From NCBI GenBank assembly GCA_965249725.1, contig CBDFMQ010000002.1, positions 64,001-128,000 on the forward strand: a stretch of DNA of 64,000 bases, given 5' to 3'. The stretch comes from Longimicrobiales bacterium. GTDB taxonomy: Bacteria; Gemmatimonadota; Gemmatimonadetes; Longimicrobiales; Gaopeijiaceae. Below are positions 1 through 64,000 of this stretch, one piece after another. The notes under the pieces are model-generated. The model searched no databases, had not been told where the DNA came from, and was given only the letters and a program-made list of their open reading frames with translations. The first letter of the stretch is position 1. The number at the start of each line of letters is the position of its first letter. Both the position numbers and the translations under genes were made by a program.

Positions 1-1068
1 ACCCGGGACGCTGGAAGCGGCGTCGATGTAATCCCGGGTGCGAATAACGCCGTCGCCAGGGTTCGAGTGGACGTTCTTCCGCGAACTACGGTGGGCGGGA
101 TCTTCACCAACCTGCAGAACGACACCGGCCACAACCGGGTCGCCGGTGGTGATCTGGCCATCCGCTTCTGGAACAGCAGCTTCATCACGGCATGGGGCGC
201 CAATGTATGGGACTCCGACGACCTTCCCGGGAGCTCGTTCGCGGGAAGCGCCGACTTCGCTTTGGGGAACGACCTATGGCGGGTCGGCGGGGGCTACCTG
301 GACATCGGAGAGGGATACTTGCCGGAGCTCGGTCTCGTACGGCGCGGAGACCAGGTCCGTCGAAAGGCGGACGTGGGTTTCACACCGCGCTTCGAGGGAA
401 GCTCTTGGGCCCGTCAGTTGACCCTGACCGGTGAGGCCATGGCCATCGACGGCCAAGACGGCAACGATCAGTCGGCGGAGATCAAGGTTTCGGCCGGTCT
501 TCGATTCCAGTCCACCGACGACCTGACGTTAAGTGGAACCCGCGAGACGGAGGTCCTGGATGAGCCCTTCTTCATTCGGTCCGACGTCGGCATTCCGGTC
601 GGTCGCTATGAGTTCGACAGGATCGGAGCGAACCTGCGCACCAACCCCAGTCGGCCGCTTTCAGGTGGCCTCAACCTCTCGACGGGTAACTTCTACAACG
701 GTGATCGGACCCAGTTCGGAGGATCTCTCCAGTGGACCACCGGTCCTCATCTCACGCTGATCGGGACGGCGGATCGGAACGTGATCACGCTTCCGCTGGA
801 GAACGGGGACTTCGCCACGACGGTGCTGGGCCTGACTGTGAAGGCGGCGGTGAATCGGAAGCTCTTCGCGAACGCCCTGGTTCAGTATGACGACGTTTCT
901 GAGACCCTGCAGGCGAACGTTCGGGTCGACTGGATCCACACGCCGGGTAGCGATCTCTTCCTGGTACTCGATACCGGCTACCTCACGGGCGATCTGCTGG
1001 ATCCCTTCGAGACGAGGTGGGCTCGGCGAACAGGCGTGGTGAAGCTGACCTACCTGAAGGCCTTCTGA
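1..1068 (+). CDS. C-terminal part of a DUF5916-like outer-membrane beta-barrel protein (5' end outside window)
   Basis: Frame open from base 1. Motifs GYLPELGLVRRGD, GNFYNGDR, QYDDVSETLQANVRVDWIHTPGSDLFLV and terminal VKLTYLKAF (C-terminal Phe) fit this family. Confidence 0.7.
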   Translation, partial: TRDAGSGVDVIPGANNAVARVRVDVLPRTTVGGIFTNLQNDTGHNRVAGGDLAIRFWNSSFITAWGANVWDSDDLPGSSFAGSADFALGNDLWRVGGGYLDIGEGYLPELGLVRRGDQVRRKADVGFTPRFEGSSWARQLTLTGEAMAIDGQDGNDQSAEIKVSAGLRFQSTDDLTLSGTRETEVLDEPFFIRSDVGIPVGRYEFDRIGANLRTNPSRPLSGGLNLSTGNFYNGDRTQFGGSLQWTTGPHLTLIGTADRNVITLPLENGDFATTVLGLTVKAAVNRKLFANALVQYDDVSETLQANVRVDWIHTPGSDLFLVLDTGYLTGDLLDPFETRWARRTGVVKLTYLKAF

Positions 1069-1080
1069 GCAGGAGCGAGA

Positions 1081-2148
1081 ATGCGCGTTACGAACGTGGT
1101 CTTTGCCGTCGACACCCACGCCGGCGGCGAGCCGGGCCGGGTGATCGTCGGGGGCGTTCTTGATGTTCCCGGGTCGAGCATGTTCGAGAAGATGCTGTAC
1201 CTGCAGAACGAGGCCGACGACCTCAGGCTCCGGATGTTGAGGGAGCCGAGAGGGTATCCGGCGGCCAACTGCAACTTGATCCTCCCGCCGACGCTGCCCG
1301 AGGCCGATGCCGGCTACGTGATAATGGAGCAGGTGGAGTACCCGGGCATGTCGGGCACCAACACGATTGCGGTCACAACCGTCCTCATCGAAACGGGCAT
1401 GGTCCCTGTCGAGGAGCCGGTCACCGAGTTGCTGCTGGAGGCGCCCGCCGGGCTGATCGCGGTGCGCGCCGAGGTGCACGCCGGCAAGGTCCGCGCGGTC
1501 ACCTTCGAAAACGTCCCCGCGTTCGCCGTTCATCTCGATACGCCGGTAGAAGTGCCGGAACTCGGTGCGGTGACGGTGGACGTCGCCTATGGCGGCATGT
1601 TCTACGTTATCGCCGACGCCGAGCCCCTCGGGCTCGCCTTGACGCCCGACGAAGCCGGCGACGCGGTGAGGATCGGTGAGATGATCAAGGCGGCGACGCA
1701 GGAGCAGCTGGACTGTGTTCACCCGGACAACCCTGAGATACGCGGGGTGACCATCGCCCAGTTGTCGGCTCCGGCGATCGGGAGCGATGCAGACCGCAGG
1801 AATACCGTCATCGTGTCCACCGGTAGTCTGGACTGGGATCGGCCATCGACGTGGAAGGGCGTCTTGGACCGCTCACCCTGCGGCACTGGCACGTGCGCCA
1901 AGATGGCCGCGATGCACGCCAAGGGTGAGCTCCCGCTGAATCAGGACTTCCGGCACGAGGGCATTCTCGGCACCGTCTTCACCGGCCGCCTTCTCTCGGA
2001 AACCACCGTGGGAGAGTATCGCGCCGTGGTGCCGACCCTCACCGGGACCGCGTGGATCACCGGTTTCGCACAGTATGTGGTCGATCCGGAGGACCCGTTT
2101 CCCAACGGGTTCACCGTGGGTGACATCTGGAGTGCCCAGGAGGGGTGA
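1081..2148 (+). CDS. proline racemase / hydroxyproline epimerase superfamily protein (Ser/Cys active-site type)
   Basis: DTHAGGEPGRV, LREPRG, GMSGTNTI (Ser where MCGH has Cys), DVAYGG, DRSPCGTGT. Confidence 0.92.
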   Translation: MRVTNVVFAVDTHAGGEPGRVIVGGVLDVPGSSMFEKMLYLQNEADDLRLRMLREPRGYPAANCNLILPPTLPEADAGYVIMEQVEYPGMSGTNTIAVTTVLIETGMVPVEEPVTELLLEAPAGLIAVRAEVHAGKVRAVTFENVPAFAVHLDTPVEVPELGAVTVDVAYGGMFYVIADAEPLGLALTPDEAGDAVRIGEMIKAATQEQLDCVHPDNPEIRGVTIAQLSAPAIGSDADRRNTVIVSTGSLDWDRPSTWKGVLDRSPCGTGTCAKMAAMHAKGELPLNQDFRHEGILGTVFTGRLLSETTVGEYRAVVPTLTGTAWITGFAQYVVDPEDPFPNGFTVGDIWSAQEG

Positions 2149-2199
2149 CGGACGGATGAGGTCTCGGTCCGGGAAGTCTCTTGTGCCTCTTCGGCCGGC

Positions 2200-2580
2200 A
2201 TGATCTTTCAGGTCCTCGCCGGTCTCGTCCTCCTCGTCCACTTCGCGTTCATCCTCTTTGTGACCGTCGGCGTCCTCCTGGTGTTTCGCCGACCCCGATT
2301 GGCGTGGATTCACGTGCCGTGTGCCCTGTGGGGGGCATGGATCGAGTTGAGCCGAGGCATCTGTCCGCTCACGCCTCTCGAGAACCGATTCCGCCAGTTG
2401 GGAGGTGAAGCCGGGTACGCCGGAGGCTTCATCGATCACTACCTGGGGCCCATCATCTATCCGAGCGGGCTGACTCCACGAGCGCAGTTGGTTCTCGGAG
2501 GCGTGTTGGTGGCCTTCAACGTCGCCGCCTATGCGTTGATCGTGTGGCGTCATCGCACAGCGCCTGACGGGGAGTCGTAG
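2200..2580 (+). CDS. DUF2784-like membrane protein
   Basis: HFAFILFV, HVPCALWG, CPLTPLEN, GFIDHYLGPIIYP motifs. Confidence 0.85.
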   Translation: MIFQVLAGLVLLVHFAFILFVTVGVLLVFRRPRLAWIHVPCALWGAWIELSRGICPLTPLENRFRQLGGEAGYAGGFIDHYLGPIIYPSGLTPRAQLVLGGVLVAFNVAAYALIVWRHRTAPDGES

Positions 2581-2628
2581 GGAAAGATCCCAGCGGAGTT
2601 ACAGGCTGGAGGCGTCAAGCAGAGGGCA

Positions 2629-3369
2629 TCAACCGATCGTGTTCACCAGGATCGCCCCTTGTCCGTTGCCGGCGCCCCAACGGGCCACCGCCTGGGCAGG
2701 GTTGAAGAACCGAATCGATTCGATGTTCTTGGCGTTGATCTCCATGAGGGTCGATCCGCCGCCGAGCCGGTGTCCATCGAGATACACCTTCATCTCGTCC
2801 ACCTGAATCGGCTCACAGACCGGATCGCTGGCCCGGCAAGTGATGTCGGCGATCATGCCGCGACTACCGGTGTTGAGCCAATTCGGCCGAAGGAGCCGGA
2901 CCACTTCGTAGGCCGTGTTGGCAGCGGCGTCGCGGACCTCTTGAGCTGTGATGAGTGTCCGTGGACTAGAGCTGATAGTCGGCCTGAATGAGGCGCCACG
3001 ACCGAAGAACGGGAAGGAGAACCCGGTAGCCAGACCGATCGAGCCGCCCACGACCGCCCAGTCCTGCCGGTGTTGGTTGATCTCACCGTCGTCCCAGTCG
3101 CCGCTGGCGAGCTGGGACGCGAAGTAACCGACGCCGGCTCCCAACGCTGCGCCTCCGAGAGCATTCCAGAAGCGGGACGTCCACGAAGGTCCGTCGCTCG
3201 AATCCAGGTCCGGGGGAGGAGAAAGCAGCTCGGCTTGCGCCAGTGCCGACTGTGTGGCTGGCGGCGCCTGGGCGGAGAGTTCACCGACAGAGGGACCTGC
3301 GCAAAGTACCGAGGCGCACAACAGGCTGGGCAGCACACCGGGCAACACACCGGGCACCAAACGCTTCAT
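2629..3369 (-). CDS. exported protein with glycine-zipper segment and C-terminal TonB-receptor plug-like domain
   Basis: Signal peptide, GGAALGAGVG, then ITAQEV..NTAYEVVRLLRPNWL..VYLDG..IESIRFFNP..ARWGAGNGQGAILV. Confidence 0.65.
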   Translation of the reverse strand: MKRLVPGVLPGVLPSLLCASVLCAGPSVGELSAQAPPATQSALAQAELLSPPPDLDSSDGPSWTSRFWNALGGAALGAGVGYFASQLASGDWDDGEINQHRQDWAVVGGSIGLATGFSFPFFGRGASFRPTISSSPRTLITAQEVRDAAANTAYEVVRLLRPNWLNTGSRGMIADITCRASDPVCEPIQVDEMKVYLDGHRLGGGSTLMEINAKNIESIRFFNPAQAVARWGAGNGQGAILVNTIG

Positions 3370-3454
3370 GGCGACTTCCCGCGCAAATGCTCTGAACTCA
3401 GAGGGGGCGTTTCACTATAGCCAGCAGAATCACGCCTGAATAGACCTCGTTCTA

Positions 3455-4255
3455 CTAGAGGTCGGGGGGCGGCTCGGGCGATTCGAGCGTCTCGGCCGCT
3501 CCCAGCGTCGCGGCTGCGCCGTCGTCGTCCTCGTTTTCGGTGGGAAGCTGAACCAGTGTCATATTGCGCACGTTCTCGTACGGCCGACGCGTCAGCTTCG
3601 ACCATCCGGCTCTCAACACGAACGCGCCGAGCACCGTGGACATGGCGAGGAGCGTCCAGTTCCATTCCACCCGACCCACGGCAAAGCTCGCCACGATGGC
3701 TCGAATGCTGTCAGGGCGGGCCTTGAAAATCGGATCACCCGTCAGGAAATCGATGGTATACGTCACGCTATCGTACGGTATGGCGGCGTGATACCGGACC
3801 TCGTGTAGGCCGTTCTCACGCCACATTTCCATCCATGCCCATCCGTCCCGTCCGTCAATCCTGATCGGTTCGATATTTCCGTAGTCCATGGGGTGATCCG
3901 GTGGGTTGTCCATGGACCAATCCCGGGCCGCCGCGACCTCTTCAAGGGTCGTCGATCCCTCGTGGCCGTTGATGTAGATCCCCGTGAACTCTCCCCATTC
4001 CGTCTCGATCCACGCATCGAAGTGGATCGTGGGGCGCTCCGGGAACATCCGCGGCCCGTTCTGGGCCACGTCGTCCTTCTTGATGAAGCCTTCGGGGGGA
4101 GCCTGGACCTGAGGGCCTCGGAACTGCGGCACCTCGCATGCGCCGCCTACGAGAGAGACGGTCAGCAGTAGAAGAGCACGACGGATCCAATGTCGTCGGC
4201 ACGGGCCCCTGTCTCCCACGGAGCCGAAATCGGCTGAAATCGACGTCTTCCGCAT
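3455..4255 (-). CDS. hypothetical exported/lipoprotein with C-terminal TM helix (start uncertain)
   Basis: 266-aa ORF with hydrophobic LLLLTVSLVGGAC segment and a C-terminal TM segment. Confidence 0.6.
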   Translation of the reverse strand: MRKTSISADFGSVGDRGPCRRHWIRRALLLLTVSLVGGACEVPQFRGPQVQAPPEGFIKKDDVAQNGPRMFPERPTIHFDAWIETEWGEFTGIYINGHEGSTTLEEVAAARDWSMDNPPDHPMDYGNIEPIRIDGRDGWAWMEMWRENGLHEVRYHAAIPYDSVTYTIDFLTGDPIFKARPDSIRAIVASFAVGRVEWNWTLLAMSTVLGAFVLRAGWSKLTRRPYENVRNMTLVQLPTENEDDDGAAATLGAAETLESPEPPPDL

Positions 4256-4472
4256 TCACCGCTCCTTTTGTGTATCCACCAATATATGTAGGACCGGTGC
4301 CGCGATCACGATTCTTATCACCGTGCGGGAAAGGTGGTTAACGGACCGGACCGGGCGACACTTGCCCACGCCCCCGCGGGGACCTCTCTTGGCCATCCCC
4401 GCCGCTACCGACACTTCACGTTCCGGGTCACCAAGGGGTAGGTGCCATGCTCGAGGCTTTCGCACTGCATCG

Positions 4473-4652
4473 CGGATCGCGACGCACGAGATCACACGGC
4501 AGGGAATGAAGGAACCGGATATGCGTTACGTGGCCGGCCTGCTCCGGAAGGCGAACGACGGAGTTCCTTTCGAGCAAGTCCGCGCCGAGATCAAGGATCT
4601 GCTTGTTGCGTTCCAGGTGCTGCACTACAGCTTCGACTCGGCCGACGTCTAG
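4473..4652 (+). pseudogene. C-terminal fragment of a serine hydroxymethyltransferase-like gene
   Basis: RIATHEITRQGMKEPDMRYVAGLL...VRAEIKDLL..FQVLHYSF resembles the SHMT C-terminus (RxGTxExTRxGMKE). The N-terminal part is absent. Confidence 0.6.
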
Positions 4653-4947
4653 GTTCCGGCGAGGAGCAGACAGGCACGAGTCACCGTGATCACGTACGGA
4701 CCCAGCTGCCATACGCGGTCGCGGCCGCCACAGCGGCGTTGACTATTTATACGCTGGCGGGGGCGGTCCTATAAGGGCGAAATGGGCCCCCAGAATCAGC
4801 ACTGGAGAGGTCCGTGGTCCAACAGGTGAGGAATGGAGCGGATCGCTGATTCCTGCTGGAGTGCCGTGGCCGCAACCCTAGGTCTGAAAGGGGTTTACAG
4901 GATTTATCCTAAGATTGTTTTAAAGCTCCGGAGACCGTCCTTCAATC

Positions 4948-4976
4948 TTGACATGGCCCTGGAAAACGGTTATTCC
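4948..4976 (+). promoter_or_regulatory. possible sigma70 promoter of susC-susD
   Basis: TTGACA-17bp-TATTCC in an AT-richer intergenic region. The -10 element is weak. Confidence 0.3.
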
Positions 4977-5109
4977 CAAGGCGGAACATGTGTTCCGAGT
5001 TTCTGCCCTCCGCCGGGCGGAATGGGTCACGGGGAAGGTCGGGCGCGGCGAGGACGAGCGGTGTGGGGGGGCAGATGCGGCCTATTCCTCCATTCCTAGG
5101 GAGTGACCT

Positions 5110-8100
5110 ATGAAAAGTCTTCGTTTGATAAGACTACTCATGCTGGGTGTCCTCCTGGTTCCCATGACGCTGGGCGCACAAGAGATGCGCACGGTGACGG
5201 GGACCATCACTCAGCAAGAGACCCTCCAACCGTTCCCGGGCGTAGAAGTGCTCGTCAAGGGAACCAAGATCTTGGCGGTGACGGATGCCCAGGGGTTCTA
5301 CACCCTGCGGGTCCCGGCCAACTCTAGTGCTTTGATCATCAGCTATCTTGGCTACCGGACCCAGGAAATGCCCATTGCGGCGCGGGTCGACGTCGAGATG
5401 TTCCAGGAGGCCATCGGTATCGAGGGGCTGACGGTTACCGCACTCGGCGTCAAGCGCGAGAAGCGGTCGCTGGGCTACTCGGTACAGGACGTGACGGGAA
5501 GGGAAATCAGTGAGGTTCCCGAGATCAACATCGTCAATTCCCTCAAGGGGAACATCGCGGGTGTCCAGATCACGGACGCTGGCCCGACGGGCGGTTCGGC
5601 ACGGATCGTGATCCGCGGTGCGAGCTCGATCTCGGGGAACAACCAGCCCCTCTTCATCGTCGATGGAGTCCCGATCGACAACAGTGCGCAGGGCAACGAG
5701 GGCTACGGCGGAATCGACTACGGCAACACTGCTTCCGACCTCGATCCTGCCAATATCGAAGCCATCAGCGTCCTCAAGGGGCCCAATGCTGCGGCCCTCT
5801 ACGGCTCACGGGCGGCGGCAGGCGCCGTGGTCATCACCACCAAGTCGGGTACCGGTGCTCCCGGTGGCGGATTGGGCGTTACGGCGTCCATGAGCTTGAC
5901 GATGGAAGAGCCGCTCCGTCTTCCCAGCTACCAGAACGAGTACGGCCAGGGCCTGTTCGGCGAGTACCAGTTCGTCGACGGTGCGGGCGCAGGCCTGTGG
6001 GACTTCGTGGACGAGAGCTGGGGTCCGAAGCTCGACGGTCGGCTCATCGACCAGTTCACCGGTCCCAATCAGCCGTGGGTCGCCCATCCGGATAACGTGC
6101 GCAGCTTCTTCCGGACGGGTAGCACGTTGAACACCAACGTCGCGATTTCACGTGCGGGCGAGCGCTCGAACGTGCGTCTCTCCATCACCGACATGGAGCT
6201 CCGGGGCATGACTCCCGGCAACACCATGCAACGGATCGGCGTGGCCCTGAAGGGTGGGGCCACACTCACCGACCGGCTGAGTGCCGAAGCCTCTCTGAAC
6301 TACATCGACCAAGAGGGCGTCAACCGCCCCGGCACCGGATATGATGAAGACAATCCGATGCAGTCGTTCATCTGGTTCGGACGTCAGGTCGACATGGAGC
6401 CACTTCGCAACTACGAGTGCCAGGGTTCGGAGCCAACCGCCTGCACGGCGGACGGCGGTCAGTACAACTGGAACTACAACTATCACAACAATCCCTTCTG
6501 GGAGGCCTTGGTCAACGGCAACGGCGACGAGCGTGATCGCCTCATGGGCCACCTGAACCTCGACTACCAGATCAACGACTGGGTCACCGCCTCTGCGCGG
6601 GCCGGCCGCGACTGGTACCGGGATCACCGCAAGCGCGTCACCGCCCCCAACAGCCTGGACGACAGCGGCCACGGTTCGTTCGGGGAAGAGACGCTCTATC
6701 GGTCCGAGACCAACATCGATCTTCTCGTGAGTGCCACACGCGAGCTGACGTCCGACTTCACATTGGACCTGGCGGTCGGTGGAAACAACCGGGAGAACAA
6801 CTACGAGGCCGGCGGAGTCACGGTGTCCAAGTTGACGGTTCCGGGCATCTACACGATCGACAACGCCGCCGCGACGCCCAGCCCGTGGGACCTGATCCGG
6901 AAGAAGGAAGTCCGGAGCGTCTACGGTTCAGCCAGCCTGCATTACGCCGGGTACTGGAACGTCGACCTGACGGGTCGCAACGACTGGTCTTCGACGCTGC
7001 CGGAGGGCAACAATTCCTACTTCTACCCATCTGTATCCACGGCATTCGTCTTCACGGACGCTTTCCAGATGCAGAACGAGATCTTGAGTTTCGGTAAGGT
7101 GCGCGGAAGCTGGACTCGCGTGGGTAACGACGCCGATCCCTATCAGCTTGCGGCAGTCTTCAGCGCCCAAGATGGCTGGGGCGGCACTCCGATGTTCGCG
7201 GTTCCGAACGAGCTGCCGAACACGACCCTCAAGCCGGAAGAGACCACCGCTTGGGAAGTTGGAGCCGACCTCGGCTTCTTCAACGAGCGGTTGGGCTTCG
7301 TGCTCACCTACTACAAGCGCGAGACCGCGAACCAGATTCTCGGCGTCGAGGTCTCCAGGACCAGTGGCTACCAGAGGCAGGTCCTGAACGCCGGTAAGGT
7401 CGAGAATAAGGGCCTGGAGCTTTTGCTCAGGGCGACCCCGGTAGAGCTCGACAACGGCTTCACCTGGGACATGACGGTCAACTGGAGCAAGAATACTTCT
7501 GAAGTTACTGAGCTGTTCGGCGACCTCGAGACGTTGGTGCTCGGCTCTTACTGGAGCATGAACATCGAGGCGCGCCTGAACGAGCCCTACGGAGCGTTCT
7601 ACGGCAACGGTTACCTGCGGAACGACAATGGCGACCTGATGCTGACCTCGGGTGGTCTGCCGCAGCAGGATCCGGTCCGTCGCGTTCTCGGCAACTACAA
7701 CCCCGACTGGATTGCGGGTGTACAGAACCGCTTCAGCTGGGGTCCGATGGATGTGAGCGTGCTGGTCGACGGCCAGTCGGGTGGTGACGTCTTCTCGGTC
7801 ACCAACTGGTTCGGTGAGTATGCCGGCGTGCTCCAGTCTTCGCTGCAAGGCCGCGAGATCGACTTCTGTGATCCGGGCATCGTCGTGGGAGGGATTCTGC
7901 CCGACGGCTCGAGGAACGGTGACGGGGCGAATGAAGTCATGGTTTGCCCGCAGGACTACTTCGGCCGGAACTTTGGTATCAACGCGGCGTCGATCGACGA
8001 CGCCAGCTACATCAAGCTCCGCGAGGTTCGGTTGGGCTATGAGCTCCCGGACGCGTGGGTGGACCGTGTCGGTTTCACGGGTGGCAATCTGAGCTTGATC

Positions 8101-8241
8101 GGAAGGAACCTGTTCCTGTGGTCCAGGATCGAGAACATCGATCCGGAGACTGCGTTCGACGCCAGCAACGTTCAAGGCATCGAGTTCGGTCAGTTCCCGA
8201 CGGCTAGAAGCATCGGGTTCTCCCTCTCGCTGCGTCCATAA
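5110..8241 (+). CDS. susC: SusC/RagA family TonB-dependent outer membrane transporter
   Basis: VTALGVKREKRSLGYSVQ, IVIRGASS, NNQPLFIVDGVP, SVLKGPNAAALYGSRA, RNDWSSTLP, LKPEET, YIKLREV. Confidence 0.95.
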   Translation: MKSLRLIRLLMLGVLLVPMTLGAQEMRTVTGTITQQETLQPFPGVEVLVKGTKILAVTDAQGFYTLRVPANSSALIISYLGYRTQEMPIAARVDVEMFQEAIGIEGLTVTALGVKREKRSLGYSVQDVTGREISEVPEINIVNSLKGNIAGVQITDAGPTGGSARIVIRGASSISGNNQPLFIVDGVPIDNSAQGNEGYGGIDYGNTASDLDPANIEAISVLKGPNAAALYGSRAAAGAVVITTKSGTGAPGGGLGVTASMSLTMEEPLRLPSYQNEYGQGLFGEYQFVDGAGAGLWDFVDESWGPKLDGRLIDQFTGPNQPWVAHPDNVRSFFRTGSTLNTNVAISRAGERSNVRLSITDMELRGMTPGNTMQRIGVALKGGATLTDRLSAEASLNYIDQEGVNRPGTGYDEDNPMQSFIWFGRQVDMEPLRNYECQGSEPTACTADGGQYNWNYNYHNNPFWEALVNGNGDERDRLMGHLNLDYQINDWVTASARAGRDWYRDHRKRVTAPNSLDDSGHGSFGEETLYRSETNIDLLVSATRELTSDFTLDLAVGGNNRENNYEAGGVTVSKLTVPGIYTIDNAAATPSPWDLIRKKEVRSVYGSASLHYAGYWNVDLTGRNDWSSTLPEGNNSYFYPSVSTAFVFTDAFQMQNEILSFGKVRGSWTRVGNDADPYQLAAVFSAQDGWGGTPMFAVPNELPNTTLKPEETTAWEVGADLGFFNERLGFVLTYYKRETANQILGVEVSRTSGYQRQVLNAGKVENKGLELLLRATPVELDNGFTWDMTVNWSKNTSEVTELFGDLETLVLGSYWSMNIEARLNEPYGAFYGNGYLRNDNGDLMLTSGGLPQQDPVRRVLGNYNPDWIAGVQNRFSWGPMDVSVLVDGQSGGDVFSVTNWFGEYAGVLQSSLQGREIDFCDPGIVVGGILPDGSRNGDGANEVMVCPQDYFGRNFGINAASIDDASYIKLREVRLGYELPDAWVDRVGFTGGNLSLIGRNLFLWSRIENIDPETAFDASNVQGIEFGQFPTARSIGFSLSLRP

Positions 8242-8257
8242 CGGCAGAAAGGCTTAA

Positions 8258-9703
8258 ATGATGAACAGAACGAGACTTGCCCATGTGGCAGCTTTCGTCG
8301 GCCTTGTCTGGACCGCCGCGGCGTGCACGGATGGGCTGACCGACATCAACACCAACCCGAATGCGCCGACCGACGTACCGGCTCAATTCCTGCTTCCGCA
8401 GTCGATCCAGAACACGGTTCAGGCGGCATTCGGCACCGGACAGATGCTTCAACACACGGGCCTCTGGCCTCAGCATTTCGTCCAGATCCAGTATCCGGAA
8501 GAGGAGCAGGGACAGGTTCGCGCGTCCGGGATGGAGGCGTACTGGACTGGCTATTACTCCGGCGGGCTGAAGGACGTCCAACTGGTGATTGAGAAAGGCA
8601 TGGAGGGTGGTGAGGCCAACATCGAGGGTGTTGGCAGGATCTGGAAGTCGTGGGTGTTCCACATCGTGACGGACCTCTGGGGCGATGTGCCCTATTCCGA
8701 GGCCCTGAACGGTGAGGAGAATGCGATTCCCGTCTACGACAGCCAGGCGGCCATCTACGATGGTCTGTTCGCCGATCTGACGACGGGCGCGTCCATGGTA
8801 GGTTCGGGCAGCGCCGACTTTGCGGCCGGCGACATTCTCTATGGCAACGACTTCACCAAATGGCGGAAATTCGCCAACTCCCTTCGCATGCGTTTAGCCA
8901 TGCGGCTGTCGGCGATCGATGCAGGGAAGGCGCAGACGGAGTTCGCGGCTGCGTTCGCCGCCGGGGGCTTCACGAGTAACGCGGACAACGCGTTCCTCGA
9001 CTACCCGGGATCTCCCTACGAGGCCCCGTTTTACGAGAACTACCTCACGCGCGACGACAACGGCGTGAGCCGGACCATGATCAACATGCTGGACGGCCTG
9101 AACGATCCGCGCCTCGCGCTGTATGCGGAGCCGGCGGCTCAGGATGACGTATATCGTGGGCACGAGAATGGCTCGGACGACCTGCCTCCGGGGCAGTCGC
9201 TGGCCTTCTTTTCCCGGATTGGAGATTTCTGGCGTGAGGATGGGGCTGCGACACCGAGCCCGATCATGACGTACGCCGAGGTCCTTTTCCTCCAGGCGGA
9301 AGCGGCTGCGAGGGGTTGGATCAGCGGAGATCCGGCGACCTTCTACATGGACGCCATCGAAGCCAACATGAACATGTACGACGCGTACGGCGCAGGTCCG
9401 ACCGACGCGGAGATCGCAGCCTATGTGGCTCAGCCGGAGATCGCCTACACCGGCATGGACGACATCCATCTCCAGAAGTGGATCGCACTCTGGATGAACG
9501 GGTCTGAGGCGTTCTCGAACTGGCGTCGCACAGATTCGCCGACGCTCATCGCCGGTCCGGATCTGATCGTCAGCCGGATCCCGATTCGTTTCTCCTACCC
9601 GGACAGTGAACAGTCGTTGAACAATGCCAACATGACCGCGGCAATCTCGCGGCAAGGTGGTGGACTCGACCTGGTCACCCCGGTCTGGTGGGATGTGAAC
9701 TGA
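8258..9703 (+). CDS. susD: SusD/RagB family nutrient-binding lipoprotein
   Basis: Lipobox AAAC, INTNPN, TDLWGDVPYSEA, WRKFANSLRMRLAMR, QKWIAL, VWWD. Lies directly after susC. Confidence 0.95.
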   Translation: MMNRTRLAHVAAFVGLVWTAAACTDGLTDINTNPNAPTDVPAQFLLPQSIQNTVQAAFGTGQMLQHTGLWPQHFVQIQYPEEEQGQVRASGMEAYWTGYYSGGLKDVQLVIEKGMEGGEANIEGVGRIWKSWVFHIVTDLWGDVPYSEALNGEENAIPVYDSQAAIYDGLFADLTTGASMVGSGSADFAAGDILYGNDFTKWRKFANSLRMRLAMRLSAIDAGKAQTEFAAAFAAGGFTSNADNAFLDYPGSPYEAPFYENYLTRDDNGVSRTMINMLDGLNDPRLALYAEPAAQDDVYRGHENGSDDLPPGQSLAFFSRIGDFWREDGAATPSPIMTYAEVLFLQAEAAARGWISGDPATFYMDAIEANMNMYDAYGAGPTDAEIAAYVAQPEIAYTGMDDIHLQKWIALWMNGSEAFSNWRRTDSPTLIAGPDLIVSRIPIRFSYPDSEQSLNNANMTAAISRQGGGLDLVTPVWWDVN

Positions 9704-9728
9704 CGTTCACTGATCACCCGATAGCGAA

Positions 9729-9763
9729 ACGCCCCCCGTGGTTCTCCACGGGGGGCGTATTTC
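9729..9763. terminator. stem-loop terminator between convergent genes
   Basis: ACGCCCCCCGTGG-TTCT-CCACGGGGGGCGT, a 13-bp perfect stem. Confidence 0.75.
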
Positions 9764-9787
9764 GTTCCGATCGCGGCTAGCGCGCTA

Positions 9788-10249
9788 TTATCCGATGTTG
9801 CGCATGAAGATCAGGATGAGACCGTGCGCGTGCGTGGCGTATCCGGGACGCTTCGTGAAGCCCTGCGGGTACACCTCAACGGTCTCGACGTCGTGGCTAC
9901 GCAGGGACTCGAGGATACAGGTGTCCGTGGAGAGCGTGCCGTCCACATATACCTTCGGCATGATCACTCGCTGGAAGGCCACCTGCTGGCGGATGTTGAC
10001 CTCGGGGCAATTGCCACCGGTTCTCCGCACTTTAAAGTTCGGGACCTTGCCTTCCATGGTCCCGAGGATTGAGCCGCGCCCGTCGCTCAACGCCGTACCC
10101 GACAGGATGATGGCGCCGTCCCGCATGTTGATCCCGCTATCCGGACGAGGTTGGGAATTTGGAAACTGCGTCCGCTGACAAGCGGCCAGCATGAGCACGC
10201 TAAGGAGGAGTGTGGTGCTCCGGGCTGGTCCCAAGGCTTGTACGGACAT
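9788..10249 (-). CDS. small lipoprotein, standalone TonB plug-like domain
   Basis: Lipobox LAAC, then PKVYVDG..LESLRSHDVETVEVY..HGLILIF. Confidence 0.65.
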   Translation of the reverse strand: MSVQALGPARSTTLLLSVLMLAACQRTQFPNSQPRPDSGINMRDGAIILSGTALSDGRGSILGTMEGKVPNFKVRRTGGNCPEVNIRQQVAFQRVIMPKVYVDGTLSTDTCILESLRSHDVETVEVYPQGFTKRPGYATHAHGLILIFMRNIG

Positions 10250-10410
10250 GACTTGTCTCTCCCTCGGTGGAGACGCGTCGTCCGTCCCCGTGCTGGTGCC
10301 GTGTAATGGCACCATACCCTTCCTTGAGTCATACGGGCTAGGGGGAGATCCCTTTCGCGAGCCATCGGCCTATATTGATGCGATGTGCGGCTTCCTGAGC
10401 AAGAGACGCA

Positions 10411-12408
10411 ATGGAACGATCCACGGACGGCCCTGAAACGGAGGGCCCTGAAAGGCAGAGCGCGGCGGTAACCACGGCCAAGGGGTCGAGTCTTCGTTGG
10501 CCTCCCCCGGGGCTGGAGCGACTCCAGGGCGACGTTTGGAACGTCGTGCGCAGTGGTACCTTGGCGGCGCTGATCCTGGTCTTCCCCCTTCTCTTGTCGA
10601 TCTCGCTGGAGCAGGACTTCTGGAGCCTCGGTCCACTCGGTAGCGCATGGTGGGTAATCCTCATCACGACAGGCGTCGGGCTTGGTCTGGTGCTGGAGAT
10701 GTTCATCACCCTCATGCGTTTGCTTCGGCGCGCCGCCCAGGCCGTCGAGAGGGGTTATCGATGGCAGATCGTGGCCCAGGTGGCGTGCGACGCGCGCCGG
10801 GACACCGGCTTCCTGCTTCAGGGGGCTCGGTGGTACGGCATCCTGGACGAGAGAGGTCGGAGGCGGGTGGCCGGCCTGCGACTCCTCGGTGCGGCCCTCC
10901 AGGTGGTTTCCATCCTGTGGCTCTCGGCGGGCTTTGCCGTTGCCATGCTCTTGGCGGCATACGGAACGTTCACGGCCACCGGCGTGATCCTGTTCACATT
11001 AGGGCCGGCAGCGGCGTGCCTCCTCGTGGCCCTTCTCGTTCGCACCGTCGAGGGTCTCGAAGTCCGTGGGGCTCGTAAGGAATGGTTCAGCCAGCCTTGG
11101 GCCGAGGAACTCGAGGTCAGCGAAGTAGAGGAGTGGCAGACGGTTCTATCCGGGGACGAGGGTTGGCGTACCCCCGGCGCGGCGGCGCCTCAGGCGAGGA
11201 TGCTGCGCCTGTCGGCCATCGCAGTGGGTGTTCTGGGAATTCTCGCTGTCGTGCCCCCGTTCACCTTGGCTCCAACGTCGGCCATCGGGCCGATCATGGC
11301 ATCCGTCGCCATCCCCCGGTTCGCCCAGACGCAGGAGCGCGCCGCCCGCGCCGAGGCTTACCGGCCGTACCGGCTCGCGCCGAATACGAATGTGGATCCA
11401 GTCGGGGCCGGCCGTCTCTTGCAGACGCTGATGCATGTGGGCCGTAGGGCAGGGCGCACCGCCGGCGAGCTGCCACCCCCGCAGAACTACTTCGAACCTT
11501 GGTTCCCGTCGGCCGATGGCATGGGTGGCCCCACGGGAATCGACCCGCAGCGCTGGGGCCAGGAGCTGCTGCCTCGCGCTCGATCGTTGTCGCCTGATGA
11601 ACTCGCCTACCTGGGTGCCGTCGCATCGCACGAAGCACATGGGGAGTTCTCTCGACTGTCTGTGACGGCGGAGCTCGATGCGATGGCCGGCCGATGGGAG
11701 ATCCCGTTCGATGGAGTCGGCATGGCCACGCTCCCGGTCCCGAGGTTCAACCTCCTGACTCAGGGTGCCCATGCCCACGTCGGCAAGGCCATATACGAGC
11801 TGGCCCTGGGGGATGAGGGGCGAGCAGAGGCGACCATCCGGGAGGCTCTCTCACTGGGCTTCCTGCTTGCCGATGACGGGCCCACCCTCATCGACAATCT
11901 GATCGGCTTTGCGCTGGTCAACATGGGCGGCAGGGCCCTGGACTCCTTCTATGAGACCACGGGTCGTGCGTCAGATCTCGCCGCATTGCGGCAGGCTCGC
12001 GGCGCGGCCCTGCGAGCAGCTCAGGTGCTCACCCAGGGCCGGGCCGAGACGCTGGAGGGGACGCTGGCAGAGCTCCCACAGATCGCGTCCAGCCCGGTGA
12101 CCCTGAGGGGCCTGCGTTGGGAGTCTTTTACGCTCACGAACACCATCGCCCCGTGCATCAACCTGAATCGGGTCGTCTTCGGACCCGATATGTACTACGC
12201 GCAGTGGGTGGAGGATGTACGGGAGTCGTTGGTTCGGTGGCCCTCGGAAGAGGCACTCTTCGACCTCGCATTGGATGGATACTTCGGAGCACCTCCCGAT
12301 CCCGGTAGCTCGAGTCTGCTAGGCCGAATGCTGGGCATCGTGATGGGCGGGAAGGGGACCCCGGGGAGCTGTTCCGCAGTCTTCAGTCGCCTCAGTGCGG
12401 GACGATAG
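10411..12408 (+). CDS. hypothetical multi-pass membrane protein with large C-terminal helical domain
   Basis: 665-aa ORF with about 5 hydrophobic segments. Confidence 0.75.
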   Translation: MERSTDGPETEGPERQSAAVTTAKGSSLRWPPPGLERLQGDVWNVVRSGTLAALILVFPLLLSISLEQDFWSLGPLGSAWWVILITTGVGLGLVLEMFITLMRLLRRAAQAVERGYRWQIVAQVACDARRDTGFLLQGARWYGILDERGRRRVAGLRLLGAALQVVSILWLSAGFAVAMLLAAYGTFTATGVILFTLGPAAACLLVALLVRTVEGLEVRGARKEWFSQPWAEELEVSEVEEWQTVLSGDEGWRTPGAAAPQARMLRLSAIAVGVLGILAVVPPFTLAPTSAIGPIMASVAIPRFAQTQERAARAEAYRPYRLAPNTNVDPVGAGRLLQTLMHVGRRAGRTAGELPPPQNYFEPWFPSADGMGGPTGIDPQRWGQELLPRARSLSPDELAYLGAVASHEAHGEFSRLSVTAELDAMAGRWEIPFDGVGMATLPVPRFNLLTQGAHAHVGKAIYELALGDEGRAEATIREALSLGFLLADDGPTLIDNLIGFALVNMGGRALDSFYETTGRASDLAALRQARGAALRAAQVLTQGRAETLEGTLAELPQIASSPVTLRGLRWESFTLTNTIAPCINLNRVVFGPDMYYAQWVEDVRESLVRWPSEEALFDLALDGYFGAPPDPGSSSLLGRMLGIVMGGKGTPGSCSAVFSRLSAGR

Positions 12409-12479
12409 CCGCCCACGTCAGATCTCGTTGACGGCCCCAGACCGTCTGTTAGGTTCCACCAGGATCTCAGCAGCATCAA

Positions 12480-12553
<74 letters not shown>

Positions 12554-12646
12554 TTAGAATATGTTATAAAATAAGGGATCTTTGGCGATCCCGCCGGGTA
12601 TCCGATTCCAAACAGTAACAAGTAACAGTAACGGGAATCGATACTC

Positions 12647-13732
12647 ATGCCCCGGATCTACACCCGCGATCAGGGTGGAAACCTCCGCTATTATGCCGAC
12701 CTACGTGACATCGGTGGCGGACAAGTGGCGCTCAAGCCGCCTGGATCATCTCGCGCCACCACCGATGAGATCGAGGCCCACAAGCTCCTCGCCGCCAGAA
12801 TCGAACATCTCCAGGGCACGGTGCCCGCAAGTGGCACGGCTCGTCTTCGACCGTTCGTGGATGAGTTCGTCAGCCAGAATCCCGGCGAGGTAACCGAGGA
12901 GTGGCTCCACGACACCGAGCTTCGACTACTCAAGGCGGTGGAGTATTTCGGGGCGGATCGTGACCTCGTTAGCATAGAGCCCAAGCATATCCGCGAGTGG
13001 CTGAACAAGAAGCTCTCCCATCTCGCCAACGGCACCCAGCGCCACTACCTGCACGCCCTCTCAGGGCTCTATAGGTACGCCCAGGAGCTTGGGGTAGTGC
13101 CAGTGGCGTACAACCCTGTCGGCGGACTCTACCGCAAGCCATCCATCGTCAAGAAACGGCAACGCACGGATGAGTTCTTCGAGATTGATGAAGCTGCCGG
13201 ATTTCTCGATGCTGCTCGAAAGTTGGACCTGCATCATGAATTGATTGCCACCTATCTGCTCACTGGTGGAAGACGCAACGAGGTCTTCGGGCTGCTCGTC
13301 GGAGACATCGACTTCGAGAACGGCATCGTCAGAATCCAACCCAACGAGCACCGAAGGCTCAAGCGTGTTTGGAGCGAAAGGGCCGTGCCGCTATGGCCTC
13401 AGCTTGAGGAAATTCTCTGGCCCTACGTGGAGGGGTTGGACTCATCTGAAGACCAACTAGTGTTCCCCAGCGGGACGGGGGGAATCATCACGGATCTGCG
13501 GAAACCCCTGAGCTTCATCGGCGCGAAGGCTGACTTGCCTGAGCCTCGCCTCACCAAGTTCCGTCACACATATGCTACCGCCCGACTCCAGACCACAGAC
13601 GGGGGTGAGCAGATCGCCCTCTGGACAGTGGCGAAGGAGCTAGGTCATAAGAACGTATCGCGTGTGGAAGACACCTATGGTCATCCCAGCCACTATCGCC
13701 AGAGAAGTGAAGTAGTGGAGTATCGAGTGTGA
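12647..13732 (+). CDS. tyrosine recombinase/integrase
   Basis: TGGRRNEVFGL (R), RLKR (K), LTKFRHTYAT (box II, Thr in place of the first His), LGH, DTYGH (Y). Starts ~90 bp after tRNA-Arg. Confidence 0.93.
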   Translation: MPRIYTRDQGGNLRYYADLRDIGGGQVALKPPGSSRATTDEIEAHKLLAARIEHLQGTVPASGTARLRPFVDEFVSQNPGEVTEEWLHDTELRLLKAVEYFGADRDLVSIEPKHIREWLNKKLSHLANGTQRHYLHALSGLYRYAQELGVVPVAYNPVGGLYRKPSIVKKRQRTDEFFEIDEAAGFLDAARKLDLHHELIATYLLTGGRRNEVFGLLVGDIDFENGIVRIQPNEHRRLKRVWSERAVPLWPQLEEILWPYVEGLDSSEDQLVFPSGTGGIITDLRKPLSFIGAKADLPEPRLTKFRHTYATARLQTTDGGEQIALWTVAKELGHKNVSRVEDTYGHPSHYRQRSEVVEYRV

Positions 13733-13743
13733 AGGAGAGAGCG

Positions 13744-14307
13744 ATGACGTGTAGAGGCGTTCGACCTGACGGAGGCCAGTGCATGTGCCCAGAAGAGTAC
13801 TTGGACCAGTCCACAGGGCTTTGTGCCTCCTGCGCGGCACCGGAGAGCAAGGCACTCGTACCTGTAGTTTCGACGGCTCTAACGACGGATGAGGAGCGGG
13901 ATGTGTTACACGCGGGGCTACGGCCTCATGCGCGTGAGTTCCTGCGTGCCTTCGCTGAGACGCTCACGATCGCCGACGCTGCTGATCTCGTAGGTGTGGC
14001 CCGCTCCACTCACTACAAATGGCTGAAGAACATGCCAGGCTATCCCGAGGCGTTCGAGTACGCCCAGAGGGAAGCGAAGGACCAATGGCATGCGATCCTA
14101 AAGGAACGTGTGGATAATGGTCTAGAGGAGTTGTTGTACGACGGTGACGGCAATCTGAAGCACCGCCGTATTCGACAGGATGGCGCACTCTTGAAGATGC
14201 AGATGATGGCCGTAGATCCCGACACGTTCAACCCGGACCGTAGCAAGAACAGCGACGTGACGATCAACATTTTACAGAAACAAGAGTGGGTTGACGCCAA
14301 CGATTGA
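13744..14307 (+). CDS. phage terminase small subunit-like HTH protein with N-terminal Cys cluster
   Basis: FLRAFAETLTIADAADLVGVARSTHYKWLK..YPEAFEYA, then GLEELLYDGDG..DGALLKM..VTINI resembles TerS. RBS AAGGAG precedes ATG 13744. Confidence 0.65.
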   Translation: MTCRGVRPDGGQCMCPEEYLDQSTGLCASCAAPESKALVPVVSTALTTDEERDVLHAGLRPHAREFLRAFAETLTIADAADLVGVARSTHYKWLKNMPGYPEAFEYAQREAKDQWHAILKERVDNGLEELLYDGDGNLKHRRIRQDGALLKMQMMAVDPDTFNPDRSKNSDVTINILQKQEWVDAND

Positions 14308-14456
14308 TTCTCCCCGAGAGATCCACCCAGACTGTTGTCGAGGAACCACGCATATTCATACGCCGACACCAGGTCCTCGGGGGACGCATAAGCATCCAAC
14401 CGGGCAACCGGCGGTGCTCTTCTGCGCGTAATCCCTAGTGATTCAGGGATTCCTGA

Positions 14457-14484
14457 CGTGCGTATAACCAGTATTATGTAAAGC
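14457..14484 (+). other. dif: dif-like XerC/XerD recombination site
   Basis: CGTGCGTATAA-CCAGTA-TTATGTAAAGC (11-6-11) versus E. coli dif GGTGCGCATAA-TGTATA-TTATGTTAAAT. Confidence 0.85.
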
Positions 14485-14714
14485 TGGAGCCGTTTCGGCG
14501 CGCTTAATCCGCATAGTTATCAGCGGGGCTTGGACGGAAGGTAGATGCCTTCCGTTGATGCCTCCGAGGACCCTCTTGGGGGTGGCCCGATCCTGGCCTT
14601 ACCAACTCATGCATCGACCAGCCTAAGGATTCTTCAACGACCGCGCGTTATCCATTCTATACTTCCGCCCTGGCACTTTTTCGGGATTCTGAAATCCGGT
14701 TGACGGGGTAGGAG

Positions 14715-15212
14715 TTGCGGTGGTCACTGTATACATCTAGCTCGCGCGCTTCGCTTGCGGTCCACATCTTGGTCGGGCAGGAGAATCGCAATCCGCTGGA
14801 TGGCACCTTGAGTGGGGAGTACCGTTCATTGTTCCAAAGTCTCGTGGCTAGGCTCCCGAGGTTCGTTCGTCGCTGGCCGTTGACGATCCTCTGCTTGATG
14901 TCGGGGCTGGCTTTCGCCCTGGGCATGCTAGCGTTTCGAGGACCCGAACCGAATTCACGTATCGCGAATTTCTTCTATGCTCTCTACGTGATCGCCATCA
15001 TCCCGGTCGTGTTCTCCGTGGTGCTGTCTGCGGGACTATGGGGGGATCTGGAGGTGGTGGATCGCTTGCCCGATGCCGTACAACTCTTCCTAGGTCTTGT
15101 GTTGGCGGTCTCGCCCTTCCTTATCATGGACGTGGCGCTACAACTCAAGCGTCGGAAGGACCGGAAACGACCCGGAGACCAGGACGGTGAGTCGATTCGA
15201 CTTTGGACCTGA
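14715..15212 (+). CDS. hypothetical 3-TM membrane protein (start uncertain)
   Basis: Three hydrophobic segments and a basic tail. Confidence 0.5.
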   Translation: MRWSLYTSSSRASLAVHILVGQENRNPLDGTLSGEYRSLFQSLVARLPRFVRRWPLTILCLMSGLAFALGMLAFRGPEPNSRIANFFYALYVIAIIPVVFSVVLSAGLWGDLEVVDRLPDAVQLFLGLVLAVSPFLIMDVALQLKRRKDRKRPGDQDGESIRLWT

Positions 15213-15351
15213 CGCCGGGGTGCCCAATGTCGATTTCCTTATAAAGCCCGAAGACGCTCAGAACGCAATTGCAGGCGTCTTGAGGCGGATCTTGCTTGCG
15301 CTTCCCGACCTGCGGATAGGATGTTGGTCCGTCTGATTCGGGAGTCTCGCC

Positions 15352-15620
15352 ATGTCCGACCCAGTCTCCCGCCTGAACGCTGCTCTAAAAGGCCGCTACA
15401 CCATCGAGCGTGAGTTGGGTGAAGGTGGGATGGCCACGGTCTACCTCGCCCGCGACAGGAACCTCGGCCGCGGGATTGCCCTCAAACTGTCCGCCGCCGC
15501 CCTCATCACCGTATTGCATTACGGCCTGCTCCAAACGCTCTGCGCGCAGAACGCGGTCCTGCCTTCATTGGATCCGACATTGGACATCGATCAGTACACT
15601 CAGCGTGTTTGGTCGACGGA
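15352..15620 (+). pseudogene. Ser/Thr kinase N-terminal fragment joined to a sensor-propeller-like fragment
   Basis: GRYTIERELGEGGMATVYLARD..IALK (subdomains I-II only), then LDPTLDIDQYTQRVWSTE. Confidence 0.75.
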
Positions 15621-15853
15621 GGTCGCGTCCCCTACTCGGGGCCGGGGCCGTGCGGCATCTCCTGCCCATCCACGCATCCCATCGTCTCGTCCTTGCATGG
15701 GCGGACGGTGACCGTGCACCTTGACATGGGCACGGCCTCGCAAGGGGACGCTCCTGGGGTGTCTCGGCTCGATCGAGGAGCGTGCTGAACTCGGCAAGGG
15801 CCTTTGAATCCCTTTCCCTCAAGAAAGAGCCCCGACCGGTTCTGGACGACGAC

Positions 15854-16447
15854 ATGCAAGGACGGATCATCTCGCTGCCACGCCTCTTCCAGGCGGGGGC
15901 TTTTCTTGCGTCATCGCTCGCGGGGGCTCATCCCGTCTCGGCGGCGGACACACTGACTGTCAAAGCGGTTCCAGGAGTGGAGTCCCTCTCCTGGGCATCG
16001 GCGTCCCCAGCGGATACTCTGAAGGGGGCCGACTACTACTCGGTGGACCTCAGGCCCCTTCGTACAGCTCCGAACCAGGCGCGTGGCAGGGCGGCGGTCT
16101 GGTTCGCCGACTCCCCCTTCGCGGTTGCCGTCACCGCCGAGGGCCTCTATGTATGGGAGTTCGCGCTCCGCGTGCAGAATCTCCCGAGAAGGCCGGACGT
16201 GACCTATGTGGCGTGGCTGGCCGCCCCGGATCTCGAGCCGCTCCACAAGCTGGGTGTCGTGGAGGAGGCGCGGGAGCTTACCGGGCGGGTCGACTTCGAC
16301 AACCAGTTCATTCTCTTCGTCACGGCCGAGGAGGATGCCGATGTCGACAGACCCCGGGGTATGGTCATGCTCCGGGGGATCTCCCGGAGCGGCTATCTCG
16401 ACTCCCTGTTCAGCCACGGATTCTGCCCCCGGAACGAAGTGTGCTGA
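15854..16447 (+). CDS. exported hypothetical protein upstream of propeller paralogue 1
   Basis: Signal peptide, beta-rich domain with YVAWLA and FILFVTAE, C-terminal SHGFCPRNEVC. Confidence 0.7.
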   Translation: MQGRIISLPRLFQAGAFLASSLAGAHPVSAADTLTVKAVPGVESLSWASASPADTLKGADYYSVDLRPLRTAPNQARGRAAVWFADSPFAVAVTAEGLYVWEFALRVQNLPRRPDVTYVAWLAAPDLEPLHKLGVVEEARELTGRVDFDNQFILFVTAEEDADVDRPRGMVMLRGISRSGYLDSLFSHGFCPRNEVC

Positions 16448-16514
16448 AGGCGCGCTACGCCGCCGGGGACCGGACGGCCCGCCTCAATCTCACCGCAACA
16501 AAGGAGGAATCCCG

Positions 16515-17918
16515 ATGGGCCAAGGACGCGGCAAAGCTGCCCACCGAAGCCTGATCGTCACCGGTCTGGCGCTCCTCGTGGCCGGCGCCCTGGGTGCCCA
16601 GACCCCCAACCTCAACCCTCACCCGCCTGGCGAGCACTCCAGCCGGAACATGAGGGTCGTGGCCCATGTGCCCCTCGGCGGGGACCTGACGATCGCCGAC
16701 ATGGAGCTCGAGCAAGACATGGCGCGACCCTACGCCTACGTCTCGCGGAGCCGTGAGGGAAACCACGGCTTCGACATCATCGATCTGAGCGGGATCGACG
16801 ATGAGGAGAACGGGAGGGTGATCTACCGCTGGACAATCGAGAATTCCGAGCTTCACCAGGGCTCGGGCGGCAGGGACGCCAAGTACTTCAAGCTCGGCGA
16901 CCGCTACTACTTCATCGCCTCGTTCCAGTTCCGTGGAGGCGGGCCGAACCAGGATCTGGGAGGCATCGTCTTCGACGTGACCGGCCTTCCCGACACCTCG
17001 ACGATTCGTGAGATAGGGCGTATCCGTATGCCCTTATTGCCCGGCGGGTGGCACAACATCTTCGTCTACAAGCATTCCGACGGACACACCTACCTGTTCG
17101 CCACCGTGGAGTCTCCGGTCGGGTCGGACCTGGGAGTGAATGTCTACGATATGGAGATCTTCGTGAACGGGGGTTCGGCAGAGGAGTCCCTGGTCTCGTA
17201 CGTCCCGCTCCCCGAGCCCCGGGGCGCAGCGCGGGGTTATCACGACGCCTACGCCGGGTACGATCCGGCGACCGGGCAGGACAAGTTCTATGGTGGCGGG
17301 CCGGAGACGTCCTACGAGGGCGGAAACTACGTCTGGGACGTCAGCGACATTCGTAACCCGGAATTCATCGGCGGACTTCGCGCGATCCACGCCCAGCAGG
17401 CTGGGGGACACACCTTCGTTCCGACACCCGATCACCGTTACGCGATGACGGTGATGACTTCGCTGGGGCACCAGCCGGTACGCTTCTTCGACCTGAAGCC
17501 CATCCTCGATGGTGAGGTGGAGATCATCCACGAGCCGATCGGCGCGTGGACACAAGACTGGCGCAAGTCGGTGCACATGCTCGAGGTCCGGTGGCCCTAC
17601 CTCTTCATCGGCGCCTACACGATGGGGGTCCAGGTCGTCTACATGAAGGATCCGACGCGGCCCTTCACATATGCATTCTACGATACCTATCCGGCGCCCG
17701 AGGAGTACACGGGAGGAGGAACTGCACGTGGGGTATTCGGGATCGACGTGCGGAACGCCGACGGTCTCATTGTCGCCTCTGACGGCTTCAGCGGCCTGTG
17801 GGCCTTCCGGATGGACGGCTTCTATGGGTGGCACGGCCACGACTGGGGGATGCCGAACTCGTCCAGCGTCCAGGACTACGACAACGGTCCCGACCTGACG
17901 GGCCGCCGGATTCGCTAG
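16515..17918 (+). CDS. secreted His-rich LVIVD-like beta-propeller, paralogue 1
   Basis: RBS GGAGG, signal peptide, GFDIIDLS, WHNIFVYKHSDG, GYHD, GHTF, VHMLEVRWPY, WGMPNSSSVQDYDNGP. Confidence 0.85.
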   Translation: MGQGRGKAAHRSLIVTGLALLVAGALGAQTPNLNPHPPGEHSSRNMRVVAHVPLGGDLTIADMELEQDMARPYAYVSRSREGNHGFDIIDLSGIDDEENGRVIYRWTIENSELHQGSGGRDAKYFKLGDRYYFIASFQFRGGGPNQDLGGIVFDVTGLPDTSTIREIGRIRMPLLPGGWHNIFVYKHSDGHTYLFATVESPVGSDLGVNVYDMEIFVNGGSAEESLVSYVPLPEPRGAARGYHDAYAGYDPATGQDKFYGGGPETSYEGGNYVWDVSDIRNPEFIGGLRAIHAQQAGGHTFVPTPDHRYAMTVMTSLGHQPVRFFDLKPILDGEVEIIHEPIGAWTQDWRKSVHMLEVRWPYLFIGAYTMGVQVVYMKDPTRPFTYAFYDTYPAPEEYTGGGTARGVFGIDVRNADGLIVASDGFSGLWAFRMDGFYGWHGHDWGMPNSSSVQDYDNGPDLTGRRIR

Positions 17919-18240
17919 GAAGCGCGCCCCCGTGCCGTGAGGGGCCGGTGCATCTCCGAGTTCCGCCCCGTACGGCCCAGTTCCGGCCAGCTAACCCGAG
18001 TTTTTGGGGTCCCACGTGGGGTCCCATAGGCCCCTTTTGCGGCTCCCAGTTCACCGACACCAAAAAGCCGGAAGCCCAGCCCCCAGTCGTTGTCAGTCCG
18101 TGAGTCACGTAGACGGCTGAGAGGCACCGAGTCGTCCTACTTTGACGCTCTACAGCCATCAGCCGCGCGACTCGTGGGGGCCGACGGGCAGATCGACGGA
18201 CCACGGCCCAGCGGTGTCTGCCGCCTCGAACCGCCCCACT

Positions 18241-18287
18241 CAGCCATCGCCCAACCTCAGCATCACCCATAGCTTGAGCGCGTGGGC
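18241..18287 (+). repeat. ~45-bp hairpin repeat, copy 1
   Basis: CAGCCATCGCCCAACCTCAGCATCACCCATAGCTTGAGCGCGTGGGC. Other copies at 20758, 21273 and 22221. Confidence 0.95.
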
Positions 18288-18620
18288 AGATCCTGCTTGG
18301 AGGTTTGGAGGGGATGCAGCCGCGTACCATGGCGACGTGGGATGCCACGTTCACGCTCGCCGCTTTGAACCGCGACCGATGATCGGACTATGCCGGGACC
18401 ACAGCGACGTCTGATCTTCACTGCGGCATCCACTCTGCTCGTGAAGTCCATGATTGGTTCCTACGCATGATGCAGGAGCATGAGGAGTTCGAGGTGGAGA
18501 CGGATCAGGATGGGGAGTGGCCGGTGCCGTTCTGTAGTGAGACGGTGAGATGGGTGGTGGTGGCGTGACCTTTCGCCTGCCCTAGCCTGGCCGTAGCATA
18601 ACATCGGCCTGCGCCGCCTC

Positions 18621-19395
18621 GGTCAAGTCCCGAGTTGTGTGTAAAAGTGAGAGGAAGCTCCTCGATGCTTCTGTTAGGCTGCCTTGGCGACCTCCTTCGG
18701 TTCGAGAAGCGTGAGATCCAGGTAGCGACGTTCGCTCCAGACCGCAGTAGTCCTTAGAGCAACCGCAGTGATGAGGCGGAGCGCGCTGGCTCGGTCGGGG
18801 AAGGCGCCGGCGCTCCGGATCCGATGCTTGATCTCGGTGTGCAGGCGCTCGAGGCTGTTCGTGGTGCGCAGTCGGGCCCAGTGGGGCTCGGGGAACGCGT
18901 AGAACTGGGTGGCGGCCGTGAAGCCCCGCTCGAGCACCCTCATTGCCTCGGGGAGTTCCTTGTGCCAGCGCGCCGTGATCTCGGCCAGGCGCTTCTTCGA
19001 CTCAGCGAGCCCGGGGGCCCGGAAGACGGCGGCAACCTCGCGCGCCACACGCTTGCGCAGGCGATGCGGGACCTTGGCCAGCACGTTGCGTTGCAGGTGG
19101 ACAGTACAGCGCTGGCGGCGCACCTCGGGCAGGAAGCGGCGCACCGCGGCTGCCAGGCCCGCGTGCTCATCCGCGATCACGAGCTGGACGCCGCTGAGAC
19201 CACGCTCCAGGAGTTGCTCGAGGAGCTCCGACCAGCTGTTCTCCGATTCCTCAGGGCCCAGCGTGATGCCCAGGAGCCGGCGGTGGCCGTCCGGGCCCAC
19301 GGCGTAGGCCACGAGCGCGCTCACGTTCTCGACCTTTCGGGCCCAGCGGGCATCGAGGAACGTCGCGTCCAGGTACAGGTAGGGGTGGGCCCCCG
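18621..19395 (-). mobile_element. IS256-family element, 5'-truncated (transposase remnant 18674-~19390)
   Basis: YLYLDAT..LVIADEHAGL..QRCTVHLQRN..LRTTNSLERLHTEIKHR..FPDRASALRL. Terminus ACTTTTACACACAACTCGGGACTTGACC on the minus strand. Confidence 0.9.
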
Positions 19396-19416
19396 ACGAA
19401 GCCTATCACACGTCAC

Positions 19417-19659
19417 TTGGCTGACAAGTGGTTGCGGAAGGGAGAGAAGCTCGCGGGGCTAGAGCCGTTGAGCGGTACTTTGTGGCATAGCTACCGCCGG
19501 AAGTGGGCGACGGAGAGGAAGCACATGCCGGATGTTGATGTCGCTCACGCGGGTGGATGGAAAAACACCGGGAGCCTCAAGACTGCCTACCAGCAGGCCG
19601 ACAGTGAGACTACCTTACGTGTCGTTCTTGAGGCAGGCGAGCTTCGGGAGGCCCAGTGA
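19417..19659 (+). pseudogene. tyrosine integrase C-terminal remnant
   Basis: LWHSYRRKWAT..AGGWK..LKTAYQQ (HxxR, W, Y). The N-terminus is lost at the IS256 junction. Confidence 0.8.
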
Positions 19660-19755
19660 ACCCCCTAACGTGCACACGAACGTGCACACTCGTTCGTCGG
19701 TGGGGATTAGCGGAAACGAACGAACCGCTTACCTATGGGACGAAAGCAGTGAAGA

Positions 19756-19828
19756 GGGGCCATAGCTCAGTTGGGAGAGCGCTGGCTTTGCAAGCCAGAG
19801 GTCGCCGGTTCGATCCCGGCTGGCTCCA
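19756..19828 (+). tRNA. tRNA-Ala (TGC)
   Basis: Acceptor GGGGCCA/TGGCTCC with G3:U70, anticodon arm CTGGC-TT-TGC-AA-GCCAG, T arm GGTTCGATCCC. Confidence 0.97.
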
Positions 19829-19941
19829 CTAGAAGCTACCCGCTGATCGGTTCACATCGTCGCAGGACTACGTCACGTTCGTGTCGAATCGGGCGGGCGC
19901 GTGGACATTGTGAGGCGGTACTTGGGACCGGGCGTGAATCA

Positions 19942-20262
19942 ATGATCAGGATGCCGAGCGCACGCTTTTCAGTCGGTGACATCGTGCAACACAAGTTGTT
20001 CGATTACCGAGGTGTTGTCGTCCAGGTAGATATGCACTTCCAAGGAACCGAGGCATGGTATAGAGCCGTGGCCCGTTCGAGGCCACCCAAGCACCAACCT
20101 TGGTATCACATATTGCCGCACACAGCCCAACATCAAACGTATGTAGCCGAACGAAACCTCGAACCTGATCACAGTGGCCTCCCCATCCAACATCCCCTTG
20201 TGGAGCGCTACTTCACTGAGTTCAGCGAGGGGCGGTACGTCGAAGATGTTCAGATCCACTAG
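19942..20262 (+). CDS. hspQ: heat shock protein HspQ (YccV-like)
   Basis: FSVGDIVQHKLFDYRGVVV..D..F..WY..RPPKHQPWYHIL..TYVAERNL..HPLVERYF. Confidence 0.9.
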   Translation: MIRMPSARFSVGDIVQHKLFDYRGVVVQVDMHFQGTEAWYRAVARSRPPKHQPWYHILPHTAQHQTYVAERNLEPDHSGLPIQHPLVERYFTEFSEGRYVEDVQIH

Positions 20263-20422
20263 TGATTATGCAATGTGACAAGCATTTGCCGCTGACGCTG
20301 TGGACACGCCCCGGGGGCTAGGCAACTCGTCGGTCCCGGGCGGCGTTTGACGGTGTCACGGCGGTGCTTCCGCCAGACCCCGAATCCGTGCGAGGGCTAC
20401 CTCTTGGCGCTACACTGCACGC

Positions 20423-20749
20423 ATGGGATTCCTGGACACGAGTTCTTTCCGTCGCTTCGCGGCGGATAAGATGCAGAAAGTGAACCTGTTCGAGACGCCG
20501 CAGATGTTTTGTGATGTGTACTGCCTCGAGCCAGGCCAGGCGCAGAAGGTGCACACCCACGCCGGGGCCACGAAGTTCTACTACGTGATCGAGGGCGAGG
20601 GCACCTTCACCATCGGGGATGCCAGGCGCACCCTCGAACCCGGCCACCTCGTTTGGTGCGTGCCCGACGAGCCGCACGGGGCAGAAAACTGCGCCAATGT
20701 GCCGCTGGTGGTACTCGTTTCGATGGCACCCAACCCGAACTTGCTGTAG
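20423..20749 (+). CDS. cupin domain protein
   Basis: PGQAQKVHTH..YYVIEGEG..PGHLV..EPHG. Confidence 0.88.
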   Translation: MGFLDTSSFRRFAADKMQKVNLFETPQMFCDVYCLEPGQAQKVHTHAGATKFYYVIEGEGTFTIGDARRTLEPGHLVWCVPDEPHGAENCANVPLVVLVSMAPNPNLL

Positions 20750-20757
20750 CACCTAAG

Positions 20758-20778
20758 CCATAGCTTGAGCGCATGGGC
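20758..20778 (+). repeat. hairpin repeat, partial copy 2 (right half)
   Basis: CCATAGCTTGAGCGCATGGGC, 8 bp after the cupin stop codon. Confidence 0.85.
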
Positions 20779-21272
20779 ATACCGTCTTTCGGGTTCGACT
20801 CAGTTCAGACTCGCACTCCTCGGCTCACCATCCGCTGCGAGTATCCAGGCAGCAGCATGGAGCCCACGGAGGTGATCTTCAGGCTCTCACCGCGCTACGG
20901 CATCCACTCTGCTCGTGAAGCCCACGATTGGTTTCTGGGCATGATACAAGCTGCGAGCGCCGCAAGTGGTCAATGAGCGTAGTGTTGAACTCGTGCGATT
21001 GGCCGAGAAGTTGGAGGGATTGTAGGCCCCTACAGTCACTACATAGGAGAGAGGGTCCGATGACCGACGAACCAGTTGTCTGCGCTGACTGCGGGGAGGT
21101 AATCACGCCCCCTATCTTGGATGGCACTTACGAGATCTCATCGGCTGACAGTAAACCAAGACACATAGGTGGGTGCCCGAGCCAGGAAGGGAACGAGTTT
21201 GTTTGGAGGCCTCCACCAAGCAACACCGCCCATTACCCTGACTTGACCAGGGTGAAACCGGATAGGCCCATC

Positions 21273-21319
21273 CAGCCATCGCCCAACCTCAGCATCACCC
21301 ATAGCTTGAGCGCATGGGC
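21273..21319 (+). repeat. ~45-bp hairpin repeat, copy 3
   Basis: CAGCCATCGCCCAACCTCAGCATCACCCATAGCTTGAGCGCATGGGC. Confidence 0.95.
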
Positions 21320-21429
21320 GGTTCGACGTGAATTCGAGGAGCGGCTAGGTAGGATTTGGCACGCCCCTCGATCCGCAGTGAGCGTATCGTCAGATGCTCG
21401 CCCACCCGCAAACCTCCTAGACAGAGGAG

Positions 21430-22203
21430 ATGCAACTCATGTTTAACGGTCGCGCCTCGAATAGAGTTCAATGGGGAGCGCCGCTGGCAAGAGCCGATCC
21501 CGCGCTGCGCGCTCTTTTCACGGGCTACCTGTTGGTCATCGCGGTCGGTCTCCTGATGTCCTTTGCCCAGATACTTCTCACGCACGGAATGGCGGACGGG
21601 AAGTTTGGGCTTTCGGTGGACGACATTGTCTATAGCTACTATGGCAATCGTGAGGGCAGCCGAATCGAGGCGAAGCTGCAAGGCTCGATGAAGCTCATGG
21701 CTTCCGAGCAAGATCGAGCCGTGATCATCAGGTGGGTGCGCATGGGATCTCCACGCGACGTGTGGGAATCGCAAGTCCGCGAAGTCGTCTCCGCGAACTG
21801 CACGCGTTGCCACGGCACGTTGCCCGGACTAGTGGAGTACCGGAGCTATGAGGGCATCAAGTCGGTATCGCAGATCGATGAAGGTGCCACGGTGCCAACG
21901 CTGGCGCGCGTCTCCCACATCCACCTCTTCGGCATCGCATTCATCTTCTTCTTTGTGTGTCTCATCTTCGCGCAGGCCACGGGCATCCCAAACTGGCTTC
22001 GCGTTACCGCCATAGCGTCGCCGTATCTCTTTCTCTGCATCGACGTGTTCTCATGGTGGGCGACAAAGTGGGTTCCGTCCGCGGCCTACCTGACTTTGCT
22101 CGCAGGCTTCGGCTATGCTGCTGCTTCGGGCTTCATGATCTCGACGTCGCTCTACCAGCTTTGTTGGCCGAGTTTCGTACGTTCTCAGGATCTGAGTGAT
22201 TAG
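21430..22203 (+). CDS. membrane protein with c-type heme motif
   Basis: N-terminal TM, CTRCHG (CxxCH), SHIHLFGI, three further TM helices. Confidence 0.8.
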   Translation: MQLMFNGRASNRVQWGAPLARADPALRALFTGYLLVIAVGLLMSFAQILLTHGMADGKFGLSVDDIVYSYYGNREGSRIEAKLQGSMKLMASEQDRAVIIRWVRMGSPRDVWESQVREVVSANCTRCHGTLPGLVEYRSYEGIKSVSQIDEGATVPTLARVSHIHLFGIAFIFFFVCLIFAQATGIPNWLRVTAIASPYLFLCIDVFSWWATKWVPSAAYLTLLAGFGYAAASGFMISTSLYQLCWPSFVRSQDLSD

Positions 22204-22220
22204 CAGCCTCGCATCGATCC

Positions 22221-22264
22221 CGGCCATCGCCCAACTTCAGCATCACCCATAGCTTGAGCGCATG
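22221..22264 (+). repeat. ~45-bp hairpin repeat, copy 4
   Basis: CGGCCATCGCCCAACTTCAGCATCACCCATAGCTTGAGCGCATG, 17 bp after the stop codon at 22203. Confidence 0.93.
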
Positions 22265-22411
22265 CGTATGGCTCGAGCGTCAGCTTTGCATCCCGTTTGC
22301 ATCCCGAAAGACGGTTAAGAACGGTGATCGGACGCCTTAGGAGCGGTTAGGAACGGGCACGAAAGGCAGAAACCAGGCGGGAATCCCCGAAATCGGGCCT
22401 GTATGAACACT

Positions 22412-22456
22412 CTTTGCAAGCCAGAGGTCGCCGGTTCGATCCCGGCTGGCTCCACT
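22412..22456 (+). repeat. att site: exact 45-bp copy of the tRNA-Ala 3' half
   Basis: CTTTGCAAGCCAGAGGTCGCCGGTTCGATCCCGGCTGGCTCCACT is identical to 19786-19830. Confidence 0.97.
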
Positions 22457-22916
22457 GATGTAAAGCGTTTGTTCATATAGTGTTACTGGAGACCCCCTTG
22501 GTCAGCCGGCTGAGGGGGTCTCTATGTTTCTCTCTATGTTGAGCGCGGTTCCCAGGTACGAAGGGTGATGCTCAGGCCATGTCACTTGGATTGTATTGGG
22601 TGACGATCAGGCGGTCTCTGGTGCGACTCCAACTGGTGATCGCCTTGTCCCGGCCTTGCAGATTCGGGCTCTAGGCCCTGACAACTGTTCGAGATCCTGC
22701 GATCGCAGGAAAGGTCCGACGCCCAAGCTAACGGACGGTCTAGTTAAACCTATGTGACAACGGGCTGTCGAACCCTATGATCACTCAGAATCTACGGAAT
22801 TTTCGACATACAACATGACATGCCATGAGACGGGGGCGGAGGCTTGCCAGCGACTATGCGACCCAGCGGGATCGAGGCGCTTGCAACTTCGCACAGATTA
22901 GTCGCATCTTGCGGCC

Positions 22917-24437
22917 ATGTCCGACTCCGTGATCCGCCGGAACATTGCCCTCCCCTTAGGCTTGGTCTTCGTTCTGCCCCTTGTCTTGAATTGCGGGCCT
23001 CCTCCCACGGCCTCCCCACGGCCGGTCCTGACCGTTTTACAGTCATCCGTGTCGATTGGCGATCCCCATATCGCGAGTGACGCGGCCGGCCCGCTGAGCA
23101 TCATCTTCACCATCTATGAAGCGCTGGTAGGCCTGGATGAGGAAGGGAACTACCAACCTTCCCTGGCTGAGGGATGGGAAGTCGGAGAGGATGCCCGGAC
23201 CTGGACATTCTCTTTGCGCGATGGCGTGAAGTTTCATAACGGCGAGGTGCTGAGCGCCTCCGACGTCGTCGCCACCTTGGGCCGGGTTCTGGACCCGGCG
23301 ATCGGGGGCGTTCTCGGAACGCAGGGTGTTTACATCAGCTACTTGGGAACCGCCGAGATCTCCGCTCTCGATGACTCGACGGTGAGGATCGTCACCGAAA
23401 ACCCCATGGCGGATCTCCTAGATCTTCTGGTATCGATGCCGATCAGCCCCGCCGGCGAGTTGGACAAATTACCCGGGGAATATGTGGGCAGTGGCCCGTA
23501 CGAGATCGTCGAGCAGAGTGATACCCGGGTTGTCGTCGCGGCACATGACGAGTACTGGGGGAAAACTCCGGATTACCGGGAGATCAACTGGATCGCCGAA
23601 GGCGATTCAGGAAAGCGGGTAGAGGCCCTCCTGAACGGTCAGGCCGATATCGCATCGGGAATCGGGATGCAGGGCTGGGAGCGGATCACCGAGGATGGTA
23701 GGGCCGTGGCCCATGAGATGGATAGCGGATTGGCCATCATCTTCATGGCCAACGCACTCGAGGGGCCCAGCCGGGACCGCCGCGTGCGGCAGGCCTTGAA
23801 CTATGCCCTCGACGTGGATGAGATCATCGCCGAAATCAAGCATGGAGCCGCGCAACGGCTCAGCGGCTACCTGACCCCGCATCACTTTGGTTACAACCCC
23901 GAGACTCCCCGTTATCCCTACGATCCCGACAAGGCGCGGAGCCTCCTTGCGGAGGCCGGTTACGAAGACGGACTGACGCTGGTCTTCGATATTCCCACGG
24001 TGAGTCCCGATGAAATGCCCGAGTTGGGGCGAATGATGGTGGAACAATACAGGCGGGTGGGGATCACCCTGGAGATCGTCGAGCACCCGGACCGGCCGGC
24101 CTACTCGGAGATGGTTCGGGAGAAGAGGATCAACGACGCCGCTGGTTTCGACTCCAGTCCACGGAGCACCTATCGTGTCCTGAGGGAGAAGATCCACTCC
24201 GGGCTCAGGGGTCCCTGGTGGGAGGGGTACGAAAACGAAGAGGTGGACTCCCTGATCGAGAAAGCGCAGGCGACCGTCTCCGATGCGGATCGGCAGGCCA
24301 TCTACCGCCAGATCTATACGATCATCCGTGATGACGCCCCTTGGATCTTTCTCTATAACCCCACCCTGTATTGGGGCGTCGGGCCAACAATGAAGGACTG
24401 GAAGCCGAGGGCGGACGGCCTGCTCATCTTTTCCTGA
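22917..24437 (+). CDS. ABC transporter substrate-binding protein, family 5 (peptide/nickel), orphan
   Basis: IYEALV..PSLAEGWE..WTFSLRDGVKFHNGE, GSGPY, VRQALNYALD, YPYDPDKARSLL. No permease or ATPase adjacent. Confidence 0.92.
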   Translation: MSDSVIRRNIALPLGLVFVLPLVLNCGPPPTASPRPVLTVLQSSVSIGDPHIASDAAGPLSIIFTIYEALVGLDEEGNYQPSLAEGWEVGEDARTWTFSLRDGVKFHNGEVLSASDVVATLGRVLDPAIGGVLGTQGVYISYLGTAEISALDDSTVRIVTENPMADLLDLLVSMPISPAGELDKLPGEYVGSGPYEIVEQSDTRVVVAAHDEYWGKTPDYREINWIAEGDSGKRVEALLNGQADIASGIGMQGWERITEDGRAVAHEMDSGLAIIFMANALEGPSRDRRVRQALNYALDVDEIIAEIKHGAAQRLSGYLTPHHFGYNPETPRYPYDPDKARSLLAEAGYEDGLTLVFDIPTVSPDEMPELGRMMVEQYRRVGITLEIVEHPDRPAYSEMVREKRINDAAGFDSSPRSTYRVLREKIHSGLRGPWWEGYENEEVDSLIEKAQATVSDADRQAIYRQIYTIIRDDAPWIFLYNPTLYWGVGPTMKDWKPRADGLLIFS

Positions 24438-24596
24438 TCGCGGGACGAACAGCGGCCCTCAAGGTCTTCTGGAACCTATAACACGCAGTGCCTGAGGGCG
24501 TCGCCCCCCAGCCCACTGGTCCTGACGATGCCACGGTCGTAAACTCAGGCTCCAGGCCTGCGTGTGACATACAATCTCCGTATAGAGGGAACGGCC

Positions 24597-26135
24597 ATGC
24601 GCTACGCACAGCGACCGGGGGTTCCCGGAGTGCCCGAATTGGCCTTTGCCGGGATTAACCTGATGGCTGGCGCGGCCGCGGGCTCGATCCTCCGCCTGGC
24701 GGCGGTCGCCCTGACGGCCCTCGCGGGAATCGCTTTGACCGCCCCAAGCGCCCGAGCCCAGGTGACCTGCTTCGGCGACCCGACCTGCGTCCAGCCGGTC
24801 ACGGGCTACCCCATCGGCCGGCCCGGAACGCCCAACATCGAGGTGGTCTCGCACCTTCCCCTGCCCGGCGTGCCGTTCAGCCACACCGACATCGAGATCG
24901 AGCAGGACATGTCGCGGCCCTTCGTATACATCGCGCAGGGTTACGGTTCATCGGGCTTCTACGCCCTCAGCACCGAGGATCCGGAGAGGCCGCGGGTGCT
25001 GTATCGGTGGACGATCGACAACCCGGACCTGCACCTCGGCTCGGGCTGTAAGGACATCAAGTACGCCAAGGCCGAGGGGCGCTACTACGTGATTATATCC
25101 TGTCAGTTCGCGCAGGGGGGACCGGACGCCGAGCTGGGCGCGATCCTCTTCGACGTTACGGGGCTGCCGGATGGGTCAACGGTTCGCAAGGTCGCGGAGC
25201 TACGACTTCCGGACATGCCCTTGGGTTTCCATAACATCTTCGCCTACCGGCACTCCAACGGCCGTTCTCTGCTCCTTGCGACCACCAATTCCGAAGACGC
25301 CTTCATCTACGACATCGCGCAGCTGGCGGCGGGTGTCACGGACCCGGTCTCCGCGATCGCCGTCCCGGAGGCTTCGTGGGTTCCAGCCCAACCAGGAGCC
25401 GGCGGGGCGCGACCTGCCGGCCGAATGAATCAGTGGCACGACATGTACACCGGGTATCTGCCCGAGGCAGCCCAGGATCGCTTCTACGGCGCCGGGGCTG
25501 GCGGCTTCCACGTTTTCGACATGACCGACGTGGAGAACCCGAGACTGCTCACGTCCGTTACGGGAATCCCCGGGGTCGAGAACGGACACACCTTCACTCC
25601 AACGCCAGACGGTCGGTACGCTCTCGGCATGCCCGCGCCGACGTATCAACATTCGCCCGTGCGCTTTTTTGATCTTCGGCCTCCGGGCTCAGAGGGACAG
25701 ACGCCCAACATCGTCCGAGGCTCAGGCATCGGAGCCTGGATCCCGAAGTTCGGGGGCGCGACTCACAACCACGAGATCCGTTGGCCGTACGTTTTCATCT
25801 CCGCCCAGGATGACGGGCTCCAGATTGTGAACATGGCCGACCCCACGCGGCCGTTCACGGTCGGGTACTACCACACCCGACAGGGCCCCATGCTTCACGA
25901 TCCCCTGGGCCGGAACCCGTCACAGGCAACCACCGGCTACATCTACAACGGTGCGTGGGGCGTGGACATCCGGAACGAAGACGGCCTCATTGTGGTGAGC
26001 GACCAGAATTCCGGCTTCTGGGCGTTCCGCCTGGAGGGGTTTCAGGGATGGAACGGGAACAACTGGGGGATGCCGAACATCTCGAGCGCACAGTACTGGG
26101 ACGATGGTCCGGTGAGGCCAGAGCAAATCTGGTAG
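24597..26135 (+). CDS. secreted His-rich LVIVD-like beta-propeller, paralogue 2
   Basis: FHNIFAYRHSNG, WHD, GHTFTPTPDG, THNHEIRWPY, LQIVNMADP, WGMPNISSAQYWDDGP. Confidence 0.85.
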   Translation: MRYAQRPGVPGVPELAFAGINLMAGAAAGSILRLAAVALTALAGIALTAPSARAQVTCFGDPTCVQPVTGYPIGRPGTPNIEVVSHLPLPGVPFSHTDIEIEQDMSRPFVYIAQGYGSSGFYALSTEDPERPRVLYRWTIDNPDLHLGSGCKDIKYAKAEGRYYVIISCQFAQGGPDAELGAILFDVTGLPDGSTVRKVAELRLPDMPLGFHNIFAYRHSNGRSLLLATTNSEDAFIYDIAQLAAGVTDPVSAIAVPEASWVPAQPGAGGARPAGRMNQWHDMYTGYLPEAAQDRFYGAGAGGFHVFDMTDVENPRLLTSVTGIPGVENGHTFTPTPDGRYALGMPAPTYQHSPVRFFDLRPPGSEGQTPNIVRGSGIGAWIPKFGGATHNHEIRWPYVFISAQDDGLQIVNMADPTRPFTVGYYHTRQGPMLHDPLGRNPSQATTGYIYNGAWGVDIRNEDGLIVVSDQNSGFWAFRLEGFQGWNGNNWGMPNISSAQYWDDGPVRPEQIW

Positions 26136-26713
26136 GCCCGTTACATCGACCAGCACTGGACCATTCTGCCTGACGCCTCAAGCCTGCACCCGGCTTCCGC
26201 CGGACCGCAGGATTGTGAACGCTTTGAGCATGGCGGCCCCTGCGCACTAGTGCCTGACCCAGGTGGAGGATTGAACCCTCCCGGTCCAGCACGAGCTCAG
26301 CCGTGCCGCTCCCGTCCGCCCGCTTGGCCCACAGATCACGCTGTCCTGAACGATTCGATGTAAACGTCAGGGTTGCTCGCCAGACTCCGCAGACGCGCCA
26401 CCGGGTCCTGAGACCTTGTCAAAACTGGACTTGGGCATGTTCGATGTGGTTCTTTCCCTTCAGGGGTACCTCCTGACACTTGATGCCCGCACTGCTCACC
26501 GCCCAACCTCAGCAGTGAGGCAGGCGGTCCTCGACACGGCTCTGCTTGCGATTGGGCTCTCCAGTCTCGACCTGGGCGATCTCTTTTCGGGGCCATGTCT
26601 CGTGTGCCGACTGATCCTGCAGCGGATCTGCGTCAGAAGCTCGACGGACTACACCTCGGTACGCCACGTGATGATCAAGTTTTAGCCCTGGTGTCAGGGT
26701 GGCCCCATCGACC

Positions 26714-27220
26714 TCAGGACCCTTCCTCGACCACACGTGCGTCCGATTCGTGCGACTGGACGATCTTCCAGACCCCACCCTCACTCCGCCAGACCGCCGA
26801 AAAGCTGCGGTCGCGAAGTGGCCGGGCATTCCCCTCAATGTCCTTCGAAACGTATCGATAGATGCCCATGAAGGCCGCTCCGTCCCGCCCCATAGGAATG
26901 ACGCGTGCGTCGATCCACTCCCCCTCGAAGGAGGTCATCCCCCTGGTGAAGGCCCCGAAGTAGCCCTCTCGAACCGCCTCCCGATCAGCGTAGATGAACG
27001 CCGCCTCCGCGTAGGTCAGGTCTTCCCGCTCCGTGAAGTGCTCCATCACGCGGTCCACGTCCAGGGCCCGGTGGGTATCCAGGAACGACTCGGCCCTCGC
27101 TAAAACCTCCGCCTCGATTCCGGCTTTCTCGTCAGCGGTGAGGGCGGAGGGCGACGGGGGAGCGCAGGCCCCCAGCAAGGCAACCAGCACGAACGCCAAC
27201 GACAATGATCTTCTCTGCAT
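26714..27220 (-). CDS. NTF2/SnoaL-like (DUF4440-type) lipoprotein
   Basis: Lipobox LGAC, ALDVDRVMEHF, SAVWRSEGGVWKIVQSHES. RBS GGAGG. Confidence 0.85.
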   Translation of the reverse strand: MQRRSLSLAFVLVALLGACAPPSPSALTADEKAGIEAEVLARAESFLDTHRALDVDRVMEHFTEREDLTYAEAAFIYADREAVREGYFGAFTRGMTSFEGEWIDARVIPMGRDGAAFMGIYRYVSKDIEGNARPLRDRSFSAVWRSEGGVWKIVQSHESDARVVEEGS

Positions 27221-27266
27221 ACTGCCTCCTATCCGTGGAGACGGAACCCGGTGGGGATATCTGCCC

Positions 27267-28682
27267 TCATTCGGAGATAGGCCTCTGCACCCCATCAGGA
27301 CCGTTGTCCCAATCCTGCACGCTCGAGTTGTTGGGCATCCCCCAGTCATGGCCGTTCCAGCCGTCGAACCCGTCCATCTTGAAGACCCAGAAGCCTGTCT
27401 TCATGTCACTTGTGACAATAACTCCGTCCACGTTGCGTACATCGACGCCCCAAGCCCCGTCGTACACATCCCATGTGAAGTTGCCTGTGAGAGTCATGTC
27501 CTGACCCTTATCGTTGACGCCAGGATAGGTGTCGTAGTAGGCCACGGTGTACGGGTTCGTGGGGTCCATCATGTTGAACACCGAGAGACCCGTCACGTAG
27601 CCCGAGACGAAAACGTACGGCCAGCGCACTTCGTGGTTGTGGGCTACCGTCTCCCAGTCCGCATGCCAAGCTCCAATCGGCCGGTTGATGTTGACGACCT
27701 CACCCCGAGACGCGGACTCGAGCCCCTCCTTCATGTCGAAGATGCGCAGCGGCTGGTATTGCCATTCCGCTTCGCCCACCGCGTAGCGGCCGTCCGGTGT
27801 GGGCGTGAAGGTGTGTCCCCAGTTGAAGCCCGGCACATGGGTGATGGTGAGCAGGAGGTTGGGCTCCTCGGGGCGTGAAATGTCCCACACGTAATAACCT
27901 CCTCCCCCTCCGCCGTAGAACCTATCCTGCTGGGTAGCCGGATCGAAGCCCGCGTAGAGATCGTGATACCCCGTGGAGCGGTTCGCCGGATCGGGCGGAA
28001 CTCCAATGGTGCCGATGTATCCCTGGTCCGGGTCCCCAGCCAGGAATCTCCCCATGTCGAACATTTTGGCACCCTGGTGCGTCGCCAGGAGGATGGGTCG
28101 CCCGTCGGAGTGCTTGTACATGAAGATGTTGTGGAACCCGCCGCCACCCTCTGGACGGATGCGGCCCACCTCGCGGACTTTGGACCCGTCCGGGAGCCCG
28201 GTCACGTCGAGCACGATAGCGGCCACGTCGGAATCCGGTCCGCCTGGTCGGAAGAAGACGCCCTGGACGAGATAGTATCTTCCGTCGTGCTTGAAGTACT
28301 TCGAGTCCTGCCCGCCGCCTTGGTGGAGCTCCACGTTCTCGATCCGCCACTCGTGGATGACCTCGGCATTCTCCGGATCCTCGAGATTGATCACGTCGAA
28401 GCCCCCCACACCCCTCCGGGTCACGTAGGCGTAGGGCCGGTCCTCGTCCTGCTCGAGCTCGACGTCGGATATGCCGAGCACTTCCGAGCCCGAACCCACT
28501 TCGCCGATCTCGGTGCCGAGCGTGAGGTGCGAGAGAATCTGGATGTTGCTGCTCCCCCGCTGTCCAGGTTGGCGTGGATACGTCACGTCCACCTGGGCGA
28601 GGACACCGGCAGGGAGGACGACAGCGAAGGAAATGACCAGGGCAAGTCCTGTCCAAAGGGTCGACTCCGCTTTGTGCGACAT
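27267..28682 (-). CDS. secreted His-rich LVIVD-like beta-propeller, paralogue 3
   Basis: FHNIFMYKHSDG, GYHD, WGHTFTPTPDG, AHNHEVRWPY, WGMPNNSSVQDWDNGP. Confidence 0.88.
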   Translation of the reverse strand: MSHKAESTLWTGLALVISFAVVLPAGVLAQVDVTYPRQPGQRGSSNIQILSHLTLGTEIGEVGSGSEVLGISDVELEQDEDRPYAYVTRRGVGGFDVINLEDPENAEVIHEWRIENVELHQGGGQDSKYFKHDGRYYLVQGVFFRPGGPDSDVAAIVLDVTGLPDGSKVREVGRIRPEGGGGFHNIFMYKHSDGRPILLATHQGAKMFDMGRFLAGDPDQGYIGTIGVPPDPANRSTGYHDLYAGFDPATQQDRFYGGGGGGYYVWDISRPEEPNLLLTITHVPGFNWGHTFTPTPDGRYAVGEAEWQYQPLRIFDMKEGLESASRGEVVNINRPIGAWHADWETVAHNHEVRWPYVFVSGYVTGLSVFNMMDPTNPYTVAYYDTYPGVNDKGQDMTLTGNFTWDVYDGAWGVDVRNVDGVIVTSDMKTGFWVFKMDGFDGWNGHDWGMPNNSSVQDWDNGPDGVQRPISE

Positions 28683-28729
28683 TTTGTTACCTCCGGTCGT
28701 TTCCTGTCCCGGCGATGAGGCGCTGCACG

Positions 28730-30121
28730 CTAGTCCGAGATCGGCCGCTGCAGGCCATCGGGACCGTTGTCCCAGTCCTGCACGCTCGAGATGTTGGGCA
28801 TCCCCCAGTCGTGGCCGTTCCAGCCGTCGAACCCGTCCATCTTGAGGGCCCAGAACCCCGTCGTGATGTCACTGATGACGATTAGCCCGTCGACGTTGCG
28901 GACATCGACGCCCCAGGCTCCGTCGTATACTCCCCAGGTGAAGTTCCCCCCTCGGGTGAAGTCCTGCCCCTCGTCGTTCTTTCCGGGATACGTGTCGTAG
29001 TACGCCACCGTATACGGGTTCGTGGGGTCCATCATGTTGAACACTGAGAGGCCCGTCACATACCCCGACACGAAAACGTATGGCCAGCGAACCTCGTGGT
29101 TATGCGCCACCGTCTTCCAATCCGCATGCCACGCCCCGATCGGTCGGTTGATGTTGAGGAGGTCGCCTCGGGACGCAGCTTCGAGCCCCGGCGTCAGGTC
29201 GAAGATACGGAGCGGTTGGTACTGCCACTCCGCCTCACCCACGGCGTAGCGGCCATCGGGTGTCGGTGTGAAGGTGTGACCCCAATTGAACCCCGACACT
29301 CCCGTGATGGTAATCAGGAGCGTCGGGTTCTCGGGCATCGAGATGTCCCATACGTAGTAGCCGCCTCCCCCACCACCGTAGAACTTGTCCTGTTGGGTGG
29401 TCGGGTCGAAGCCCGCGTAGAGATCGTGGTAGCCGGTCGAGAGGTTGCCTGGATCCGGCGGGACGCCGATGGTGCCGATCAATCCCTGATCCTCGTCACC
29501 GGCCAAGAAGCGGTCCAGGTCGTACATTCTGGCTCCCACCTTGGTGACGATCAGAATGGGCCGGCCGTCGGAGTGCTTGTAGGTGAACATGTTGTGGAAG
29601 CCACCCAGGGCGTCGGCGGCCCTGATGCGACCCACCTCCCGGATGGTGGAGACGTCGGGCAATCCGGTCACGTCGAAGACGATGGCGCCCACATCCGCGT
29701 CCGGCCCTCCCTGGCGGAACTGAACCGACTGAATGAAATAGTAGCGACCGTTGGACTTGAAGTACTTCGCGTCCCTTCCTCCGCTACCCTGGTGGAGCTC
29801 GGGGTTCTCGATCCGCCAGCGGTAGACGACCTCGGCGTTCTCCGGATCCTCGAGGCTGATGAGATCGAAGCCCGTGTGCATACCGCTTCGCACCACGTAC
29901 GCATACGGTCTTTCGGCGTCCTGCTCGACTTCGATGTCTGCGACCGTCCCCAGTCCCAACGGCAGGTGTGAGAGAATTTCAACGTTCCGGCTTCCCGCCT
30001 CACCCGGCATCCTGGGATAGGTCGGGGCCTCTTGGGAAAGGGCACGGGACGGCGGAGTCGCCGCGAGCGCGATGGCGAGGAACGTGCCAAGCCGGGTGAT
30101 CGCATGTGGTTTCAGCAGCAT
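28730..30121 (-). CDS. secreted His-rich LVIVD-like beta-propeller, paralogue 4
   Basis: Same motif set as paralogue 3, with a signal peptide. Confidence 0.88.
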   Translation of the reverse strand: MLLKPHAITRLGTFLAIALAATPPSRALSQEAPTYPRMPGEAGSRNVEILSHLPLGLGTVADIEVEQDAERPYAYVVRSGMHTGFDLISLEDPENAEVVYRWRIENPELHQGSGGRDAKYFKSNGRYYFIQSVQFRQGGPDADVGAIVFDVTGLPDVSTIREVGRIRAADALGGFHNMFTYKHSDGRPILIVTKVGARMYDLDRFLAGDEDQGLIGTIGVPPDPGNLSTGYHDLYAGFDPTTQQDKFYGGGGGGYYVWDISMPENPTLLITITGVSGFNWGHTFTPTPDGRYAVGEAEWQYQPLRIFDLTPGLEAASRGDLLNINRPIGAWHADWKTVAHNHEVRWPYVFVSGYVTGLSVFNMMDPTNPYTVAYYDTYPGKNDEGQDFTRGGNFTWGVYDGAWGVDVRNVDGLIVISDITTGFWALKMDGFDGWNGHDWGMPNISSVQDWDNGPDGLQRPISD

Positions 30122-30320
30122 CTGGCACCTCCGGATCTTTATGCGGCCTACGCACGGTCCGTATCATCTCGCCATCTCGGCGAGGAGCACCGGGGCGATG
30201 ACACCGGCCGGCGAATGGCGGGTGCCTCGGTTGATTGGAGAAGCACCGCACAGTCCTCCCACGGCGCTCTCCCTGCTTCCGCTGACGAAGACGAGCCACT
30301 CCGTCGTTGCTAGATTTCCG

Positions 30321-31721
30321 CTACGAGATCGGCCTCTGGACCCCATCGGGACCATTGTCGTAGTCCTGTACACTCGAGCTATTGGGCATGCCCCAGTCCG
30401 CTCCGTTCCAGCCGTCGAATCCGTCCATGCGAATGGCCCAGAAGCCCGTCGTCATGTCACTGATGACGATGAGTCCGTCATGGTTTCGCACGTCCACGCC
30501 CCACGCGCCGTCGTAGATGCCCCAGGTGAAGTTCCCGCCACCGCTGGGGTTCCCCATGCTTCCCGCGTTATGGGGTCCGTCGAATGTGTCGTAGTAACCC
30601 GCCGTATAGGGGTTCGTCGGGTCCATCATGTTGAACACAGAGAGGCCCGTCTCGTAGCCTGAGACGAATACATAAGGCCAGCGCACTTCATGATTGTGGG
30701 CCACGGTTTCCCAGTCGGGGGTCCACGCTCCTATGGCTCGGTTGATGTTGAGCATGTCACCGCGGGCCGCCGCCTGGTTGCCCGGCCCCAGATCGAAGAC
30801 CCGTAGGGGCTGGTACTGCCACTCGGCCTCGCCGATCGCATACCGCCCGTCAGGAGTCGGCGTGAACGTGTGTCCCCAGTTGAACCCCGCCACACCGGTG
30901 ATGGTGAACAGGATCTCGGGATCCTCCGGCCGGGAGATATCCCATACGTAGTAGCCGCCCCCACCCGCGCCGTAGAACCGGTCCTGCTGCGTGGTCGGAT
31001 CGAACATGGCGTACAGGTCGTGGTAACCCGTGGACAGATCTCCCGGGTTCTCCGGAACGCCGATGGTGCCCATGAGTCCCTGATCGTCGGCACCCGCCAC
31101 GAACTCCCCCAGGTCGTACAGCTTTGTACCGCTCGAGGTGGCGAAGAGAATGACCCTGCCGTCCGAGTGCTTATAGATAAAGATGTTATGAAAGCCCCCC
31201 GGAGCATCCGGCACGCTGAAGCGCCGGACTTCACGGACCCGCGAGACGTCGGGAAGGTCGGTCACGTCGAAGACGATACCTGCGATCTCCGAATCGGGAC
31301 CGCCGCTCCTGAACTGTGTGGACTGCAGGTAGTAATAGCGGTCGTCGATCTTGAAGTACTTCCCGTCGACCGCTCCCCTACCCTGATGGAGTGGAGAGTT
31401 TTCGATCCGCCACTCGTAGATGATCTCGGCGTTGTCCGGATCCTCAAGATTGATGATGTCGAAGCCGGTCTCAAAGAGGCGGGAGACGTAGGCGTAAGGG
31501 CGCTCCGGATCCTGCTCGAGCTCGATGTCACCCGTAGTGTATTTTCCGCCGAGCGTCAGGTGAGCAAGGACCTCGACGTTGGTACTCCCCTGGAGCCCCA
31601 AGGGCCTGGGTTGTGTTGCCGACGTCCGACCACCCGACGTTTGAGCGAACGCGCCAACGGCAGAGACGCTCAGCGTCACCAGAACCCACACTCCGATCGA
31701 CCAAGACCGTCTTCCAAACAT
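30321..31721 (-). CDS. secreted His-rich LVIVD-like beta-propeller, paralogue 5
   Basis: Same motif set as paralogue 3, with a signal peptide. Confidence 0.88.
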   Translation of the reverse strand: MFGRRSWSIGVWVLVTLSVSAVGAFAQTSGGRTSATQPRPLGLQGSTNVEVLAHLTLGGKYTTGDIELEQDPERPYAYVSRLFETGFDIINLEDPDNAEIIYEWRIENSPLHQGRGAVDGKYFKIDDRYYYLQSTQFRSGGPDSEIAGIVFDVTDLPDVSRVREVRRFSVPDAPGGFHNIFIYKHSDGRVILFATSSGTKLYDLGEFVAGADDQGLMGTIGVPENPGDLSTGYHDLYAMFDPTTQQDRFYGAGGGGYYVWDISRPEDPEILFTITGVAGFNWGHTFTPTPDGRYAIGEAEWQYQPLRVFDLGPGNQAAARGDMLNINRAIGAWTPDWETVAHNHEVRWPYVFVSGYETGLSVFNMMDPTNPYTAGYYDTFDGPHNAGSMGNPSGGGNFTWGIYDGAWGVDVRNHDGLIVISDMTTGFWAIRMDGFDGWNGADWGMPNSSSVQDYDNGPDGVQRPIS

Positions 31722-31783
31722 TGAACCACCTCCGCCCGATGAGTTTCCCCCTCCAACGCCCCCTCCCTCTGCACCGCGGGGTC

Positions 31784-33163
31784 CTACGAGACGGGCCTCG
31801 GAACGGGACCGTTATCCCAATCCTGGACACTCGAGATGTTGGGCATGCCCCAATCCTCTCCATTCCATCCTTCGAATCCGTCCATCTTCATGATCCACAG
31901 GCCCGTGATGAAGCTACTCACCACGATGGTGCCGTCTGCGTTGCGCACGTCGACGCCCCAGGCCCCCTGGAAGGTCGTGGCCGGATTGACGAGCGTGCCG
32001 TCAGGTCCATCCCAGGTGTCGTAGAATCCGACCGTGTACGGGTTGGTCGGGTCCATCATGTTGAAGACCTGCATCCCGTCGTCCAATGCGGCCACGAACA
32101 CATAAGGCCACCGCACTTCGTGGTTGTGCGAAAAGTTCTTCCAGTTGGCCGTCCAGGCTCCGATGGGTCGCGTGATGGTCGGAACTTCGCCGTCGAGACC
32201 CGGCTTCAGGTCGAAGATGCGCAGAGGCGCCGTCCGATACTCGGTTTCGCCCACGAAGTAACGGCCGTCCGGCGTGGGTGTGATCGTGTGCCCGCTCCGG
32301 ATTCCGGAGATGTTCGTCGCCGACGTAAGGAAGTTCGGGTTGCCCAAATCGGTGATGTCGTAGACGTAGTAACCGCCGCCGCCGGCCCCGTAGAAGCGAT
32401 CCTGTCCGCTCTCGGGGTGGTACCCGACGTAGTAGTCGTGGTAACCCCTCGCCTGCGCGGGGTCCGGATTCGGCACGCGCGCAATGAGCCCGAAGTCCGG
32501 GTCACCGGCCAGGAACTGGTCGAGGTCGTACACGTGTGCCGCAGGCTCAGAGATCGTGGCGAAGAGAAGGTTGCGGCCGTCGGAGTGCTTGTAGGCGAAG
32601 ATGTTGTGGAAGCCGCCCTGCTGAGCGGGACCCTGCATGCGTCCCACCTCTCTCACCTGCGACGGGTCCGGCAGGCCGGTCACGTCGAAGATGATGGCGC
32701 CAAGGTCGGAGTCCGGTCCGCCAGCCCTGAACTGGAAGGACTGGATGTAGTAATAGCGGCCGCCGGACTTGAAGTACTTTCCGTCCAGCGCTCCGGAACC
32801 CTGATGAAGCATGGGGTTGTCCACCACCCACTTGTAGATGACTTCCGCGTTCTCGGGGTCCTCGATACTGATGATCGAGAATCCACTGGGAGCGAAGCGG
32901 CTGGACACGTAGACGTAGGGGCGGTCCATGTCCTGTTCCAGTTCGATGTCTGCGGTCCGCCGTCCGTACGAATCGATTCCCGCAGCGTCCGAGTTGGCCA
33001 AAGGCCTGGCACCACCCAAGGGCACATGGGACAGAACGTGGACGTTTCTGCTGCCCTGCTCGCCCGGAGCATGCTGCGCGTTCGCCGGCGCCGCATACGG
33101 AACCGCGAGCGCCGTTGCGAGAGTCGCGGTCCCGAATCGGGCGCACATGTCTCTCCAACTCAT
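31784..33163 (-). CDS. secreted His-rich LVIVD-like beta-propeller, paralogue 6
   Basis: FHNIFAYKHSDG, GYHD, SGHT, SHNHEVRWPY. Lies directly downstream of susD. Confidence 0.88.
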   Translation of the reverse strand: MSWRDMCARFGTATLATALAVPYAAPANAQHAPGEQGSRNVHVLSHVPLGGARPLANSDAAGIDSYGRRTADIELEQDMDRPYVYVSSRFAPSGFSIISIEDPENAEVIYKWVVDNPMLHQGSGALDGKYFKSGGRYYYIQSFQFRAGGPDSDLGAIIFDVTGLPDPSQVREVGRMQGPAQQGGFHNIFAYKHSDGRNLLFATISEPAAHVYDLDQFLAGDPDFGLIARVPNPDPAQARGYHDYYVGYHPESGQDRFYGAGGGGYYVYDITDLGNPNFLTSATNISGIRSGHTITPTPDGRYFVGETEYRTAPLRIFDLKPGLDGEVPTITRPIGAWTANWKNFSHNHEVRWPYVFVAALDDGMQVFNMMDPTNPYTVGFYDTWDGPDGTLVNPATTFQGAWGVDVRNADGTIVVSSFITGLWIMKMDGFEGWNGEDWGMPNISSVQDWDNGPVPRPVS

Positions 33164-33224
33164 CAGACCACCTCCCTAACAGATTCGTTCGTTCTGACTA
33201 CTGTCTACGTCCCCAGCCGAATGC

Positions 33225-34646
33225 CTACGGGCCTGGGTTCCACCAGACTCGGTCACCCAGGTCCGCTCCGCCCTGACGGCTGATGGCCGTCTGCAAGTTG
33301 GCGCTGTTCAGGGACTGCTCTTCCTCCGAATACTTGAGCCTTCTCGGGATCATGCCTCCCGTCACGTTGTCCGGCCCGGCCACCAGGTTCGGAGACCCAA
33401 ACCGCCGCCAGCTCGAGTACGCCTCGATCCCCTGGCCGAAGAAGCCGATCCACATCTGGAGTCCGATCTGTTCGAGTCCGGTCCCCGCATTGTATGCGAC
33501 CCTGGGATTGGCCAGATACGCGTCGATATCAGCGCTGTCGATGTCGTACCACTCCATGCTGGCCCGGATCGCGTCCTGATAGAGCTGTCCGGCGTTACCG
33601 CTGGTATAGCCCCGGGCGGCGGCCTCGGCCTCCAGGAAGAGGACCTCGGAGTAGGACATGAGCATAGATGGATTGTCCAGATCCCGGACGAAGCGCTCGC
33701 CCACCTTGGACCGTGCCGTGAAGGGAATGCCGTGCCCATCCTTCAACCCGCTCTCGTGACCGAGGAACTCATCCTCATCATTGGGACGAGCGAAGACCGG
33801 CAGGCGGGGGTCAGCGTATGACGCCAGCGTATCAACGATGGTCGCGCTGATCCGGCCTCCGCCCGGCCGCTCGACCTCGCCGGTGAACCACGGGTTGGAG
33901 CTCCCTAGCTCGTTCAGCCAGCGAAAGATGGCCTGATCGTCGTTGCTGCCGAACACCCCGGCACCTATCGCCGCCACGGCTTCCGCCTGGGCCGTCCCGG
34001 GATCGACGTCCGTGAGCCTCATGGCCATCCGGAGCCTCAGCGAGTTCGCGAACATCTTCCAGCGCGCCATGTCTCCCTCGTAGATCAGGTCCGCATCCTC
34101 GAAGTCCGGACCCGAAGTGGTTATGAGGGTGGCGGCAGCCGCGAGATCGTTGAGGAGGCCTTCATAGACCTGTTGCTGCGAATCGTATTGCGGCTGTGTG
34201 TTTTCGTCGCCCTGCAGGGCCTGGGAATACGGAACGTCTCCCCAGAGGTCCGTTACGTTCTGGTATAGCCACGCCTTCATGATCGCACCCACGGCCTGGT
34301 CGTTGGGCCGTCCCGCCTCACCGGACTTCATCTCGATCTCTCCGAAGTCCTGCATGGGACCCGCATAGTAGGCCGTCCACGTGCCGCTGTAGTCGCGCAC
34401 GTCGTAGCGCCCATCCCAGGCGTACTCGATGCGCGAAGTGTGCTGCGCCCACAGGTTGAGGAAGTTGTTGCCCAGGACCTGACTGGCGGCGTCCCTCATG
34501 GCAGATGAGACCAGGAACTCGGCGTTCACGTCTGTGGGTGCATTCGGGTTGGTGTTGATCCCCGCGAAGTCCTCGGTGCAACCCACCAGGATCGCGCCCG
34601 CAAGGGCTACCGCGGCTGGGACCTTGAGAAGTTTGAGCGTCCGCAT
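33225..34646 (-). CDS. susD: SusD/RagB family lipoprotein (island copy)
   Basis: Start MRTLKLLK..LVGC lipobox, INTNPN, TDLWGDVPYSQA, FANSLRLRMAMR, RVWW. Confidence 0.95.
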   Translation of the reverse strand: MRTLKLLKVPAAVALAGAILVGCTEDFAGINTNPNAPTDVNAEFLVSSAMRDAASQVLGNNFLNLWAQHTSRIEYAWDGRYDVRDYSGTWTAYYAGPMQDFGEIEMKSGEAGRPNDQAVGAIMKAWLYQNVTDLWGDVPYSQALQGDENTQPQYDSQQQVYEGLLNDLAAAATLITTSGPDFEDADLIYEGDMARWKMFANSLRLRMAMRLTDVDPGTAQAEAVAAIGAGVFGSNDDQAIFRWLNELGSSNPWFTGEVERPGGGRISATIVDTLASYADPRLPVFARPNDEDEFLGHESGLKDGHGIPFTARSKVGERFVRDLDNPSMLMSYSEVLFLEAEAAARGYTSGNAGQLYQDAIRASMEWYDIDSADIDAYLANPRVAYNAGTGLEQIGLQMWIGFFGQGIEAYSSWRRFGSPNLVAGPDNVTGGMIPRRLKYSEEEQSLNSANLQTAISRQGGADLGDRVWWNPGP

Positions 34647-34717
34647 GATATATCGCTCCTTCAACGTGTCGTCGGAATCGTCGTTTGGTCCTCCACTCTG
34701 TTCCCTCCGCCGCGTAA

Positions 34718-37700
34718 TCACGGCGTTATCGACAGGTTGATCCCGAACGTGCGCCCGGATGGGAGCTGGCCGTATTCGACCCCCTGGAAGTTCGAGTTGT
34801 CGAATCCGGTCTCCGGATCCACGTGAGGTATGTTGCCCTTGAGGAGGATCAGGTTCCTGCCCACGAGCGACATTCTGGCGTTCTCGAACGGAAGCCTGCT
34901 CACCAGACCGGTGGGGAAGTCGAACGACAGCGTCACCTCCCGGAGCTTGATGAAGGTGGCGTCGTAGACGTTCCCCTCCTGCTTGTTCCACTGGGTGTGC
35001 GCGAACCGCTCGGCCGTGACCCAGATGGCGTTCTGAGATCCGTCCTCCCTGACTCCGTCGATGAGCACGCACGGCTCGTCCAGGGCACATGTTCTCTCCG
35101 GCACCGCCCTCACGAGGTCGCCCCTGAAGTCTACGATGGCGCCCTCCCGCCGCCCGATGGCGCTTTCTACATTGACGCCGGAGTACTGGCCCCACTGGTT
35201 CGTGACGGAGAATATCTCGCCGCCCTGCCTCCAGTCGACGAGGAAGCTCAGAGTCAGGTCGCGGTAGGAGATGCTGTTCCGGATACCAGCCAGCCAGTCG
35301 GGCGTGTAGTGGCCCATGATGGATTTGCTGGACTCACCCTGAAGAAGCCCCTGGTCGGAGACCACAACCTGGCCCTGGGAATTCCTCTTGATCTTGAACC
35401 CCACTAGCGCCCCATACGGCTCGCCGGGCCGGGCTTCGACGGTCGTGCGCCAAAACTCGCCGAGGATGATGCTCTCCAGGTCGCCGGTGAGCTCCAAGAC
35501 CTCGCTTTGGTTCTTGGAGAAGTTCGCCGTAACGTCCCACCGCAGCGCGCCGGTGACCGGAGTGGCGCTCAGGACGACTTCAACGCCCTTGTTCGCGATC
35601 TTCCCCGCGTTCAGGACCTGGCTCGTGAATCCGCTGGCAGACGAGACTTGGACGCCCAGGATCTGATCCGTCGTCTCGGTCTGGTAGTACGTCAAGTCGA
35701 GCGCCACTCGGTCGTCGGCCGTTCGCAAGTCCGCTCCCACCTCCCAGGACACGGTGGACTCGGGTCGCAAGCCGCTGTTCGGGATGGTGTTGTTCACACT
35801 GAACCCCGAGCGTGTGCCGAACGGATTGGCGGGCGACAGCACCGAGGCGAGTTGATAAGGCGCAGCGTCGTTGCCGACCTTTGCCCAACTTGCCCGCAGC
35901 TTGCCGTAAGAGAGGAAGCTGCTGAAGGCGTCCGTGACGTCGGTGAACACCAAGCTGGTGGAGACCGAGGGGTAGAAGTAGGAGTTGTTGACCGTGGGAA
36001 GCGTCGACGACCAGTCGTTTCTCCCGGTGACGTCGAGGAACAGGTAATCCCTCCACGAGAACGTCGCGAATCCGTACAGGGAGTTGACCTCCTTTTTCTC
36101 TACCCAATTCCTGATGACCGCCGGCTGCGACACGTTCGAGACGTTGTAGATTCCCGGCACGTTCAGGTTGTTGGACGTCACGACGTCGATGTTCTCGTCG
36201 TTGGTTCGGTGGTTTCCACCCACACGGAATGCGACGTTGAGGTCCGAGGTCAGGTCCTTTTGAGCAGCCACCAGGAAGTCGGTGTTGATCTCCTGCCTGA
36301 AGAGTCCGATGTCGTCGAAGCCGCCGTCGATATCACGGGCGCTCGGCGGACGGGTCTCCTTTCTGTTCTCTTGATACCAATCCGTGCCAGACCGCAGCAT
36401 GACGCTCAGATAATCGTTGATCTGGTAGCTCGCCTCCAGATGGCCCGTTACCCGATCTCTATTGAGGGCGTTGTTCCGGGAGTTGCTCTCCCAATAGGGG
36501 TTGTCATGGTAGTTGTAATTCCAGTTCGCGTACTCCCCCGACTCTACCTGGTCCGGGGCCTGTCCGAACTGCTCGAGGCGATGGGTCGAGACCTGGCGGC
36601 CGAACCAGATGTATCCCTGTAGGGGGTTGTAGCCCTCGTAGCCGACCTCCGGGATGTGCTGCCCTCGGCGAGCCGTGTAGGTGGTGGCTCCGCTCACGAC
36701 AAGCTTGTCGGTCACGTCGGCGCTGGCCGACAGGAAGATGGCGGTCCGGTCGTTGGCGTGCCCCGGCACCATTCCGTTCTGATCCATCCGCGTCAGCGAG
36801 AGCCGGGCGTTCGTCCTGTCGCTCGTCGTTGCGACGCTGAAGTTCGTGTCCCAGGTGGAGGCGGACTTGAAGTAGTCCCTCACGTTGAACGGCTTGGGCG
36901 TGAAGGGCACCGCCGAGCCGTCGGAGTACCACGCCGCCTGGAGCCGTCCGTCCATGGGGGGACCCCAGCTCTCATCTGTTCCGTCGTTCTGTCCACCACC
37001 GAAGCCGTCGACGTACCCGAACAGGCCACTGCTCCCCTGGCCGTACTGATTCTGGTAGGTGGGCATCTTGAGGGGGGTACGCATGGTGAAGTTGGTGCTG
37101 ACCGAGACGTCAACCCTCGGTCCCCCGCCCGCCATAGCACCTTTCCTGGTAGTGATGACCACGGCGCCGTTCGAGGCGCGGGAGCCATAAAGCGCTGCCG
37201 CGTTCGCACCCTTGAGGACCGAGACCGACTCGATGTCCATGGGGTTGAGGTCCTGGACCGCATTCCCGTAGTCCGATCCCTTCGGCTGGGGGGTCGACGG
37301 GTCGGAGCCGCCCCGGCGCGCCCCGCCGCGGAGATAGCCGTCCGAGGAGTTGTCGACTGGGATCCCGTCGATGATGAAGAGCGGTTGGTTCTCTCCCGCG
37401 ATAGAGTTGGCTCCCCGGAGCACGATTCGCGAGGAGCCGCCGACTGGGCCCGTGTTCGTGACCTGCGCTCCGGCGACCTGTCCAGCGATGGCGTTGACGA
37501 TGTTAGACTCGCGAGCCTCGACGAGCTCCTCCCGATCGATCCCCTGTACAGCAAAGCCCAGCGCCCTTTGCTCGCGCGTGATCCCGAGCGCCGTGACGAG
37601 AAGGCCCTCGAGAGCCACGGCCTCCTGGTCCAGGCGGAAGTTCAGCGTTGCTGTACCCCCGGCCGCGACGCCGACCGTCGTAACGAGGGTGCCGTACCCG

Positions 37701-37957
37701 ATCAACTCCACTCGGACCGTGTGGGTGCCCGCCGGGACCAAGTTCATCAGGTACCGGCCCTGGGCATTGGTGAGGGTGCCGAGTTGAACCGACGGAATCG
37801 AGACCTGGACGCCGTTGAGCGGTTCGCTCGTGGCGGCGTCCAGCACCTGGCCGGTGACGGTACCGGTCTGTGCGGTGACCTGCGTCGCTCCCAGCGCAAG
37901 CAAAGCGCTCAATGCCACGCCGACCAGGGCTGGTACTCTGACTCTGTAGTGTCTCAT
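34718..37957 (-). CDS. susC: SusC/RagA family TonB-dependent transporter (island copy)
   Basis: VTALGITRE, NQPLFIIDGIP, VLKGANAAALYGSRA, RNDWSSTLP, FIKLREV. RBS AGGAGG before ATG 37957. Confidence 0.95.
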   Translation of the reverse strand: MRHYRVRVPALVGVALSALLALGATQVTAQTGTVTGQVLDAATSEPLNGVQVSIPSVQLGTLTNAQGRYLMNLVPAGTHTVRVELIGYGTLVTTVGVAAGGTATLNFRLDQEAVALEGLLVTALGITREQRALGFAVQGIDREELVEARESNIVNAIAGQVAGAQVTNTGPVGGSSRIVLRGANSIAGENQPLFIIDGIPVDNSSDGYLRGGARRGGSDPSTPQPKGSDYGNAVQDLNPMDIESVSVLKGANAAALYGSRASNGAVVITTRKGAMAGGGPRVDVSVSTNFTMRTPLKMPTYQNQYGQGSSGLFGYVDGFGGGQNDGTDESWGPPMDGRLQAAWYSDGSAVPFTPKPFNVRDYFKSASTWDTNFSVATTSDRTNARLSLTRMDQNGMVPGHANDRTAIFLSASADVTDKLVVSGATTYTARRGQHIPEVGYEGYNPLQGYIWFGRQVSTHRLEQFGQAPDQVESGEYANWNYNYHDNPYWESNSRNNALNRDRVTGHLEASYQINDYLSVMLRSGTDWYQENRKETRPPSARDIDGGFDDIGLFRQEINTDFLVAAQKDLTSDLNVAFRVGGNHRTNDENIDVVTSNNLNVPGIYNVSNVSQPAVIRNWVEKKEVNSLYGFATFSWRDYLFLDVTGRNDWSSTLPTVNNSYFYPSVSTSLVFTDVTDAFSSFLSYGKLRASWAKVGNDAAPYQLASVLSPANPFGTRSGFSVNNTIPNSGLRPESTVSWEVGADLRTADDRVALDLTYYQTETTDQILGVQVSSASGFTSQVLNAGKIANKGVEVVLSATPVTGALRWDVTANFSKNQSEVLELTGDLESIILGEFWRTTVEARPGEPYGALVGFKIKRNSQGQVVVSDQGLLQGESSKSIMGHYTPDWLAGIRNSISYRDLTLSFLVDWRQGGEIFSVTNQWGQYSGVNVESAIGRREGAIVDFRGDLVRAVPERTCALDEPCVLIDGVREDGSQNAIWVTAERFAHTQWNKQEGNVYDATFIKLREVTLSFDFPTGLVSRLPFENARMSLVGRNLILLKGNIPHVDPETGFDNSNFQGVEYGQLPSGRTFGINLSITP

Positions 37958-38068
37958 AATCTTCCTCCTAAGCGTGGTACGGCTCACAACTTCGGTGTAT
38001 CTGGCGAACGGCGAGGATTGTTGTTCGGCGGCCGTAACATGACCGTATACGAGCCCCCGCGAGTGCCG

Positions 38069-38656
38069 CTACAGGGCCAGCACCCAGCCGATCCCGGCGC
38101 TGATGACGGCGTCCGTCTGCAGCTCCGTGATGGCATGATTCGAGTACATCCAGGCCGCGCCTTGCGCGAAAAACTGGACAGATGATCCGGGTGGTGTGTA
38201 CCGCAAGCCCCCACCCAGCAGCCCTGCGCCCTCGGTTACGTTGTACGCGTAGTCCGGGGCCTTGCGGTCAAGGGCCACGAAGCCCCCGCCGCCGAAAACG
38301 TAGGGGGCCAGCCCAGAATCGAGCGGCAGATTGAGCTCGAGGCTCGTGCCGAAATACAGGCGCTGGAAGTCGACGTCCTCGTTCACGGGCGCGGCCTCGC
38401 GCCCCGAGTTCTTCACCCAGGCGAAGTCGCCGCGGATGGTGACGTTCTCGTACAGCTGTAGCCCGATCCCACCACCGACCTGAATGCCTCCGTCGTAGGA
38501 CACGTCACGGAACACATCGAAGTCTTCAGGAGAATTCAGAAAGCCCGCAGACGCGAACAAAATCAGGGCCGACTCGTCTTCGTCCTGAGCGGTGAGTGGA
38601 GCCGCGGCAAGCACGGCGAGGACTCCAGAGGAGAGAAGCAAACGAGAGAGAGACAT
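38069..38656 (-). CDS. small outer-membrane beta-barrel protein
   Basis: Signal peptide, alternating beta strands, APYVFGGGG, GGGLRY. Confidence 0.75.
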   Translation of the reverse strand: MSLSRLLLSSGVLAVLAAAPLTAQDEDESALILFASAGFLNSPEDFDVFRDVSYDGGIQVGGGIGLQLYENVTIRGDFAWVKNSGREAAPVNEDVDFQRLYFGTSLELNLPLDSGLAPYVFGGGGFVALDRKAPDYAYNVTEGAGLLGGGLRYTPPGSSVQFFAQGAAWMYSNHAITELQTDAVISAGIGWVLAL

Positions 38657-38775
38657 ATCCCGGTCCTCCTTTCGTCGCCCGGAAGTGGAGAGCCGGGCGG
38701 CCGTAAACATCGCAGGAGTCGGCTAGAGGCCGCTGAGGATTGGGATCCTGCGCGTGGGCCGTAAAGACTTGCCAC

Positions 38776-38804
38776 CATATAGCATGCCTGGCGGAGCGCG
38801 TCAA
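38776..38804 (-). promoter_or_regulatory. possible sigma70 promoter for the OMP-susCD-propeller gene run
   Basis: Minus strand TTGACG-17bp-TATATG with extended TGn. Confidence 0.4.
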
Positions 38805-38896
38805 TAGCCTGAAGGTGCGCTCGATCGACCCACTTCCGCTTGACTGCCTCCGACCTGTCAGCTACGTTCGCCCTTGCACACTCAGGCTGGAGTATC

Positions 38897-39283
38897 ATGG
38901 GTCGCGTGGCAACCTTCCTGGTGCTTGTCTTTCTCGGCTCGTCTTGCGCCTCACCCGGCGCCGGTGAGCGGCCTAGTACATCAAGGAACGAGATCGCCCT
39001 CGAGGAGATCAGAACGACGTCGGCGCGGAACGCCTACGAGATCGTGGAGGCGCTTCGGCCTCAGTGGCTGCGAGCCCGTGGGCCAATCGGGCTCACCGAT
39101 CCGACGCCAAGCGTCCCGGACATCTATCTTGACGGTACGCAGTTCGGGAATCTCGAGGCCCTCCGGTCCATCAACGTGAACAACGTCCGGCATGTCTATT
39201 TCTGGGGCCCCGGACCTGCCATGGTGCGCTACGGCGACGGGCATCCCAGGGGAATCATCGAGGTGATCGTCAGCGGCCGCTGA
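38897..39283 (+). CDS. small lipoprotein, standalone TonB plug-like domain
   Basis: Hydrophobic leader ending GSSC, IALEEI..NAYEIVEALRPQWL..IYLDG..RYGDGHPRGIIEV. Confidence 0.75.
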   Translation: MGRVATFLVLVFLGSSCASPGAGERPSTSRNEIALEEIRTTSARNAYEIVEALRPQWLRARGPIGLTDPTPSVPDIYLDGTQFGNLEALRSINVNNVRHVYFWGPGPAMVRYGDGHPRGIIEVIVSGR

Positions 39284-39539
39284 CCGTTGCCGTAGCACGT
39301 ACGTTGAGGTGCCCTAGCACGTCCCTCCCGATGCGTATCTGGTGAGTTTTCGGAAACTCGGATGGTTCGTGCCGGGGTTCATGGACATCGTTGATGCGCA
39401 TGATTTCGAATCCCTTGATGAAGTGCTAGCCTCGCATTTCCTGCTGCACCTTGGCGTCACGCTCGACCGCGATAGATATCGATCTCTCCTATGACGTAGC
39501 CTCGGACGGTCGGTTTCTCATGATTCAGTCGAACTTCGA

Positions 39540-39660
39540 TGACATGGACCTAATCGTGGTCACCAACTTCTTCGAGGAGTTGAAGGAACGGGTGCCGAAT
39601 TGAGCCGTCAGGTCCCTTGGCTGCGCGTCTTCGTGGAAGGCGTGGTGATCGGCAGGGAAG
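39540..39660 (+). pseudogene. gene debris: kinase-like C-terminus and N-terminus of a following membrane protein
   Basis: LIVVTNFFEELKERVPN* followed by MSRQVPWLRVFVEGVVI, cut off at the island arm motif. Confidence 0.5.
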
Positions 39661-39791
39661 GGGTCTCTATGTTTTCTCTCTATGTTCGGATCCATCAAAC
39701 ACGGTGGGAACTGGGAGACACATACCGCAGAATAGCGGCGATTTCCCCAGAACCACGCCAAACGGGTGGAAACAGGGGTCTCTGGGAGACG

Positions 39792-39836
39792 CTTTGCAAG
39801 CCAGAGGTTGCCGGTTCGATCCCGGCTGGCTCCACT
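39792..39836 (+). repeat. att site: second 45-bp copy of the tRNA-Ala 3' half (1 mismatch)
   Basis: CTTTGCAAGCCAGAGGTTGCCGGTTCGATCCCGGCTGGCTCCACT. Confidence 0.97.
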
Positions 39837-39964
39837 GATGTAAAGCGTTGAGCTGCATGGTGTTACTGGAGACTCCGTCGGTCAGTCGGCCGAGGGGTCT
39901 CTATGTCTGTCTGGCACGAGCGCGGGCAGCTTGCCCTGCACTTACCTACAGGGCATGGTGCGGC

Positions 39965-40072
39965 ATGGACGGCTCACTCGGTGGACTTGGCATGTGGGAG
40001 ATGCTCCTGATCCATGCCGTGGTCCTCCTCCTTCTTGGCGCGAAGCGACAACCCCCACCACGTAGCCCCTAG
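39965..40072 (+). pseudogene. TatA-like N-terminal fragment
   Basis: GGLGMWEMLLIHAVVLLLLGAKR resembles the TatA TM helix and hinge; the amphipathic helix is missing. Confidence 0.6.
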
Positions 40073-40074
40073 GC

Positions 40075-42573
40075 ATGCCGATACGAGGCCCCCGCCGTCG
40101 CCTCCCGAGCCTGGGCACATCTTGGCTCGACGTGAAGCTCGGCCTACGCATGCTGCTCAAGCAGCCCGGCCTCACGTTGGTGACGATCTTCGCGCTTTCG
40201 ATCGGGATTCCGGCCAGCCTGATCCCGTACCACGTCGTCGACGCCCTTCAAGCGCCGCTGCCTTTCGACGACGGCGATCGTGTTCTTGGGATCCGCAACC
40301 GGAACGTGGCGGAGGGGCGCACGCAGGTTCGATCTCTTCACGACTTTTTCATGTGGCGAGATGAGCTGACGACGTTCGAGGCCATCGCTGCTGCCCGCTC
40401 CGATCCGTACAACGTGATCTCGGAAGACGGTCGGGCAGCGCCCATCCGTGGATCCGAGATCACGGCTTCGGCCTTCGAGATACTCCGGGTGCGTCCTCTT
40501 ATGGGTCGCACGCTGCTCCAGTCGGACGAGATTCCTGGGGCGGCGGATGTGGTCGTGATCGGATACGACGTGTGGCAGACCCGGTTGGCCGGAGACCCAG
40601 AAGCGGTCGGGACCACGATTCGCATCGGCCCGGTGCCGCACGAGGTCATCGGAGTCATGCCACATGGCTTCATGTTTCCGGTGAGTGATCTTCTCTGGCT
40701 AGCACTTCGCGATCAGCCTACCGACTACGAGCGCGGGATGGGGCCCGATCTACTGATATTCGGGCGGTTGGCCGATGGTGTCTCGAAGGAGGAGGCCCAG
40801 GCAGAGTTGTCGACGATCGGCGCTCGCATGGCGAACGAGTTCCCGGATACGCATGAACGCCTCCGCCCACAGGCCATGGACTACACCTCGATGGTGCTCG
40901 GCATCGATCCAGACGACATGCAGGAGGTGTACTTCATTCAGCTCATCGCCCTGGCGCTGCTGGGCATCGTCTGTGGCAATGTGGGGACGCTGATTCTGGC
41001 ACGCACCGCGACCCGAACCACAGAGATCACCGTACGCACGGCGTTGGGCGCGAGTCGTGGCCGGATCGTCTCTCAACTGTTTGTCGAGTCACTGATTCTG
41101 GCGGTCTTGTCGGCCGGGCTGGGGCTGGCCCTGGGCCATCGATTCGCGATGGAATTCAGCCGCCGGGTGTTCCAGGAAGCTCCCTTCTGGATGGACTTCG
41201 GCGTGGCCCCCAAGACGGTCGCGATCGCGATGGGCCTGGCCATTTTCTGTGCGGTGATCGCAGGCGTATTCCCGGCCCTCAAGGCCGCGGGCCGCCGTGT
41301 ACAGCGCAACCTCCAACAGGCCACGACCGGGTCGGGCATCCGCTTCGGCAAGGGAGCCACGCTGCTGATTATCTGCGAGGTTGCGCTTGCTATGGGCTTC
41401 CTCACCATGGGCGCCTCGATGTCTCGCAGTCTCTTGGCGGGCGCGTCCGTCCAGATGGAGATAGAGCCGGACGAGTACATGATGGCGATGCTCCGAATCC
41501 CCTGGACCGATCATAGCGCTCTCGAGAATGATATCTCAGTCGCTGATTTTCGAACGCAAGTAATTGCGACCCATGAGGCCTTGGCGTCGCGGCTCGGCGC
41601 CGAGCCGGGCGTGCGGGGAGCGGCGATGGCGAGCAACCTTCCGGCGATGCAACACGGCGGGCGGCGTCTGGAGGTTGAGGGAGACGATCAGGGTGAGGAC
41701 TTCCAGGGTCATCTGGTGATGCGCGCTCGCGTCGACGTCGGGTTTTTCGACGGCCTCGGCGTGAGCGTCCTGGACGGGCGCGGCTTCACCACTGCAGACC
41801 TTGCTGGAACCATTGAGGAGGACCGGACGGCAGTCATCGTGAACACTGCCTTCGTGGAGTACGTCCTCGGAGGGCGGAATCCTATCGGGCGGCGCGTACG
41901 ATACATCCCCCCCGAGGATCAAGAGCCCGGGCCGTGGTATGAGATCATCGGCGTGGTGGGGCACTTGGGAATGAACGAGATGAACCCCGAGCGCGATGAG
42001 GGGCTGTATCACCCGGCTGCGCCGGGTGAGATGCACCCCATTTGGGTAGCGGTCCATGTCGGAGAGGACCCCCTGTCGTTTACCCCCCGCTTCCGGCAGA
42101 TCACCGGTGAGGTCGACGCTGAGGCGATGATCCAGTATCCCGCCGCGATGGTCGACGCACCCAACGGTGCCCGGCAAGCGACCCAGTACGGAACGATTCT
42201 CCTCGTCTTCCTCTCCACGATCGCCATCGTGCTTTCGGGCGCGGGGCTCTATGCGCTCATGTCATTCACAGTGTCGCAGCGGACCCGAGAGATCGGAATT
42301 CGGTCTGCTCTAGGAGCCCGGCCCGGCAGCATTGTAATAGCGATCGCCCGGCGAGCGTTTTTGCAGCTCGTCGCTGGGGTCATCGCTGGGGTGGGGCTGG
42401 CTCTCTGGCTGATCCAACAGACGGCGGGCGGAACTACGTCCCGAGGCACGAACTGGACTGCGACGCTCGCCGCCTTTGCAGGCTTCATGCTTTTGGTCGG
42501 CATGGTCGCCTGCCTCGCGCCGACGCTGAGGGGCCTGAGGATCCGGCCGGTGGAAGCGCTAAAAGACGGATAG
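40075..42573 (+). CDS. ADOP-type duplicated MacB/FtsX ABC permease
   Basis: SWLDVKLGLRML, CGNVGTLILAR..EITVRTALGASRGRIVSQL, VSQRTREIGIRSALGA, RPVEALK. Confidence 0.92.
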   Translation: MPIRGPRRRLPSLGTSWLDVKLGLRMLLKQPGLTLVTIFALSIGIPASLIPYHVVDALQAPLPFDDGDRVLGIRNRNVAEGRTQVRSLHDFFMWRDELTTFEAIAAARSDPYNVISEDGRAAPIRGSEITASAFEILRVRPLMGRTLLQSDEIPGAADVVVIGYDVWQTRLAGDPEAVGTTIRIGPVPHEVIGVMPHGFMFPVSDLLWLALRDQPTDYERGMGPDLLIFGRLADGVSKEEAQAELSTIGARMANEFPDTHERLRPQAMDYTSMVLGIDPDDMQEVYFIQLIALALLGIVCGNVGTLILARTATRTTEITVRTALGASRGRIVSQLFVESLILAVLSAGLGLALGHRFAMEFSRRVFQEAPFWMDFGVAPKTVAIAMGLAIFCAVIAGVFPALKAAGRRVQRNLQQATTGSGIRFGKGATLLIICEVALAMGFLTMGASMSRSLLAGASVQMEIEPDEYMMAMLRIPWTDHSALENDISVADFRTQVIATHEALASRLGAEPGVRGAAMASNLPAMQHGGRRLEVEGDDQGEDFQGHLVMRARVDVGFFDGLGVSVLDGRGFTTADLAGTIEEDRTAVIVNTAFVEYVLGGRNPIGRRVRYIPPEDQEPGPWYEIIGVVGHLGMNEMNPERDEGLYHPAAPGEMHPIWVAVHVGEDPLSFTPRFRQITGEVDAEAMIQYPAAMVDAPNGARQATQYGTILLVFLSTIAIVLSGAGLYALMSFTVSQRTREIGIRSALGARPGSIVIAIARRAFLQLVAGVIAGVGLALWLIQQTAGGTTSRGTNWTATLAAFAGFMLLVGMVACLAPTLRGLRIRPVEALKDG

Positions 42574-42589
42574 GGCGATCAACAACCTG

Positions 42590-42780
42590 ATGTGCCGCCA
42601 CTCTCGCTCGATTGTCCTGGTCGCTGTTGTCTCGTTTCCCCTGCTCAGTCGCAGTGTACTACCTCCCGCCGCGCCGGAGTCCCCTAGGAACGGCAGGATC
42701 ACTGAGGCTGAATTGGCACAACGTCCCGCAAGTTCCGCTCTCCACGCGATCCTCTTCCTTCGTCCTGGCCGCACACGCGA
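42590..42780 (+). pseudogene. degenerate standalone plug-like lipoprotein fragment
   Basis: RITEAELAQRPASSALHAILFLRPG resembles the start of the domain in 2629-3369 and 38897-39283, then diverges. Confidence 0.4.
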
Positions 42781-42995
42781 GGGCGGGAGGTGGCCTGACG
42801 TGTGGCTGTTACAGGCATGACTGATGAGTTGAGGTCTCTGTTTTGCTCTCTTGCCGCCCGATCACCCACCACCTTACCATCCCCACCCCAGAGGGCGGTT
42901 GAGTGCCCCGTCCGTCAGAACAGGAGGCGTTCCGTGGACGCCTGTAGGTTGTCTGCACCGGTCGGAAGAGGGCAATGGGCTCGATGCGTGGGCAA

Positions 42996-44429
42996 ATGAC
43001 CGACAAGATCGCGGAGCTTTGCCGGCGGCGAGGCGTGGTAGTGCCCACCATCGCTCAGATGAAGGACCCGGCAAAGATCCCAGAATCGATCCGCGACGAG
43101 TTGGCGGAGGTCGGCCTTTGGGATGTCCATCCAGCCAACCTCTTTCGCGTGTCGTGGAAGAACGAGCCGGTCGCACAAGGCGGTGGATTCAATCAGGGCA
43201 ACTGGATCGAGTTCCCTCCGGAGTTGACCCAGGTCCCGGCACGGATCGTCGGCCTGAGCGGGAAGTGGTTCCCGACCGGATGTCACAAAGTTGGTGCCGC
43301 GTTCGGTTGCCTCGTTCCGCGTCTGGTCTCGGGCGAGGTCGATCCGGCCACGCAGAAGTTCGTGTGGCCCAGCACCGGGAACTTCTGTCGTGGCGGCGCG
43401 TTCGTCAGCGCACTGCTGGGCTGCGAAGCCGTTGCGATCCTGCCGGAAGAAATGTCGAGGGAGCGCTTCGAGTGGTTGGGCTCGATCGGCGCCGAGATCA
43501 TCGCAACGCCCGGATCGGAATCGAACGTCAAGGAGATCTACGACAAGTGCTGGGAGATCAGAGAATCGCGACCCGACCATGTGATCCTGAATCAGTTCGA
43601 GGAGATGGGGAATGCCGTTTGGCACTATCACGTCACGGGCGGCTTGGTCGAAGAGGTCTTCGAACGGATCGGAGGTAAGGGGCACAGGCTCGCCGCCTAC
43701 GTCTCCGCCACGGGCAGCGCAGGAACGATTGCAGCGGGCGATTATCTACGAACGGTTAGCCCGGACCTCAAGGTCGCCGCGGTCGAGGCACTGCAGTGCC
43801 CCACGCTCCTCCGATGTGGCTTCGGCGAGCATCGCATCGAAGGAATCGGCGACAAGCACGTGCCCTGGATTCACAACGTACGGAACACCGACGTCGTGGT
43901 GGCGATCGACGACGAGCATTGCGTGAGGTTGATGCGCTTGTTCAACGAGGGGGCGGGCCGAGACCTCCTGGCGGGTCAGGGCGTCCCGCAGGAGACCATC
44001 GGGAGACTCGACGAGCTTGGCATCTCGTCGATCTGCAACCTTGTGGCTTCGATCAAAGTCGCGCGCCACTTCGAGATGGGGCCCGAGGATGTCCTCTTCA
44101 CGCCCCTGACCGACTCCATGGAATTGTACGCGTCGCGTCTTGAAGAACAGCACGCGCTCCACGGTGAATACACGGAGCGCGACGCTGTGGGCGACTATGC
44201 GCGGTTCCTCGCAGGGATAGCGATCGACAACATGCGCGAGCTGAGCTACTACGACCGAAAAGCTTTGCACAACCTCAAGTACTTCACCTGGGTCGAGCAA
44301 CAGGGGCGAACGGCCGATGAGCTGCGGCGTCTCTGGCAACCCGAGTTTTGGACCGATGCCTTCGATCAGGCTGCCGAATGGGACCGTCGGATCGACGAGC
44401 TGAACGAACGCGTCGGGATCCTGCCATGA
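42996..44429 (+). CDS. PLP-dependent enzyme, cysteine synthase / fold type II family
   Basis: FPTGCHKVGA (PLP Lys), PSTGNF, ATGSAGT, IEGIGDKH. Confidence 0.88.
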   Translation: MTDKIAELCRRRGVVVPTIAQMKDPAKIPESIRDELAEVGLWDVHPANLFRVSWKNEPVAQGGGFNQGNWIEFPPELTQVPARIVGLSGKWFPTGCHKVGAAFGCLVPRLVSGEVDPATQKFVWPSTGNFCRGGAFVSALLGCEAVAILPEEMSRERFEWLGSIGAEIIATPGSESNVKEIYDKCWEIRESRPDHVILNQFEEMGNAVWHYHVTGGLVEEVFERIGGKGHRLAAYVSATGSAGTIAAGDYLRTVSPDLKVAAVEALQCPTLLRCGFGEHRIEGIGDKHVPWIHNVRNTDVVVAIDDEHCVRLMRLFNEGAGRDLLAGQGVPQETIGRLDELGISSICNLVASIKVARHFEMGPEDVLFTPLTDSMELYASRLEEQHALHGEYTERDAVGDYARFLAGIAIDNMRELSYYDRKALHNLKYFTWVEQQGRTADELRRLWQPEFWTDAFDQAAEWDRRIDELNERVGILP

Positions 44430-44512
44430 GCAAGGGATACGCCTCGCATACGCCCAGGGCTGCTCGCGACGCATACGGCTGCGCGAGCCGCATTCCCGAT
44501 TGGAGGCCCACC

Positions 44513-46462
44513 ATGAAGCGTCGTATCGTGCTCGTCATCGGTCTAGTCATGGCCGTCACGAACTGCCAGAGGGAGCCGGAATACGACGTTGTCCTGCGGG
44601 GCGGCACGGTGTTCGACGGAAGCGGCGAGCCCGGTGTCATCGCCGATGTCGCCATCGATGGCGAGCGCATCGTGGGCGTGGGCGACGTGGACGGCGAGGG
44701 CGAGCTCGAGATCGATGCGACCGGTCTGTACGTGGCCCCGGGCTTCACCGACATGCACAGCCATTCGGACCGGACCCGGCTCTTGAACGGAGGCCACGGA
44801 CCGTCGTTCGCCCTTCAGGGCATCACGACCGAGGTGTATGGCGAGACGACCTCAATGGGGCCCCGCGGTGGCAAGATGGAGGGCCAGCTTCCGGAGCCGC
44901 TCCGGGGGAAGTGGACCAGCTTCGGCGAGTTTCTGGACTATGCGGAATCACAGGGGCTCGGCGTCAACATCGCCTCCCACGTCGGCTCCGGTGGCATCCG
45001 CGCGTATGTGATGGGCTACGAGGATCGGGAGCCGACCGAGGAGGAGCTCGCTCAGATGAAGCGCCTCGTGCGCGAAGCGGTACAAGAAGGGGCGGTGGGC
45101 GTCAGCGCCGGGATGAGCTACGTCCCCAACATCTATATGAGTACGGAGGAGCTCGCGGCACTGGTGAAAGAAGCCGCGGACCTCGGCGTGGGCCTCTACT
45201 CCAACCATGCGCGCACCATGAACGGGACCGACCCTGGTGCCATCACCGAGGCGGTCGAGATCGGAAAGATGGCGGGCGCTGCTATCCACTTCTTTCATCT
45301 GAACTCTCTGGCTTCCACCCGGGCGGACGAGTTTTTGAGCCTCATCGAGCAAGCGCGTACGGAGGGCATGCAGGTCACGGGGGATTCCTACACGTATACC
45401 TGGGGCATCACCGGCCTGGCTGACTACATTCCTGCCTGGGCGCAGGAAGGCGGACGCGAAGCGATGCTCGCAAGACTCAGAGACCCCGTGCAGCGCGAGA
45501 AGATCGCCGGAGATTTCGTGACCGAAGAACCCTACCTCGCCAACATAGGCTGGCACAGGGTCCGTCTGGGGGTCAACGATCCAGAAATCAACGGCAAGCT
45601 GGTGGAAGAGGTGTCCGAGATGCGCGAACAGCCGGCCGAAGAGGTCTTTATGGACGTCGTCCTGGAGCAACGGGGCGAAGGGATGGTCATCGACTGGAAT
45701 AACGAGGAGGAAACGCTTCGAGAGGTCATGCTCCAGCCTTACGTTGCTGGAGGCACGGACGGCGGCGCCATCGACCTCGATACCGAGTACCTCCCGCCCC
45801 TGGTGCACCCCCGTCACCTGGGTACGATTCCCCGATGGCTGGGCACCTACGTGCGTGACGAACAGATCATGAGCTGGGAAGAAGCGATCCGGAAACTGGC
45901 CGCATTGCCCGCGGAGATCCTGCAACTCGAGGAACGGGGCATGCTGCAGGACGGCTATTTCGCGGACGTCGTCGTCTTCGATCCGGCGACCATCAACGGG
46001 CTCGCCACCTTCGAAGACCCGTTCCACTACTCCGTGGGGATGCGACACGTTTTCGTGAATGGCCAAGCTGTGGTGACCGACGGAGAGACGACGGGAGCGC
46101 TACCAGGACGGGCCTTGCGCGGCGCGGGTTACCTGGCCAACAAGCCGCCGTTGACCGTGCCGTTGCCCGAGCTCGCGGAGAACCAGGAGATCCTGGTCCT
46201 GGAAGTTGACCTCGCTCCGGGACGGGCCTCGGCGCCCCACCGCCATAATGCCCATGTTGTTGTCTATGTGCTGGAGGGTCGGGTCAACATGCAGATTGCC
46301 GGGGGCGAGCTGGTGACCCTTTCGCCAGGGGAAACGTTCCATGAGAGCCCTGATGACATCCACATGGTGTCTCAGAACGCCAGTGATACCGAATCGGCGA
46401 AGATCCTGGTGCACATGATCAAGACGGTCGGAGTTCCGGTGAGCACTCCGGTTCCCAATTGA
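44513..46462 (+). CDS. N-acyl-D-amino-acid deacylase family amidohydrolase fused to a C-terminal cupin
   Basis: Lipoprotein-like leader, PGFTDMHSHSD, GITT, HPR, ADVVVFD, VFVNG..PGRALRG, then HRHNAHVVVYVLEG..PGETFHE..IH. Confidence 0.88.
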   Translation: MKRRIVLVIGLVMAVTNCQREPEYDVVLRGGTVFDGSGEPGVIADVAIDGERIVGVGDVDGEGELEIDATGLYVAPGFTDMHSHSDRTRLLNGGHGPSFALQGITTEVYGETTSMGPRGGKMEGQLPEPLRGKWTSFGEFLDYAESQGLGVNIASHVGSGGIRAYVMGYEDREPTEEELAQMKRLVREAVQEGAVGVSAGMSYVPNIYMSTEELAALVKEAADLGVGLYSNHARTMNGTDPGAITEAVEIGKMAGAAIHFFHLNSLASTRADEFLSLIEQARTEGMQVTGDSYTYTWGITGLADYIPAWAQEGGREAMLARLRDPVQREKIAGDFVTEEPYLANIGWHRVRLGVNDPEINGKLVEEVSEMREQPAEEVFMDVVLEQRGEGMVIDWNNEEETLREVMLQPYVAGGTDGGAIDLDTEYLPPLVHPRHLGTIPRWLGTYVRDEQIMSWEEAIRKLAALPAEILQLEERGMLQDGYFADVVVFDPATINGLATFEDPFHYSVGMRHVFVNGQAVVTDGETTGALPGRALRGAGYLANKPPLTVPLPELAENQEILVLEVDLAPGRASAPHRHNAHVVVYVLEGRVNMQIAGGELVTLSPGETFHESPDDIHMVSQNASDTESAKILVHMIKTVGVPVSTPVPN

Positions 46463-46600
46463 CCGCTTCGCGCTCCGGGGTCAGCAACGGTTGCCGTCAT
46501 CATCTTCTCCGTCTAACAAGCTTCTGGAGTCGGTCCTGTTTTGACGCGCGAAGCACGCGGGACACGGAGTGAGGGACGCTGAGTGAGGGACACGGAGTAG

Positions 46601-47745
46601 ATGAGCAGAGGGCGAGAGGGAGCACTGATCGTCAGCTGCCTGGCGATTCTCATCCTGGCAGGGTGTGGTCCGGGTGAGGCTACGGATCCGGTCAACGTTG
46701 TCGTGATCCTCATCGACGATATGGGCTGGGTGGACACTGCTGTGTACGGGAGCAGCTTCTACGAGACGCCCAATATCGATCGGCTGGCGGCTGAGGGAGC
46801 GCGCTTTACGCAGTTCTATACGGCCGGCTCCGTATGCTCGCCGACGCGGGCGAGCATCATGACGGGCAAGCACCCGGCTCGGCTCGATATCACAAATTGG
46901 ATCGGTGGTGAGCAGAACGGGCTCTTGGATCAGGCCGAGTACGTCCGCCAACTTGCCGAGGATGAGGTGACGATCGGTGAGGCGTTTCAGGCCGCGGGCT
47001 ACCAGACCGGCTATGTGGGGAAATGGCACCTCGGGGGACCCGGTTATCTTCCCGAGACCCAGGGCTTTCAGTTCAACTTCGCCGTGAATCACGCCGGATC
47101 GCCGGGATCCTACTTCCCGCCCTATTCCCGCCCTAACGCACCCCGTAATGACGTTCCGGATCTGGCTGGGGACGCGGATGACGCGTATTTGACGGACCGG
47201 CTCACGGACGCGTCGCTGGAGTTCATCGAGAGCAACCGGGACCGCCCGTTCCTCCTACCGCGAATACACCGCTGCGCGCAGGGAAGGGGTGGCTGTATGA
47301 AGGCGGTATTCGGGCACCGCTCATCGTGCGATGGCCCGCGACGATTTCCGCTGGCACGGTGGTCTCCGCCCCGGCCGTGAGCACCGATCTCTTCCCGACG
47401 CTCTTGGAGTTGGCCCGCCTCCCTGCCCAACCATCGAATCACATGGACGGCGCGAGCTTGGCCGGGTCGATGCTGGACGGCGCGGAGGAGGTCCATGAAG
47501 CTCTCTTCTGGCACTTCCCCCACTATCACGGTTCGGGCAATCGTCCCGGAGGCGCCGTGCGGATCGGGGACCTGAAGCTCGTGGAGTGGTTCGAAGACGG
47601 CGAGGTAGAGTTGTACGACCTGTCGACCGATCTGGGAGAACGCAGAGACCTTTCGTCAGAGCGTCCCGATGACACAGATCGACTCTTGAGCGAGCTGCGC
47701 GACTGGCGGGTCGATCTGGACGCCAACATGCCCACGAGGCGATGA
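46601..47745 (+). pseudogene. formylglycine-dependent sulfatase with internal deletion and frameshift at ~47256
   Basis: IDDMG, CSPTRAS, GKWHLG up to RPFLL, then another frame gives PTANTPLRAGKGWLYEGGIR..ELYDL. The VH and SDNG segments are absent. Confidence 0.85.
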
Positions 47746-49661
47746 CCGTGCCCTGGGTAACACGCCAAACTGCGCTCATCATGCTCGCGTTCGCCGTCGG
47801 TACGAATGCGGTGCACGCCCTGACCGTGCCGGTCGCGTGGCAGGTCGCAGCGAACCAGTCCGCCGATGATCAGTCTCGTCCTGGACCGGTCGCCCTCTTC
47901 GGCTTCGACAGAACGATTGAGTCGTCTACCGGCACCCCTGCTCGAACAGTCGAGCCAGGGACACGCTCCTTTGTAGACGGCCTCGACGGCGAGGCTCTGA
48001 GCCTCGGGCCGGAGAATGGTTCGACGTTCCTGACCCTCCCTAGGGATCTCGCGTCGTTTGACCCCGACAGTGACTTCTCAGTCCGATTCTGGCTTAGAAC
48101 GAACGCTGGAGCCGACCGGCGTTTCGTCGCCCTGTCGCAGAAGGAGTTCGACGACAACAGCCTGGCTTCTCAGAAGAACGCGGGGTGGGTCTTCTACGTG
48201 TCGCACGGGACCTGGGCGTGGAGCGTGGGCTCCGGCTTGCGCCGACTCACGTACGAGCGGGATAACGGAGAGCGGATGCCGCTGAACGATGGCCGATGGC
48301 ACCAGCTGGCTATGACCCACAGTGCCGAGCGCTCTGAAACCCGGCTGTTCTATGACGGAGTGAACTGGGTGTCGTACCACGTCACGGACTCGGGCGGCTT
48401 CGACTTCACGAGCCCGAACCCGACCACCATCGGATGGGACGCATCAGACGTCGCGCCTGTCCCCGATCTGCTCCCCGCCATCGAGTCCGGTGCCGAAGGA
48501 CTGCAGACGTTCGTCGACGCCTTCGATGCGCTTGGTCAGCGCCCGATCGAGTCCGATGAGTTTCTTCGTCTCATCGTCGATCCCAAGGCCTTGTTCGAAC
48601 AGAGGGCGGGTCACGAGGTCGACGAGGATGCGTGGGGTCCGGTTGCGGCCGCCGAGGCCGCGTTGATGGAAAACCCCTACACGATCCATCAGGCCCTGGA
48701 GTTCATGAAGGCGGCTCGGCTCACCAAGATCTACGCGCTCATCGACGGCGAGGTCGTGATCAGGAGGGACGTCGCCACGCGGTACGCCGAGCAGGAAAGG
48801 CTCTCACCCCCGGACTTCGACATTGACGACCTCGCGATCTGGGATCGTGAGTTGTCGCCTGACGAGGTCCGGGGATCCTACGGGGAGCACTTCCAGCCGA
48901 CGGACGCGGCCCTCGGAGGCAACGTCCGCACGCTTACCGCAGCCGCTTGGAACATCTGGCACGGCGGAAAGCACTTCACGCCGGAAGAGCACGGGTGGGA
49001 CTCCCGCGTACAAGTCGCCGACATGCTCGAAGACGAAGGCGTGGACGTGGTCATGATGCAGGAGACTTACTCGTCTGGGGACTTCATCGCGGCCGAGCTC
49101 GGGTACTACTTCGCGACCACGGTCGACTGGGACTACCTGAATCAGGGCGCGAACATCTCCGTCTTGAGCCGATACCCCATCCGGGAACTGCATGTCCAAG
49201 AGGACTCTCCATTCCAGAACGTCGGCACCAAGGTCGAACTCAGCGACACGCAGGACCTCTATGTGATGTCCAACTGGTACGGAATGAACCAGTTCCCCGA
49301 TGTCTTCGAATTCCACCAGTCGAGGTTCGCCGAGTCCGACGCGGTCCCGATTCTCTTTGGGGGCGACTTCAACGCGATACCCCACACCGACGGGGGTAAC
49401 AGCCCCGCCTCGATCGCGTTGTTGAACTCGGGGTTCACGGACGCATTCCGCAGTCTCCATCCCGACGTCGAGGCGCGTCCCGGGCCCACGCATCGAAGCG
49501 GGCGACGGATCGACCAGCTGTACTACAAGGGCGCGGGGCTGAACAACACGTCGACGCGAGTGATCTCGACACGTGATTGGGGCTTCCCGTCCGACCACTT
49601 CATGATTCTGTCGAGATTCGATCTCGATTACTCGACCCGAGTAGAAGGCGGACGGCCATGA
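47742..49661 (+). CDS. LamG-like domain + endonuclease/exonuclease/phosphatase domain protein
   Basis: FSVRFW..DGRWHQLAMT..IDDLAIWDRELS (LamG), then WNIWHG, DVVMMQE, GGDFN, RIDQLY, PSDH. Confidence 0.88.
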   Translation: MTVPWVTRQTALIMLAFAVGTNAVHALTVPVAWQVAANQSADDQSRPGPVALFGFDRTIESSTGTPARTVEPGTRSFVDGLDGEALSLGPENGSTFLTLPRDLASFDPDSDFSVRFWLRTNAGADRRFVALSQKEFDDNSLASQKNAGWVFYVSHGTWAWSVGSGLRRLTYERDNGERMPLNDGRWHQLAMTHSAERSETRLFYDGVNWVSYHVTDSGGFDFTSPNPTTIGWDASDVAPVPDLLPAIESGAEGLQTFVDAFDALGQRPIESDEFLRLIVDPKALFEQRAGHEVDEDAWGPVAAAEAALMENPYTIHQALEFMKAARLTKIYALIDGEVVIRRDVATRYAEQERLSPPDFDIDDLAIWDRELSPDEVRGSYGEHFQPTDAALGGNVRTLTAAAWNIWHGGKHFTPEEHGWDSRVQVADMLEDEGVDVVMMQETYSSGDFIAAELGYYFATTVDWDYLNQGANISVLSRYPIRELHVQEDSPFQNVGTKVELSDTQDLYVMSNWYGMNQFPDVFEFHQSRFAESDAVPILFGGDFNAIPHTDGGNSPASIALLNSGFTDAFRSLHPDVEARPGPTHRSGRRIDQLYYKGAGLNNTSTRVISTRDWGFPSDHFMILSRFDLDYSTRVEGGRP

Positions 49662-49799
49662 TGCGCCGAGCCAAGATGCGCCGAGCCGTGATGCTTGGAG
49701 TCGCCCACTCGGGCGGCAAGCCAAGAAGGGCGCGGAGAACCAACGTAGGTCTGTCTAGCCGATTTCCGAAAGCCGACGGCTGGCGCCTCTGACGGTATG

Positions 49800-50438
49800 C
49801 TACCCGCCGGATTCGTAGGTGGGGGACGGGTCGTGTGAGACCCTGAACAGCTTGAGCGCCGTCTGCATGATGGGACCCATCAGAAACGCGAACAGCACGG
49901 TTCCCAGGCCGATCGAGCCGCCGATCAGGAATGCCACCAGAAGGACGACCACCTCGATCCGGATCCGAGTCGCCCGGATACTCCAGTCCAGCCGGCGGGA
50001 GAGGCCAAGGACGAAACCGTCTCGCGGACCGGCGCCGAGTCGCGCTCCGATATAGACGGCCGATGCCAGGCCCATCATGAGCAGCCCGACCAGGAACTGC
50101 GAAGACCCCAGCACCCGCGTCGTGGCATGCGGGAACCAGGCCTGGACGCGAAGCACGTCGATCCATGGGCCCACGAGTGCCATGTTACAGACCGTGCCGA
50201 AGCCGGGCCGGACTCCGAGGGTAAGCCAACTGCACAGGATCAAGAGCGCTCCGATCCCCTGTGCCACGCGCCCGAACGACCATCCCAGCTGCGTGCTGAC
50301 TCCCTCGTGAAGGGCCGACCACGGATCGAGCCCGATCTGCGCCTCGAGCATGATCGCGACTGCGCAGCCGAACAGGAACAGCCCCACCTGTAGGCGAAGC
50401 ACGTACCGCACGAACGACCAAGACCGGAAGCGTTGCAT
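49800..50438 (-). CDS. YczE/YyaS/YitT family membrane protein
   Basis: GLDPWSALHEG, PGFGT, LGAGPRDG, IGLGT. Confidence 0.88.
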   Translation of the reverse strand: MQRFRSWSFVRYVLRLQVGLFLFGCAVAIMLEAQIGLDPWSALHEGVSTQLGWSFGRVAQGIGALLILCSWLTLGVRPGFGTVCNMALVGPWIDVLRVQAWFPHATTRVLGSSQFLVGLLMMGLASAVYIGARLGAGPRDGFVLGLSRRLDWSIRATRIRIEVVVLLVAFLIGGSIGLGTVLFAFLMGPIMQTALKLFRVSHDPSPTYESGG

Positions 50439-50529
50439 TCAGACGGAGCGAGAGGTTCTCGTGAAGACGGCGAACCCGGAAACTGCCATCTTCGACGGAG
50501 AAGTCCAGGGATTCGCTCGCACCTCGCGC

Positions 50530-52497
50530 CTAACTTCCTCCTAGTGTCACCCGTCCCCCGACATACAGCCCCCTACCCGGTGCACCGAACCCGAAGACCT
50601 CCTCATAAGACTCGTCGAACAGATTCTCACCGCGCAGCGTCAGCGTGAACCCGGGCCGGCCGCCCGTCGGTGCGACGAGCGTCACCTCGGCGCCGACGTC
50701 CACCACGGTGTGGGCCTCCAGCGTCACCGGCATTGCGGGGAACGATCGGAAGTCCCGATCCTCACGCGGGCCGATCCTTCTCGCGGTCACGCTCAGGCGC
50801 GAGCCGGATGACACCTGGTACGCACCGAACGCGTTCAACTGCGTCTCCGGTCGACGCAGAAGCGCGGCACCTTCGACGAACGTCGTTCCCTCACCCTCGT
50901 CGAAGCCCGCGTCCGACGTTTCGGTGTCGAGCCAGGTCAGGTCGGCCGACGCTCGCAGCGCTCCCATCGAGACGGCTGCTGCGACCTCGATCCCGCGGGC
51001 GGTCGCCGCGGCCGCGTTGAAATAGTTCGGATCCGTCGGATTGGGCGGGGCGAAGGTGTACTGAATCAGGTCGCGGAAGGACTGGTCGAAGTAGGTGGCC
51101 TGAAGATCCAGCGCGCCCGTGAACAGCTCCTGCTCGACGCCGACCTCCCAGGAGGTCGAACGTTCGGGCTCAAGGTCCGGATTTCCTCGCGCGAAACCCG
51201 AGGCGAAGTTCTCGAAGAATGTGGGTTCCTTGATGCCCCGGCCGGCAGCCCCGCGCAGGCGTCCCGTTTCGCTGAACGCGTATGCGGCGCCGATCTGCCA
51301 GGTCACGAACTCGCCGAAGCGCTCGTTGTCCTCCAGCCGCAACCCACCGTTTGCCGAGAGGGCGCCCGCGGCCGTCACGATGTGCCCGTACGCGCCGCGA
51401 TTCCAGCGGTCGTCGTCGCTCCGCCCGGTCGACGGCCCGAACTGGCTCAAGGACTCGCTGAAAGACCGCTGGGACTGATCCTCGAACTCGATTCCGAGGG
51501 TAGCGACGGTCGCGGCGCCGAAGGACAGATCAGCCCGCACATCAGCCGCGGTGCGGTTCACCGAGTTGAGGCTGGTGAAGCCGTAGAAACCGAGGGTGTC
51601 CGCGGGTCCGTCCGGAAGGTCGTCGCTGCCTCCGTCCACCTCGAATGACGTGAGGCGGGCCCGGATTTCCAGCCGGTCCGAGACGAGTCGGGACACATCC
51701 AGTGCGACAGACACTTCATCCTCGAAGGCCAACGCGTTCTCATCCACCACGTTGCCCGATCCGTCCGTGGGAAAGTGGTACTCCCGCTCGCCCGCCCGTA
51801 TCGAGAGGCGCGCGCTCGTCGCATCGTCGGGGCGCAGCGCTACGTTTCCGCTGAACACGGTGTTTTGGTGTGAGTTGTTGAAAGCCAGGATACCGTCGGT
51901 CCGAAGCCGGGACAGGGAAAAGGCGTACGAGGCGTCGTCGCTGCCTCCGGAAAGGTCGGCGGACAGATCCTGACGGCCGAAGCTACCGGCGCGGACGGCG
52001 ATCGACCCCCTCGGACCGCCCGAGCCCGCCCGGGTGATGACCTGGATCACGCCGCTCATCGCGTCGGAGCCGTACAGCGCGCTGGAGGGTCCACGCACGA
52101 CCTCGATCCGATCCACGTTCTCCGTGGTGAGGGATGCGAAATCATATGCACCGCCCGGCTGATTCACCTTCACGCCGTCGACGAGTACCTGGACATGATC
52201 GCTCTCGCCACCGCGCAGGAATACGGACGTGATGGCGCCGAACGATCCACCCTGCACGACGATCAGGCCCGGAACCTCACGCAGAGCGTCGAGCACCTGG
52301 GTCACACCCCGGGCCCGAAGATCGTCGCCCTCCACCACGGTGACGTGGGTGCCCAGGGCGCTCAGTGGGAGGGGGACCGGAGTCCCGGTCACGACCAGAC
52401 CCTCGAGCTCATAGATCGGAGGTGGTGGTGTCTGGGACAGAGCGGGGGCTGCGACCCCCAGGGAAGCCAGGACCAAAATGAAGCCAACGCGTAACAT
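50530..52497 (-). CDS. btuB: TonB-dependent vitamin B12 receptor
   Basis: VFLRGGESDHVQVLVDGV, RIEVVRGPSSALYGSDA, GNPDLEPE, LLRRP. A cobalamin riboswitch lies upstream. Confidence 0.9.
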   Translation of the reverse strand: MLRVGFILVLASLGVAAPALSQTPPPPIYELEGLVVTGTPVPLPLSALGTHVTVVEGDDLRARGVTQVLDALREVPGLIVVQGGSFGAITSVFLRGGESDHVQVLVDGVKVNQPGGAYDFASLTTENVDRIEVVRGPSSALYGSDAMSGVIQVITRAGSGGPRGSIAVRAGSFGRQDLSADLSGGSDDASYAFSLSRLRTDGILAFNNSHQNTVFSGNVALRPDDATSARLSIRAGEREYHFPTDGSGNVVDENALAFEDEVSVALDVSRLVSDRLEIRARLTSFEVDGGSDDLPDGPADTLGFYGFTSLNSVNRTAADVRADLSFGAATVATLGIEFEDQSQRSFSESLSQFGPSTGRSDDDRWNRGAYGHIVTAAGALSANGGLRLEDNERFGEFVTWQIGAAYAFSETGRLRGAAGRGIKEPTFFENFASGFARGNPDLEPERSTSWEVGVEQELFTGALDLQATYFDQSFRDLIQYTFAPPNPTDPNYFNAAAATARGIEVAAAVSMGALRASADLTWLDTETSDAGFDEGEGTTFVEGAALLRRPETQLNAFGAYQVSSGSRLSVTARRIGPREDRDFRSFPAMPVTLEAHTVVDVGAEVTLVAPTGGRPGFTLTLRGENLFDESYEEVFGFGAPGRGLYVGGRVTLGGS

Positions 52498-52671
52498 CTC
52501 GTCTCCTCGTCATCCCACCCGCGTGGGATCGGTGGCGGTCACACGAAGGCGAGATTCGAAGAGGCTCGAAACAAGAAGCCCCGTCCTCTCGAAATCTCGA
52601 AAGCACAGGGCACGAAGGCTTGTCGCCGAGTACGCCTGAGCCTCCCCTCGGAGACCTTGTGAGGCGCGGGG

Positions 52672-52830
52672 GGGACACGTCTACTGGCTCGAGGCCGTCG
52701 GTGTCGCCTTCCCAGGGATTCCCCCAGTGGCATCGTGACCCGACGTTCCGAGGCTCTAGCTCGGACCTCTCACAGTGGCGGGGCCGCGCCGGATTTGCAC
52801 CGGCTTCCGTATGGCCCACCCGCATGATTC
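52672..52830 (-). ncRNA. cobalamin riboswitch
   Basis: Minus strand GGAAGCCGGTGCAAATCCGGCGCGGCCCGCCACTGTGA ... GCCACTGGG..GGGAAGGC ... GAGCCAGTAGAC (B12-box elements) in the btuB leader. Confidence 0.9.
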
Positions 52831-53058
52831 AGTTGTGGAGCCATCATGATCGCGAGGCCCGGTCGAGTCAAGGTGGGGGGGGGTGGAGGGAGGAGTCTCA
52901 CCGGCAGACGAGCGCGTTTCACGTCGCTATATTTGAGTGTAGGTCCATGATCTGACCTGACAGGCGGGAGGCCGATATGTCCAGGCTCTTCCCAAACCCG
53001 CCCTCCCCGACACGACGTCGTTTGATCGCGCTAGCTGAGCCACATAGGTTCTCCCGCC

Positions 53059-55173
53059 ATGACCTCTGTCCGCACCCTGCAGGGGCGCCCCGGCGCCTGG
53101 ATGGCGTCCGCAGTGCTGTTGGGTGTTCTGACCCTCGCGAACTTTGCGGAAGTCCAAGGTCAACGCAGCGACGGGCCTGATCGCTCTCGATCGCTCCCCA
53201 GCACGATCGGGACCATGGGCCTGCCGGGTCTGGTCGCTATTCCCAACGCCGGCATGGTGTCCCCCGGATACGCACAACTCAACTACAACACCACACCCAC
53301 CTACGACGCGTTCGCTCCTGGAGCCATAGCGCGACAGTACAACATCCAGTTCGCGGTCGGGCTCTTCTCACGGTTGGTGATTTCGGGTAGAGGCTCCGAA
53401 GTCGTTGCATCTGGGCCCCTTCCCCCAAGGTTCGAACGGGGTCCGGACGGGGTCATCAGACAGGTCGAGTGGACTGCGCTGAGCCGCGATTTGTCCGCGA
53501 GTGCCCAGCTTCTCCTGCTCGAAGAGACACCGTTTCTCCCGGCCGTTGCCATCGGTGCCCAAGATTTCGGCGGGGCGGCCAACCACTTCGAGGCCCGCTA
53601 CGCGGTCGCGAGCAAGACACTGGCCGGTCGCATCAGGCTCACGGCAGGGTACGGTTGGGGCGATGATCTCCTGAAGGGCGCCTTCGGCGGAATCGAAGCG
53701 TCGCCGATTCCACAGGTGACCCTGGTAGGGGAATATGATGCGGAGCGCTTCAATGGAGGCCTGCGTCTCCAGCCGTTCCCCCAATCGTGGGTCGCTCGGG
53801 GTGCCCCCCGGCCGACGGTTGATGTGATATGGACCGAAGATGAGGGAGTCACGTGGGGGGTGTCGCTCCGTGCGGTGCTCGATCAGGACTGGATCGAGCG
53901 CGAGTCGCCCGGGACGGGCGGGCAAGGAGCGGAGGGGATGGGGGGGCCGGGTCCGGCCCACAGCGATCCGGGGACGGACGCCGTGGACATCCTGGCGCGT
54001 CTACTCGCGGAGGACGGCTTCGAGAACGTCCAGGTCTCGGTGCGTGAGGGTGACGTGCTGAGAGTCGAATACGAAAACCGACGCTACAACCAGCACGAAT
54101 TGGATGGCCTCGCTCGGGTACTGCGTATCGTGTCGCGAGGCGCGCCGGCCGGCACCGACAGCCTCCGCATCGTTCTGAAACGCACGAACCTCCGGCTACT
54201 GCAGATCGACGTGGCGAGCGCCGACCTTAGACGGTTCCTGGACGGAGCGATGAGCCCCGAGGCCTTCCAGGACCGCGTCTTGGTACGACACCCCGGGGCC
54301 ACTCGGTCGCTCGCGGGGCCGGCTTCTCGGTCCGTGAACTCGAGCTTCCTCAAGGCGGACCTGACGTTAAACCCCGGGATCGAGACCGTGGTCTTCTCCG
54401 ATTTCGGAGTGGCAGACGCCCGAGTCTCATTGCTGCCCAACCTCCGAATCGGCCTCTTCCGAGGAACGGTGCTGGAGGCCCAATACCGAATCCCTATCGG
54501 CCAGACCGAGAGCTATCAGAGGTTTGCCGGCCCTTTGCCGGATGCGGAGCTGGATCGGGCGCTACTTCATCACGCGGAGTGGTGGTCGTTGACCGACCGC
54601 GCCGCATTGGCTGCCCAATGGAGTGTCGGACGCTTCGATATCGACAATGTCGGCGTTCGGCAGGAAGCCTCGCTCAGCCTCCTCGGTGGACTCGTCAGGC
54701 TGGGAGCCGACGTTGCGGCCCTGGGGGACAGCAAAGACGAACTCGATCGCTGGCTGGCACTAGGGAGCGCTCGTCTGCACGTTCCCGCGGTTGACACCCG
54801 GCTGACGGTAACCGCCGGACGCTTCCTCGATGAGGACGACGGCGTGGCCGTCGATCTCAGCAGGTTCTTTGCCGACACCGAGATCGGTGTGTTCCTCCGC
54901 CATTCCGGTGAGGGATCTCTAGCGGGTATGCGGATTGCGCTTCCCCTGACGTTCGGGAAGGACCTTCGGCCGAGTCGCCTTCGACTTCGGACCCCGGCGG
55001 AATGGCGGTACCAGCAGCAAACGGTCGTATTCGCGGACCGAAACGTCCTCCGTCGTGACATCGCCCGCGGCCTTCCATCTCAGTACGGGCTCGCCCAGAG
55101 CTACCTCGACCGGGATCGCCTCCACCCGGCCGCAGTGGACGCTGCGCTGACCAATGCTCGCTTTTGGAGGTAG
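53059..55173 (+). CDS. YjbH-like outer-membrane beta-barrel protein
   Basis: GLPGLVAIPNA, LPAVAIGAQDFGG, YAVASK, GAFGG, VGEYD, GRFLDEDDG. Confidence 0.75.
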   Translation: MTSVRTLQGRPGAWMASAVLLGVLTLANFAEVQGQRSDGPDRSRSLPSTIGTMGLPGLVAIPNAGMVSPGYAQLNYNTTPTYDAFAPGAIARQYNIQFAVGLFSRLVISGRGSEVVASGPLPPRFERGPDGVIRQVEWTALSRDLSASAQLLLLEETPFLPAVAIGAQDFGGAANHFEARYAVASKTLAGRIRLTAGYGWGDDLLKGAFGGIEASPIPQVTLVGEYDAERFNGGLRLQPFPQSWVARGAPRPTVDVIWTEDEGVTWGVSLRAVLDQDWIERESPGTGGQGAEGMGGPGPAHSDPGTDAVDILARLLAEDGFENVQVSVREGDVLRVEYENRRYNQHELDGLARVLRIVSRGAPAGTDSLRIVLKRTNLRLLQIDVASADLRRFLDGAMSPEAFQDRVLVRHPGATRSLAGPASRSVNSSFLKADLTLNPGIETVVFSDFGVADARVSLLPNLRIGLFRGTVLEAQYRIPIGQTESYQRFAGPLPDAELDRALLHHAEWWSLTDRAALAAQWSVGRFDIDNVGVRQEASLSLLGGLVRLGADVAALGDSKDELDRWLALGSARLHVPAVDTRLTVTAGRFLDEDDGVAVDLSRFFADTEIGVFLRHSGEGSLAGMRIALPLTFGKDLRPSRLRLRTPAEWRYQQQTVVFADRNVLRRDIARGLPSQYGLAQSYLDRDRLHPAAVDAALTNARFWR

Positions 55174-55314
55174 AGGAGGGCCGGTGCACCCCCGACGACA
55201 CGGATTCGCGGCGGGCCTGCACAAACGCATTGATCGCGGGGGAGCCTCACTGCACTTTGGGAGCTTGTACTATGCCCTCCTCGTGTTAGGCCCTCAGTTA
55301 CCGGAGATGGTTAC

Positions 55315-55958
<644 letters not shown>

Positions 55959-55986
55959 CGGAAGCCGGGTCTAGCGCCAAACACCC

Positions 55987-56027
55987 GAGAGGCGGGAGGG
56001 GACATCCCCTCCCGCCTCTTTCTTTTT
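55987..56027 (+). terminator. rho-independent terminator
   Basis: AGAGGCGGGAGGGG-ACAT-CCCCTCCCGCCTCT followed by TTCTTTTT. Confidence 0.85.
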
Positions 56028-56157
56028 GGGCAGCGTCCCGCTCGAAATCGGCGCGGAGCTGGGGCTGCAAATACCTTACGAAATAATGCATGGCACCATA
56101 GGGTATACGTGACCTAGGCCGGTTCGTTGGCATACTCGGGATGGGGAGGACGACGGG

Positions 56158-56286
56158 ATGACCGCCACACACCACTTGCGACACGCGGCACGCAGCCTAG
56201 CACGAGCGCCCGGCTATTCGGCGGCGTTCATACCGGCGCGCCGCGCGACTCTGGTTCATCCGGTACAGGCTCTCAAGGCCGAATGA
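56158..56286 (+). pseudogene. 42-codon remnant of an ADOP permease (both termini joined in frame)
   Basis: RBS GGAGG, MTATHHLRHAARSLARAPGYSAAFIPARRATLVHPVQALKAE*. Confidence 0.8.
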
Positions 56287-56301
56287 ACGCAGCCTGACCG
56301 G

Positions 56302-56924
56302 GTGAGCCATTCCTCCCGTTATCCCGTCCGGCCCGCATCCACCGGGTCGAGGAGACCATCCGGCGCAGCCGCTTCATCACCACCGCGGCGCACGCCCCCG
56401 ACGCCGAGGCCGCCCACTCGTTCGTCGGCCGTATGCGTGAGGAGTTTCCGGATGCGACCCACAACTGCTGGGCGTTCGTCGCGGGGCCTCCGGGGAGCAT
56501 GACCCACATCGGGATGAGCGACGACGGGGAGCCCCACGGCACCGCCGGCCGGCCGATGCTCACCTCGCTCCTGCACGGCGACATCGGTGAGATCGTCGCC
56601 GTGTGCACCCGCTACTACGGGGGCGTGAAGCTGGGCACCGGAGGACTCTCCCGTGCCTACTCGGGTGGGGTCAAACTCGTACTCGAGTCGCTTCCTACGG
56701 AGGAGAGGGTCGACCGCATAAGGGTCGAGGTGACCATCGCGTACGCTGAGGTGGATGCGGTACAGCGGCTCTTCGACGAGATGGATGTCGAGATCGAGTC
56801 CGAGGACTACGGCGCCGAGGTCCGGTATGTGTGCGGCGTGCCGGAGCCCGCGCTAGCGAGCTTCCGGGCGGCCATCGCCGACGCCACCCGAGGTGCGGGC
56901 AGCGTAAGCGACGTAGCCGAGTAG
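56302..56924 (+). CDS. yigZ: YigZ/IMPACT family protein; apparent 1-bp frameshift at ~56329
   Basis: IRRSRFI, DATHNCWAF, SDDGEPHGTAGRPML, RYYGGVKLGTGGLSRAY. The N-terminal MSHSSRYPV is in an adjacent frame. Confidence 0.88.
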
Positions 56925-56950
56925 CTCTGCTCGGTGAGCTGTGGCGCTGC

Positions 56951-58246
56951 TTAGTGCTCCCAGTTCGCGAAGGGCTCCTCGAGTGACGAACTCTGCGGCG
57001 TGAACAGCTTGGCACCGTCGTCCGTGATGTACATGCAGTCCTCGAGCCGGACGCCGAACTCGCCGGGAATATAGATCCCGGGCTCATCACTGAACGTGTT
57101 GCCGGGCTTCAGCGGGACCTTGTTGCCCTTCACCAGGTAGGGCCACTCGTGCCCGTCCATACCGATGCCGTGGCCGACCCGATGCGTGAAGTACTTGTAG
57201 CCGGGTCCGTAGCCGGCGTCCTCGATGACCTTCCGGGCGGCTCCATCCACCTCTTCTGGAAGGACGCCAGGAGCCGCTTTCTCGAAGGCGGCCGTCTGGG
57301 CCCTGTACTCGATCTCGAAGACCTTCTTCATTTTGTCGGTAGGCTTGCCCAGCACGAACGTCCGGCTCATGTCGGAGCGGTATCCCTCCACACCGCAGCC
57401 GCCGTCGATGAGCAGAATGGTGCCCTCGCGGATCACCTGCCGCGTCACGGAGCCGTGCGGGAGGGCGGACCATTCTCCGGTCTGCACACCGGCACTGCCG
57501 GGGAAGCCGAGCTTGTCGTGGGCCTGCGCCACCAGGGCGCGGAAGTCCCGCTGGGTCATGCCCTCTTCCATGGCGAGATAGGCGGCCTTGTACGCGGTGA
57601 GCGTCACCTCGTTTGCGAGCTGCATCAACTCGATCTCGTGCTCGTCCTTCACTCCGCGGCATCCGGCCGTGACTCCAGTCGCGTCCACGACCTCGAGCGC
57701 TGGGGCGGCCGTGGCGATCCCGTTGCTGAACCGGAACTGCATGGTCTCTTCGGTGCCGACCCTGCCGGTCGAGATGCCCCGGTCCTTCAACCCCTGAGCG
57801 ACCCGCTCGTAGGGGCTCTCGTGTTCCTCCCAGGTATAGACGTCGGCTCCGCCCAATGGACCGAGAGCGAGCTGCTCACGGGCGCGGTCTTCCTCGAAGG
57901 CGGGGCACACCACGAACGCGTCGCCGCCCACGGGAATCACGACCGAAAAGAGCCGTTCTCCCCCACCCCAGCGGATGCTGGTGAAGTAGACCATGGACGT
58001 CCCGCCGGTGAGCGCGAGGGCCGACAGGCCCTGCTCCCGCATCAGGCGCTTCGCCTGTTCGACACGGCCCGCCCGCTCGGCGGTGGTGATCGGTCGCGCC
58101 CGGTCCGCCCAAGAACTGAGCCGCGCGATCGAAGGGGGAACCGCCTGCTGCGTGGTGTCGGCTGCGAGGAGGGTGTCGGGTCGGGTCAGCCCCGCGCCAG
58201 CCGCTGCCGCGGTGGAGGTTCCGAGAAAGTGACGTCGAGAGATCAT
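56951..58246 (-). CDS. Tat-exported Xaa-Pro peptidase (M24 family)
   Basis: SRRHFL Tat signal, ALPHG, IDGG..YRSDMSRT, HRVGHGIGMDGHE, SDEPGIY, GVRLED. Confidence 0.93.
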   Translation of the reverse strand: MISRRHFLGTSTAAAAGAGLTRPDTLLAADTTQQAVPPSIARLSSWADRARPITTAERAGRVEQAKRLMREQGLSALALTGGTSMVYFTSIRWGGGERLFSVVIPVGGDAFVVCPAFEEDRAREQLALGPLGGADVYTWEEHESPYERVAQGLKDRGISTGRVGTEETMQFRFSNGIATAAPALEVVDATGVTAGCRGVKDEHEIELMQLANEVTLTAYKAAYLAMEEGMTQRDFRALVAQAHDKLGFPGSAGVQTGEWSALPHGSVTRQVIREGTILLIDGGCGVEGYRSDMSRTFVLGKPTDKMKKVFEIEYRAQTAAFEKAAPGVLPEEVDGAARKVIEDAGYGPGYKYFTHRVGHGIGMDGHEWPYLVKGNKVPLKPGNTFSDEPGIYIPGEFGVRLEDCMYITDDGAKLFTPQSSSLEEPFANWEH

Positions 58247-58406
58247 GAAGTCGCTCCGTTGTGGTCCGTAATGAAGCGAGAATCATACGTGGTGAGGGGG
58301 AATGCCACCACGATCGATCCTGGAACGGCAAAAGGGGTGCGCCTGCCGTCCATGTCCGTGAGGACAGGGGCGGCCGGACGCACCCCGGTGATGCGCTTCT
58401 TCAGGT

Positions 58407-59264
58407 CTACAGCGTAATGACCAGGGTCAGTGTGAGCACGGTATCCAGCTCTTCACCGGGGGTCAGCACGTCGCCACCGGTGGGGACGCCGCCGGTGACG
58501 AGGGGGACGCTGACGAGCGAGGGAAGGTTGTCCCAAAGGAGCTGAACGGACGTCTTCAACGCGAGCGCAGAGTTCATCGATACCGAGAGGGAGTTGAGCC
58601 AGTCGGCACGAAAGTCCTCTGAATCCTTGAGACTGTTGTCCACGATCAGCACAGAGGTGAAGTTCGCCGTTTCCGAGAGCTTCCTCATCGCGTCGACGGA
58701 CACTCGCCAACCGCCGAATCCGTCGTCGGCCCCCGGGGTGGGGTCCACATCTTTCTGAATCGTATAGGTAACGCCCACGTCGGTCTTGAAGCGTGAGTTG
58801 TCTGAGTCGACCCAGGCTCTTCCGACTCCAGTAGAGAGCGCGTATCGGTTTTGGATGCCTGCGAAAGTGTTTCGGTCCCACCCGGCTCCGCCGAAGAAGA
58901 AGGCGCTGCCGAACGTCCGATCGTACCGGCCCCGCCCGAAGTAGCTCTCCGCCGTGAGCTCTGAAGTCGACACCTCGCTGACCGTGAAACTCGAGGCGGT
59001 GCCGTTCGCCGTTCGAGCGGTGCGGTTGGTCTCCGCCCGAATTCCACCGACCTCGAGCTTCACGGAGTTGGCGGCGCCGGTCCCGGCCAGGGTGGTCTTG
59101 AGCCCGAGAGTGCTTGACGACGCGTTGCCGCCGGTGGACACGAAACTCAGCTCGGTGGCGAGGTTCCAAGTGAAGCCGTCCGTCGTGTCCTGAGCGCTGC
59201 CCGAGATGGGGTGCGATGCGAGGGTAAGTGCTATGCCCAGGAACGGCATGAGGTTCTTCGTCAT
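58407..59264 (-). CDS. DUF481-like outer-membrane beta-barrel
   Basis: Signal peptide, STGGNASSSTLG, DRNTFAGIQNR, ALKTS..DNLP, DTVLTLTLV. Confidence 0.8.
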   Translation of the reverse strand: MTKNLMPFLGIALTLASHPISGSAQDTTDGFTWNLATELSFVSTGGNASSSTLGLKTTLAGTGAANSVKLEVGGIRAETNRTARTANGTASSFTVSEVSTSELTAESYFGRGRYDRTFGSAFFFGGAGWDRNTFAGIQNRYALSTGVGRAWVDSDNSRFKTDVGVTYTIQKDVDPTPGADDGFGGWRVSVDAMRKLSETANFTSVLIVDNSLKDSEDFRADWLNSLSVSMNSALALKTSVQLLWDNLPSLVSVPLVTGGVPTGGDVLTPGEELDTVLTLTLVITL

Positions 59265-59476
59265 GTGACGCTCTCTGCGTGTTGGGGGTAGTACGGCCTC
59301 TGTCCAATTGACAATCTGGCTACAAAAAAGTCACACTGAGTTCCCGACCGGCTTGTTCGCGTCTAGAGTGGCCCGTACTCTGGATTCTCCAGGGACGCCT
59401 CGCCCCTTACGCCTTTCCGTCGACGCAATCGACCGGTGGTGGGGTGCACGCGGTCTCGACGCCATGGAGTGTTGTG

Positions 59477-60382
59477 ATGCAGCCACTGGAGCCGGAACGG
59501 CTCAATCAAGAGTGGCGGGTGCACCGTGCCAACGACGAATGGAAGGCGCGAGGGAGCACCCGACTGGTATGGTCGTGTGTTGCCGCCATGGCTGCCCACC
59601 TGGCGATCATTGCCATGGGACCCGAATGGGAGATCCGTACTCCTGCGCTCGATCCCGAGTTGGAGGCCTACCAGATGGCCTGGATCTCCCTCTTCGCTCC
59701 ACCCTCCAGCGGCAGAGGCGCATCACCGGGCGCCACTCCGGTGGTCCGCGCCGCGGATTCGGTCACGGCGTCGTCGGATGTCGGTGAGGGATCGGACGGG
59801 GCACAGATGTCGATGGAGGAGTACTCGGCGGCGATCCGCCAACGCCTGCTCCGTAGGGGAGGACCGGTGCCGACGCTCGCCGAGCCCGAACCGGAGCCTG
59901 AGCCCGAGCCCGAGCCCGAGCCCCAGCAGAGCCTGACTGCCGAGGCCCAGCAAGATGGTGGCGGAGACGCCGAGAACACTCCCTCCATCGGTGGAGATGC
60001 CTCTACTGTGGGCCTCTCGGGGTTGCCGGAGGCAACGTCTATGGACTTGGCCCGCTTGGCGGCCATTAGCCCCGACATCGTTCTTGCCGGCTCAGAAGCC
60101 TGGGTGCTGGTCATGAATCCCCGCGAGGTGCTGCGCTACATGCGCGACAGCTTCAGCCGGCAGAGCCTGGAAATGGATGTGAGTGGCTCGGTGAGCGTGG
60201 TCCTCTTCATCGACGAGCAGGGTTCGGTCGAAATGGCGGAGATCGGCAAGTCCAGTGGAATCCCCGACATCGACGAGATCTTTCTCAGGCTGTTCAACGA
60301 GGTCGTGGCATTCAGACCAGCTCGGGATCGAGGGGTTCCGGTGCCCAGATCCGCCGTCTTCGAGGTACCGTTCCCTTGGTAG
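59477..60382 (+). CDS. TonB-like energy transducer
   Basis: TM with H (AAMAAHL), EP repeat linker, C-terminal SGSVSVVLFIDEQG..KSSG..FRPA..GVPV. Confidence 0.8.
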   Translation: MQPLEPERLNQEWRVHRANDEWKARGSTRLVWSCVAAMAAHLAIIAMGPEWEIRTPALDPELEAYQMAWISLFAPPSSGRGASPGATPVVRAADSVTASSDVGEGSDGAQMSMEEYSAAIRQRLLRRGGPVPTLAEPEPEPEPEPEPEPQQSLTAEAQQDGGGDAENTPSIGGDASTVGLSGLPEATSMDLARLAAISPDIVLAGSEAWVLVMNPREVLRYMRDSFSRQSLEMDVSGSVSVVLFIDEQGSVEMAEIGKSSGIPDIDEIFLRLFNEVVAFRPARDRGVPVPRSAVFEVPFPW

Positions 60383-61746
60383 GGCGGGGCCTTTGGGTCT
60401 GTGTCGCGATGTTCGTGATCGGGGCCTGTGCCACACCGGTAGCGGGTCCTCCGGAACCGGTGGTATCGCCGACGGGGGTCCGGTACGAACTCGGCACGCC
60501 TCCAATGGATACCCGCTTTTCTCAGACTGCGGCACTCCACCTCCGTCAGGGCCGCATCGCCCGAGCGCTTGAGTTGGCCGAGGAGGGAATCGCGGACGAT
60601 CCGGAGAATCCCATCCACCATTTCATGGCGGGCCAGGCTCAAGTTCGCCTCGGTGAGTACGACGATGCCGATGGGATGTTCATTGAGGCCCAGCGCCTCT
60701 ATCCGGGCTACGAGGTCGACGTCGAACTCGAGCGCGAGGCGGCCTGGGCCGAGGCGTTCAACGAGGGAGGTCAGGCGTACGCGGAGGGCGATCTTGAGCG
60801 CACCATCGAGGCGTGGGCCAAGGCGGTCGTCATCTTCGATCTTCGCCCCGAGGCGCATCGAAACCTCGCGAGCTTGCTCACCGGCGAGGGGCGATATGAG
60901 GAGGCGATCGCGGCGTATCAGGGTGGCCTCGCCGGCCTCGCCAGGCCGCCTGTCACTCGTGTGCTCGAGCCCGACGAGGTAGCGCGCCGGGCAGAACAGA
61001 AGATCGCCATGGAAGAGAGCGTCGCCCCTCTCCTGCTATTCACCGAGCGATTCGCGGAGGCCGAGGTGTTGTTCCGCAACCAGCTTGCCCGCGATCCGAC
61101 CAGCACGCAGCTGCAGGGAGACCTGGCCGCTGCTCTCAGGGGGCAAGGCAGGCTGGAGGAGGCCTCCGCGATCTATACGACTCTGCTATCGGCCGGCGAG
61201 CTACAAGCGTCCGAGCTCTTCAACCTGGGCATCGCTCTGTTTCGCTCCTCCGACTTCCGGGCGGCAGGTCAGGCGTTCGAGCGGCTGACCCGTCTTCAGC
61301 CCATGTCCCGCGATGCGTGGTTCAATTACGCCAACGCGTTGTTCGCCGATGAGGCGTGGAGTGCGTTGGCTCTGGTCGGCGATCGCTTGGTTGCATTGGA
61401 TCCCCTTGGCGAGAACGCTGGACTGATTACGGCGCGGGCGTATCTGGAGAGCGGCGACCAAGATGCCGCACTCCGTGCCCTCGAGCGAACCGAGTCGACT
61501 TCGATCTATCTGGAGGGACTACTCATGAGGCCGTCCGACGCGGAGACGGTCGTCCAGGGGCGTGTCGTTGGGAACCTGGCGGCGCCGGGGACCACAGTTC
61601 GGCTCCGATTCACCTTCTATGGCGACGAAGGAGAGCTGGGAGTGAGAAGCGTCACGGTCACTGCCCCTCCGCCCGACGAGAGTACCGGATTCGAGGTCTC
61701 GCTCGGCACCCGGGCCACGGGCTACCGATACGAGGCGATTCCCTAG
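60376..61746 (+). CDS. tetratricopeptide repeat lipoprotein
   Basis: Lipobox IGAC, repeated TPR patterns (AHRNLASLL..YEEAI, LFNLGIAL, AWFNYANAL). Confidence 0.85.
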   Translation: MVGRGLWVCVAMFVIGACATPVAGPPEPVVSPTGVRYELGTPPMDTRFSQTAALHLRQGRIARALELAEEGIADDPENPIHHFMAGQAQVRLGEYDDADGMFIEAQRLYPGYEVDVELEREAAWAEAFNEGGQAYAEGDLERTIEAWAKAVVIFDLRPEAHRNLASLLTGEGRYEEAIAAYQGGLAGLARPPVTRVLEPDEVARRAEQKIAMEESVAPLLLFTERFAEAEVLFRNQLARDPTSTQLQGDLAAALRGQGRLEEASAIYTTLLSAGELQASELFNLGIALFRSSDFRAAGQAFERLTRLQPMSRDAWFNYANALFADEAWSALALVGDRLVALDPLGENAGLITARAYLESGDQDAALRALERTESTSIYLEGLLMRPSDAETVVQGRVVGNLAAPGTTVRLRFTFYGDEGELGVRSVTVTAPPPDESTGFEVSLGTRATGYRYEAIP

Positions 61747-62414
61747 AGCGTCTCGAGCGGCTCGAAGGTCTGGAGACCCTCCTGGTACCACTGCTCGCGG
61801 GACGGATAGGTGTTCACATCGTCGATCGTGAGGCCAGCCGTCATTTCGTGCTCGTAGAGCGTCAGTGAGCCCCGTTCTTCCTCGTGCTCGGAGTGTGGGG
61901 CCTTCATGTAGATGTTGGCCTTGAATCGCTCGTCGCCGTCGACAGTAAAGGCGTTGTAGAGGTTGTTAGACGGTTCGTACTCATGACGAGTCACGTGCAG
62001 GTCCAGAACTGGATCGGCACCGTCGAGCACGTTGACCTCCATGTCCCCCTCGGTTTCGGTGAACTTGATCTCCACGTCGTTCATGTAGTGGGGGAGGTGC
62101 CAGCGCTCGATGGCGTGGAGTCGAGAGGCTTCGCTGGTGGTCCCGACCATGAACGGAAAGAACGCCGCCTTCGGAAGTGGCTTCCCGGGTTCGATCATGG
62201 GGGGGACGATCACCGCGAGTACGACCTCGCCGTACTCCCCGACCTCGCTCTCGTGGAAGTGAAACGCGGTCAGCGCGAGGATGCTGCGCTCGTGCTGCAG
62301 CTCGAGCGGTTCCAGGTGCCGGGGTAGGAGCTTGCGCGCATCCTGGGTCGGCATCTCGAAGAACGCCCCCACGCAGTGCCGAAAGCCGTAGTAGGTGTAG
62401 CCCTTATCGTCCAT
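61743..62414 (-). CDS. acetoacetate decarboxylase-like fold protein
   Basis: ARKLLPRHLEPL..ESEVGEYGEVVLAV..AIERWHLP. Probable start MDDKG; the longer ORF in the track reads through the repeat. Confidence 0.7.
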   Translation of the reverse strand: MDDKGYTYYGFRHCVGAFFEMPTQDARKLLPRHLEPLELQHERSILALTAFHFHESEVGEYGEVVLAVIVPPMIEPGKPLPKAAFFPFMVGTTSEASRLHAIERWHLPHYMNDVEIKFTETEGDMEVNVLDGADPVLDLHVTRHEYEPSNNLYNAFTVDGDERFKANIYMKAPHSEHEEERGSLTLYEHEMTAGLTIDDVNTYPSREQWYQEGLQTFEPLETL

Positions 62415-62542
62415 GTATGTGCTCGCCCATATGCTCGCCGCTGGCGCGGGCAGGCTACGGAATCGTCTTGATGCCGGTTGCCGCCTGCCGTTAGCGTGTT
62501 CCAGTCGGCTGTAGTTTCTATGTTGTCCCGACCTGCAAACCC

Positions 62543-62902
62543 CCGTTGTGCTGGACCGTTGTGCTGGACCGTTGTGCCCGTTGTGCTGGACCGTTGTGCT
62601 GGACCGTTGTGCTGGACCGTTGTGCTGGACCGTTGTGCTGGACCGTTGTGCTGGACCGTTGTGCTGGACCGTTGTGCTGGACCGTTGTGCTGGACCGTTG
62701 TGCTGGACCGTTGTGCTGGACCGTTGTGCTGGACCGTTGTGCTGGACCGTTGTGCTGGACCGTTGTGCTGGACCGTTGTGCTGGACCGTTGTGCTGGACC
62801 GTTGTGCTGGACCGTTGTGCTGGACCGTTGTGCTGGACCGTCGCGCTGGACCGTTGTGCTGGACCGTCGCGCTGGACCGTTGTGCTGGATCGTCGCGCTG
62901 GA
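62543..62902. repeat. 13-bp tandem repeat (CCGTTGTGCTGGA), ~27 copies
   Basis: Two units, a 9-bp partial unit, then 25 units; three 3' units are the variant (C/T)CGTCGCGCTGGA. Confidence 0.97.
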
Positions 62903-62912
62903 GGCGCCCTAC

Positions 62913-63683
62913 GTGAGAGTCCAAGGATACCTGGCCGTGGCCGTCGTCTGCTTCGGGTTCCTCGTGGCCGATCTCATTCAGCGATTCATTATCGGACCGC
63001 TGAGTTGGATGCGACCCTCTCGTAAAACGGCGATCATCAGCGCCTGGATACAGACGATGGCCTGGCTGTGCACACGGCCCATCTCGGCCATCGGCGGGGC
63101 ACACCTGCCCGTCCCTCCACAGGTTCCGTTCGAGCCCGGCGTACTCATTGTCATGAACCACCAGTCACTCTTCGACATTCCAATTCTGGTGGAATCCGCT
63201 CGGCCCGGATACCCCCGCATCCTCACGCGCAGGAGATATGCTCGCTGGATCCCGGTCATCTCGCATCTATTGCGGCTCTATCAATACCCGGTCGTGGACC
63301 CCAAAGGGAAGCCGTCCGAGATACGGGAGTCGCTCGACCGGATACGCGAAGCGGCTCGTACGTCCGAGGTGCCCATGGCCCTCTTTCCCGAGGGGACACG
63401 CACCAAGGACGGCGAGATTGGTCGGTTCAAGAAGAACGGCTTTAAGGCCATTCTCGGAGCTCGACCATGGAAGGTGTACGTCCTGGTCGTCGACGGGTTC
63501 TGGGACGTGGCGAAGTTCAAGGACTTCATCGGCGGCGTCTCGAAGCTCCGAGGCCGCTTGGAGCTGGCCGGCGTCTTGCATTGGACGGATCCCGAGGCCG
63601 ATCCTCAGCCGTTCATCGATGAGGTCCGCCAGGTGATGGTGCGCGGACTCGCCGACATGCGTGAAGGGGTGCCGGTCGCGTGA
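62913..63683 (+). CDS. plsC: 1-acyl-sn-glycerol-3-phosphate acyltransferase family
   Basis: NHQSLFD (HX4D) and FPEGTRT motifs. GGAGG lies 8 bp before GTG 62913. Confidence 0.88.
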   Translation: MRVQGYLAVAVVCFGFLVADLIQRFIIGPLSWMRPSRKTAIISAWIQTMAWLCTRPISAIGGAHLPVPPQVPFEPGVLIVMNHQSLFDIPILVESARPGYPRILTRRRYARWIPVISHLLRLYQYPVVDPKGKPSEIRESLDRIREAARTSEVPMALFPEGTRTKDGEIGRFKKNGFKAILGARPWKVYVLVVDGFWDVAKFKDFIGGVSKLRGRLELAGVLHWTDPEADPQPFIDEVRQVMVRGLADMREGVPVA

Positions 63684-64000
63684 ACTCCTCCTCTCCAGGC
63701 GCCGCCGAGTTGGCCACGGCTCTGGTCGGTGTCTCGGATTCCTCGGTCCATGTGATCCTCCTCTATGGATCCCACCTGACCGATGCGAGCCCCGACCGCC
63801 ACAGCGCGTTCGACTTCATCGTGGTGGTGGACGACTACGCGTCGTTCTACTCGGCACTCAGTGACGCCGACGAGCTGCATCGCCCACCCTGGCTGATGAC
63901 GAGGATGGCCCAGATGCTTGCGCCCAACGTGATCGTGTTCGCGCCCGATGAGGGGTCGGCGGGGATCGCGAAGTGTGTCATCGTAAGCCGGGATCATCTG
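63680..64000 (+). CDS. nucleotidyltransferase-fold protein, Tam41/Mmp37-like (3' end outside window; absent from the ORF track)
   Basis: GTGA overlap with the plsC stop. Translates to ..VILLYGSHL..AFDFIVVVDDY..LAPNV..AKCVIVS. Confidence 0.65.
   Translation, partial: MNSSSPGAAELATALVGVSDSSVHVILLYGSHLTDASPDRHSAFDFIVVVDDYASFYSALSDADELHRPPWLMTRMAQMLAPNVIVFAPDEGSAGIAKCVIVSRDHL

Follow-up and report, generated by a model that had tools for sequence, protein, structure and literature searches.

A 17.4-kb island at tRNA-Ala(TGC) of a Longimicrobiales bacterium keeps both recombination arms, carries no integrase and is likely a non-autonomous integrative element

How does an island come to lie at a tRNA gene with two matched arm sites and no integrase? 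The question is raised by a 64,000-nt stretch of DNA (the window) from the 4.16 Mb genome of a Longimicrobiales bacterium (Gemmatimonadota). The original prediction read the locus as tandem islands at tRNA-Ala(TGC), the second being a cargo element. We found the following features around the tRNA gene.

18617-19394, minus strand: partial IS256-family transposase (PF00872; 99.4% to C3:1020225-1021000)
19366-19689, plus strand: C-terminal tyrosine integrase remnant (profile E 1.7e-24) with two AACGTGCACAC arm repeats
19756-19829, plus strand: tRNA-Ala(TGC), the integration target (tRNA and Rfam scans)
19830-22411, plus strand: island 1, with hspQ (19945-20262), cupin (20423-20749) and a 257-aa unknown (21430-22203)
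22412-22456, plus strand: exact tRNA 3'-half copy, island 1/island 2 junction
22457-22547, plus strand: island 2 left (short) arm, CTCTATGTT repeats 63 and 75 nt after the tRNA half
39646-39791, plus strand: island 2 right (long) arm, repeats ending 118 and 105 nt before the core
39792-39836, plus strand: tRNA 3'-half copy with one mismatch, island 2/island 3 junction
39837-39912, plus strand: island 3 left arm, one repeat remaining, then ADOP permease and PALP gene

Sequence comparison confirmed the two predicted 45-bp copies: the tRNA-Ala segment 19786-19830 has an identical copy at 22412-22456 and one that differs at a single base (39809 C>T) at 39792-39836, the spacing between successive copies being 2626 and then 17380. 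The predicted relatedness of the DNA after both copies also held (79% identity over ~77 bases), as did the tandem repeat inside both ends of island 2, which is CTCTATGTT at 22520/22532 and 39665/39678; at 39899 one copy only is present. Three of the four genome-wide occurrences of GGGGNCTCTATGT lie at the tRNA-Ala islands. A search for att copies beyond the window, suggested with the prediction, identified no other long tRNA-Ala 3'-half copy in the whole genome, and Rfam over 12000-44000 returned two tRNAs and nothing else. Three elements are stacked at tRNA-Ala(TGC). Base composition was little informative (GC 62.2% versus 64.1%; ranked among 238 windows, the tetranucleotide distance falls at the 95th percentile).

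Island 2 (22412-39791, 17.4 kb) has complete left and right arms and no recombinase. Its left arm is 90% identical to the arm after tRNA-Ala of a related genome (G058) and its right arm 78% over 158 nt to the right arm there; the right arm of this family occurs once in the genome under study. Judged by sequence only, attL and attR are retained, with both arms fitting the family alignments at unchanged spacing. Repeat-to-core distances in the long arm are 105/118 nt in island 2, 106/117 in island 1 and 105/117 at the end of a 5'-type element on contig C2. Island 1 differs in arm family: its right arm carries TTTGCATCCC repeats at 22285-22305, like the integrase-bearing tRNA-Val island of the same genome, with whose right end it shares 86% over 110 nt. 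A kinase-gene scrap directly follows tRNA-Ala, the left arms of island 1 and of a site in G035 having been lost by deletion into kinase genes, and island 1 is therefore a relic. The predicted three-element stack stood, with island 1 corrected to a relic of another arm family. For island 3, no right arm was found in the assembly; on metagenome contig L110 a left arm is followed by DNA 97.9% identical to 42822-45014, and this cargo stands there behind a different upstream element.

Upstream of tRNA-Ala, the transposase piece abuts and truncates the integrase remnant, of which 19366-19656 is 66% identical to a tRNA-Thr integrase remnant. The segment 19366-19689 is the right end of a separate, fourth element of the 5' type, with tRNA-Ala itself as its end; the other end, a 5' tRNA fragment with a long arm, lies at C2:302908. 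Among the neighbours of island 2, island 1 has no integrase and that of the upstream element is broken.

The predicted lack of an integrase in island 2 was borne out. A six-frame tyrosine-integrase profile scan of the window matched 12632-13729 and 19267-19656 only, with none in 19830-64000, and Pfam and NCBIfam identified no recombinase, relaxase or T4SS part among the 11 ORFs of island 2. None of the genome's 14 PF00589 matches, nor its one PF07508 match, falls within the islands. An intact integrase at 12647-13732, part of a tRNA-Arg(TCT) island, was rejected as the cognate enzyme, because the tRNA-Arg 3' fragment lies at C3:836121 and the flanks are without CTCTATGTT.

The cargo of island 2 was annotated as follows.

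22917-24437, plus strand: family 5 ABC solute-binding protein (PF00496 E 7e-70)
24564-26135, plus strand: LVIVD-repeat/choice-of-anchor-B-like protein
26714-27349, minus strand: SnoaL/DUF4440 protein (Pfam)
27267-28682, 28730-30121, 30321-31721 and 31784-33163, minus strand: four LVIVD-repeat paralogues (TIGR04312 below cut-off; tree)
33225-34700, minus strand: SusD-like lipoprotein, start approximate (PF12771 E 3e-105)
34718-37987, minus strand: SusC/RagA TonB-dependent transporter (TIGR04056 above cut-off)
38069-38710, minus strand: outer-membrane beta-barrel gene (PF13505, weak)
38840-39283, plus strand: small divergent gene
39440-39651, plus strand: scraps, the 3' end of a kinase-PD40 gene and the 5' end of another multicopy gene

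This cargo is a mosaic of a SusCD-LVIVD block, LVIVD genes of two other loci, an orphan solute-binding protein (island 2 has no permease or ATPase genes) and a SnoaL gene. In another genus most of it (SusC, SusD, LVIVD-repeat genes) forms a block of the core chromosome, and the SusC-SusD-LVIVD block is partly absent from this genome's own core site. The beta-barrel gene and the small divergent gene are both syntenic with SusCD in G056, and the tree places the 24564-26135 protein with the orthologues of a core locus (C3:789 kb). The Atlas LVIVD clusters scored 0.98, only paralogue 31784-33163 being tested, and LVIVD proteins had no solved-structure relatives at E<0.001. A polysaccharide utilisation locus combines an adjacent susC-susD pair with neighbouring carbohydrate-active enzymes. 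Island 2 has the adjacent pair, and no glycoside hydrolase or similar Pfam match was found among its ORFs. The prediction of a non-autonomous element moving a whole nutrient-uptake locus was therefore right about matched arms without integrase and wrong about one whole locus.

The proposed comparison of tRNA-Ala loci in relatives revealed the same arms after tRNA-Ala in other genera. The arms of island 2 recur in ~1/10 of family genomes, and the arm family targets tRNA-Ala(TGC), tRNA-Pro(TGG) and tRNA-Val(TAC). In alignments seeded from our own picks, the left arms (27) and the right arms (13) show next to no gaps, indicating a fixed geometry. No tyrosine integrase or remnant was identified within 2 kb inside the arms (0/44 left, 0/25 right), counts that are not independent because the genomes are kin. 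Pfam on 119 flanking frames, about a third of them without any match, identified no site-specific recombinase, whereas a control integrase scored. The 12 bounded units likewise held no integrase (Pfam on 63 ORFs) and no shared gene by all-against-all translation: only arms, IS pieces and kinase scraps are common to them, and the cargo is unrelated from unit to unit. Matched arms without an integrase, first seen at island 2, are more than a one-off and represent a family trait. Moreover, 12 of the 47 left arms (one false positive removed) follow a full tRNA, the youngest position, likewise without integrase. In the controls, sister 3'-type left arms from two arm families of the same geometry carried an integrase, or what remains of one, 6-33 nt inward in 5/5 cases (15 of 31 sites, unclassified by the script, were left out of the count), and 5'-type short arms had one in 9 of 12 loci.

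Several loci illustrate how these units are arranged. Genome G311 carries five units of 9.1-16.9 kb with different cargo in each and six junctions 80-93% alike, and the tRNA halves there look like the tRNA-Ala of genus g62 rather than that of G311 itself. One unit in G093 matches C3:11339-14092 at 86% identity over 2.75 kb, consistent with vertical descent in the genus. L268 provides a near miss: going inward from a left arm, past an IS and a packaging gene, the end of an intact integrase is reached at 2.3 kb. Orphan arms exist (C3:14122), and the same complete unit was not found at two different places. In 150 further genomes sampled across the phylum, 16 of them from the family, no right arm was identified when 20 candidates were scored in each under strict filters. 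Genome contigs yielded six arm loci, all in Longimicrobiales, and three of 33 pattern matches on metagenome contigs were real (L094, L098, L110); these three carry no integrase inside. Some left arms are followed by a conserved ~100-nt stretch, which was tested as an integrase remnant and as an RNA: its copies have stops in every frame, and 1/19 predicted pairs showed two-sided change. In an integron cassette array, units lie between attC sites with IntI at the head. No attC site was found in 19830-48000, attC-like repeats occurring elsewhere in the genome, and the ends of the units are tRNA halves with arms.

Integrase-less islands as such are already known, as CIMEs and the microcin H47 island. 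CIMEs are defined as decay products of an ICE or IME that are mobilised in cis with an adjacent element (PMC5704250). Like the CIMEs and tandem accretions of the ICESt1/ICESt3 type described there, island 2 lacks integration and transfer genes, keeps attL and attR and is stacked at a tRNA gene. Unlike them, the whole arm family is without integrase trace, youngest position included, and the neighbours have no working integrase. No autonomous member was found among the loci examined, and an integrase loss early in an ancestor may account for this. The closest working model, by analogy, is the microcin H47 island of E. coli, which has ~13 kb of cargo and no integrase or excisionase and is recombined by functions supplied in trans (PMC3191183); island 2 and the 12 bounded units likewise have no recombinase of their own. 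However, the H47 island is described with long imperfect direct repeats, four crossover segments and one cargo (PMC3191183), whereas in the island 2 family the ends are a tRNA half and two unlike arms, the cargo varies, three tRNAs are targeted and units stand in tandem rows. In island 2 itself the direct repeat is the 45-nt tRNA half, and the arms are unlike apart from 9-nt repeats. Mobility by trans functions is reported for H47 and is proposed for island 2.

Other systems share parts of this organisation. The Dehalococcoides ssrA islands are also tandem at one tDNA with metabolic cargo, about half of them without integration genes, yet they are described with a serine recombinase, a 20-bp repeat and autonomous same-family members (PMC3146451). 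Tycheposons resemble island 2 in their tRNA targets, partial tRNA scars, displacement of old elements by new ones and nutrient-related cargo, but are defined as integrase-carrying, many with replication genes (bioRxiv 10.1101/2020.12.28.424599); island 2 has neither. For the additive flexible genomic islands of Alteromonas (PMC4119200) and Ca. Actinomarinales (PMC7771536), the accessible parts of the reports define no arm sites or element family. Islander rejects integrase-less islands by rule (PMC4383910). Island 2 has the tDNA and a displaced fragment in the same orientation, the 3' fragment downstream, within 2-200 kb, and no integrase gene inside. By its ends it appears to behave like a tDNA-targeting tyrosine-integrase island, yet it falls outside the Islander definition (PMC4383910).

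The integrase expected next to arm repeats beyond the window was searched for and not found. The family's repeat did not follow the stop of clan integrases in any of the 30 loci examined (the stop probably being misplaced by frameshifts in two), the nearest arm motif seen being AACATGCACAC of the 5'-type subfamily. Across 314 family genomes there were 25 exact pattern matches, each of them an element end with no neighbouring integrase in the flanks fetched. On viral contigs one pattern had no match and the other had 26, none of which fitted the arm profiles, and plasmids gave no arm matches. The suggested check for attP junctions and an empty attB was made on assembled contigs of four runs from four studies, one run possibly being that of the source sample; these contigs cover 19960-39959 in all of its 30 bins. 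No circle or empty-site joint was seen among the 15 of 27 joints listed, in contigs that drop rare forms. A joint of 39591 to 22515 in one run was rejected as a circle, the letters between belonging to the C3:14122 site.

That the repeats are an assembly artefact or chance is scarcely credible. The 45-nt repeat is bridged by no short-read contig, and the native upstream flank of tRNA-Ala is on another contig; however, contigs reach into the 22412 repeat from both sides, both flanks being recovered in independent runs, other genera show the same arms, and a reversed-pattern control gave 0 matches in 314 genomes. The refutation foreseen with the prediction, an assembly artefact, was not upheld as far as these contigs reach. 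Autonomous elements with a recombinase far from the arms or invisible to the profiles used are very improbable. The flanking frames without Pfam match, the many units cut by contig ends and the L268 integrase would allow for them, but the bounded units share no gene and each large ORF of island 2 has another identity, so this reading is already largely refuted for island 2.

A more serious, though rather unlikely, alternative is that the units are CIME-like relics: each unit, or a common ancestor, would have lost its integrase by deletion and would now be immobile, or move with a neighbour or by homologous recombination. The definition and route are established (PMC5704250), and 15 ssrA islands are described without an integration module (PMC3146451). 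tRNA-proximal deletions, lone arms and rearranged loci are common here, island 2 is nearly unchanged among the four runs, and no helper was found among the loci examined. However, decay leaves integrase tails in the sister families and none at the 44 left arms here, the five intact-armed units of G311 without a shared-gene trace would need five clean losses, and the use of three tRNA targets suggests that integrase-free circles inserted site-specifically time and again.

With both arms and no integrase in island 2, and the same ends on integrase-free blocks in relatives, a hitch-hiking island family is likely. We favour, at a probability of roughly 0.6, a family of elements that constitutively lack an integrase and are moved by one acting in trans, island 2 being likely such a non-autonomous integrative element. 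For its excision and its insertion at the tRNA anticodon loop, island 2 would depend on a tyrosine integrase from another locus, the CTMYATGTT pairs being the putative arm-binding sites of that enzyme. Each unit would arrive as a circle of right arm, 7-nt anticodon-loop core, tRNA 3' half and left arm; insertion would restore the tRNA and shift older units downstream, so that the arrival order here would be island 3, 2, 1. The helper may belong to the integrase clan whose elements share the arm geometry.

Integrase-less islands are usually dismissed as decayed, and a control within the same genomes allows decay to be told from design: integrase tails persist at the arms of the sister families and are never seen at those of the island 2 family. 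More tentatively, at slightly under even odds, these units may form a lineage-wide family of integrase satellites, consisting of no more than two recombination arms and a tRNA half, which capture 3-23 kb chromosome blocks of related genera and, via a borrowed integrase, stack them at three tRNAs (tRNA-Ala, -Pro and -Val). Such satellites would be an operon-scale counterpart of the integron, missed by any island finder for which an integrase is obligatory. Should a helper acting in trans be confirmed, the arms would be a compact pair that took 3-23 kb of cargo, and uncultured Gemmatimonadota would have a route to swap operon-sized pieces of core chromosome, here a SusCD block that this genome lacks at its own core site.

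The source genome comprises 4.16 Mb in three contigs, and the window lies on contig C3. A 45-base segment of tRNA-Ala(TGC), starting at the pair that closes the anticodon loop, was found to recur exactly at 22412 and with one change at 39792, as the original prediction had stated, and the relatedness claimed 3′ of both copies was borne out by 79% identity across the following 77 bases. Genome-wide, the arm repeat GGGGNCTCTATGT has four copies, at 22515, 39660, 39894 and C3:14122. Contigs of four sequencing runs from four studies covered all 30 bins of 19960-39959; they entered the 22412 repeat from either side, and none bridged it. The circle and empty-site joints proposed as a check were absent among the 15 listed of 27 joints in the run contigs. 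The stacked arrangement at tRNA-Ala is real. At 24499-24508, a contig of run X15 carried an insertion of ~2.9 kb with a 10-nt overlap, and contigs of runs X1 and X16 also break there, which is likely a strain-variable IS.

The main features are as follows.
19366-19656: broken integrase of the upstream 5′-type element (a class displacing the 5′ tRNA part), truncated by a partial IS256
19756-19829: tRNA-Ala(TGC)
22412-39791: island 2, with an orphan family 5 solute-binding protein, five LVIVD-repeat genes, a SnoaL gene, SusD, SusC, a beta-barrel and a small gene as cargo
39792 onwards: tRNA copy with one change, then island 3

Four elements converge at this tRNA: the upstream 5′-type element and islands 1, 2 and 3; no integrase was found inside the three islands. 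The upstream element ends at tRNA-Ala with two AACGTGCACAC repeats and the broken integrase. Its displaced 5′ tRNA half lies at C2:302908 on another contig with the same AACGTGCACAC repeats, preceded by the DNA that precedes tRNA-Ala in the related genomes G093 and G128, indicating that the locus has been rearranged. The right arm of island 1 carries TTTGCATCCC repeats and is 86% like the right end of the integrase-bearing tRNA-Val island of the same genome, while a kinase-gene scrap occupies the place of its left arm; island 1 is a relic from a different arm family than island 2. Island 2 has both arms, and island 3 has a left arm alone. Metagenome contig L110 carries, behind a left arm, DNA that matches cargo of island 3 (42822-45014) at 97.9% identity; the element upstream in L110 differs from that in the window. 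The intact integrase at 12647 was considered as the enzyme of island 2 and rejected, as it belongs to the tRNA-Arg(TCT) island (12647-14307), where it is followed by an HTH gene.

Spacing of the arm repeats was constant, at 63 and 75 nt past the tRNA half in 27 aligned left arms and at 105 and 118 nt ahead of the core in 13 aligned right arms. The long-arm spacing of 105/118 agrees with that of island 1 (106/117) and of the 5′-type end (105/117), whose families possess integrases. Lambda-type attP sites contain arm-binding sites, and from this structure and the spacing geometry we infer that the repeat pairs are probably arm-binding sites of an integrase. Among 151 family genomes, the left-arm model matched 18 and the right-arm model 17, the latter including some related 5′-type ends. 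The exact arm pattern was present in 10/314 genomes and the reversed control pattern in 0/314; no right arm was found in 150 other genomes sampled across the phylum, 16 of them in the family, with 20 candidates scored per genome under strict filters. The targets are tRNA-Ala(TGC), tRNA-Pro(TGG) and tRNA-Val(TAC). In G311, six junctions enclose five units of 14.7, 10.9, 9.2, 9.1 and 16.9 kb, and G122 has a comparable row at tRNA-Val halves. Many left arms are succeeded by a conserved stretch of ~100 nt (window 22605-22655; L024, L037, L048, L002, L036), which also lies upstream of certain kinase genes; tests of this stretch for a conserved frame and for covariation were both negative.

We then compared integrase content within the same genomes. 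Altogether 47 left and 28 right arms were found in related, hence not independent, genomes; three of each with <1 kb of flank, likewise without a match, were excluded. A profile built from 23 integrases of these genomes, together with BLASTP, identified no integrase or remnant ≤2 kb inside the arms (left 0/44, right 0/25). Pfam searches of 119 flanking frames returned IS transposases and ordinary genes and no site-specific recombinase (control E 1.5e-12). Twelve bounded units of 3.3-23 kb, including two with a damaged right end and one whose left end was placed by the tRNA half alone, contained no integrase match and no common gene, and Pfam found no integrase among 63 ORFs. A full tRNA, marking the newest position, precedes 12 of the 47 left arms. 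As controls, in two sister 3′-type families an integrase, or the tail of one, lay 6-33 nt inside the left arm in 5/5 cases, with 15/31 sites unclassified, and the 5′-type family had an integrase or remnant at 9/12 loci. In a pathogen survey, 92% of att-delimited islands had an integrase ≤2 kb away, a loose baseline since that set was selected for conjugation features (10.64898/2026.01.13.699239). An intact integrase 2.3 kb inside the left arm of locus L268 counts against a family trait. The same-genome control shows that integrase absence is a trait of the arm family.

We favour, at a probability of about 0.6, that each unit arrives as a circle without an integrase, that an integrase of the clan sharing this arm geometry would act in trans to insert it at the anticodon loop, and that successive insertions would leave the oldest unit outermost. 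Decay, by which the units would have been degraded to CIMEs, a decay-derived class of integrase-less islands, is a distinctly less probable explanation. Each clan integrase subfamily observed has its own repeat downstream of the stop codon, and the repeat of the island 2 family followed the stop in 0/30 clan loci examined, the nearest being AACATGCACAC. Because the intact clan integrases of the source genome have other repeats, the helper that would serve island 2 in trans may be absent from this genome.

The cargo had been described as a single whole nutrient-uptake locus; it is instead a mosaic. The stretch 33228-39300 matched 1/313 family genomes (cut-off E≤1e-60, two scored candidates per genome), namely G056 of a different genus. 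There the small gene and the barrel form, together with SusC, SusD and three island LVIVD genes, one 12-kb block at 80-82% identity. This block lies in core synteny, flanked by matches to C3:265953-295229 and C3:298290-356189, and has neither arm nor tRNA within 80 kb. LVIVD genes only remain at the core site in the source genome and in G035; for SusD, neither G035 nor G093 gave a match above 46-48% identity. A 22-protein tree placed every island LVIVD gene among the orthologues from a core locus; three such loci are represented overall. The gene adjoining susD clustered with the G056 gene at 92/88, which falls below the starred threshold. Its identity to the native copy is 86%, and the G035 copy is comparably distant from that native copy (87%). 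The cargo is thus a mosaic of diverged second copies, and their simplest source would be relatives. About 45 TBLASTN matches to the LVIVD family, for which no relative with a solved structure was found at E<0.001, occur in the source genome, often in rows beside SusCD pairs.

Other units contain ordinary genes, with 0-38% of their length (one 90%) matching the source genome at 67-96% identity. A 4.1-kb family unit in G058 (L024:15729-19358) encodes a trypsin-like protease, a DUF4365 protein and, beside the latter, a 473-aa frame without a Pfam match, which we take to resemble a short prokaryotic Argonaute; the next unit has a SIR2-like gene.

Further repeats were also seen. A ~50-nt repeat (18235-18292, 20758-20779, 21267-21319, 22215-22272) has 14 genome matches, all confined to island regions; a few matches also occur in relatives. 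Small units have their edges at this repeat: an hspQ unit (19897-20266) shares 98.4% identity with C3:1959529-1959160, which begins exactly at the repeat. CTAAC...GTTAG repeats, presumably attC-like, occur at 14715-14795, where the copy is truncated, and at about 24 other places throughout the genome, in small clusters inside tRNA islands. A 13-nt unit forms a tandem array at 62513-62967. The tRNA-Arg(TCT) 3′ fragment lies at C3:836121, 760 kb distant, and tRNA-Ile fragments are likewise far from their gene, indicating that island ends are rearrangement points. About 19 tRNA genes are clustered at C3:1903222-1906030 and L163:3145-5331, and in G003 also, adjoining tRNA-Ala(TGC).

Literature listings, with most subscription papers outside their coverage, showed neither an account of this arm family nor one of Longimicrobiales islands. 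The general pattern is covered by CIMEs (PMC5704250), the H47 island (PMC3191183), additive islands (PMC4119200, PMC7771536), Dehalococcoides ssrA islands (PMC3146451) and tycheposons, and Islander leaves out integrase-less islands (PMC4383910). Integrase-less and stacked islands are thus already known, and the arm family is a variant of them; what is newly added is the same-genome control for integrase absence and the core origin traced for the cargo.
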